Assembly (NCBI RefSeq): GCF_020745735.1
Contig: NW_026867571.1
Span: 1,390,491-1,454,490 of the forward strand
Direction of reading: 5' to 3'
DNA length: 64,000 bases
From: Hemiscyllium ocellatum
Lineage: Eukaryota
A program made the translations under genes and the position numbers. The notes under the pieces were generated by a model that saw only the letters and a program-made list of their open reading frames with translations, searched no databases and was not told the DNA's origin. This document shows positions 1 to 64,000 of the stretch, in pieces. The stretch's first letter is position 1, and every line of letters begins with the position of its first letter.

Positions 1-375
1 AATGATGTGATCCATTTGTTGTAGAATCGCTTCACGCTCTCTGTCGCATTCAGAACGCATAAAATGTTGCGTTTATATTATAAATAATTGCTTCATAAGT
101 TGACAATGAAATTCCTCACAAACCATTACCTTTCATCCGTCAATCACATGATTTGTCTTTGTGCAGGGAGAACGCTTTGAAGAATACCAGAAATGGTTAC
201 AAATCGAATAGCCCAGTGTCAAATTTACAAAGAGTTGCAAATGTGAATACCATAGCCGCCAAAGGTGTCAATTGACATGAGAACCAGTGATATTTGGAAA
301 AATGATCATAGCCCACATTACTCAACGTGACCAAATAACGTTTCGTTTAGAATATCCCGAGTTATCGTTTTTTGG
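1..375 (-). pseudogene. Probable highly decayed paralogue of the GPCR exon 2, continuing off the window start
   Basis: Collinear motifs across frameshifts: SGYSK../RYLVTL (~360-325), MIIF (~305), ICN (~240), RFVTI (207-193; AAATGGTTACAAATCGA vs AAATGGCTACAAACCGA in the intact gene), VRNFI (~115), MDHII (15-1). Order matches CGLS/HYLEAM, VIIF, VCN, RFVAI, LKNIF, LHNIL. Confidence 0.4.
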
Positions 376-384
376 AGATGGAAA

Positions 385-696
385 TTAGTTTAGATTATCT
401 ACAGTATTGAAATAGGCTCTTCAGCCCAACAAGTCCACACCGACCCCTCAAGAAGTAACTCAGCCAGACCCTATTCCCCTATCATATATTTCTCCCTGAT
501 TAACGCACCTAAAACAATGGGTAACTTAACATGACCAATACACCTGACCTGCACATCGTTGGATTGTGGGAGGAAAGCAGAGTGAACCCTCACAGACACA
601 GGGAGACTGTCAAATTTCACACAGGCTGTCGCACGAGATGGGAATCGACCCCGTGTCCCTGGTGCTCTGAGACTAACCACTGAGCCACCGTGTTGC
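385..696 (-). mobile_element. HE1-type tRNA-derived SINE
   Basis: Reverse complement of a head with A-box GGTGGCTCAGTGGTTAG and B-box-like GGTCGATTCC, the core GGTGTATTGGTCATGTTAAGTTACCC, and a LINE-like 3' tail. Confidence 0.85.
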
Positions 697-1711
697 TACG
701 ATAAGAAACTCTGCGTGACCAGCTCTGCCTCCAATGTGACCCACTTATACCTTGGAGGCAAATGATGTCAACATAATGTGTTTTGTTTTCTCAATTTTTG
801 TGTCTGTTTCTGAGTCTGCTTTGAAGTCTGTTCCGCCCATTCACAGCCATGCATCTCTGCTCCTCCCTGTCTCCCGATTCCACGATTATTTTGTCTTAAA
901 TATCTTGTGTTCTGCTTCATCACGAGTTGTATCCTTGCTCTTTCTCCTGCTGTCTCACAAGCTACCTATCTATCTTTTTGTTTGTGTTAAAGTGTGCCGA
1001 TGTGTGTACCTTTGTTTTTGTCCGTGTCTGTCTTGTGTTCAGTTCTGTCTGCAATGGAACACTTGACATGAATGAATGAATTAGAAAGTGATGAGCAAAG
1101 TCGCAGAGTCTCTTGCTGCCTGCCTCGCTTTTCTTTAAAGTGATATCTTGCCAGCCACCTAGTTAAATTGCGTCACAACACAAACACAACCTTTGTTTTA
1201 TTTGAACATTTTATCAATACCTCTGAATATCCGAGGTCAACAGTGTAGATTAACCAGTTTTCGAGGGGGATTGGTCAATTGGATCGATTATCTAGTCCTG
1301 AATAAATGAGGATTAATTGTTCATGACATCGAACTCATGGTCAGCCGAGGAGGGCATCAATCCCCCATTTCGTCAATACTCAATCCTCCCAAAGTGACGG
1401 GTGGATCAACCCTTTATTACATTGCTCATTCAGTCTTCCAGGAAATGTTTGAATCTCCGATCAAATTTTTCTCTTGTTCCCCGTTTTTTAAAATCTGTTT
1501 ATCTCTCTGAATTTTTCTCTGTCACACATTTATTAAATTGCACGTTTCTTTCTGTGCCCACTTCATTTCCTCGGTGACCATGCCATTCCACACACTCACC
1601 ACATCTCAACTTACCTCGCTCATTAACAGCTTTGCCCTCTTCTCCTTTCTTACTTCTTATTGCTCGGATATTGCCTTCTCTCTGTTTTCACGTTCTCCTT
1701 TTATAGAATCT

Positions 1712-1955
1712 TAAAGAGATACGTCAGAAGCAGGTTCTTTACGGAGAGAGTGGTAAGGGCGCAAAATGGCCTACCTGCTAATGTAGTCAACTCAGTCACG
1801 TTAGGGAGATTTAAACAATCCTTAGATAAGCACATGGATGATTTTGGGATAGTGTAGTGAGACGAACTGAGGATAGTTCACAGGTCGGCGCCACATCAAG
1901 GGCCGAAGGGCATAGTCTGCGCTGTATTGTTCTGTGTTCAATGTTCTATGTTCTC
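1712..1955 (+). mobile_element. CR1/HER1-type LINE 3' end
   Basis: Encodes RFFTERVVRAQNGLPANVVNSVTLGRFKQSLDKHMD, followed by a 3'UTR and (TTCTATG)n-like tail. Confidence 0.85.
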
Positions 1956-2499
1956 TTAGAATTAATAAAGGGCACGTTTTTTGAAAGTATAACTGAATGA
2001 ACGTTGGTAAGTTCCTGCAGTTGATGAGTGACAACCTAGCATGTTGAGGAGATGGCCATAGAGCTAATGAAGTAATTGCTGATTATTCTTCAATGGTGTT
2101 TACGTCCTCGTAAGGATCATGCAGACTGGAAAGCAGCTAAAATGAAGCTAAATATTTCAAACAGGATGGAGACGAAAGAGAAAACTAAAATGTGGACAGG
2201 TTGAAGTCAGCTGTGAGAAAAAAAAATCAACTTTTTAAGAAACGCGACAAATCATCATTTGGAAAATAATGCCATGATTTGGTGGAGTCGGCCTACTTTC
2301 AGCAAATGATCTCTGATAAAACAGCTGGAATTTGACAAATGAGAACCAGTGTGAGTGAATCATTCGAAATTTCAGAAGTAGTTTGACATGGTTGAATGCA
2401 GGTGAGTGGAGAATATTAGAGTCCTTCGTTAGGTTGGGGTGGAATATACACCATATAGATTGAAGTTGGATAATGCAGAGTACAAAGAGATTAACATTT

Positions 2500-2745
2500 T
2501 CACTCACAACGCCATAAACAAACACATAGATCTAGATACCATCTATCAACCCCTCAGAAAACGAACAGGAAATGATATCACCACAAACCCCAGGAATCCC
2601 ATCCAGGACAAACACATTAATATAAAGCAGGAGACAACAGCCTTAGCTTCAATTGTGGGTCGCCACTGATGATTTCACCTAGCCAGGTCATGAAATGTCT
2701 GGATATCAAACCTACAGCTCAGTGAGCATAGCTACACCCCAGAAT
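2500..2745 (+). mobile_element. Penelope-like element 3' end with degenerate hammerhead motif
   Basis: NAINKHIDLDTIYQPLRKR resembles the C-terminus of a Penelope ORF. CTGATGA (2666-2672), hairpin, GAAA (2692-2695). Confidence 0.7.
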
Positions 2746-3559
2746 TATGACGTGGCAGGAAGTAAATGATATGTGATTCTTCATGCACAATGATTGAAGT
2801 GCGAGAGTAGATATATCTTTACCAATGGTGTAGAGAGTATTTCGGATATTGTACACAAATTTACTCTGCTTTATAAATAATGATTTCCTTGTTGTAGAGG
2901 GTGCAAAAGAATTGCAACAGACTAAACCCTGGCATGGTGGGACTATGAAGAGAGAGGGAAGAAACTATGTATTTAATCTGTAGCAGTGTGAGCGAATAAG
3001 AAGTCAGACTTGATGGTTATGGACCGACATACACTGTGTCCCAAGTAGCTAAATAGGGTGAAAATTCCATGCGTTTCATCGGATGTTTGATTCCCGATAG
3101 TTCACGTGTCTGTGCAAAGCCCCATGTCGATTGACAGAGGGGTACAGACTCTGAATGAAATCTGAGCATTGTCATGTTAAGTTACAGTTTGAATGTCACG
3201 GAGTACACAATTCTGACAGCCGCCACAATACCTTCATTCTCAAGCAGTTAGCCATTCCCATCAGCTTCTGACCTCTATCGAGACCACGGGTTTCCATTCT
3301 TGGAGATGGAAGACGCTTTGAGAATGGTTGAAAATGTTGACATCATTCCTACTGCCAGAAAACCATGGTTAAGTGACACATGTGTACTACGAGTAGTGAA
3401 GCAATGTGGGGCAAGGTGGATCAGTCTGTCCATGCATTCCCTCCCTCATTTGTTTGTGATGTTGGAGCATCGCTGATCTCTTCCTGTTCCTTTGTAAGTG
3501 ACTCCAGTTGTGAAATAGTCTCTTTCTGATCCAGTGCATTTATGCATGAGTCATTCTCT

Positions 3560-4170
3560 TCTTGTGTAATAGACTAGAGGGACTGAATGGGCTATCCTAT
3601 TTTGCGTCCAACAGTTTTGATTGCCTGAATGAGTTCCTCACATTCTTGTGAACAGAGACTGAGGTGTGGAACGAGCAGCACCCTTTACTGTGGAAATTAT
3701 CAGTGTCTAGTAATGCTGATACCGGAATGTTGCCCATACCTCAATGGCACGAGTCTGAATGTTGTCCCGGTCTTGTTGCACATGGACACAGATTGCTTCA
3801 GAGTTGAGGGGGAACAAATTGTTCTGAACATTATGTAAACTTCAGTGAATATCCCTACTTCTGCTCAGTGTGGATTCAATGGGCTGAATGGCCTCCATCC
3901 ATACACTGTAAGGATTCTATGACGACAAACCGGGGATGCCTAGGCTGAGGACTCCACCCTGAGGATCTCCTGCAGACATGTCAGACGGCTGAGGTATTTG
4001 ATGCCCACCACTGATAAACAACTTCGCTTGTGCTGTGAATGACTCCAAACAGTGGAGAGTTCGCAATGGATTCTAATTAAGTGCAATTTTGCACAGGCTC
4101 CATGATGTAATCATCAGTCAAATACATTCCTGAGTTCATGGACAGTCACTCTGACCTGACCCTCATGTTA
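3560..4170 (-). mobile_element. Decayed non-LTR retrotransposon RT fragment (second LINE family)
   Basis: Minus strand retains traces of VRVT..D...FD, GA.AKL, TLH.LES..AQ.KL and D.SAG.PQG.VL motifs. Related endonuclease-region pieces lie at ~24060-24800 and ~35900-36120. Confidence 0.6.
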
Positions 4171-4269
4171 CCTCTTTTGTTCTATCAATGGGTCATGGTG
4201 TAGAAGAAGAGAATGTTTTCTTCAAGCACAGGGTAGTTAATGTCTGGAATTCTCTTATACAGAGAGTTA

Positions 4270-5260
4270 GGGAAGCTAGTTTACTGTAAATGACCAGTGG
4301 TGTTCCACAGGGATCGGTTCTGGGATCTCTGCTCTTTGTGCATGTTTTGTAAAAGACTCGGAAGAGGAAGTAGAAGTATGGGTTAGTAAGTTTTCCGATG
4401 ACACGAACTTGGTGGAGTGGTGCATAGTACGTAGGGCTGTTGTACGGGACATTGCCACGATGCAGACCTGGGTTGAGAAGTGCTAGATGGAGTTTAACCC
4501 GGAAAAGTGTGAAGAGATTCACTTTACAACCACGAATGTGAATGCAGAATACACTGTTAAAGGCACGACTCTTGGCAGTGCAGAGGAAGACAGGGATCTT
4601 GTGGTCATGTCTATCGATCCGTCAAAGTTACCATCCAATTTGATAGGCTTGGTGGGAAGGCATAAGATATGTTGCCTTTCATTAGTGGGGGCTGGGATTA
4701 AGAGCCGTGAGGTTATACTGCAGCTCTTTAGTTCCTGGTTTGATCGCATTTGTCATTTTGTGTTCACTTCTGGTCACCTCATTTCAGGAAAGATACGGAT
4801 GCGTTCGAAGTGGTGCAGAGGAAGTTTACCAGGATGCTTCTTAGACTGGAGAGCAGGTATCATGAAAAAGAGTGAAGCGAGCGAGGTCTTTCCTCATTGG
4901 AGCGAAGAAGGATGAGAGCTGGCTTGACAGAGGTGTGCAAGAGGATAAGAGGAAGAATGCAGAGACTGTGTTAATAGCCAGTGGCTTTTTTCTCTGGACA
5001 TCAACGTGATTTAAGGTAGGCTTTGTGGAAATGTCAGAGGCAGGTTCTTTATTCAAAGTGTTTCGGGCGTGCAATGCACTGCCAGTAATGGTCGTTGAGT
5101 CAGAAACTTGAGGAATACTTTATCGATGCTTGGATAGGCGCATGGAATGCAGTCCACAGAAGAATGAAGATTATTCTGACCTCAGAGGAGGATAAAAGGT
5201 CAGCATAACATCGAGAGCCGAATGACCTATACTGTGCTGTATTTTTCTATGTTCTATGAA
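4270..5260 (+). mobile_element. CR1 LINE RT and 3' end, degenerate
   Basis: [18 protein letters not shown] and MEFNPEKCE motifs, with a TTCTATG tail at ~5245-5258. Confidence 0.85.
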
Positions 5261-7279
5261 CGTATGTTAAGAGGCAGTACATGGAATTTGACCTATCAGC
5301 GAGTTTAGGGATAAAAAAGTATTGGGCCTGAAAGAGGAGCTGAGAACGTGAGCTGATCAGCCATGATCTTAATGAAAGAAAAGGCAAGTTTGGGGACTGA
5401 ACGACATGCTCCTGTTTCTGATGTTAACAAATGGTATTTTTGGAAAGTTGGTGAGTATTACTTTATTGCAAGCGATGTTATTGAATGCTGCAGTCAGGGA
5501 GAGCAGAAGATTTTATGAGTCATTTCAGTGTGAGGCATGGGGCTACATGCACAGTGAAACTGGGTTTACATTATGACCAACAAATGAAGCAAAAGTTTCA
5601 GACAGGGGAAGCTCAGTAATGATCAATACGGAGCCTCATCCAATTGCTTTTTTTTTCAAAATACCCCAGCGGTGTGTGACAGTCTTGAGGGGCTGCAATG
5701 TCTCCTCTCTTTCTGAGCCTCATGTGAGAGCAGGAAGTGGCTTCCAACTGCTCCTGTTCAGCAGATTTGAGTGGCTGAAGGGAACATAGTGGCATCGACC
5801 TGAGCAGGAAGAGTGGTCAATCGACCCTTTGAGCCTTCGCTAAAAGACACTAAGATCATGGCTGATTAAGTTGCGATCGGAGCCCCACTTTGCTGTCTGT
5901 AAGCCATTATCCGTGACTCACTTCCCTATCAAATATTTAACTCATGCATTTTGGAATAAATGTAAGCAATGAGGCACACCAAACTTCTGGGCAAGAGATT
6001 TTCCACTCTGAAGGAGCATTTAAAAATTTTTGTCGTCCCTCTTATAGAATCAGACATTCATTATGTATCAAAACGGACATGTTAATGCAATCTGTCCGCT
6101 CTGAGCAGATAGCCAAATCTGATCTCATCCCATTTGCCAGCATTTGGACAATATCCCTCTGAAGCATTCGTAGTCCTACCTGTACAGATATATTTTAAAC
6201 ATGCAAATGTACACGCTTTCAAGGGTATCGTTATACACTGCTATAATTATCTTCATTGTCCACGGCACCACTTTTTTGATGTTGTCTGTAAAAGCTACTA
6301 AACATGCCTCCGATTTTCACATCTGCGCTGAAAAATTCCATGATGAAAAGCAGTGACCTCAGCACTGCTGGCCACAGGTGTCCTGTCTGGAAAACAGTCC
6401 GTTACGTTCAAGTCTATTTTATATCCAATTGGTTAGCTTGTACTGGATTCCATATGACCACACCACAGTAATCTGTCCACGATATGGAACCTGATTAAAC
6501 GCCTTGGTGAAGTCTATGCAAACAATGTATATTACCGTGCTTTCGTCAATCTTCTTTTTCTTCTCTTCGAAGTGCTCGGTTACGTTAATGAGAAATGACT
6601 TTCATGTTGTCAATTGCTAATCAGTCCTTGCCTCCCTAAATGAATGTAAATCCTATTCCTCAGAACCCCCTCCAATAAATATCCGACACTGTAGGCTCAC
6701 CAAGTCTACAACTACTTGTGTTTTTGGATCACTGTTCTCGTTTGTAATCCCACTCCTTTAGTGGCCACAAAAAAAAACAAATATACCATGTCGGTGATTT
6801 GACCAATGACATAGTTCGCATGCATGGAAGAGTCAGCGTAAGGAACAAGTCAGCAGAATTCTTTAATCTTCTAAAACAACGCGTATACGATGAAAACAAA
6901 GTCACTCAAACCATAATGGAAAGAAGAATGATGTGTGGATATTGCAAATGTGTACATTGATGATTCCCTTTGAAAATTAGTGAGAAATACATNNNNNNNN
7001 NNNNNNNNNNNNNNNNNNNNNNNNNNNNNNNNNNNNNNNNNNNNNNNNNNNNNNNNNNNNNNNNNNNNNNNNNNNNNNNNNNNNNNNNNNNNNNNNNNNN
7101 NNNNNNNNNNNNNNNNNNNNNNNNNNNNACACACATACAATTGCACATACACATAAATTTGATAACAAACCGAAGAATAAACTCTCTGCAATATTAACCG
7201 GACAGAACTTTGTCCGAATATTATTAGAACTCATGATAAAAGGAAGAATGAGAGTTTGGCCCAAATCTTATTCTACGTG

Positions 7280-8812
7280 TAGAGTCATAGAGTCTTACAA
7301 CACAGAGTTGAAAGTGACGACTGCAGGTGCTCGAGATCAGAGCTGAAAATGTGTTGGTGGAAAGGCGCAGCAGGTCAGGCAGCATCCAAAGAGCAGGAGA
7401 ATCGACGTTTCGGGCATGAGCCCTTTCTCATAGCATTCCTGAGGAAGGGCTCATGCCTGAAACGTCGATACTCCTGCTCTTTGGATGCTGCCTGATCTGC
7501 TGAGCTTTTCCAGGAACACATTTTCAGCCCCCACAACACAGAGACGAGCCTTTGGCCGAAACTGGTCCATGCTGACCAAAATATCGCTCTACACTATCTC
7601 CGTTTTCCAGCATTTGGCCCATATCCGTCTAACCTTTCCTGTCCATGCAAGTGTACAAATGCCTTTTAAATATTGCACATGTAACTGGCTCAAACACTTC
7701 CACGTTCGTCGAATTTCATATGTATAACGCCCTCTGTATAAAAGGTTTGACACTCAGGTTCCCTTTTATTCTTTCCCCTCTCACGTTAAACTGATGCCCG
7801 TTAGTCCTTGATTCCCCAACCCTGGAAAAAAAAACGGCTGATTCGATTCAATCTATCCATGCCTCTCAAGATCTTTAAAAATGTTTCAAAATAATGTCCC
7901 CCCACCCACCACCCTCCACCACCATCCCCCCCACCCAGTTCTGCTGTGTTCTAAGGAAAATACTTCTCGCTTGTCAAACTGTCTCATTAACTCAGACAGT
8001 TGAGGCTTGGCAACATCCTTGTAAATTGCTTGTGCACTTTTTCACTTGAATAACTTCCTTCCTATATTAATATGACCAAAACTGAACACAACACTACAAG
8101 TGTTTGCTCACCAACTTCTAAATAACTGCAGCATAACTTCCAAACTTCTATACCCATGCCCCGACTAATGAATGCCAGTGTCCAAAAGACCCCTTGAAAG
8201 TCCTATCTACCTGTGACCCTCGAGAACACTGCATCTGATCTCCAAGTTCGCTCTGTTCCACCAGACTCCTTAAGTCTCTAGCATTCACATAAAGCTCCAA
8301 CTTTGATTTGACTGTCCAAAATTCAAGACCCCACACTTATCGATGTTAAACGCCATTTGGCTTTTCCTGGCGCTGTTACCCAGCTGATCAAAGTCCTGCT
8401 GCAGTTTCTGAAAACATTCCTTACTGTCCACGATAACAGCTATTTTAGTGTCCTCAGCAAACTTACTAATTGTGCTTTGTACGTTCTCAATAAAATATTG
8501 ATATAAATAATAAACAGCCAAGGTCCCTGCATCGAGCCCTGAGATGCTCTACTATTCAGAAGCAGTCTGTCCAATAACTATACCTCCACGATTACATTCT
8601 TCTTCCTGCCATGAAGCCCATTGTGTATTCAATTTGCCAGCTCGCACTTGATTCCCTGAGACATAACCTTCCAGAACTGCCAATCACCTGGAACCTTATC
8701 AAAGGCCCTACTGAAATCTCTGTAGGTTCCACATATTGCCCTGCCCTCATCAACCTTCTTGCTCATACTTCATCAAAGAACTCAAATTTCTGAGGCATGA
8801 CCTCTCACTCAC
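7280..8812 (-). mobile_element. CR1 LINE RT to 3' end (interrupted by the palindromic element)
   Basis: ISKFAEDTKI...LQQDFDQLG...QMAFNIDKC on the minus strand; CR1 tail at ~7280. Confidence 0.8.
7308..7532. mobile_element. Palindromic Penelope-derived element carrying two opposed hammerhead motifs
   Basis: Inverted arms ~7342-7430 and ~7440-7528. CTGAGGA-agggctcatgcct-GAAA at 7439-7462. 11-bp TSD ACAACACAGAG at 7297-7307 and 7533-7543. Confidence 0.8.
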
Positions 8813-8815
8813 AAA

Positions 8816-8945
8816 TTGATGAAGGGTTTATGCCCGAAACGACGAATTTCCTGTACCTTGGATGCTGCCTGACCTGCTGCGCTTTAACCAGCAACACATT
8901 TTCAGCTCTGATCTCCAGCATCTACAGACCTCCTTAGTTCCTCCT
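8816..8945 (+). mobile_element. Short Penelope-derived hammerhead element
   Basis: TGATGA-agggtttatgccc-GAAA (8817-8839), followed by the same ~110-bp body as the 7440-7528 and 26985-27111 copies. Confidence 0.75.
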
Positions 8946-9537
8946 TAATGTTATCACAGCCTAGACTGGATCACGTCAGGTCTCCATGAACGTTGTCTGA
9001 GCTACATGACTCCAACACATTCTCTGCTCCATGGAGATGCATCATTGCTGCTGTCGTACACAGAATCATTTCCTTAACAAAATAATGGCCCTACTTTTTT
9101 GAAGATAACTTTATATGTGCCTGCGTAATTTAAAAATAAATCATTTAACGCCTTCACAATATGTGTGTTAAAACGAATGTGCCTCGTTCTTAAACAAGCA
9201 CAGAAATTGAAGAAAAGAACAACAGACCTGGCAGCAGGTACGAAGAGAAATCGAAGTTAACATTTCCAGTCCAGTGTGCTATCCTTGTAACCCGCCTTAA
9301 TCTAAATTAGTGCCCAGTCTTATTCTCCCACACAAGAGGGAATGCCAATCTAGTATTCACCAACATACTCTTCTTAAGATCTTACATGGTCAATACAACA
9401 TCTCACATTCTCAGGCCTAAACTGTTAATTATCCATAACATAATGCCTTCATCCTTACAACGAGTAACGTGACACATCTTTGAAATGTTTCAACAAAAAA
9501 TTTTTGGGTTTTTTCACTTTGTGAAATTATAAATTAT

Positions 9538-9846
9538 AGGGGTGACAAGGTGGCTCAGTGATTAGCACTGCTGCATCACAGCACCTGGGTCCCAGGTTCA
9601 ATTCCAGCCTTGGACCACTGTCTCTGTGGAGTTTGCACATTCTCCCCGTGTCTGCGTGGGTTTCCTCTGGGTGCTCCTGTTTCCTCCCACACTCCAAAGA
9701 TGTGCAAGTCAGGTGAATTGGTCATGTTAATTTGCCCATAGTGTAGGCTGCATTAGGCACAGAGGTGTGTGTTACTCTATAGAGGGTCGGTGTTGACTTG
9801 TTGCGCCGAAAGGCCTGTTTTTACAATATAACGAATCTAATCTAAT
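9538..9846 (+). mobile_element. HE1-type SINE
   Basis: A-box GGTGGCTCAGTGATTAG, B-box GGTTCAATTCC, conserved core and (AATCT)n tail. Confidence 0.9.
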
Positions 9847-10934
9847 GGCACGCATTGCATCAGATGTGATGTCAGTATTGCCCTGTCCTGGTGGACAAAA
9901 ACATGTCAAAGATCATACCCGACACTCCTTGCACAAAATAGCATCATTCCATTTACCTTCTAAATCACATGCTGCATCTTCAGACTAACTTGATGTGTTT
10001 CATGTACGGGGGCACACAAATCCCTATGTACTACCGAGTTCTGCATTCTCTTTATCTTAAATTAATTTGTGCTGTTTTCTCCTTTCCCCTTAACACAAAG
10101 TTTCCACAGCCCACTTAGAAACTTTTTTTTTTGCCAAACGTTTGTTCACTACCCTCCCCTGTCTGCATCCCATTGCAGACGAACTGCCTCCACTTGACAT
10201 CTTATTGAATGACCACCCTGGTGTATGAGTAAACTGAGATCCAATTCATTCAGCCCCGACATCCAAATCATTACTCTAGATTGTAATCTATTGATGACCT
10301 CACACTGATCCCTGAGGAATTCCACGTGTTGCAGCTTTCCAACTTGAAAACGCGTAATTACCTCTACTCTGCATTTTCTGGTAGCTGCCCAGGACTCCAG
10401 TGATCATGTGCAAGTGTCTAGAACTGTTACATTGCCTCCCTCTATACGTGTACTTTACTTAAAACACTGAATACTTCATTATCTTCATGTCTAACTCTAT
10501 GGATGAGGAGAATGGTCTCCTGCTGTCACATAGTAACGCTGCTGAGTGGCTGAATGTATCCCCCTGTAACAGTCTCCAGAGATGAATTGAGAGAATAACA
10601 CGTGGCGTAGGAGAATCAGTTGGCCATTCAGCCATGGAGTATGCAGCACAATTTAGAAACGTCATGGTTGGTCAGCTTTTAGCTGAACACCCATTAACTG
10701 TCTGTTCCCAAGAATCATTGACTCTCCTGTCTATTAAATGTCAGTCAAGGTGAGTCTTGAATATCTTCACTATTGCCAGAGGATGAGAGCACCACGGATC
10801 GCACAATCCAAAGCAGAAAGGAACAAGATTGTCCCAAACGTAAAAGGCGGAGCCCATAATTCGCAAGTATGTTTATCTCACAGCACGTCACCTCCACTCT
10901 GAAGAAATAAGGGCTCACCAAATAAAGATAAAAT

Positions 10935-11523
10935 ACTGTATGCCTTCTTAACAATCCTGTCAACCTGTGTGGTAACTTTCAAGGATCTCTGTACCTGGAC
11001 ACCGAGATCTCTCTGCTCATCTACACTACCAAGAATCTTACCATTAGCCCAGTACTTTGCATTCTGGTTACTATGACCGAAGTGGATCACCTCACACTTG
11101 TCTGCATTAAACTCCATTTGCCATCTCTCAGCCCAGCTCTGCAGCTTATCTATGTCTCTCTTTAACCTGCAACATCCTTCGTCACTATCCGACTCCACCG
11201 ACCTTAGTGTCGTCCGCAAATTTGCTAACCCACCCATCTACGCCCTCATCCATCTCGTTTATAAAAATGACGAACAGCAGTGGACCCAACACCGACCCTT
11301 GCGGGACACCACTAGTAACTGGACTCCAAGATGAACATTTCCCATCAACCACCACCCTTTGTCTTTTTTCAGCAAGGCAATTACTGATCCAAGCTGCTAT
11401 ATCTCCCACAATCCCATTCCTCCGCATTTTGTACAATAGCCTCCTTGGGGAACATTATCGAACGCGTTGCTGAAATCCATTACCACATCAACCGGTTTAC
11501 TCTCATCTACCTGCTTGGTCACA
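10935..11523 (-). mobile_element. CR1 LINE RT fragment (relatively young)
   Basis: [21 protein letters not shown] and [11 protein letters not shown]. Very similar to the plus-strand copy at ~25490-26080. Confidence 0.9.
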
Positions 11524-11642
11524 TTTACTTTAATGTCATACCTTGATACAAATCTGTGACAAAAAATAAGTCAATAATCCCAGTCGTAATTAAAGCCAGG
11601 CAGTACATGTATCTCTAACCAAACAGTACTCACCTTCTGAGA

Positions 11643-12055
11643 ATAAAGTTAAAAATCACACAACACCAGGTTATAGTCCAACAGGTTTAATTGGAAGCAC
11701 ACTAGCTTTCCGAGTGACGCTCCTTAGTCAGGTGATAGTGGAGGACTCGATCGTAACACAGAATTTATAGGGAAAATTTACAGTGTGATGTAACTGAAAT
11801 AATACATTGAAAAATTGATTGTCTGTTAAGCCTTTCATCTGTTAGAATACAGTGATAGTTCCACTTCTTTCATGTGTAAATCACAAAACCCTTCTTTATA
11901 AAGTTGCATTCTCGGGCTATCTGTTAACAATAGTGATCGCAAGACAATATGTTGAAGGTGTTGGCCCCTGTGTTCTCTGTCTATGCCATGATGTTCAGCT
12001 TGATTCTCATCTAAAAAGTGAGATAACAGAGTTTTACATAAATCCGTGTATTTTG
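11643..12055. mobile_element. Penelope-like element terminus (different family) with degenerate hammerhead
   Basis: Starts AAAGTTAAAAATCACACAACACCAGGTTATAGTCCAACAGG. Minus strand reads CTGACTA-aggagcgtcactcg-GAAA-gctagt at ~11731-11701. Confidence 0.6.
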
Positions 12056-12541
12056 TTTGCTCTCAGAAATCTACATGAATGCATTCTGAGAATAGGTTGA
12101 GAGAAATAATAGCTTCTGGTTACTGATACTTTTTGAGAATGGTGAAATAGTTTCTCTTTAGATGTAGGATCAAACTGAAGTGCTGCTATTCCCAGTCATT
12201 CACATTTCAGCGCGAGTACAGCTGGATTTTTTGTTGCCATGGGAAAGATTTCAACGGCCAGCCATGACACCATGACCATTGCCACCCCAACCCATCCGAG
12301 GAAATGAGACGTTTTGACTTTAGGAAGTAGGCCTCCTGATTGCTTTCTGGGATATTCGTCACAAATGAGAGACTTTCTGTCAAGGTGGAAATCTGGACTT
12401 TCATTCGATCAGATGTGAATCACAACCAGTTACTTCCATATGCCAGCCACCACCACCCCACCCCGCCCCCGGAAATGCTTATGGCATTTCACTTAGCAAC
12501 TAAAACATGTTCTATTTCTCCAACCTGTTCGTCAATGCCCA

Positions 12542-12587
12542 GGTCAGAACAACAGTTTGAGCGGTCAGAACAACAGTTTGAGCAGTC
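12542..12587. repeat. 21-bp tandem duplication
   Basis: GGTCAGAACAACAGTTTGAGC x2 plus a partial third copy. Confidence 0.9.
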
Positions 12588-13749
12588 AGAGGGAATTAAT
12601 ATTAGGATATTGAGGGATATGCAATTAGATGTCTCGGAATCCACAACATGGAAAGAGGCCCTTTCGCTCAAGATGTCGATACTGATCATTTTTCACAATA
12701 GAAACTGCTCCCATTTTCCAGTATTTAGTCCGTGTCCCTCTACTCCTATCCATACGCATGCCGCAATTCTTCTTAAGTAACAAAACCGCATTCACTTTCA
12801 CCAATATCTCTCGCAGGCTGTTCTAGACACTCACGATCCTGTACATGAAAACAGTTATCACCAACCCATTTTTATGTCTCCCTCTCACCTTTAACCTATG
12901 CCGTCTGGAATTAGACTCCCCTATCACGCTGGCTATCAAATTTGTCTATGCCTCTCATGACTGACATGATACACAAACTTTAATCAGAAATTTTCAGATT
13001 TGGGTGAACCATAGGTAATTAGCCCTCTGTTGCAAACGTACAATTTTACCAAATCTAGGAATTATGTCTCAAATGAAAGGTAAAAAACGCATCCAGGCCC
13101 ATTCCTACATCCTAGAGAATGCAGTAAATAGGACGCATCGGTCCTTTGAGCCTGGTTTGATGTTCAGTGTGGATGTGACTGCTCCCCGATTTAAACTCTA
13201 CTTCCCTGTCTTGTCCTCTTATGCCGACGTTCTCAGAAAGACGAACAATATTTGTCCCGGTCTGAAATGTATTCAGTAAAGCAGTGAACGCAACCAACAC
13301 AGAATATGTTAGGAGTGCTATTAGGTCGACAGAGTTTGTTCAGATAGAATCGGAGCGAACATTTCAGGTTCGGAGTGACTTCTTTCGAACTAAATTTGTG
13401 TGTTCACATTTCAATTACGAGTGTATGGGAGGAGCTGGATTGTGTCTGGGGAATGTGGTTTGGTACAGAGCAACACGTATTGGGAATGGAAGGGTAAAAG
13501 TTGCGATGTTGAAGAGAGTGGGATGTGTTGAAGGATAAAGGGTGAATATACAAACACATGAATCAGGAACAGTAAGAACGGCATTCAGCTACACAAAGTA
13601 TCCTCATCATTCAATGAGAATTGCTAATTATTTTGAGTTTTGATCTCCAAACCGATATCCACTTTGATTCGTCAACAGTTTGACTCTACCTTAAACATTT
13701 TCAATGTACTCCACTCCAACAACTTCTGAAAATTCAAATTCCGAACACA

Positions 13750-16310
13750 TCTGCAATCTGTTCCTATGGCAACGGCCGTGAACTCATTCTCAACGTATTA
13801 TGCTCGCAATGGCCTTTCACCGCATCACCACTCTCCTCTCCCAGCAACGTCCTATGAACCCATTCCCATTGTGTTCTCCTCACGAGCGTCTGTACACCCA
13901 TCCTACGATTCTCTCGTTGGAAAGGCCTCTGAACCAATCCCACTGTGTTCTCCTCGCAACAGCCGTTGGCCACATCCTCCATCTACTCCCGTAACAACGT
14001 TTTGTAAACTGATTCTCACTCTCTTCACCAAGTAAAGACCTGTGAACCCATCGCTACATTATTGCCTTAGCAACAGCCTGTAAAAGCATCCGCACTGTTC
14101 TCCTTGCAACCGCCTCTCAGTCCAACCTCACACTGTTCCCTTCGCATACACCGATGATTCAATCCCAATGCTTCTCCCCGAGCAATGGCCTGTGAACACA
14201 TCCCAACTCTGTTTCCCTTTCAACACGCTGATGTCATATCTACTTTATTCTCCCAAGAACCCAGTACCACTTTACTCCCCTAGCAACTAACAAAGCAACA
14301 TCCCTAATCTGTTGTCATAGAAACGTCAGTGAAACCATCCTCACTCTCCTCTTCCAGAAAGGGCCTGTTGCCCCATTCCCACATTGTTCCCCTTGTTACA
14401 GCCTGTGACCCCAACACTGCAACTTTCAGCTACCAAAGGCCATTAACCCAATGCCCCCCTACGTTCCCCTAGCAATAGACTCTGCAAGCATTCCCATTCT
14501 GTACTTTTAGCAACGGCCTCAATGCCATTCTCATGCTGTTGACCTAGCACTGGCCTTTGAACGCAACCTAACTATGTTCTCCGAGCGTCCCGAGTCTGCT
14601 CACTGAGCAAAGGCCTGTAATAGGTCCTCACTGTATGTTCCCAACAACAGCATGTGAACCCATTGAGGCCTTGATTCCTTAGCAACAGCATGTGATTCTG
14701 TCTCTTCTCTGTTTTCCGTGCAAGGACCTGCCAAGGGATTTGCAGTATGTGTTTGCACCAGTATTCACGACCTGTTAACGCATCCCAACTGTGTACTCCT
14801 AACAACAGCCAGTGACTCCATTCCCACCCTGTGTCACGAACAATGACTGATGAAACATCCCCAATCTGTTATTGAAGTAATGACGTCTGAACTCATCACC
14901 ACTTTATTCCCCTAGAAGCGACCTGAGCAAGTATCTGCATTTTTTTCTTGTAACCATGGCCGCTAATCCCATCCTCAATCCCTTTACTCGTTTCTTCCAT
15001 CCACGTTCTGTGACCCGATTTCTGCTCTATTCTCCTAGCTATCGCAGTGACCCCATCCTCACTCTGTTCCCCTAGCTCGCACCTGTAAACTCATCCTCAC
15101 TCTGTTTCCTAAACAATGGACTGTGACAGCATCCTCGCTCTGCCCTTCCAGAAACGGTCTCTGACGTCATCCCACTCTGTTGTCCTAGCACGAGCCAGTG
15201 ACACAACCTTCACTCTCTTCCCGTAGCAAATGTCTGTGACCCCATCCCCACTCTTTTGTCCTAGTAGCGGCCTCTGTACATATCGCCACTTGGAACTCCA
15301 TCACCACATTTTTCTCCTAAAAACTGCCTATGACCTGTCATTCCTTTGTTCTCCGAGCAACTACCTGTGACCCCACCAGACTCTTTACTACTGGCGACAG
15401 CCTTTGAATCCATCGGCAATTTGTTGCCTAACGCACCTGTGCACCCATTACCAGTCTGTTTCCGTAGCAACGTTCTGTGTCCCAATCCCCAACTGTTCTC
15501 TTCACAAACGCTTTGACGCTATCCCCACCTTGCTCCCCTAGTTCCCTAGCCTGTGAACGCTTCTCCAATCTATTGTCCAAGCAATGTACTCTGATCCAAT
15601 CCCCAATCTGTTCTCCTCGCAATAGCCTGTGAACCCGATCCTGGTCTGTTCCCCTTGCCATAGCCCGTGACCCCTTCCGCAGTCTGTTTACCTAGCAACG
15701 GCCCTTGAACCCATTCCCTCTCTCTTCTAATAGGGAAGGCGTTAGAACCCAACCCAACACCGTTCTCGCAGCAACGGTCTGACAATCTATCGCTACTCTG
15801 TTCCCCGAGTAACGGTCTCTGTAGCATTCCCGACTTTGTTCCACTCCCAACGGCGTCCGAACCCATCCACACTCTGCTGAACTTGCAACACACTGTGAAC
15901 ACATTAATAATGTGTTCCACGAACAAAGCCTGTGACCACATCCCAACCCGATACTCCTTGTAACAGACTGTGAATTCATCCCCAAACTATGCCCCTTGCA
16001 ACGGGTTATTACACATACCCACACTCTATTTCCCGACAAAAAGCCTGCGATCCTATTCCAACACTCTTCCCGAGCAACGGTCTGTGAGGTCGCCCCTGTT
16101 CTCTTCTCCGAGCAATGACTTGTGACTTCATCCTCTATCTGTGGCCCTAGCAAAGGCCTGTGACCCTATACCCAGTCTGTTACCTTAACTGATGACCAAT
16201 TCCACTCTGTAGGCTGAGAACTGGCCTGTGATCCCATGTCCACCCTATTCTGTGAACAATCTATTGGATTGTGACGCCAATACACAGTGCTCGCTGAGCA
16301 ACAACCTTTC
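13750..16310. repeat. Degenerate tandem array A, ~38-bp unit
   Basis: Consensus by eye CCCATCCCCACTCTGTTCTCCTAGCAACGGCCTGTGAA, roughly 65-70 diverged units. Confidence 0.85.
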
Positions 16311-16544
16311 CACTCATCACTCTAGAATGAAACACAAGCGTGACTTAAAATAGTGTGAGAGATATTGGGAGATGCAAATAGTGCGAGAGAGGGAAAGTGA
16401 AGGAGAATGGGGCAGGATGTTTATCAACAGAGGTGAAAGCAAGTATAGAGTAACTTAAACCCAACACCTGAGTTCGACGTTCGTTCCCTCCCCTTCTGTC
16501 AACCTGGACGTGAGGCCGAAACTGTTTCTCCCCTTTAACTAAAC

Positions 16545-19500
16545 CATCATCTCACTCACTCCCTTGCCCATACCCTTCCGTTTACTAACCTGCCCGCAGA
16601 CTCTCCAATATCAACTTCACTCCCTGACACATTCCTGACCATCGCCCTTACTCCCCCACACAATCCCACACCATCAAGCTCCCTCACCCACACACTCTAT
16701 CATTGCCATGCGCACTTCCTCGCACACTCTACCACTGTCACGCTCACTCCCGCCACACACCTTCACCATCACCTTCAGACCATCGCAATTGCACTCAACC
16801 ATCATGCTCACTTCATTGCATTGCAACACTCACTCCCCCACACTCCCAACTGTTCCGCTCACTCCCCCACACATTCTCCCCACTGTCAACCTCACACCCA
16901 CAGTCACGCTCAATCCTCTGCCTATTCGACCGCCCTTAATCTCACTACCTAATACACTACAAAGCCATCGCGCTCATGCCTCCACAAACTCGCCCACACA
17001 CTGACATGCTCACTGCCCCACATCCCCTCAACCAGCATACTGACTTTCCGGCACATTGCCCCGCCTATCCTGTCCACATCCCTGCACTTGCCTCACTACT
17101 CCCCCGGACACTGACCCACTGTCCTGTTAATTCTATTGCACAATTACACACAATCTCGCTCAGCCCCCACAAACTGTCCGACCACTCGGGACACTAGGAG
17201 AACATAGTAAGGTTGCGTTCAAAGGCCAGTGCTAGATGAACAGCATGAGAATGGAATTGAGGCCGTTGCTTAAAATACAGAATGGGAATGCTTGCGCAGT
17301 CCATTGCTCGGGGAACACAGGGAGGATTGTGTTAATGGCCCTTGGTAGCTGAAAGGTGTGATGTTGGGATCGCAGGCAGTAGCAAGGGCAACAGTGTGGG
17401 AATGGGGCAACACTCACTCTCCCACACACTCGCAAACCATCATGCTCACCGTGCCGCACACACCACTGTCGTACTCACTCCTCCACACATATCCCACTGT
17501 AATGCTCATTCCTGACACACTCTATTCCTTCGTCGCAATTACTCCCCTACACATTCCCACAATGTCACGTTGACTCCTCCAGTAATTTTCTCACCATTGC
17601 AGTCAGTATCCTGTGCAGAGCCTCACAGACACTAACCTGTGCACAGCCTCACAGACACTCTCACCATCAAGCATACTCCCCCACCATGACGCTCACTCCC
17701 CCTCACTCTCCCCAACTGTCACCATCAATCCATCACAAACTTCTCCACCATTACGCTTTGCTGTTGTCACATCCACCGCTTCAGTCATTTCCCAACATAT
17801 TACCCAACGTCATGCTCACTGCTGCCCATACTACCAATATCAATCTCACAGCACCACAAACGTCCCCGCTGTCACGCTGATACAATCATACACTCCCCTG
17901 CCAACAGACTCACTCCTCTACACAGTCCCACACCGTCGCACTCACTACCCTATGCACTCTTCAACTATTAGACTCTGATCCCTATGCACTCCCGCACTGT
18001 CAAATCGACTCTCCCGCATAGCCCTCCATTGTCACACTAACTCCCTCACAACATTCCCCACTGACACGTTTGCTATCCCGCATACAAACCCACCGTCATG
18101 TTCACTCTCCTATGCACACAATCAACATCATACTCACTCCCCTGCATGCACCCCAACTGTTATGTGCCTTCCCCCTCACTCTCTCTCAAAATTGCACACA
18201 CTCCCCTGAACACTCCCACACCATCACGCTCACTTCCCCACACGCTGCCACAATGCCAGCCTTACACCACTACACACTTGACCACCTCTACGCCGAATCC
18301 TCCGCTCACTCCCGCGCTGTAAAATTCACGCCTCTACACAGTCCCACATTATCGTACTCACTATCCCAACGTCAAACTGATGCTCTCCAAGACTACAACA
18401 CTATCAGGCTCACTTCCTCGGGCACGCCCCACCGTCACACTCACTTCCCCACACATTCCCACACCGTCATACTCAGTCTCAAGTTCAATTCCCCACCATT
18501 AAACTCACGCTTATGCAACCACATGCATATCATGCAATATCCTCCGTGCGCTCACCCATAGTCACACTCATGCCCCCGATCTCTCTCCTGCTGTCACAAC
18601 TCGCTCTTCTGCAGACTCCCACACCATCATGTTCACTCCTTGCATACTCCCCCACCGTTACTTTTACTCATCCACAATTTTGTCACACCCCATGTGCTGC
18701 CCCACAATCACGCCCACACTTGCACACTCCACCACCTTTGTGCTCAGTTGGCCAAACTCACATTGATCGTTAATCTCACTCTCCCACATACTCCCACGCC
18801 GTCACACCTGCTCTCTACACTCTTCCCACCAACACTCACTCCCCCAAAGCTCGCCTATCGTTAACCACACACCGACACGCTTCCTCTCCATCATGGTGAC
18901 TAACCATGCACTCCCGTACTGTCAAACTCAATACCGTCCAACACTGTCACACTCACTCTCCCATGCACGTCCTCACCGTCAAACTGACTCCTCCACACAC
19001 TCCCACAACATCAGACTCCTTTCCGTGCACATTCCCCCAATGAATTACTCACTCCCCAACGCATTCCCCAACCATTACACTCACACCATCACGCATACAG
19101 CCACAGTCTCACTCATTCTCCCGTGCACATCCTTGCCGCCAAACACTCTCCCTGAAATCTCCCTCACCATGATACTCACTCCCCACATACCCCCGCTCTT
19201 AATTTCACTCTCCCACCATTATCTCCACTCCCCCTGCACTTCCCTACCATCGCCCTCACACCTCTGCAATCGCCCCCACCACAATGCTCAGTTCCCGTCT
19301 CACAACTTGACCGTGATGTTCACTCTCCCACGCAGTGCACACCCCGTCACATTCCCTCCCCACACTCTCCCCACCATCACACTCACTTCTGCAACACTGC
19401 CAGCACACTCCCTGATGATCACACTCACTACCCCGCACACTCCTACAGTTTCAGCCTAACGTGCCCAACAACACGCTCACTCCGCTACACGCCGTCCTGC

Positions 19501-21235
19501 TCAATCCTTTTAACACTCCAACACCATCATGTCCACAAGCCCGCACAATCCACTACTGTCAAGATCCCTCCCCTGCACATTCTCCAACTGTCACACTCAG
19601 TCCACCAAGCACTCCCGCATAGTCATAGTCATTTCCCTATACATACACTACCGGCTCAGAAAATCCCCTGCACAAACCACCACTTGCACGCTCACTCTCA
19701 CACACAATCCCCGGGTGTCAACCTCACGCCGCCATACATTTCCCCAACATCACGCTGACTCCTCCCTAAACTTCCACCCAATCATGTTCACTCCCAGCAC
19801 ACTCCACCACTGTCATGCTCACTCCTGCACACACTGCACAACCGTCACACTCATTCCTCTTACACTCCCACATTGTCACACTCACTCCCCAACAGCCTCC
19901 CCAACGTCAACCTCAGGACCCCACACATTTCTACACCATCACACTCACATCACCTATCTTCAAACTCACCCGCCCATACAATGCTGCATCATCACACCCA
20001 CTCCCTGCTACTCGCCCACCATCACGCCCACACGCTATTGTCGTGCTCACGGCTGCATACTCCCACACCTTCACACTAATTCCCATGCCCACTGCCCCCT
20101 GTCACATTCACTGGCATGCACAGTCCATCATCAGCGCAATCACTCCCCCACGCACTTCCCTGGCATAAAACTCACTCCCTTGCGCAGTTCAAAAATGCTA
20201 CACGTCTCCTCCATGCAATGACCCATAGTCATACTCATGCCCTGACCTCTCTGTTTTGTCAAACTCCCTCATCCACAGACTCACCCCATTATTACTTTCG
20301 CTCAAACACCATTTGCTACACTCTCTGCACTGCCACACCAGCACGCTTACATCGCTACACTCTCTTCGTGCATCATGCTCAGTTCTCCAAACTCCTCGAC
20401 CGTCATGTCCAAACCCCCGCACACTCCCACACCGTCATACTCACTCACAATACTGTCACCCGCCGTCACATTCGTTCCCCACACACACTCCGCAAGTGGC
20501 AAACTCACACCTCCACACACTTTCCCAAAGTCACCCTGACTCCCTCCCTCGTTCCCGCACTATCAATCTCATAGCCTAACCGTCGAACATCTCCACACAC
20601 ACCAGAAACACTCCCCCACTGTGAAAATAACTCCCCCTCACAGACCCACACCATCTGCACACTCCCCCACTGCATTGCTCACTCCCCCGCACACTCGCCA
20701 ACCACTGGACTCACTCCATCACGCACTGCCCAAAAATCATACTCTCTCACGCCCTTCCCAGTCATCAAACCTACTCCCTGCTCAGTCCCTCATCGTCACC
20801 CAGTCGGTTCCATGCACCCACCCATTATCACACTCGTGCATCTCATCTCTCCCTCACTGTCAAACTCCCTCCTCTGCAAACTCGGTCGCCATAATAATAA
20901 CTCCCCACTCACGCCCCCACTGTTACCTTCACTCTCCCACCATCATGCCCCCTCTTTGCAAACTGCTTCCACTTCACCCTCACACAGCCGCAGTCTACCA
21001 GCCTTTATGCTCATATACCGTCACGCTTACTCATTCAAGCCCTTATACACTATAACATTCACTCTGTACTGTGTCCCCCACCATCACACTCATTCCCCAC
21101 CGACTGCCCCATTGTCCTGCTCACTCCTTTGCATCCTCCCCAACCATCACATTCCCGCACACTCCCCCCACCACAGCTCTCAATTTCCCATCACTCTCCC
21201 ACTGTACTGCTTGTACCCCACACACTCTCTGCCAT
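16545..21235. repeat. Degenerate tandem array B, ~30-33-bp C/A-rich unit
   Basis: Consensus by eye CTCACTCCCCCACACACTCCCCCACTGTCACG. Plus strand is strongly G-depleted; roughly 140-150 units. Confidence 0.85.
17197..17412 (-). repeat. Inverted copy of 14366-14582 inserted in array B
   Basis: Manual alignment shows ~26 differences over ~217 nt (~88% identity). Confidence 0.92.
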
Positions 21236-21725
21236 GAGCACTGGCCATCGAACTCCTGCCCTGTTGATCCCCGATAAATTGCCCTTGTCCCCATACCCAC
21301 TCTGTTTTCTTATTCAATGACACTGTGTCACACACAAACTGTTCGATGTGTCATCGACTTTTGTCCCATCCACACTCGTTAGCCCCAGCCACAACCTGTG
21401 TTCCTCCATTACGCTTACCCTCGAGTAACGCACGGTGTTCTCACACTAATTGTGTCCTCTCGCAACAGAATTTGTACCAATGCACATATTGTGTTGCCAA
21501 GCACCGGCGTTCGGCCCAAGCCCCATACTGTGCTCCCTAGCAACTATCTTCAGCTCCAAACACTCCCTCTATTCCTCTAACAGTCTCAACAAACCTATAT
21601 GTTCCCCGCGCAACATCCAAAAGCTCAGCAACCTGATCTGTTACATGAGCAACAGCTTGAAGCTCCACACTGCACCTCTCTTCCACGAGCAAAGGCGTGA
21701 AGCTTCACACCCCCCTCTGTTACCT
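21235..21725. repeat. Second, more decayed block of array A-type units
   Basis: Units such as CCCATACTGTGCTCCCTAGCAAC and CCCTCTATTCCTCTAACAGTCTC. Confidence 0.65.
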
Positions 21726-22109
21726 CAGAATTTTAAGATGAGAAGTGATTCAAAGAAGAGATATTTGGAAAGAGGGAAATTGGGATTTAGAGATTCAAGC
21801 CGGAGAGAGAGTGAAGGGTAATAAGGAATGGAGGGGCAGTGAAATGGAGTGTGGAAATGGAAATGGGAATAGGGAAGGAAAGATAGAGCCAGAGGGACAG
21901 TGTGAGAATGGGAGGGAGATGTGGAGGAAGCAGGACAAAGGGACGGAGATGAATTCGGCCTAAGGACAGGTCAGAGTTGGAAACCTCGAGGATAAAGCAA
22001 GGGCAGAGTGATGGAAACCGAACTGCTCTGCTCCATCGCGGTGCTTTCCCCTCTCCTGAAGACCAGGACTTCGGGCTGCGTCTGTCACTCTCCAGCTCCG
22101 TTTCATCAA

Positions 22110-22175
22110 CACAAAGAGAAACAACAAAAAAAAATTCACACAGTTGTTTGGCACATTTTAATGAACATTTTTATT
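22110..22175 (-). terminator. Polyadenylation signal and downstream U/GU-rich element of the GPCR
   Basis: Minus-strand AATAAA at 22175-22170 with ATTAAA just after it, about 200 nt past the stop codon, followed by a T/GT-rich tract (TTTTTTTGTTGTTTCTCTTTGTGTTG). Confidence 0.7.
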
Positions 22176-22373
22176 CTTTACAAATTGCAGTGATAGACGC
22201 AGTTACTGGGTTGGTGCGTTTTCTACTGACCCTTGAATTAAGAGAAACATTAAAACGTGTCCTTGTGTGATAAGACTGGACATACCGGCACTATCCTGAG
22301 TCACTTGTCATAGCGACAGGCTGCTCCATCGCTGAAACACTTAACTGAAATGAGAAAACCCCGGATGGATAGA

Positions 22374-23284
22374 TTAATGAGTGAATTTAATTGATTTTTG
22401 AATTTGGGTGAAGGGATATTTCAGCACATTCTTCATTTGTTGCCTGAACTTAGTCTGGGTCACAGCATAAATCGCGGTGTTTGTGCAGCAGCTGAGGAGC
22501 TGCAACATGAAGCCGGATTCTCGAACAACGGGATGGATATATACAGGGGAATCACCAATAAACCGCAACCGGTACCATATAGAAAACGCCATTAACATTG
22601 ACCATAACAGGATGAAATTGGCTGAGATCACAAACAATAAAACAATGGATTTTTTTCGGTTTCTCATTTCTGTGTCAGACTGAGCGTCCCCATTGGTGTG
22701 AGCGCGGAGTCTCCTGCGGGCTCTGCTGCTCACTAAAATATGTCTGACGGTGAAAACATTGAGCAACAGAATCAGGAGAAAAGGAAGAGCTGGAGTTAAA
22801 ATGTTGTGGAGGAACTCGATTGTACCCCACACACTGGAGTATACAACATCATCTGTTGTATCACAAAACCAGGGAACGTTCCTCAGTTTATACCTAGCTG
22901 TGAGCATAAAATACCAGAAAATGTTCTTTAAAAAGCTCAGCACAGTCACAGCTCCCAGAACAACAGCCGCCGTTTTCTCACTGCAATATTTACTTTTCAG
23001 CTTCTGGCAACAAATGGCTACAAACCGATCAAAGGTGAAAGTGACGGTGAACCAGACAGAGCAGTCAGTGGCTGCATAAAGCAGGACGGCGTGGATATTA
23101 CACACGGGGACGGAGTCGATCAGGAAATACAGCTGGTCCCGATAAACAATGGGAATGTGTCTCAATATCAGGTCGAAAATAATGACCAGTAGATCAGCCA
23201 CTGCCATGGCCTCGAGGTAATGCCTGACACATGGAGACAAACCACAATCTTTACAAAGCAGGACGTGGACCGTCACTATGTTAA
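22374..23284 (-). CDS. Exon 2 (end of TM1 to TM7 and C-tail) of the GPR139/GPR142-like GPCR
   Basis: Acceptor tttgtttcttttccttcctcacAG (AG 23286-23285) with a CTGAT branch-like motif at ~23319-23315. Uninterrupted frame (V)NIVTVHVLL..YLEAMAVADLLV..PVCN..FTFDRFVAICC..PWFC..HNILTPALPF..FILLWS..CCTNTAIY..KFR to TAA at 22376-22374. Phase matches exon 1 (G+TT=Val). Spliced CDS is 1089 nt = 362 aa. Confidence 0.95.
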
Positions 23285-24059
23285 CTGTGAGGAAGGAAAA
23301 GAAACAAATTATACATCAGCCCGGAGGAAAATTTGCCAGTTTTATTGTGGAACCAGTGACATTTTTAAATGTGTCAATTTATTCAGAGATTTATTAAATT
23401 AATTGATGCCGAAATAACAAATGGAAAGGTCTGAATTATTAACAAAATGCGTCATAAAACAAAAGAATCCCTCCCTTTCCCAAATAGACATATCCATCAT
23501 AACTGATGGTTTTTCGAACGTTATCACACACTAGATCACTCGAGAGCAGACACACGTCACTTCTTTACAGGTCGTATTATAGAGGGTGAAAACGTTGCTG
23601 ATCTGAAGGATTCTCCACCAGTTCCTTGAAAAAGAACGGGGATAGGAAATTTCTGTCTTTTGCCTCAAATAGTGGTCAATCATCTGTAGTGAAGAAATGT
23701 AAATGCAAGGAAAACAATATGGTTCGCACAATATTTCGATTATTTGATGTAAAATCTTCTTTTACGATCAGACAGTGTCATCCCTTAGTCCGAGGCCTCC
23801 CAATCCCCATTTCTGTCTTATGTAATAGTCCCAGCTGTAAAATTTTCTGGATATTCAGTTCCCCAACTCGGTAATTCTGTCACCAGGTCTGACTAAAGCC
23901 ATTAAATCATATCTATTTCTTACGACGTACACACTGAATTCCTATGTGTTTTCAAAATACAATCCATATTCCTATAGAGTGCCTTTGATTCATCTTTTTA
24001 ACCCATTATTCCCTCGTCCATTTTCACTTTCATTCCTCATATTGACTCGGTCAAGAAGC

Positions 24060-24800
24060 GGCCTGACGTCGTCGTACACACAGAATCAGACCTGGTAGGT
24101 AATGTTTCCTATACCATCCCTGTGCATATCGTGTCCCATCGGCAGGACAGACTTACCCAGTGGTCGGGGTACCGTGATATGCAGTCAGGAATGGAGTTAC
24201 CCTGCAATTGCTCAACAAAGCTTCCAGAAACCGAGAAATCACATTTCAAAGATGCTCAAGAAAATCGCCCGATTTTCGACATCGACGTCCATGCATACCA
24301 CCCCTTGGTAATAACTCAGTTCCTCTCGATGTTGAAAACATATCAGAAGAAACACTGCGGATGAAAATGGAACAGGCGGACTTTGGGTATGGTGCTTCAA
24401 TGACCATGTCCAGAAGTGTTTCCACAGGCCCATCACAAACTGAGCAGGGCAAGGACACAAACACACAGCAGCCAGACTGTGGGAAGTGATGGGTGAGTCA
24501 GCAAGAGGATCTCATTCACAATGAACTACTTGTCACCAGTATATCGGTCCTCACAACATTGGCAGGAGCCCTCAGCACACAGTCTTGGTGCAGGGTAAGT
24601 CTCAGCCTTATATTGAAGGTACTGCCGACTATGTTATATTGCATTAGCTCTTGTGAATTTGGACAAATGGGAAATGCAAATGGAAACTGGGCATGCACGA
24701 GGCACTCTAGGTTGTCACCAGCTGCAGCATTAATGGTCTTCCATCCACCATAACGTCGGAAGTGGGCTATTCACTGATGGTTCCAAAATAATCAGCACCA
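24060..24800 (+). mobile_element. Decayed LINE APE-endonuclease region
   Basis: SHRQDR, VPLDVENISEETLRM and subsequent motifs typical of an elasmobranch LINE ORF2 N-terminus; multiple frameshifts. Confidence 0.55.
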
Positions 24801-25034
24801 TTCACTACTACACCCATACTGGAGCATTCTATTCAACCCATCAAGAGACTTAAACCGAAACAGAATTAGGCCATTCAGCCATTCCAGGCATTACTCAGCA
24901 ATTAGAGCAGATTCTTTAATCTCTCGTGCTTGTTACACAGGAAATGGAAGGGAACATTCAGCATTTGAAAGCTGTTACACAGGAATAGGGCGAGCAGTCC
25001 TTACTAAGCCCGAAGCAAGGTTAATATAGAGATA

Positions 25035-26115
25035 GAAAATGAAAATGTTGGCGATGGAGATACTTGCATCTAGACTAGAAGAGATTGAGGTTCCCAAGGA
25101 AAAGGTATTAGAAATACTGCAGAGTGCGAAAATAGACAAGTCTGCTGGGCCGGATGGGATCTATCCTAGGATTCTATGGGAAGCAAGGGAAGAGATTTCC
25201 GATGATTTGACACTGATCTTGAAATCATTATCATCTGCAGGAATAGTGCCTGAGGACTAGAGGATAGCAAATGTGGTTCCCCTGTTCAAAAAGGGTAGTA
25301 AAGACAACCCTGGTGATCACAGACCAGTGAGTCTCATTTCAGTTGTTGGTAAAGTGCTGGAAAAGGTTATAAGAGATAGGATTTGTAACCATCTAGAAAA
25401 GAATAATCTGACCAGGGACAGTCAGCACGGTTTTGTGAAGGGTAGGTTGTGCCTAACGAATCTCATTGACTTTTTTGACAAAGTGACCAAACAGGTAGAT
25501 GAGAGTAAACCGATTGATGTGGTGTGCATGGATTTCAGCAAGGCGTTCGATAAGGTTCCTTACAGTAGGCTACTATACAAAATGCGGAGGAATGGGATTG
25601 TGGAAGACACAGCAGTTTGGATCAGTAATTGGCTGGTTAAAAGAAAACAGAGAGTTGTAGTTGATGGAACATGTTCATCTTGGTGTCCAGTTACGAGCGG
25701 CTTACAGCAAGGGTCGATGTTGGGTCCACTGTTGTTCGTCATTTTTTATAAATGACCTGGATGAGGGCTTAGAAGGGTGGGTTCGTAAATTTGCGGACGA
25801 TACTAAGGTTGGTGGAGTTGTGGATAGCGACGAAGGATGTAGTAGGTTAGAGACATAGATAGGATGCAGAGCTGGGCTGAAAGGTGGCAAATGGAGTTTA
25901 ATGTGGACAAGTGTGAGTTGATTCACTTTGGATGGAGTAATCAGAATGCAAAGTACTGGGCTAATGGTAAGATTATTGGGAGTGCAGATGAGCAGAGAGA
26001 TCTCGGTGTCCATGTACACAGATCCCTGAAAGTTGCCACTTAGATTGACAGGGTTATTAAGAACGCATACAGTGTTTTGGCCTTTATTAATAGAGGGATT
26101 GAATTCCAGAACCAG
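25035..26115 (+). mobile_element. CR1 LINE ORF2 RT fragment
   Basis: KSAGPDGIYPRIL, VPLFKKG, RPVSL, SQHGF, DFSKAFDKV and [10 protein letters not shown], with stops and a frameshift. Confidence 0.95.
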
Positions 26116-26384
26116 CCCTAATCAGCCCTAGTTTCTTAACTATTTGCAATCTTTCTCAAAGATTTCGATAACTGGAGCAAACGTATTCAAAATAAATTCG
26201 TCAATGACGCTAAAATAGGTAGGAAATGAATTTGACAACAATAGGTGGAGAGACCGCAGTCAATAAGCAATGGACAGTAATTTTACAGATGTGATATAAC
26301 GTTGGTAACTGTGAACCTTTGAATATTGCAGGAGGTCTAAAAGGCTGCATGTGATATCAACGGAAAAGTTACGGGATTTAGTGA

Positions 26385-26735
26385 TACAGTGTGCACTGGA
26401 GGGTTCACTCTGGCACGTTCCGACATTGCAAGTTTTGCACCATGGTGGTCTGCTCCCTGATGCTCCCAGCGGCCATATAACACGCAGTGCACGAAGAATA
26501 TTTTGATGTGGCTGGTTGGCAGTGGGGAGCTATGAGGTCGAACGTGTTTTGAATCGTTTATCTAAGGGATGGCTTTCATCCAGGAGAACATTCTTGCTTT
26601 ATATGCGGATACCCGAAGACGATGGGAACGGCTGACTGTTTCTGGACAAAGAGGCTGTGGCAGCGAAGAGGACAGTGGGTATTCAGTAACATGATGCACT
26701 GTGCAAGGTTACGCTGCAACAGTAATGAGCAGACA
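26385..26735 (-). mobile_element. PIF/Harbinger transposase remnant (copy 2)
   Basis: CIMLLNTHCPLRCHSLFVQKQSAVPIVF; nucleotide similarity to ~46665-47010. Confidence 0.6.
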
Positions 26736-26984
26736 AAGGGTCCAATCGCAAGAATTAGAACATAAAATAAACGCATTGCCAGATCTACCGACATGGTTAG
26801 TTATATCGTGTTATCAATTCATCTCATACAACTAGCACAGATACCATAAATTGAGAGGAGACATCTAATCAGCGTAGAACATTACGTAGACCAAGCTCTG
26901 CTCTGTCCAACCAAGCAATATGCTCAGACTGTGCAGACAACACCAGGGCATAGTTCTCCCAACTCGATCTAGATATCAGTCCAG

Positions 26985-27111
26985 GAGAAAGTGAGGACAG
27001 CAGATGCTGGAGATCAGAGCTGAAAATGTGTTGCTGGAAAAGCGCGGCAGGTCAGGCAGCATCCAAGCAACAGGAGAATCGACGGTTCGGGCATAAACCC
27101 TTCATCAGGAA
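26985..27111 (-). mobile_element. 127-bp Penelope-derived hammerhead element with 14-bp TSD
   Basis: Flanked by AGATATCAGTCCAG at 26971-26984 and 27112-27125. Minus strand reads CTGATGA-agggtttatgccc-GAAC. Confidence 0.85.
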
Positions 27112-27669
27112 AGATATCAGTCCAGCACGGGGCATTATGCATACACAGCAATATGTTCATTTAGCTGGACGACATATCTGTCCAGCACCGGGAGCAGTGC
27201 AGACCACAACGGTACAATTGTATCTAGGCCGCTGTGAGTGAATAACTTTAGAGATGAATTTTATTGTATTTTCCCTACCTTTGAATGTATTTTGATCTAC
27301 TCTTCCAAATTATGTTGAAAATGCATTGTAAAGTCCTGAACCAGACACACAACCAGCTTACGGGGTAGCAACGGAAGCCCAACTTGGTCTGGGGACTCAG
27401 CTTGGTGTTCGCACAGATTCAGGTGTAAAGACTGTAAGTCGAGTATGTTCCTTTTTATTTATTTTCATTCTTGCACTGGACAATCAGTTAGTATTCTTCC
27501 AAATGAGTGCTAAATGTTTAAGTACCTGTAACGAGGAATGCAATCTTTACAGTGTGGAAATAGACGCTTCAGCTCAACAAGTTCACACCGACTTCCAAAA
27601 TTACCCTCCCAGTAATTCTATTAGTTTTAAAATATTTCTGGAAAACGAAAGACCTGGTCAACGTTTCTT

Positions 27670-30600
27670 TCCTTGTGCATCAGAGGCTGAGCAGTGACCT
27701 TTTAGAGGCTTACAAAATCAAGAGAGGCATGGATAGGATGAATAGCAAAGGTCTGTTCCCCAGTTTAGAGGTGTCCAAAACCAGTGAGTATAGCATTAAT
27801 GTGAGAGAGAAAGCATTTAACAGAGATCTAAGATGCAGCTTTCGATCAAAGAGTGTAGTGTGCATTTGTAACGAACTGTCAAATAAAGTGGAGGAGGCAA
27901 GTATGATTACAATTTTTGGCAGACAAATAGATGGCAAAATGAATAGGAAATGTTGAGAGGGGTAAGAGCCAAAGGAAGGTAAATTGGACGAGGTCAGTTT
28001 AGTAAAGCTGGTGAACATGGACAAAGGATCTGTTTGCATATTGCATGACTCTAAGAGTCCATAATTCTAAAAATGCGCATTCAACACCAATTATTCATTG
28101 CACTAAATTCATTTCCATGTCAAACATTCTCTGTGAATATTTTCAATGATCAAGCTCCCTGAACGTGCTTGAATGGAGATATCCTGATATTGATGTCGTC
28201 CTGTAGACAACAGCAGCAGCAGAAGCAGAGCTGGAATCACCATAATCTGTAACTTTTTGACTTGGATAATCCCTCAGTCTACGATTACTGCCAGACCGTT
28301 CGATGGTTCAGTGACGAGTGTCAGTGAGCATGCCAGGGTCAGAATCACGTGTCCCTAAAGCTAATGCCATATCATGAAAACTTCCATGCCTGATGGCTTT
28401 CATTCCAAATAGCAGAACTAACATCTGATAGAAAAGACAAAATGATCTCAAGATCAACAGGTGAGACCTAAACTCAGTAGATCTGCACCATCCAGAGAAT
28501 TGAACAGCTGGAGAAAATAGTTTCACAAACATCCCGGTCCTAAATAATGGACCAGTTCTGCACATTAGTGTAAAGGACAAAGATATAGCATCTGCACAAT
28601 CCTCAGCCAGAAGTGAGAAGTGGATGACCCATGTCATGTTGCTCACAGAAGCACAGATGTCAGTATACAACCAAGTTGATTCACTGCACGTGACATCAAG
28701 ATACCGCGCAACATATTAGGTTTTCCAGACTGGAGGGCCGTGACCAGTGTGTGCCGCAAGGATCGATTCTGTGTCCACGAGTTTTCGTCTTTTATAAAAG
28801 CGATTTGGTTATGAACATCGGAGGTATAGTTAGTAATTTGAAAACAGCACCAAGGTTGGAGACACAGTGGACAGGGAAGAAAGTTACCTCAGCTTACAAC
28901 GTGATCTTGATCAGCTGGGCCAACGGACTGAGGAATGGCAGATGGAGATTAATTTAACTAAGCAAGAGGTGCGGCATTTTGGTAAAACTTTCTTAGCAGG
29001 ACTTCTACATTTATTATCCGGTATCAAATCGGTAGTAGGGATATTCCATGTAACTACAGACCAGCAATCCTGTTGTTAATTTTGCGAAGATTGCTGAAGA
29101 AGGTACTGAGGGATAAAATCTATTTATGTTTGGAAAAGAATGACCTTATCAGTGATAGGCAACACGGTTTTGTGCAGAGCAGGTCGTGCCTTACCAACTT
29201 AATGGAGTTCTTTGAGGAAGAGACCAAGTTGATGGAAGGGCTGTAGATGACATATACACGGACCTTTGTCAGCATTTGATAAGGTTCCCCATGGTAAACT
29301 CATAGATAAAGTGAATTCACATGGTGTGCAGAATGTTATCGCTGAGTGAATAAAGAACTGGTTGAGCAACAGTACAGAGGGAATAGTAAGTTATGTGAAT
29401 TTTAATTCTGGAGAGGACTAAACTCTAAACACAACCGTTGATGAGCAGAAGATCTGAGATTTCAGGTCCGTTGTACCCTGAAGGTGGTTGCAAAGGTGGA
29501 TAGAGTGATCGAAAAACCATATGGTATGCTTGCTATAATTGGACTGTGTATTGGGTTTAAGAACTGGCAGTTGATGTATAAATTGTACAAGATTTTGTAT
29601 CAGCCGCTTTTGTAAATGCACTTCTGGTCGCCACATTACAGAAAGAATGTGGAAGCTTTGGAGAGTGTGCAGAGAAGGTTTACGAGGATGCTGCCTGGTA
29701 TGGAAGGTGTGAGCTATGAAGACTGGTTGAGTAGGTTGGAATTGTTTTCATCAGAAGAAAGGAGATTGAGGGGTGACATGATTGAGGTTTACAAAACATG
29801 AAGGGTTTAGAGATAGAGATAAGTTTAGCTTTACCCCAGGGCGAGGGATTCAATAACGATAGATCACATATTCAAGGCGAGAGATGAAAAGTTTAATGGG
29901 GGATACACACAAAACGTAATTTATGCCGATAGTGGCAGGTGCATGGAAATTGTTGACAGCAAAGGTAATAAAGGCAGACACGGTCAATTCATTTAAGATG
30001 TGTCTGGACAGCTGCATGAGTAGGTGGGGAGCAGAGGAATAGAGATGCTTAGGAATTGAGCTTGAGCGTTTAGGTGAATCGGCTGAGGCTTGCAGGGTCG
30101 ACGGACTGTTCTCGAGCAGTAAATATTCTTTGTTCTTTGTGTTTTTACATTATAAGATACTTGGGAGTGTTGTTGAACAAAGAGAGCTTGGAGTGCAGGT
30201 TCATAACTCAGTGAAAGTAGTCACGCAGCTAGATAGTTTAATGAAGAAGGTGTTTGGTATGCTTTCTATTTTTGGTCACGGCATTGAGTGTTGTAGTTGG
30301 GAGGTCGTGTTGTGGCTGTACAGGATTTTGGGTCGGACAAGTTTGGAATATTACATACAATTCTGGTATGCTTCCTATCGGAAGGATGTTGTGACCTTGA
30401 AAGTGTTCACAAAATATTTACAACGATATGGCCTGGGTTGGAGTATTTCAGCCACCGGGAGAGGCAGAAAAAGCTTGGATTATTTTCCCTGGAGGGTCGA
30501 AGGCTGAGAGGTGACCAAATAGAGGTTTATAAAAGCATCATGGACAGGGTAAAGAGACAAAGTATCTTTCATGAAATGGGATAGTGCAGAACAAGAAGAC

Positions 30601-31145
30601 ATAGGTTGAGTGTGGGGGAAAGATAGGAAAGGGACCTAAGGGGCAACTTTCTTGATGCAGAGGGTGGGTCGTGTGTGGAATATGCTGTCAAAGGAAGTGG
30701 CGGAGGCATGCAAAATTGCAAAATTTCAAAGGAGTCCAGATGAGTATACGACTAAGAAGGGGCAGCAGAGTGGCTCAGTCGTTAGCACCGCAGCCTCACA
30801 GCACCAGGGCCCCAGGTTTGATTTCAGCCTCACGCGATTGTCTGTGTCTGCATGGGTTTCCTCTCACAGTCCAAAGATATGCAGGTTAGGTGAATTGGCC
30901 ATGCCAATTTGTTCATAGTTTTATTTGCATTAGTCAGAGGAGTCTGGGTTACTCTTCGGATGGTTGGCTTCGACTGGTTGGGCCGAAGGACCTGCAGGGA
31001 ATGTAAAAAAGAAAGGGTTTCGAGAATTATCGATTAAGGGCTGTGAATTGGGAGTAAATTAGGTTGAGATATCTCGTCAGCATGGCTGGGTTGGACTGAA
31101 GTGTCTGTTTCCGTGCTGCAATCTCCATGCTTCTGTGACTCTGTA
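27670..31145 (+). mobile_element. Cluster of CR1 LINE 3' fragments
   Basis: Repeated LRGD.IEVYK, FWSPHYRKNVEALESVQRRFTRMLPG and LQRDLDQLG motifs with CR1 tails; interspersed with other repeats. Confidence 0.8.
30759..31005 (+). mobile_element. HE1-type SINE inserted in a CR1
   Basis: GTGGCTCAGTCGTTAGCACCGCAGCCTCACAGC head and GGTTAGGTGAATTGGCCATG core. Confidence 0.8.
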
Positions 31146-31489
31146 CGACAAGGATAATGCTCCATGACACCATTCCTGTAAAAGGATGAAGGCTTGTGAT
31201 GGACAATAATTCGTGTCCCTAGCGAAGCTGTTTCACTCTAACTCCAACTCTGACATCTCCCTGGCATGGGAAATAGAGTATCGAAAGTTTCAGCGCAGTA
31301 GAAACTCTTCAGCCCTCGATTTGGCGCCGACTTGTGAAATTAATCTGATGCCCATCTAACCTGCACCATTACCATCATTGTCCAAACCTGTGTCTAATGC
31401 ACATTTAAATGCCCTCAACTTCGGCGAGTTTACTGGTGCAGAAGACATGTCCCTACTTCTCTCTGAATGAAGAAACGACCGCTGATATC

Positions 31490-34400
31490 CTTGCGGCACA
31501 CCACTGATAACTGAGCTCCAGGATGAGCATTTCGCATCAACTTCGTTCAGCGAACCAATTTCTGATCCAAGCCGCTAAATCACCTTCAATCCAGAAACTC
31601 CAAAATATTTTTCAATAGCCTACCATGTGGAACCTTAACAAACGCCTTACTGAAGCCGACATACAAAACATCAACTGCCTTACCTTCATTCACCTGTTTT
31701 GTTACTTTCTCGAAGAATTCAGTAAGATTAGTGAGGCTAGATATACTCTTTACAAAACCGTGTTGACTAAGCCGAATCAAATTATTCCTTTCCAGATGAT
31801 TATAAATCTTATCTCATACAAGCTTTTCCCACATCTTACGCACAACCAAAGTAAGGCTCACTGGCCTATATTTACCAGGCATTATCTGACTCCCCTTCTT
31901 AAACAAAGGAACAAAATTTGCTCTCCTCCGGTATTCATGCACGATTCCTGTCGACAATGACAACATTACGATTAAAGCTAAAGTCTGCGCAATCTCCTCC
32001 TTGGCTTGCCAGCGAATCCGAGTAAACACCTCTCAGGAAAGGAAGTCGTTTTCCAGACACGGAGCCATCGTTTACTAAATAGGTTAAAGCTCCTGTCAAA
32101 AGGAAGACGAAGGGTAAATCCTATCCGGCTCTAGGGTCTTATCTATATTCAGATTTTCTAGAATTGTAATATCTCTTCTTTGTTAACCACAGTCCGATCT
32201 CATCTTGAAGCCTACATCTCCGTATTATCATCAACATTGAATTATTCCAGTGAGAATACTGAAGAAAATATTAATTAAGAGCTGCCCCTCTGTAATCAGA
32301 TATCACACAGAAACTTTCCACTACGACCACTTGATTGGCCCTATTCTTACTGTCGACATTCTTTTATTCCTGATATGCTATAGGAGGCGTTAGGGTTTTT
32401 CTTGATTCTATCCGCAGATAAATTCTTATTTTCTTTTCTGGCTCTTCTTATCTCTATCTTCAGATCTTTTCTGGCGAACATAGAACTTTCAAGCCCCCTA
32501 TTTGAGCCTTCATGCCTCATCCTCACATAAGCCTTCGTCTTCCTCTTGACAAGAGCTTCAACCTCTTTAGTAAACCATGGCTCCGTGTCTGTGAAACTAT
32601 TTCACTTCCTGAGAGGTGTATACTTATCGAGGAACAGCGGTAACTATTCCTTCCATAAGCTCCACTTATCAATTGTGTCCAACTCCTGCAATATCCTTCC
32701 CTTTCTTCCATATCCTTTTGCACAGTAAATACTGATGTAAAATACTCATTTAGTATCGCCCCCAATTTTCTGTGCCTCCAAGAAAAACCGCCTTGCTGAT
32801 CTTTGAGAGGCCCTATTCTCTCCATAGTTATCCATTTGTCCTTAATATATTTCTAAAAACAGTTGGATTCTCCTTAATTCTATTTGCCAAAGCTATCTCA
32901 TGTCCCCTTTTTGCCCCCCCGATTTCCCTCTTAATTGTACTCCTACTTCCTTTCTTCTCGTCTCAGGATTCATTCGATCTATCCTTTCGATATCTTACAT
33001 ATACATCCTTCTTTTTCATAACCGAACCCTCAATTTCTTTCACCATCCAGCATTCCCTATACCTACCAGTCTTTCCTTTCACCCTGACAGGAATATACTT
33101 TCTCTGGATTCTTGTTATCTCATCTCTGAAGGCTTCCCATTTTCCAAACGTCCCTTTGCCTGCGAACATCTGCCTCCAATTAGCTTTCAAAAGTTCTTGC
33201 CTGATACCGTCAAACTTTGCCTTTCTCCAATTTAGAACTTCAACCTTTATTTCTGGTCTATCCTTTTCCATCACTATTTTAAAACCATAGAATTATGGTC
33301 GCTGGCACCAAAGTGCTCCCCCACTGACACCTCAGTCAACTGCCCTGCCTTATTTCCCAAGAGTAGGTCAAGTCTTGCACCTTCCCTAGTAGGTACATCC
33401 ACATACTGAATCAGACAATTGTCTTGTACGCACATAACAAATCCCTCTCCATCCACACCCTTAACGCTATGGCAGTCCCAGTCTATGTTCGGTAAGTTAA
33501 AAATCCCCTACTATAACCACCCTATTATCCTTACAGATAATTGTGTACTCCTTAAAGGTTGCTTCTCAATTTCCCGCTCACTATTAGGGGGTCTATAATA
33601 CAATTCCAATAATGTGATCATCCCTTTCTTATTTCTCATTTCCACCCAACTAACTTCCCTGGATGTGTATCGGGGAATATCCTCCCTCAACATAGCTGTA
33701 ATACTATTGCATATCAAAAATGCTACTGCCCCTCCTGTCTTGCCTCCCTTTCCATCCTTCCTGTAGCATTTGTATCCTGGAACATTAAGCTTCCAGTCCT
33801 GCCCATCCCTGATCCATGTTTCTGTAATTACTATGATATCCCTGTCCCATGTTCCTAACTATGCCCTGAGTTCATCTGCTTTCCCTGTTAGGCCCCTTGC
33901 ATTGAAATAAATGCAGTTTATGTCCCTGCCTGCTGCCCTGACAGTTTGACTCACTTCTGTTCTCAGTTGTACCAGTCTCTGATTGATCTCTTTCCTCACT
34001 ATCTCCCTGGGTCGCACCTCCACCAACCTTAATAGTTTAAATCCTCCCGATCAGTCTGCTCACATTGAACAAAAACTGACCCATCTAAACTACTTGAACT
34101 ATAGTATTTCTGGTACGTATTGGCGATGTTAATGTCCTCCAAATGACCCATCTTGTTATTCTCACTCCTATCAAGAAGCATCTTTGCTATCCTCTCGTAT
34201 GTGTCCCTGGAACAATTCAGAGTACTCGAGAAAACTACCAACAGGGTGACCCCTAATTTCCTGTTTCTAACCTCAGCGCAATCTACCTCAGTGCATGAGT
34301 GCTCAAACCTTATCTCAGCTTTTATAATAATGGCTCGCCATACGCTTTTACCATCTTCTCTCTTCTTGTGAAACCTCTAAATCCGAAATCTGCAATAACC

Positions 34401-35512
34401 ATTACTGCCCCTCCTCCTATCCATGTCCCTGAAATGGCTGTAGCATCGAAATACCAGATACCAATCTATGCTGCAAGTTCACCCACCTTATTGTGGATGT
34501 TCCTGGCATTGGAGTACGTACATTTCAAACAATATCCTGCCTGCCAGTGACCTGCCTTAACCTTGGAAACCTATCCCTGACCTCATTACCCTCAACCACC
34601 TGACACTGGAGCAACAATTCTGGTTCCCATTCCCTGCTGCATTCGTTTAAATCCCACTACCACGAAAAGCATAGGATATACCCCTTTGGTTCAGGTGAAG
34701 ACTTTTCTGGTGGATAGCTCCCACCTTCTGTAGAAAGTGCTCCAATTACCCAATAATTCAAAATCCTCCCTCTTGCACCATGCCAGCAGCCACGTGCACG
34801 ACTCCGCTCACTCCCTGTTCTTCGCTTAACTAGCACATGGCAAGGACAACAAACCTGAGACAACAACTCTGTATGTTCAAACTCTAAGAATCTACCATAA
34901 GTCCCTAACTTTCTACCTTTCTCCCCCACCTTTCTTCCAACCTTTATCATTGTTGCTTATGTGGACTAAGAGCTGGAGCTACTCCCGTTCCCACCTCAGT
35001 GATTGCAAAAACAAAATCAGATACATTACGAACCCTAGCACTTGGGAGACAACGCAGCAATCGTGAGCCTTCCTCGTTCCTACAAATCTTTCTAGCTGCC
35101 CCCTCCCAACTATGGAGTCTACAATGACAAAAGCTCTGTTAATTTTGGCCATTCCCCTGTGAACAACAGGGACAGAGCCTTGCCAGAGCCCTGTGCCACA
35201 TTGTTTACTCCTGATTGCTCCTACCCACAACAGTGTCCAAAATTGGAGAAATGGTATAATTGTTATTGAGGGGAGTCACGACAGGAGATACCTGCACAGC
35301 TTGCTGCTTCCATTTTCTTCCCCGGACGGTAAGCCATCTATGTTGTTCACGTGGCTGTGGAGTAACTGCCCATTTGTAACTGCTCTCAATTTCCTCCTCC
35401 ACCTCCGGATAAATCAGTAGTCCATCAACCTCCAGCTCCAGTTCCCTAACACAGTTCTCAAGGAGTTGGAATTGGTGCACTTCACACATATGACAATGTG
35501 GAAAACCGCCCA
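31490..35512 (-). mobile_element. Nested CR1 LINEs spanning ORF1, endonuclease and the start of RT
   Basis: ORF1: QLLENCVRELELEVD and RAFVIVDSIV (SGNH-esterase-like). EN: YYRPPNS, PTREGARLDLLLGN, GEHFGASDHNS. RT: YRPVSLT, SQHGF, FSKAF.KVPH. A second copy (~32690-34050) sits inside the first. Confidence 0.88.
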
Positions 35513-38500
35513 TCTATTTCTAGTCCCCACAAAGAAAAATAATTACGATCTGACCAACTACCATATGCTCAATCCCACCACGGTAGTCAAATAGATGTGG
35601 GTTCCTTTTGGCAGAGGTGTCAAGTAGCACAGAAAGAACATGCTTGTTGTGCTTCCTGATCAGCTCCTGTGTAAAGATGGCGCTGTTGTGTAATTTTCAT
35701 TGGATGATTAATCCGGACCACTCTAATGCTCTGGAATCATGTGGAAGTTACAAACAATTGGAAAATATCGAAATGTATAATCTAATGTCAGTAATAGTGG
35801 CCTTGAAACAATATCGATTCTAAACACCAATTCGTTTCATTCATGCACTTTCAGGAAGCAAATCTCTCGTGTTGTTGTGGTCTGGCCTGAAAATGGACCC
35901 AAGTACACAGACTTTTGAAAAACTCTTCAATGGTCTTTGAATCCAGACACTCAATTATTTCAAACTGCTCTGAGGTCTTAAAGGACACAACCAGACAGAA
36001 TCCCTGGCAACAGCCTCGGTATTAGAAAAGGGAACGGCAAACACCTGTCGACCCAGCAGAGGCCTTGTTCACAACACCTGACAGTAGATGACAACATTTA
36101 CAGAGCTTTCTCACAGACTGCACAGAAACATCAGGAAATGAGTAGGTCATTCAACCGTTTGAGCCTTCCCAATTTCAGTTCGTGGCCGAATATCTCTTCA
36201 ACGTGCTTCCCCCGACAATGTATATCTTCATTAATGTGATTAATCATCGAAGAAAATATGGAATAGAAACAGTAGGAATTAGTTCTGTCCTTTGATTTTG
36301 CTCCCGCTTTCAACATACAGTTAGTTCTCATAAAAAGCACGTTTATAAAACATGATTTGCCTTAACGTGATTAGTAAATTGCGCACTTATGTTTTATAAG
36401 CCAACCTCTCCGTGCCCAAGAACGTGATTCCTTCCACACACCAGCTAAACAGGAAATCCCACCCTCAGGATCCTCTGTCTGCAAAGTGCACACTTAGTGT
36501 GTTCATCTAAAACAGGAATGCAATCAGCACTGCATGCCTTGAGACTGAGCTTGAAACTGGGATTTGCAGTTTACACTCAGAAGGAACTTCATTTCAAGAC
36601 AGGTAGAAAATCTGTGGGAGAAAGGAATCCCGCATCGGCATCACATAGTCAGTTGGCTATTGTGCTTTCTTGTGAAGAGCTTCGTGAACTGTTCAGTGCC
36701 ATAGTCCGTGATTGTCATGTTGAAGTGTCATCTTTAATCTTTTATTTCATTTCAATATATGATTTAAAGATTTACCTAGAATATACTATTGTATTTGTTT
36801 GACCTTAACGATTTCTTTATGCTTCGGCGCGCCTACAAGAGATCAGACTGTTCATCCTTCCCTGCACTTCCTCAATGTCAAGTTTTCCCTTTATTAGGTA
36901 AGGATAACAAAACTGCATAAAATGCCGCACAATGATCTGGATAAGCCCTCATCACGGAAATGTACAGCGGCAGTAATGCATCCTTATTTGTGCAATAAAA
37001 TCTCTATGAAATGAAGTTCTATGCATCATTTATTTTTCCATCTGCTTTCTGCTCCTGCAGTATTGCATTCAATGACGTTTGCACAAGGAGTCCAAATCCT
37101 TTTCAATGTTACAGTTAACCACTTGTTGGGTCAATGTACACTGGTCAATGTGCCAATGCCATTCAATTATTGACTATTGGCTTCAGAACTCGCTGCCATG
37201 CATGGACTTTAGATGTCTTCACAGAAGGAAGTAGCAAAAACAATCATAAGTCCCGACAGAGAGTAACATATGGCAACCATCTATTTTCAAATGCTAGGCT
37301 GCCATTATATTTTTCCCGCCAATGTGCACAACTTCATACCTTCCCACACTGCCCTTCATGTCCCGTATATTTACACACTCCACTTGTCTCAGTCACCATG
37401 GAGCTTTTCTACATCCTCCTCATCCACTCACATTTCGTCATCAGCACACTTGGAAATATTGCATTTGATTCCCTGAAAAAAATGTTTGATGTGTATTGGG
37501 GCAAGTTGCTCCCAATCCCTGATATGTGTTTTATTCCATGAGGGTTCACCTCCAAAAGAAGTATCGCTCTATTCTGATGCTTCCAGTCCAATAGTTCAGT
37601 GCTGGAATCCGTCTGCTCAGCCTTCTGTTCTTTATTTCTTATTTTCTCCACTTTATTTTCTTTTTTCTAACTTACATGCCCTGTAGCTTGTACAGAATCA
37701 GCAGTGGCTACAGAACAATGCACGGACTTCGAGCGAACTCAGCGTTTTGAACTTGACAGGTTTCAACCAATTCCAATGAGTTGACCACAAGTCAGGCCCA
37801 GTACAGAGGAGAGTGGGTCCCTTCTTACTTTGCCAATGAAAACAGGGGACCTGGAATCAGCAGCTCTGCCACTTCAGCAAACTTGACATAGGCGAGATAG
37901 GGCCAACAGCATGTGATGATGCCTGAGGATCGAAGACTTTGTTATTGGTTGTGTTCTGTGCTGGCGGAGCTGGAGCGGAGAGTAAGAGGGTATCATGTAA
38001 CATCGACGATGTAGCCAGCAGTAAGAGATATGTCTCTGGCATTGCAGGACTGGCACAGGGCCTAGCGAGGCAGTGATGGAGGGGTATCTACCCAACAGCA
38101 AAGATGACACCTGATGTCCAGCTGCTTCAATGTTGGTAGGGTCCAGTGCAGATTTGGATGAAGCTGTTATAGATGAGTAGGTTTCCATCCATTTTTGATG
38201 GTGATGAATTGGCTCAGGACCCATGGACTTTCCTCAAGCTGTATATTTTTCTTTTTGTTACATTTTCTTAAATGTTTCAAAACTCTGCCATTTTGTGGCA
38301 ACAAGTCAATGCTTTTCACTCTACTTTATTTTGCTTAACCTGTAAAATACACTTGATATTGAAACCAAAGCCAAGATAAAGAACTCCGATTGAATGTTTC
38401 TTATCCTAAAACCATGTCCCTAAATTATCGCCAAAGCCATAACATTTGGTTCTGTACACTAGAGTCTGAACTTTATCAAAAATCTTTCCAAATTTCCAAG

Positions 38501-40344
38501 CATATTGCATTCATTGCTTCTCCATAATGCATCTACCAATCAGTTTCTCAACTGTGTTTCGTATTTCATCAATCTATGTTCACCTTGTCTATGCTCATTA
38601 CTTTAACTCTCAATAGTTTCTCCAAATCCTTGCTTTTAATAATTGCATTCTGCTCCCTTCTGTGCACCAGACTGGGGTTTCCAAGTCTTACTGAAAATAG
38701 ATTTTTTAAAAAATGTTTTCTTCTGTGAAGAAAGAATTGTGGTAATTGCCTCAAATGTCTGTAATTTCCCTGTTCTCCACTCTGTTTTCTCTCTTTCAGA
38801 CTGTGCAGAATTTGCAGTTGTTATGTCTTACCTTTCCCAATGATATACTATGGGATGCTATTGCAGTTTATTCTCATAACCCTTGTTAATATACTTTTCA
38901 GAAAGCCAGTAGTCCCTGTCATAAGCTGTCCAAGTATTGACCTTGCACAATTCTACATTCACAGAAGCTTAGACCCTGTACCGTTAGAAATACAGCACAG
39001 TGTACATTCGTCCCAATTTCCTCCATGTGGCCTATAGCCAAACGTGTTATGCCACTTCAAGTGCTTATTCAAGTAAAATGTAACGGTTGTGAGATTACCC
39101 ATGAAACATTCCCTCTCAGAAAGTAAAATTAACACCCTCTGGGTGAAAGGAAATGCTCAAATCATCTCTAAACCTGAAAACATTCATTTCAAAAATGTGC
39201 TTCCTTGCTCTTGGCTCTTTGACTTTCCATCCACCCCATCATGCTCCTCGTAATTCAATACTGCCGAATTAAGTCTTCAGCCGACTTCTGTCCTCCAATC
39301 AAAACAAACCAAGCTTCTCTAACCTCTCTTCATAGCTGATATATTACATCCCAGGGTACATCCTGTTGAATCACCTCTGAACTACGTCCAGTGCAATCAC
39401 ACCTTTCCTGTAATGTGCGCCCAGAACTGCACACAGTGTTGCATCTGTGATCAAGCCAACGTCCTGTATGCCTCTCATCATTTGTGTCTTGATGAATAAA
39501 GTTTATGCTTAAGTTCCTCTTTGACGTTTTAACTGACATATTAAACTATCCGGTCGCTTTCAGAGATCTGTGGCGAACGGCCCTCTGAGCTTCCGAGTGT
39601 GCTCCCATTCATTGAGTACTCCCCTGTCTGGTTCTTTCTTCCGAAGTACACCACCTTATATTTATCAGGTTTACATTCCATATGCCACTGATCTACACAT
39701 CTGACCATTCCATCTATATCTTCCTGCAACTTTGAGTTCGAATCCTACAGTGTGGAAACAGGCCGTTCAGCCCAACAACTCCACACCATCCCTCCAAAGA
39801 CTAGCCCATCCAACCACCATCCTCTACATTTACCCCTCACTCCTGCACCTAACCAACACACCCTGAATCCTTTGGGCAAACGTAGGACTACATTAGCTGT
39901 TCTCCAGTTCGCTAGCATTCCTACCTTTCCTGTGGACAGAATCGACTTGAACATTTCAGACTTGGCGTTTCCTTACTTGCCTCCCACAGCAGCTTGAGAT
40001 GCTACTCAACCGGACCTGGAGATTTGTCCAATTGTATACCATCCAAAGCGTCCAGTTTTTGCTCCCTTCGCATATCAATCTTGTCCAGTTTCTCAGTCTA
40101 TCTTTTGGAATTCTGTACCTGCATCCTTCTTTTCACAATTGAAACAGTTGTGAAGCTCTCATTTAACAATCCATCAATGTTCCCAGAGGTTGTCCCCATT
40201 GATTTCTAATAGATTCTAATATCCTGTTCTGCTTGATGTACATGTAGATTGTCTTGCATTTCTGCGCAACACTGCCTGTTCGCACTTCTGTATGTCTCCC
40301 TGTTAACCAGCAACTCTGTGTGAATTTCGTAAGTCTCAGTGAGA

Positions 40345-40749
40345 TCAGATTATTACAGTGTGGAAATAGACCCTTTGGCCCAACAAATCCACACCAACCC
40401 ACCGAACGCGCAACCCACCCAGATCCATTTCCTTACATTTACCGCTTCACCTAACACTACAGGCAATTTAGCATGGCCAATTCACCTAACCTGCACATTT
40501 TTGGACTGTGGGGGGAAACCGGAACACCCAGAGGAAACCACGTAGACACGGCGAGAATGTGGTAAAAACAGCGACTGGAAATGCAGGAAACCAGATTCTG
40601 GATTAGTGTTGCTAGAAGAGCACAGCAGTTCAGGCAGCATCCAAAGTGCCGCGAAATCAAACTCCAGACAGTCAGTCGCCTGAGGCGGGAAGTGAATCTG
40701 GTTTTTGGCGCTTTGGGACAATAGTGCTAACCACTGTGCCACCGTGCCG
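40345..40749 (-). mobile_element. HE1-type SINE interrupted by a Penelope-derived fragment (~40561-40658)
   Basis: SINE head and core are split by AAAAACAGCGACTGGAAATGCAGGAAACCAGATTCTGG...GGCAGCATCC. Confidence 0.8.
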
Positions 40750-41099
40750 TACATCAATTTGAAACATGAGAAAACACATACTGAGTTTCCTCATCAAAAC
40801 ATCTTGCCTGTATGAAGTCGGGTTTGAAGTCAACTGTTCAATATCTCTATAATTTCCCAGTTGTTTGCAAGAAATTAACCTGTCCTGATATTCAACATCC
40901 CACATTTGACATTTCCTTCAATTTCCTGTCAAGTATTGTGACGAGTGTTTGGTCATACTTAATTAGTTTGCATTATTGTTCTTTGATTTCCTCATCAGTT
41001 CATTCGTCTTTCTTTGCTGAGTTCCAATTATCTCTGATGACCACAATATCTGGCATTTTTCCAAACCGCTTCCTTTGATCTAATGTATTTTTTTTGAGT

Positions 41100-41392
41100 A
41101 TTAGACTTACAGTGTGGAAACAGGCCCTTCGGTCCAACAAGTCCAAGCGCAACCCACCCATACCCCTTCATTTACCCCTTAACTAACACTATGGGCAATT
41201 TAGCTTGGCCAATTCACTTGACCCACACATCTTTGTGACTGTGGGAGGAAACCGGAGCACCCGGAGGGGACCCACGCAGACACGGGGAGAACGTGCAAAC
41301 TCCACACAGTCAGTCGCCTGAGTCGGGAATTGAACCCGGGTTTACAGGCGCTGTGAGGCAGCAGTGCTAACCACTGTGCCACCGTGCCGCCC
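41100..41392 (-). mobile_element. Well-preserved HE1-type SINE
   Basis: Head GGGCGGCACGGTGGCACAGTGGTTAGCACTGCTGCCTCACAGCGCC and B-box GGTTCAATTCC. Confidence 0.93.
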
Positions 41393-41952
41393 ACAATGTA
41401 GTTGTTCAACTTTTTTTAAACCATCGCTGAATGACGTTACCGTTTTGCTGTGATGGGAATATGCATATTATAAATGTTTAAGCGTTTTTTTTAAACAACA
41501 GCCATTGGCTGTCTTTCATTAAATCTTTTTCATGTACTTTGCCAATTCACTGAAACCAGCTTGGTCCTCATAACTTCATGCCTTGCATGACTCCGTTTTG
41601 TAACCACAATTTAAAAAAAAACTGTTTATATTCAGATGACATATAGCATTCAATATATTATGCTCACTATTCCCAAAAGCTACGTTAAGACAATGATTTC
41701 AATTAGCTCTTCTGATCACATAACATCAGTTCCAAAACTGCCTGAACTCTACCTCGGGGGTCAACATACTGATAATGCAAACCATCTCAAAAACGCCCAT
41801 GTAACCTACTTCTCTCAGCATTAGCATTTTCTTCGGTTAACACGATTCAGATGGAACTGGAAACATGAAACTGTCCATTATTGCTGCTTTTACTCACAAA
41901 CGTGTATTCCTAATTTCCTTTTTTTTTACCTCATGGCCAAAGTTTTTGAAGT

Positions 41953-41957
<5 letters not shown>

Positions 41958-42018
<61 letters not shown>
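41958..42018. repeat. Compound (AT)n(AG)n microsatellite
   Basis: Seen directly. Confidence 0.97.
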
Positions 42019-42021
<3 letters not shown>

Positions 42022-42949
42022 AATCTGCTTCTCCTTGTTGTTTTTAAGGTCTCCCTTAGCATATTCTATGGAAATTAAGTGACGTGGGTTCTGGGGAGAT
42101 TAATGGCAGATCCTAGCGATGTGTTTGGCTAGGCCTATCTGGGCTTTGAGTTCATCTCGACACGTTATTCCTTCTTCTCAAACGTAACTGCGACATTCTC
42201 AAAACATTTCCCCTTATTCCGATGGAATAGCGAGGACAGTGATCTTGCAGCTACGTTGCATATTCCTCCAGACAGCTGAGACTGCGCTTAGCTGAATGGG
42301 AACCTTACAGCAGGCTGGCAAAGTGTTGCTGCTGTACTGGACTTCAGTGAGATCACATTTAATGAGATGCATAGATTTTGTCTGCTCACTGATGAAAGGA
42401 TATTGTTACATTGGAAGCAGATCAGAAATGGTTTCCTCAACTGATTCCTGCAATGAAGTTGTGAAGGTATAAGGAAAGAATGATCAGGTTGAGCCATAAC
42501 TTATTGGCGTTTACAAGAATGAAAGGTGATCTTATTATTATAAAAAAAACACTGGATAGAGTCAGCAACAGATACCAATTAAACAAAAAATGTAGGAATC
42601 CATTCCGCTTCTCCAGTCTGTTATACAGGAACAGCAGAGCTACGTTAATGTCACTTCCCCATTCACACCAGAACAGGACGAGCTATTCACCCGTTGGAGC
42701 CTGATATACAGTTACAGGAGGAGTTAGAGCAAAGACCTGAGCCTATAAATTGGACTCAGAATAGACCACATGGCATCACATCCTCTTACACAGCAAGAGG
42801 ATTAGTCCATTCAGCCTCCTTAAGTCTGTAACATGGGAACTGGAAGAGATTCGTACACTATAATAAGAGGAGGCTATTAGCAGGAGAATTAGAGAAGGAG
42901 ACGCAACTAGCTCACGCGAGTGGTCATCAACAAACAAGCTTTTTCGACT

Positions 42950-44465
42950 CTTCCTGTGGATGCACTGGTTACAAAGGCCCAGCAACATCTCTTCTTTCTC
43001 AGGCAGCTGAGAAAATTTGACATAATGGCGAGTACAGGAGTTGCGAGGAATGTTGAGTCTGTATAGGACATTGATTGGGACACTGTTGGAATATTGCGTG
43101 CAATGTTGGTCTCCTTCCCTTTGTAAAGATGTCGTGAAACCTGAAAGTGTTACGAAAGATTTAAAAGGATGTTGCCAGGTTTGGGAGATTTGAGCTGTAG
43201 AGAAAGGCTGAACAGGCTGGGGCTGCTTTCCCTGGAGCATCGGAGGCTGAGGAGTGACCTTATAAATGTTTACAAAATCATGGGGGGTGTGAATATGATA
43301 AACAGAAAAAAGTCTCTTTTTTTTAAAGATTAGATTACTTACAGTGTGGAAACAGGCCCTTCGGCCCAAGAAGTCCACACCGACCCGCCGAAGCGCAATC
43401 CACCCATACCCCTTCATTACCCCTTACCTAACACTTCAGACAATTTAGCATGGCCAAATCACCTGACCCGCACATCTTTGGACTGTGGGAGGAAATCGGA
43501 GGACCCGGAGGGAACCCACGCAGACACGGGGAGAACGTGCAAACTCCACACCGTCAGTCACCTGAGTCGAGATTTGAACCCAAGTCTCAGACGCTGTGAG
43601 ACAGCAGTGCTAACCACTGTGCCACCATGCCGTCCGCGTGCCACCGTGCAGCTCTTCTCTTGTTTGGGAAGGGCATAGGTACACGGTGAGAGGAGAAAGA
43701 TATATAAGAGACCTAAGAGGCAATCTTTTTCACACAGAGGGTGGTGCGTGTATGGAATGAGCTGTCAGAGGAAGTGGTGGAGGCTGGTACAATTGAAACA
43801 GTTAAAAGGCATTTGGGTGGTCATATGAATAGGAAGAGTTTGGAGGGATTTGAGCTGGGCCCTGGCAGGTGGGAATAGATTAGTTTGGGACATCCATTCG
43901 GCATAGACAGGTTGAACTGAAGGGTCTGTTTCCATGCTGTGCATCTCTATGACTCAATGACTCTCATACCCTTGCCAACTTTTATATGTTTCCGAGAGCA
44001 TTCTGTCTGAATGTATCACTATCTGGTATAGCAACTGTATCCTTCTCGATCGGAAACGGTTACATAGAGTGGCGAACTTGGCCCGGACAATCACAAAGGA
44101 CAGCCTCACATCTATATGATGCATCTACCAGGCCCGCTGTCAAAGAAAGGCCGCCAGCTTTCTCAAAGATCCATCCCACCCATGCAATGGTTTTCAAGGA
44201 ACTCTGCCATGGGGGAGAAAGCACAGAAGAACACGCGCAACAGCTGGTATTAAAAGAGTTACTACCATACTGTTGTTAGAATACTGAATGAGCTCACAAA
44301 CTCATAGCATTCGCCTGATTATGTGGTTTTGTTTCTGCCACTGATCGCCTATTATTTACTAGTCTATGCTATTTAACGCTGTGATCTGTCTGTGTTGCTC
44401 TCAAGACAAAACTTTTCACTGTGCACATTTACACGTGACTATTCATTCCATTCAATTCAATTCAT
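42950..44465 (+). mobile_element. Rex1/Babar-type LINE 3' part, split by a CR1 (~43030-43960) that contains a SINE (~43328-43650)
   Basis: KAQQHLFFLRQLRKFD (~42974-43021) resumes at ~43960 as TLANFY..ESILSECITIWYSNC; (ATTCA)n tail at ~44441-44465. Confidence 0.78.
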
Positions 44466-45019
44466 ATCGAGTCAATTCAATACTTTTTAAAATGAAAAGT
44501 AGGCGGTAATTCAGCCATATGTCTGTTGTCTCGGAGCAGGAGAAGGCCAGGCACTCACTCAGTCCTATTTCAGGGACGCATCGCGCTATTGTTCAGTGTC
44601 TCAAGCGTGAAATGGTGGAATATGAGTTGACCCTTAAGCCCCTCAAAAGGTTTCACAGCAACAGGAAGATTCCATAAACCTTCATGCCTCTGACACATCA
44701 TACTGAGAAGGAGATGCGGGTATTGAGTCTCTAACTCAGGATATTCTGGCCATCGAGAATTTAAGGTAGGAACATCATACGTACATACAGTCCATCGAGT
44801 TTGTAAACTAAGAACAGGATGAGTCCATTCCGTCACTCATGCGTCTTGCACAGCAGTTGGAGTATTTTACCTCTTACACAGGAACACAGGAAAGGGAAGG
44901 TAGAGGTTATAGAATAGGTAGGACTGAGAATGATCATCATCAAGGGTGAATGAAAAGTAGTGATTAAACAGTTGTGATTAAAGGCAAATTGTTAGAATCA
45001 AATATTAACGAATTACTAA

Positions 45020-46275
45020 CATGAGATTTGCAGTCAGCATGGTTTTATGAAAATAAACCTTATTTTACTGCATTCTTTAAATATGTGACAATCAAAGTAG
45101 ATAATGGGGAACTCAGAGATGTAATGTCCCGGACTTACAGAAGGCATTGATTAAAGAGCTGCACAAAAGATTAGGCTCAAAGATGAGCGCACATGGTTTA
45201 TGAAGGAGTTATTCGCGTGGATAGAGGGTTGGTAAGCCCACAAAATGACGAAATGCAAGAGATGGAACAGTTGTTTCGTTTTATGGTTGGCAGTGTTTGG
45301 ACTGCCATAGAGTTCAGACCGCTGGCTCTGTCCATTACTCATCTACTGCATGAGTTGGATGACGGAACAAAAAGAAAACAAGACAAATTTTCAGACGATA
45401 TTAAAATAGGTGGAAAAGTAGGTTGATGCGCCGAACATATCACAATAAAAATGACAAATGGACATGAATCGTTGTGGTGAATGGGCCAAAGTTTGGCAGA
45501 TAAAACTTAACGTGGATATGTACATGTTTGTCCATTTTGCTCCAAAGAATAGAAAACAACTTGATATAGAAATCGACAGCAACTTCAGAGTCATTACGTG
45601 AGGAACAATCTGTGTGACCTCATGCATATCACAGAAACCTCACATGCAGGTGAAACAGGTAATGAAAAAGAGAAGTGCAATGTCTGTGTTTATTTGGAAA
45701 GGGATTGATATAAAAGAGTGGGAATAATTGCTGCAGTTCTGCAAGTAATTAGTGAAATCGAAACTGGAGTATTGTGTACAGTTTTGGTGTCCTGATTGGA
45801 GGAGGAATGTAGTTGCAATGCAGTAGTTCAGAAAGTATTCTTGAGATGGATACAAGGGATGAGGAGCTTGCTTTATGAAGAGAGATTGAACAGTTAAGGA
45901 CTTTACTGTCTGTAGTTTTTCAGAATGAGAGGTGGTGTGATTGGGGTATGAAAGATGCTAATGATGATTGACAAAGTAGGTACAAAGTGAATAGTTCCTC
46001 ACGTGAGACAATCTAAAACAAGAAATCATAGTGTGAGAATAAGGCAGGGCAGATTTACAACAGAGATAAGGCGAAATTCCTTCTGTCGAAATGTTGTGAA
46101 TCGATGTAATTCACTGTCCCAGAGAGCAGTGGATTCTAGCACATAGAGTAAATGAAGGGTTATGGAGAACGGTCAGGCAAGTGTGACTGAGGTCCAGATG
46201 ACATCAATCATGTTTGTATGATTTGGCGGAGCTTGCTCGAGGGTCTAACTTTCTAACTGATGCTCCTCGTTCTTC
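45020..46275 (+). mobile_element. Old CR1/L2-group LINE RT to 3' end
   Basis: SQHGF, KFSDDIKIGG and LEYCVQFWCP motifs, plus a 3'UTR. Confidence 0.75.
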
Positions 46276-46619
46276 TTCAGAACTTGGAATGTGTTTCACA
46301 GGAATGGCGGAGGTCTGGTTATCAAACAGGAAGCAGATATTCGGAAACATCACTCTCGATCACGCTGATAGTATCCGAAATGTAGAATCACACAGTGACC
46401 AGTACTGGGTCATCAACAAAATAAAATCTATGTCAATGATTTAGAGAAATGGAACTCAGTTTGGCGATCAAATGAAGGTAAGCAGGAAATTAACATAGCA
46501 AGAGAATGTGGAGAGATGGCAAATGGATATAAACAGGAAAAGTCAATGTATATTAGCTTGGCCGGTGGAATACAACATGTTATCTAACCTGTGATTTTTT
46601 GTTAACGAGGAAATGGAAG

Positions 46620-47480
46620 GCAGCATGTTACTGAAATGGCAAGACGTTACTGGAGATCGTAACACAGTGTGTACTGGAGAGGTCACTTTGAACCGGTCAG
46701 ACAATGGAAGTGTTGCTCCATCCCTCTGCTGATCAACTCCCTGATATTCCCAGTGGCTCATTGCTCTCAGTACTCAGGGAAAATTGTGATGGTTGATGGT
46801 TTCTGGTTGGGAATGGAGAGGGGGAGGTTGGTTTGAACCGAGTATTAATGGCATGGCCTTTGTCTGAGATGCCATCCTTTCGTTCTACGTAGAGACTCAA
46901 AGATGAGTGTAATGTTCAGCACTTCTGAATGAAGAGGCTGTGGCTGCTGCCAGGACAGTGGCCACTTACCAACATGATGTACTGCACATGGTCACACTGT
47001 AACACGAATGCAATGAGAGATTTTTCAGTTTCTCTACCTCTCTCCATTGAAATGCTGACCTCGCGGAGCCATGAACACCACAGTGAATCCCGCTCTGCTG
47101 GGAATACAAGGAGACACCAGGCAGCTACCTGCTGAGGGAGAAAGCATTGTATTCACTTTCTCCACCATATATTTCCTCCATCACAGAATGGTGAAACCAA
47201 AGTCGACCTCCTGGCTGATGACAGATAAGTCAACCACGCCTGCCTTGTAAGTTCCCGCCATTGAAGCTGAATGAAATTGTGATCCTGACAGCCATAGGCA
47301 GCACCGTCCTCCCCTGGTGTGATGCTGCAGGTCCCGATAAAGGAAGTGACACTGCTCCGAGTAAAGCTCCTATTTCAGTCAGGGTCTCCTGATATCTGCT
47401 CCTGGGCTCTGTGCTGCTTGGAAAGCTGTTTTCGGAAAACACGGGTGGACATGGCAGATCTCTTGCCCCACGCATACTCA
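46620..47480 (-). mobile_element. PIF/Harbinger (HARBI1-like) transposase remnant
   Basis: In order on the minus strand: RTVLPMAVRITISFSF, LQCDHVQYIMLVSGHCPGSSHSLFIQ, GWHL.DKG, EQHFHCL..S..LQY. These match Harbinger DDE transposase motifs (CDH..I..V...PGS.HD, GWLLGD.GY, RFRCL.SGG.LQY). Confidence 0.75.
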
Positions 47481-47634
47481 TTCTATTGTTTCAGAGCGTC
47501 CAATTTCTGCAACCTCTCCTCTATTTTGTTGTTCATGTTAAACACCCAGATGCGGGAACTACAATCCCCTTGATCCACCAAATCCTGAGTTCTCTCTGAA
47601 TATCTGAGGCAGCTCACAGCACAACGTCCGGCAA

Positions 47635-50600
47635 ACCATCCCCAGCACCTCCAGTAACATTTCAGTAACAGGAGTTAGACAGACACCCTTTTGCTTCAAG
47701 TATTATGGATCAGTCCAGCGCCCCTCAAAATATTCTACGAAGGCATATTGAACCCTAATCTTCCCGTATTTTAAATGAGATATGAAGTGTGTGTTTCAAA
47801 TATGTTGTGACTGGTCAAATCACTCACCGTTAAGCAAACTATAATATTTTTAAACGCTCTAGCTAAAGCACAGTGAAACGAAAGAACAAATTTGAAGAGG
47901 TTCCCTCTTGGAACACGCAAATAATAGACATAATACCTTCAACTAACTCACAGTTCTATTACATCCCATAAAGAAATTCCTTGGCATAAAGGAAAATTTA
48001 AACACATATTCGTGCATGCTGTTCTCCAGTCCAGGAGGAAGCAAAATCAAGATAGATTTCAGAGAGAATAGCAGCTAGAGATAACATATTATAACGTCCA
48101 AACGCACCAAGCTACTTGGGGACCCCAAGTAGGTTCTGAATGTTGCAACTAAAAACAAAACTGGTCTGTGAGAGCTGGCCACTGCTCTACCTTGGTTCTG
48201 ACCATAATTTTTTTTAAAAAAGTAAAGGTCGCCCAAGTGATTTACTGCAGCCATTTTCAGATGGAAGTCCAGCAGCTCCGCCATTAAGTCATTTCTTCAA
48301 GAAGAATAAAACAGGAGAAAATAACCGTTTTAAATATGTATGTTGTATAGTCTACTAGTAAAGAAAGAATAAGGCTTTAGCCATACGCTCCTGGCTCAGA
48401 CCTCATTTTACATCCTTCATCCAAGTCTTAACAACATGTGGGCAATTATGTTTTTTTCGTGCAAACAGCTACATAATTTTCAAATTGAATGGCTGCAATA
48501 ATAAACCCTATATCAACAGGCTGATTTTTTCTCCTTAAATTTCTTCAAAACTTCAAGGGATTATGACCAGTATGCAAATTTCTCATAAAAATGTTATTGG
48601 CAACTTAAATGCTGAAATATTGCAACGCCAACACCAAGGTCAAGGTCTTCTTTTCAGTTTTGGACTAATTTTGTTGACGATTTCACCGGACACTCCAAAC
48701 ACACTTCACGTAGTGGCACAGTTCTCATCTGTCCATTAATCCTTCGGAATGGCATATCTCATCATGTCTCAGTATCAAATAATTGAATCCTTCTGTACCT
48801 CTGTATACTGTAACAGTTGACTTGTTATCCTGCCCGAAGCCAGTAAACCTTACTGTTGCAAATAGATCTTTAACAAAGATCTGCCTCGTTCTTCTCCATC
48901 CATCACAGAAACGAAACTTTGATTTATGGACGAACTCATAATCATCAGTCATTTTGGCTGCTAATCTTGCCATTTTAACTCTCTCCTCTTCAAGGTGTGT
49001 TCTCACCATCTCCGGAAGTGAATTATTGAACTTCCCCATTATAACAGTCTCTCTAACAACGTCATTGGTTTGTTCTATTGTTAATGCTCTTCTCCACCTA
49101 TCATATTGCTTTGTTTGATCCTTTCAAACTCAATGTACATTTAACCTGGGTCCCTTCTTTGATTCCTGAAAAAAGCTATCTGTAGGCGTCTGGCTAAAAC
49201 TCATATGGTATTCTGAAGGCTTGATAAACGTGAGGTGCTACGTTTTGAAAGAAAATGTCAAAGCAGGTTTAACACTTAATGGGAAGGACCGAGGGATTGT
49301 TGCTGATCAAGGAGACTTTGGATCGCAGGTTCATTGAAAGTAGAGTAGGAGGTAGATAGGATAATGAATAAAGCGTTTGACATGCATTCCTTTGTTGTTG
49401 AGTTGAGGAGTTTGGAGGTCATGTTGCGGCTGCCCGGGAATTGATTAGACAACTGTTGGAATATTGCGTGCAATTCCGGTGTCCCTCCTGTCACAAGGAT
49501 GTCATGACATTTGAAAGTGTTCAGATTGATGTTGTCAGAGTTGGAAGATTGGAGCTACAGGTAGAGGCTAAATGGGCTGGGGCGGTTTTCCCTGGAACCT
49601 CGGAGGCTGGCTAGGTGCTGGCAAATGGGAATAGGTTAGGGTAGGATCATTGGTTGCATAGCCAAGATGGACAGAAGGGTCTGTTTCTGTGCTGTCCATC
49701 TTTCTGAGGAGATGTCTCTATGACCTCCTCATACCTGCGCTGATAGTGATACAAAAAAAAACTCGCTCGGTGTAACTCTCAGCTTTGTTTGGGTCAACGG
49801 AATCCACATGGTCACTGGTCGCTGCATTTGTTTAGACACTTTCTCAACTGAATTTCAAAACGCTTCTACGAATTTCACGTCACATTTATACAATGTCTGC
49901 ATATATTTATAAACAAAACCACAAAAGCTATTTCATGACCAGTGTTGCACAACCTCATTATCCTCCTCATTCAGCCTACCTTCTACCTTCATCTCTACCC
50001 TTCTACGTCGAATTTCCTCTCTAATCACTAAAGTTTGAAGTTGAAATATTTCTTTTCGGCTTTTCTTCACTCGGTTTCTGACTTTGTTCTTCCTCTTCTA
50101 TTCTGTTAACTCTACTTTTATTCATAAGTCAAACTGTTTCAATTGCTTTTCATATTCAAGCTGCCTCGTCTGCAATTAAATTTTAGCCAGTTTGAAAGGT
50201 TCAGATGACGTTTCCAACAAAATGTAAATGCTCACCTTTTGCGCTCGTTACCTATCCTTTTCTCAATGAAAACAGCAACCCCAAATCCAGCGTATCTCCC
50301 AATTCAAGCAGCTTTGCCTTGCTCAAAGTTTGTCAAATAGCCAATGTCACTTCTCCAACTACCAGAAAACTTATAGTGACTGAAACGGCCGTTACTACAC
50401 AAAGCAGGCTTTAAAGGAACGGATTCAGCAACCAGAAAAAAAGGACACAAACACCTACCACACCCTGTATTTTAGACAAACAATCTCTCCATGCACATTC
50501 TCCCAGTATCTGCATAGGTTTCTTCCGGGTGCTCCGATTTCCTCCCACAACACAAAGAATTGTAGATTAGGTGAATTGACCATTCTAAATTGCTCATATT

Positions 50601-51636
50601 GTTCAAGGATATGTAGGTGCATTAGTCAGGGGAAATTCAAAATAATGGGGAATTGGAATGGGTGGGAAACATTTAGTATGGTTGTTGTGGATTTGTTGGG
50701 TCAAATAGCCTGTTTCAACAACACCGTAATGTTACGGATCCTGAACCCAGCTGGAAATTATCGGTGTGGAAATGGCCAAGAAAACCCATTTCGCTATGGT
50801 CCAGACCAGACCGTCTCAAATTATTTATTTTAGGAAGGGAACCTTGACGCCAACATTTTCTTGTTTTTAAGGTAGATATGAGATGGGTGTTCCAAATATG
50901 ATGCAACTGTCAAAACACACAACTTTAAGCAAAAGGCAATTTAATTGCACACTTGAAAAAAAATAAAAACTAAAAGAAGCGGAATTTAGAATATCTTAAG
51001 TTTGTGAAATATAACCGAATATTCGATACAGTAACTTCTAGGAATGAACTGTTCCAGTTTTCCAACATCCCACAAACACACCCCTTAGCAAAAAGGCACA
51101 TGCAGCCATACATTCCTGCATGCAGTTTTCCAATGCAGGATGAAACAACACCAAGAGATTTTTGACAGTGAATAGCAGCTGTAGATCATTTATTGACGCT
51201 TCCAACAGTTCTAGGAGTCAAACATTCGTGACTGTCAAAGCTATACAAAACTGGACAGCCTGGTCTGTGAGAGCCTGGTCTGTGAGAGCCTGATCTGTGA
51301 CAGCCTGGTCTGTGACAGCCTGGTCTGTGAGAGCCTGGTCTGTGACAGCCTGGTCTGTGATAGCCTGGTCTGTGACAGCCTGGTCTGTGACAGCCTGGTC
51401 TGTGACAGCCTGGTCTGTGAGAGCCTGGTCTGTGAGAGCCTGGTCTGTGACAGCCTGGTCTGTGAGAGCCTGGTCTGTGACAGCTGTCCGTTGTTACGAT
51501 TATTGTAAAAATAAACCTATACGTCTCCTAAATTATTTACTTAAGCCGTTTTCAGTAGGCAGTTCGGTATTTACGACCTCTCTTAAAACAAAAATGAGGA
51601 GAAAATAAATTTTATAAAAATGGGAGCATTGTCACA
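47635..51636 (-). mobile_element. Internally deleted Gypsy (Gmr1-type) LTR retrotransposon remnant
   Basis: LTR-like direct repeats at ~47635-48350 and 50730-51636; the latter reads TGTGAC...GTAACA on the minus strand. gag remnants QTLSKAKLLELGDTLDLGL and FNNSLPEMVRTHLEEERVKMARLAAKMTDDYEFVHK; protease-region similarity to ~60000-60130. Carries CR1 (~49310-49720) and SINE (~50485-50725) insertions. Confidence 0.75.
51256..51484. repeat. 15-bp minisatellite, 15 copies
   Basis: (C/G/T)AGCCTGGTCTGTGA x15, near perfect. Confidence 0.97.
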
Positions 51637-52386
51637 CAGGTTAGATATCTTATCCATTACAGTAAAACTCAAGAAGCCTCCTCGTGTTAGTGACAGGACA
51701 ACAACCTGAGAGGGACAAACACAGGAGTTCAGTGAGCATGGACTGACCAAATTTCAAAGATGGAATTCAAGATGCTGAGCCCGCGTCCAACAAGAAGCAT
51801 CACATGGGACACAGTGGGGAGTGAACAACATCTCAACACACACCATTTCATTGTTTCTGAGGTTCACAATCCCAGCACCCGGCACACTACAGAGCCAAAA
51901 AAACAGGCTAAGGAAAGACACAGAGGGACAGAAATAATACATTAAAGACAGAATCAGGTAATTGATAAACTGAGAAAATGTTGTGGAAATATGGTGAGAA
52001 AGACAGGGCAGTGGGACTAACTGAAGGACTGAGAATTCCAAGAGTAACATTCTAAGAATTAGACCATTGAATAACTACATTGCGAGACAAGAAAAAAAAA
52101 GATTTTACATCAAATTCGGCTTCCAAGAACGCTTCAGACAACATGACCTGGGATAAGATGACAGGAGAGTATGCAGGGCTGTGCAGACCATGATGGCATA
52201 TCACTAATAAACTGGACTATTTCCGGCATGGGGAACATTGCAAAACTTTACTAACACAACGGGACAATAGTCTCATCAAGTTACCATCTAGCACGGTAGG
52301 ATTTGTAGCTCTTGCTGTGAGTGACAGTAAATGGGTTTCTCCCAAATTAATGTTTCATATCTCCTTTAGGATCAGTACAAGGAAAG

Positions 52387-52388
<2 letters not shown>

Positions 52389-52468
<80 letters not shown>
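52389..52468. repeat. Compound (GT)n(GA)n microsatellite
   Basis: Seen directly. Confidence 0.97.
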
Positions 52469-52472
<4 letters not shown>

Positions 52473-53242
52473 GTGTGTACACTCGGGCTGTTTGAATGTG
52501 AAAATCATTACTTGAGAGAATACACGTCCGTTAGAACTTTGGGTAATCGACAGAGAGACACCAAGGGATGTTACACGGATAGAAGAGATAAAGTGATTGA
52601 GAATATTAAACTAAAGGCACTGCCAAGCTCAATAGAAATATAGAGAAGTGTATACAGGAATGACAAATGAATTTAATTTTGGTGTAAACTCGAATCAGAT
52701 TTGCTTCTGGAACTTAGTAACCGGGAGTGTCAGCAACAGATTATTGGCAACATGAAGATCGCTGTTTTTTTATTGCTCAAGGTTGAAGGAGTAGATAGGA
52801 TGTATCAATGAGATATAGTCTGGAGGGCTGAGTAATTAAAATTAGTCATGGTCGGGGCATAGTGTCAGGGATCCGGTCATGGTCAATGGGATCGACACAG
52901 TTGTGACTCGTCTGCTTCAGTCTCAGATTTAGATCAGGAATTGGATGCAATCAGAGGAAGAAAATGGTATTTGTAAACAGAACAGACGACAGTGACCTCA
53001 TTGCTCCAAATGTTAAAACAGCAAAGTCGGTGAGACACTGAATCGTGGTCCGTTGCTGAAGCTGAATAGCTCAACATCGTGATCCATGAGCAATACTAAC
53101 AGAAGCAAGGAGGGAGACCGTATTTGATCAGGTTCTCTAATGCTTTCAGTAGTGATATGTACAGTGACTATCTGGATTCAGTGTCTCAACAACAACAGTA
53201 ATAGTGACAATAAGGAAATAATATTTGGACAGTGAGACTTAC

Positions 53243-53420
53243 CAGGGACACCAACCATAGCCAGGAGAGGATAGTAAAAATATTGAATAAGGAGAAGAGC
53301 ATAATAGATTCGCGATGGTAATCCCAACCAATATTTTTTAGAAAGAACCCAAACATACATGGATAAACTCCTGTCCATTGTTGAAACATTCCAGTTTAAT
53401 GTTCTCAGATTCTGATACAT
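53243..53420 (-). CDS. Exon 1 (N-terminus + TM1) of a GPR139/GPR142-like class A orphan GPCR
   Basis: Translates MYQNLRTLNWNVSTMDRSL...IQYFYYPLLAMVGVP+G, then a canonical donor G|GTAAGT (GT at 53242-53241). Has an N-glycosylation sequon NVS. YYPLLAMVGVP matches GPR139 TM1 YYSLLLCLGLP. 178 nt = 59 codons + 1 nt (phase 1). An alternative in-frame ATG is at 53378. Confidence 0.85.
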
Positions 53421-53539
53421 TGCTGGACCATTCCAGTGGAAATTTCTCAGACTCTGATCTCGCCTCCCCTTCTCTCTGAAGCTGCTGATCCCAGTGTGTG
53501 CCGTCAGTGATCCTCCTGCTCATGCTACTGAATTCCACA

Positions 53540-53610
53540 TTCAATGGGACTCGTTCATCAATAAAAGATAGAATCACTCCTCTGGGATAATTAGAATCTA
53601 TGGGGACTGT
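53540..53610 (-). promoter_or_regulatory. Putative proximal promoter of the GPCR: O/E(Ebf)-like, homeodomain and O/E-like motif cluster
   Basis: TCCTCTGGGA at 53578-53587 (1 mismatch to TCCCNNGGGA), directly abutting TAATTA at 53588-53593, then TCTATGGGGA at 53597-53606. Lies in non-repetitive DNA 160-190 bp upstream of the ATG. Motif match only. Confidence 0.4.

Positions 53611-64000: not shown

Follow-up and report, generated by a model that had tools for sequence, protein, structure and literature searches.

An intact two-exon receptor gene from a large cartilaginous-fish family of class A GPCRs in Hemiscyllium ocellatum

Structure of the gene

The stretch of 64,000 nucleotides that was analysed (the window) carries a genuine gene of two exons, both intact, that encodes a cell-surface receptor of the class A GPCR type. 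Its coding parts and its single intron are as follows.

53243..53420, reverse strand: coding exon 1, 178 nt; N-terminus and most of TM1, ending in ...YYPLLAMVGVP and the first base of a Val codon
23285..53242, reverse strand: phase-1 intron, the only one, 29,958 nt, GTAAGT...CACAG, with unrelated sequence inside
22374..23284, reverse strand: coding exon 2, 911 nt including the stop; N1.50 of TM1, TM2 to TM7 and helix 8

Joined in phase, the two exons give 1089 nt, or 362 codons and a stop, with no internal stop codon. An earlier note on this DNA had claimed that exons 30 kb apart join into a 362-amino acid seven-helix reading frame, and the coordinates and junctions proved to be as it gave them. 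The exon 1 donor reads CCCTG/GTAAGT (the slash marks the junction), the exon 2 acceptor is a pyrimidine tract leading into CTCACAG/TTAAC, and the stop codon of exon 2 is the TAA at 22376-22374. An upstream TGA at 53522-53520 is followed by the ATG at 53420, the first in-frame ATG of exon 1. A second in-frame ATG, at 53378, has a better Kozak context, and one zebra-shark paralogue is annotated as starting at the equivalent codon; the product may therefore have 348 amino acids instead of 362. Exon 2 by itself lacks a usable start and would miss TM1. No runs of N were present in either exon or in the intron.

We searched the 64 kb by tblastn with both exons of the window gene and with N-terminal sequences from 20 members of the family, and found a single exon 1 and a single exon 2, which share a strand and follow each other in the expected order. 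More than 12 of the family's N-termini matched the exon 1 region and no other place in the window, and whale-shark and zebra-shark paralogues have a homologous exon 1. Exon 2 matched shark proteins with an E value of 1e-163, which rules out a chance resemblance. The two exons were paired because they are the sole candidates within the window, the intron between them being the longest of those measured.

The intron and flanking sequences

Seven paralogues from whale shark and zebra shark were compared with the window gene. All have two coding exons separated by a phase-1 intron of several kb (10.5-23.7 kb), and the window gene shares their donor, acceptor and phase: the donor CCTG/GTAAGT is identical in all seven, and the acceptor is CTCACAG/TTAAC in six and CTTCACAG/TTAAC in the seventh. 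Between paralogues the last 260-430 nt of the intron could be aligned, as could the first 30-700 nt in some copies, and nothing else. A Pfam search of the long ORFs for further genes inside the window intron returned only the first of the two features below.

25273-25755, within the intron: LINE reverse-transcriptase fragment
51254-51484, within the intron: 15-bp tandem array

The length of this intron, which exceeds those of all seven measured paralogues, is what might suggest that the two exons are remnants of different copies; alternatively, the locus could be an unexpressed pseudogene that has so far escaped a stop. We consider either case improbable. Neither exon is disrupted, the 64 kb contain no others of the kind, the two lie on one strand in the right order, and their splice sites fit the consensus and match those of the paralogues. 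A long span is also not peculiar to this locus, as the model of a manta-ray paralogue (P0139) covers 43 kb. Against a pseudogene, all 51 of the family-conserved columns are kept, and dN/dS relative to other copies is 0.37-0.46 (see below).

The sequences flanking the coding region contain the following features.

53421..53648, reverse strand: proximal upstream block, common to all seven compared paralogues
53650-53611, reverse strand: conserved upstream core
53593-53577, reverse strand: homeodomain-type TAATTA adjoining an O/E-like TCCCAGAGGAG, about 170 nt upstream of the ATG
53459-53418, reverse strand: 42-bp tandem duplication, unit 1, in the upstream block
53417-53376, reverse strand: 42-bp tandem duplication, unit 2, coding for residues 2-15
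21877..22373, reverse strand: 3' flank, homologous among paralogues for 267-497 nt beyond the stop

In some copies the upstream homology reaches to about -1270 (window position 54693). We rejected this conservation as a sign of constraint: since dS between copies is only 0.1-0.37, neutral DNA would align anyway, and upstream similarity alone shows no constraint. The 3' flank, with an AATAAA at 22175-22170 (199 nt past the stop), is likely to be the 3' UTR.

The encoded receptor

Exon 2 matched the Pfam 7tm_1 profile over positions 2-260 with 64.5 bits (cut-off 30.5; E value 1.4e-17). N61 (N1.50), D90 (D2.50), the DRF motif, W287 (W6.48) and the N and Y of NTAIY are all present, and each is at least 90% conserved in the family, while Pro6.50 and Pro7.50 are missing throughout it. 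Loss of both prolines is unusual among signalling-competent class A receptors. The motifs that had earlier been picked out by eye, namely LWSML in TM6, NTAIY in TM7, the cysteines of PVCN and PWFC and an aligned TM5 histidine, were all recovered.

Structural features were read from the AlphaFold model of a whale-shark paralogue (P0012, 80% identical), which stands in for the window protein. The model (pLDDT 86.4, pTM 0.84) predicts seven helices and helix 8, a beta-hairpin in ECL2 and an ordered N-terminal helix. Its Foldseek neighbours were mostly peptide or protein receptors (chemerin, opioid, neurotensin, somatostatin and CXCR3 receptors), although the scores hardly separate class A receptors from one another. 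Because class A receptors all score alike, no family assignment was drawn from the structure searches. With peptide- and protein-binding class A receptors such as the neurotensin, opioid, chemerin and chemokine receptors, the family has in common the predicted ECL2 beta-hairpin and a TM3-ECL2 disulfide; these are its top structural neighbours, but sequence identity to them is 15-19%.

Relationship to GPR139 and to a conserved GPR139-like gene

Among solved structures the best sequence match was the human orphan class A receptor GPR139 (structures 7vug and 9m42). The E value was 8e-6 with exon 2, 1e-10 with a full-length paralogue and 1.7e-30 with the family profile, for which the next receptor scored 2.8e-20. 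GPR139 and the family share a TM7 N-x-x-x-Y without the proline, the aligned TM5 histidine and the absence of the usual TM4 tryptophan. They differ in TM6, where LWSML replaces LWAPR with the loss of Pro6.50 and Arg6x51, and in the TM3-ECL2 cysteine pair of the family, which the aligned positions of GPR139 lack; GPR139 is a single-copy gene, whereas the family has hundreds of copies with introns of 10-30 kb. Identity to GPR139 is just 20-22%. The residues that anchor agonists in GPR139 are E3x32, R6x51 and N7x38 (PMC12775434), and in our alignment the window protein has Tyr, Leu and Phe at these positions. The earlier note had described the protein as divergent from true GPR139, which both the low identity and the replaced anchors bear out; it had also linked the protein to the sensing of aromatic amino acids, and that link fails because the three polar ligand anchors of GPR139 have been replaced.

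Outside the family, the nearest relative is a conserved gnathostome gene annotated as 'probable GPR139' (the Latimeria XP_005988539 group), which forms a clade of its own with support 100/99 and is 31-33% identical to the family. It shares with the family the TM1 motif YP-x-LA-x-x-G-x-P and, in the sturgeon gene (P0283), a phase-1 intron at the same codon (...GIP/S-N). The intron position is thus common to a GPR139-like relative; the earlier note had stated it for GPR139 itself. The conserved gene differs in being single copy and, in sturgeon, in its intron of only 912 nt. In addition to the expanded family, sharks carry an orthologue of this conserved gene (P0282, P0289). The conserved gene adjoins TMEM183A in some models. 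It may be one of the extra GPR139/142 subtypes. Such extra subtypes are listed in PMC6504862.

These comparisons bear on whether the window gene could simply be orthologous to GPR139 or GPR142 and thus encode an aromatic amino-acid receptor of the brain or endocrine system. The match to GPR139 among solved structures, the intron position, the absence of Pro7.50 in both, and the automatic pipelines that call the family 'probable GPR139' could all be read in that way. We nevertheless regard orthology as extremely improbable, in view of the 20-22% identity with E values of only 8e-6 to 1e-10, the replaced ligand anchors, the hundreds of paralogues, the separate clade that the family forms, and the separate single-copy GPR139-like gene that sharks retain. 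That the gene is not a GPR139 or GPR142 orthologue agrees with the earlier note. No true GPR139 or GPR142 was found among the matches listed in the family searches, and two sequences considered as candidates for true GPR139 (P0267 and P0268) were rejected as not being GPR139.

The family in cartilaginous fishes

Database searches returned 2086 clusters related to the window protein at E <1e-5, and 109 clusters (at 50% identity) at E <1e-30. All 30 of the labelled members came from sharks, rays, skates or Callorhinchus. In a careful tree, built without true GPR139 and GPR142 sequences, the family formed one clade of 55 rows (support 99/88), within which the window protein fell into an orectolobiform subclade (100/100) with whale-shark P0012 and Chiloscyllium P0002 as its nearest neighbours; a quick tree placed it as sister to P0002. 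The family is very large and, as far as the labelled sequences indicate, confined to cartilaginous fishes. The proposal that the gene belongs to a large, lineage-expanded family and is not single copy was therefore upheld by these 2086 clusters and by a clade of cartilaginous-fish sequences only. The description of the family as a shark family needs amending: it is lineage-specific, but rays, skates and a chimaera also carry members.

The databases carry the family only under the names 'probable GPR139', as the earlier note had suggested of shark annotations, 'neuropeptides capa receptor-like' and 'vasopressin V2 receptor-like', all of them automatic and misleading. An atlas search gave the automatic name again and nothing more, and no description of the family was found in the literature. 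A short ENA contig (P0120) that was considered as cDNA evidence was rejected as genomic read-through of the acceptor, because the N-terminus of its protein is a translation of the pyrimidine tract at the acceptor.

Selection and the location of variation

There are 51 columns with at least 90% conservation in 54 family members, and exon 2 of the window gene keeps all 51. For eight close paralogues (at least 66% identity) we estimated dN/dS by a counting method. The overall value for the window copy against other copies, 0.37-0.46, conceals a marked difference between regions: 0.24 (0.17-0.33) in the helices, with 0.18 in TM3 and 0.09 in TM7, and 1.1 (0.75-1.73) in ECL1-3, with 1.41 in ECL2. 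The retained positions and the low helix value suggest that the window copy is probably functional. The loop values are not significantly greater than 1, so the loops may be merely unconstrained rather than diversified for ligands.

Among the close paralogues TM3, TM4 and TM7 are near-invariant, their extracellular thirds included (dN/dS 0.06-0.39), and variation is found instead in the N-terminus and ECL1-3; an entropy map of 63 proteins agrees with the dN/dS values. The earlier note's proposal of diversified ligand pockets was thus not supported. Unlike in odorant receptors, variation is not concentrated at helical ligand-pocket positions, and a pattern of this kind appears to point to ligands that bind at the surface, such as peptides or proteins, more than to small odorants held deep in a variable pocket.

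Possible roles of the family

Cartilaginous fishes are known to smell keenly, but their canonical odorant receptors are very few, and the OR and TAAR repertoires of sharks are small. The family could accordingly consist of olfactory or other chemosensory receptors that are made in a sparse subset of nasal or taste-organ sensory neurons and would supply the seemingly missing shark odorant receptors. Like the OR and TAAR families, it is a large and lineage-specific class A repertoire with frequent duplication and a dN/dS that is high for a GPCR, here highest on the extracellular face; in addition, the TAATTA adjoining an O/E-like site is reminiscent of the Lhx2/Ebf composite in mouse OR enhancers. 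OR and TAAR genes, however, have intronless coding regions and vary at TM3/5/6 pocket positions, whereas here a very long intron interrupts the coding sequence and it is the N-terminus and loops that vary. Only about 3 of the 8 paralogue promoters have both motifs fully intact, and similarity among these promoters is expected from recent duplication alone. The spacing of the motif pair is also 2 nt off that of the one mouse composite example compared (Sfaktiria), in which a 2-bp insertion weakened the motif's competition for binding. Finally, GPCRs were absent from the 50 genes that a catshark sensory-organ study ranked as most specific to its brain-and-olfactory library. On balance a chemosensory role seems unlikely. 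That this family, and not OR, TAAR or V1R genes, would be a main undiscovered olfactory or taste repertoire of cartilaginous fishes, with a hypervariable surface reading ligands above a fixed core, is doubtful.

A second possibility is that the receptors are immune or other non-neuronal sensors of peptides or proteins, acting in leukocytes or barrier tissues and comparable to the expansions of chemokine, formyl-peptide and MRGPR receptors. Restriction of the diversification to the extracellular surface would fit such a role, as would the hairpin, the ordered N-terminal segment and the chemerin, opioid, neurotensin, somatostatin and CXCR3 neighbours of the modelled paralogue. The poor resolution of the Foldseek scores detracts from the last point, and the 64-kb window showed neither a V segment nor an immune gene. 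This role, too, we hold to be rather improbable.

The reading that we prefer, with a probability of roughly 0.8, is that the locus is an intact and probably functional class A GPCR gene of a family restricted to cartilaginous fishes, whose members vary in their extracellular face and share a common core. The family would have branched from a GPR139-like lineage, retaining the phase-1 intron just before N1.50. The intron may have grown to 10-30 kb, and the family expanded to hundreds of copies per genome. The promoter would lie immediately upstream of 53420, and splicing of the two exons in vivo would yield the seven-helix receptor of 362 (or 348) amino acids. We infer that the ligand site is the extracellular face, which consists of the N-terminal helix together with ECL1, the hairpin of ECL2, ECL3 and the tips of the helices, and that the signal may pass through the near-invariant helix core, in which D2.50, the DRF arginine, W6.48, N7.49 and Y7.53 would serve G-protein coupling. 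Paralogues appear to differ in this face alone, so that the repertoire looks like many receptor surfaces on one signalling core.

The family now has a clean definition in its clade, 51 signature residues, two-exon structure and splice sites, and gene finders will need to bridge introns of 10-30 kb to model its genes. A lineage-specific family that numbers hundreds of members and diversifies on its extracellular side makes a candidate for an unrecognised sensory or immune repertoire; should it prove to be a main chemosensory one, the good sense of smell that sharks have despite so few canonical odorant receptors would be accounted for.

Gene structure in the window

The gene lies on the minus strand and its coding sequence is divided between two exons.

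53420-53243, minus strand: coding exon 1, 178 nt, with the ATG at 53420 and the donor CCCTG/GTAAGT
23284-22374, minus strand: coding exon 2, 911 nt, preceded by a pyrimidine tract and the acceptor CTCACAG/TTAAC, with the TAA at 22376-22374

When joined, the two exons give 1089 nt, or 362 codons and a stop, with no internal stop codons. The earlier proposal that two distant exons join in phase into an uninterrupted protein of 362 amino acids thus held for the conceptual splice. Since the window's N runs, three in number, all lie outside the gene, the intron length is 29,958 nt as assembled. A tblastn search of the 64 kb, using the window exons and the N-terminal 110 residues from 20 family members, located a single exon 1 and a single exon 2; TM1 would be missing from exon 2 alone. 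An AATAAA is present 199 nt past the stop, within the 3' flank.

The ATG at 53420 is the first in-frame ATG downstream of a TGA at 53522-53520. An alternative ATG at 53378 lies in a more favourable context and serves as the start of one zebra-shark model, which makes the N-terminus uncertain by 14 residues. A 42-bp tandem duplication lies over the gene start (53376-53459, minus strand; units 79% identical, 33/42 by hand count), and each unit ends in ATG, producing the two possible starts. The duplication, which is also found in whale-shark paralogues, lengthens the product by 14 residues, among them the sole NVS glycosylation site of the N-terminus. Directly 3' of the gene (about 14000-22000) is a strongly strand-asymmetric 8-kb tract with a GC content of 0.49-0.53 and GC skew as low as -0.65. 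Its plus strand is C-rich and G-poor, and it consists of CA/CT-rich low-complexity DNA that is degenerate and contains few tandem arrays, giving rise to a run of long spurious plus-strand ORFs (18070-21237).

Intron conservation among paralogues

Paralogues were compared at seven loci, of which five are in whale shark and two in zebra shark, and every annotated protein could be rebuilt exactly from two exons. All seven contain a phase-1 intron at the identical codon, with the donor CCTG/GTAAGT; six have the acceptor CTCACAG/TTAAC and the remaining one has CTTCACAG/TTAAC. The two-exon split is a family trait; the introns of the seven loci range from 10.5 to 23.7 kb, and a manta-ray gene model spans 43 kb. 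Only two islands can be aligned between paralogues: the promoter with exon 1 (about 70% identity), and exon 2 together with the 260-430 nt of intron before it and the 270-500 nt of 3' flank beyond it (about 80% identity). The remaining intron sequence is unrelated between paralogues and transposon-rich. The window intron carries a LINE reverse-transcriptase fragment in antisense orientation relative to the gene (25273-25755, plus strand) and 15.4 copies of a 15-bp unit (51254-51484), while the intron of one zebra-shark paralogue (L002, 23246-30097) contains a 355-amino acid RVT_1 gene model.

The TM1 intron position had been described as common with GPR139, and this applies to a sturgeon member of the nearest conserved GPR139-like relative, whose phase-1 intron of 912 nt interrupts the same codon (GIP/S-N versus GVP/V-N in the window gene). 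The intron is therefore ancestral, and the great length it has reached characterises the cartilaginous-fish family.

Family size, range and phylogeny

A search of a large protein collection returned 2086 related clusters with E values below 1e-5, so that the gene is multi-copy rather than single-copy. The best 120 of these were all from sharks, and most bear the name 'probable G-protein coupled receptor 139', in agreement with the abundance of such annotations mentioned in the earlier note; the closest among these 120 was a bamboo-shark protein with 84% identity. When representatives clustered at 50% identity were searched exhaustively, 109 clusters fell below 1e-30 and 164 below 1e-10. Names were checked for 30 family representatives, and all 30 came from cartilaginous fishes, comprising sharks of five orders, the chimaera Callorhinchus, and rays and skates of the genera Mobula, Hypanus, Narcine, Leucoraja and Rhinoraja. 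The family is expanded, as had been suggested, but it is not limited to sharks.

The next-nearest proteins outside the family (31-33% identity) form two groups, namely, a conserved gene, apparently in single copy, that occurs in coelacanth, sturgeon, teleosts, amphibians and reptiles and also has shark orthologues, and a small salamander group. A maximum-likelihood tree was produced from 72 proteins, leaving out true GPR139 and GPR142, and it does not fix the root or the exact sister group. In this tree the cartilaginous-fish family occupies one side of a branch supported at 99/88, and the conserved gene has support 100/99. Shark and ray members fall together in several subfamilies and the chimaera in one, which places the start of diversification early. 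The window protein lies within a carpet-shark subclade, and a quick tree placed it as sister to a Chiloscyllium protein. That the gene and the expansion are real, and that the family is a distinct cartilaginous-fish-specific clade within the GPR139-like lineage, is well supported.

A literature search found no paper describing the family, whose members annotation pipelines label with borrowed names. Among the names given to the family and its relatives are 'vasopressin V2 receptor-like' and 'neuropeptides capa receptor-like'. Several database models are inconsistent (P0139, P0207, P0175, P0285, P0017), and one manta-ray model repeats TM1-TM3. The conserved, apparently single-copy gene (P0243, P0282-P0399) extends from sharks to reptiles and is fused to TMEM183A in some models. 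No mammal or bird was present among the 120 matches listed for it, and it may have been lost in both. It may also be an extra GPR139/142 subtype mentioned in PMC6504862.

Relation to GPR139

Pfam assigns the window protein to the rhodopsin-family receptors. Human GPR139 was the best match among solved structures: exon 2 hit it at an E value of 8e-6, and a full-length paralogue at 1e-10. A family profile improved the match to 1.7e-30, with neurotensin receptor 1 trailing by ten orders. Structural alignment with mammalian GPR139 shows only 20-22% identity, which bears out the claimed divergence. Judged by identity and E values, the window protein is a distant relative of GPR139 and not its orthologue. 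GPR139 agonists are anchored by E3x32, R6x51 and N7x38 (PMC12775434), whereas the aligned positions in the window protein are Tyr, Leu and Phe. With all three anchor residues replaced, the aromatic amino-acid pharmacology of GPR139 should not be carried over, and the suggested link to aromatic amino-acid sensing falls away.

Promoter sequences

Upstream of the gene, a TAATTA adjoining TCCCAGAGGAG (53593-53577) recalls homeodomain and O/E sites. The pair is fully intact in only about three of eight paralogue promoters, and low divergence between paralogues would by itself account for the promoter likeness. The spacing also differs by 2 nt from one mouse composite example, Sfaktiria, and the paper on it reports that a 2-bp insertion impaired the ability of the composite motif to compete for binding. 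In addition, a catshark sensory-organ paper found no GPCRs among the 50 most specific genes of its brain-and-olfactory library. The promoter motifs are weak evidence for a chemosensory role, and we see an olfactory one as possible but unlikely.

The most conserved promoter stretch common to eight paralogues of three species is at 53611-53650 (minus strand), where most copies have GTTAAC, a forkhead-like TGTTTGTT and ATTAAT-type sites. This likeness may reflect only recent duplication.

Sequence variation and selection

At each of the 51 columns with 90% or greater conservation across 54 family members, the window copy keeps the conserved residue; these include N1.50, D2.50, the DRF arginine, W6.48, N7.49, Y7.53 and the TM3-ECL2 cysteine pair that had been noted earlier. 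Compared with the others among eight coding sequences (Nei-Gojobori), it has a dS of 0.30-0.37 and a dN/dS of 0.37-0.46, which is purifying selection, although weak for a GPCR.

Variation within the family was measured by entropy over 63 full-length proteins and by regional dN/dS, and the two methods agree. Helix boundaries were taken from the AlphaFold model (pLDDT 86.4) of P0012, an 80%-identical whale-shark paralogue.

Regional dN/dS in the family (95% interval or upper bound)
Helix middles and cytoplasmic halves: 0.24 (0.15-0.37)
TM3: 0.18 (0.05-0.40)
TM7: 0.09 (0.01-0.28)
Extracellular third of TM3: 0.18 (upper bound 0.59)
Extracellular third of TM4: 0.06 (upper bound 0.34)
N-terminus: 0.88 (0.47-1.56)
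ECL1: 1.12 (0.52-3.47)
ECL2: 1.41 (0.87-2.56)
ECL3: 0.64 (0.26-1.75)
ECL1-3 pooled: 1.12 (0.75-1.73)

These values indicate that the extracellular surface is evolving at or above the neutral rate, not significantly above 1, while the core is fixed. The diversified ligand pockets that had been postulated do not fit this distribution, and the pattern is the opposite of that in odorant receptors. In the P0012 model ECL2 forms a beta-hairpin and the N-terminal helix is ordered, and the structures nearest to it are peptide and protein receptors, by scores that discriminate poorly. We reason that ligands of this family would be bound at the extracellular surface, with the fixed core beneath.
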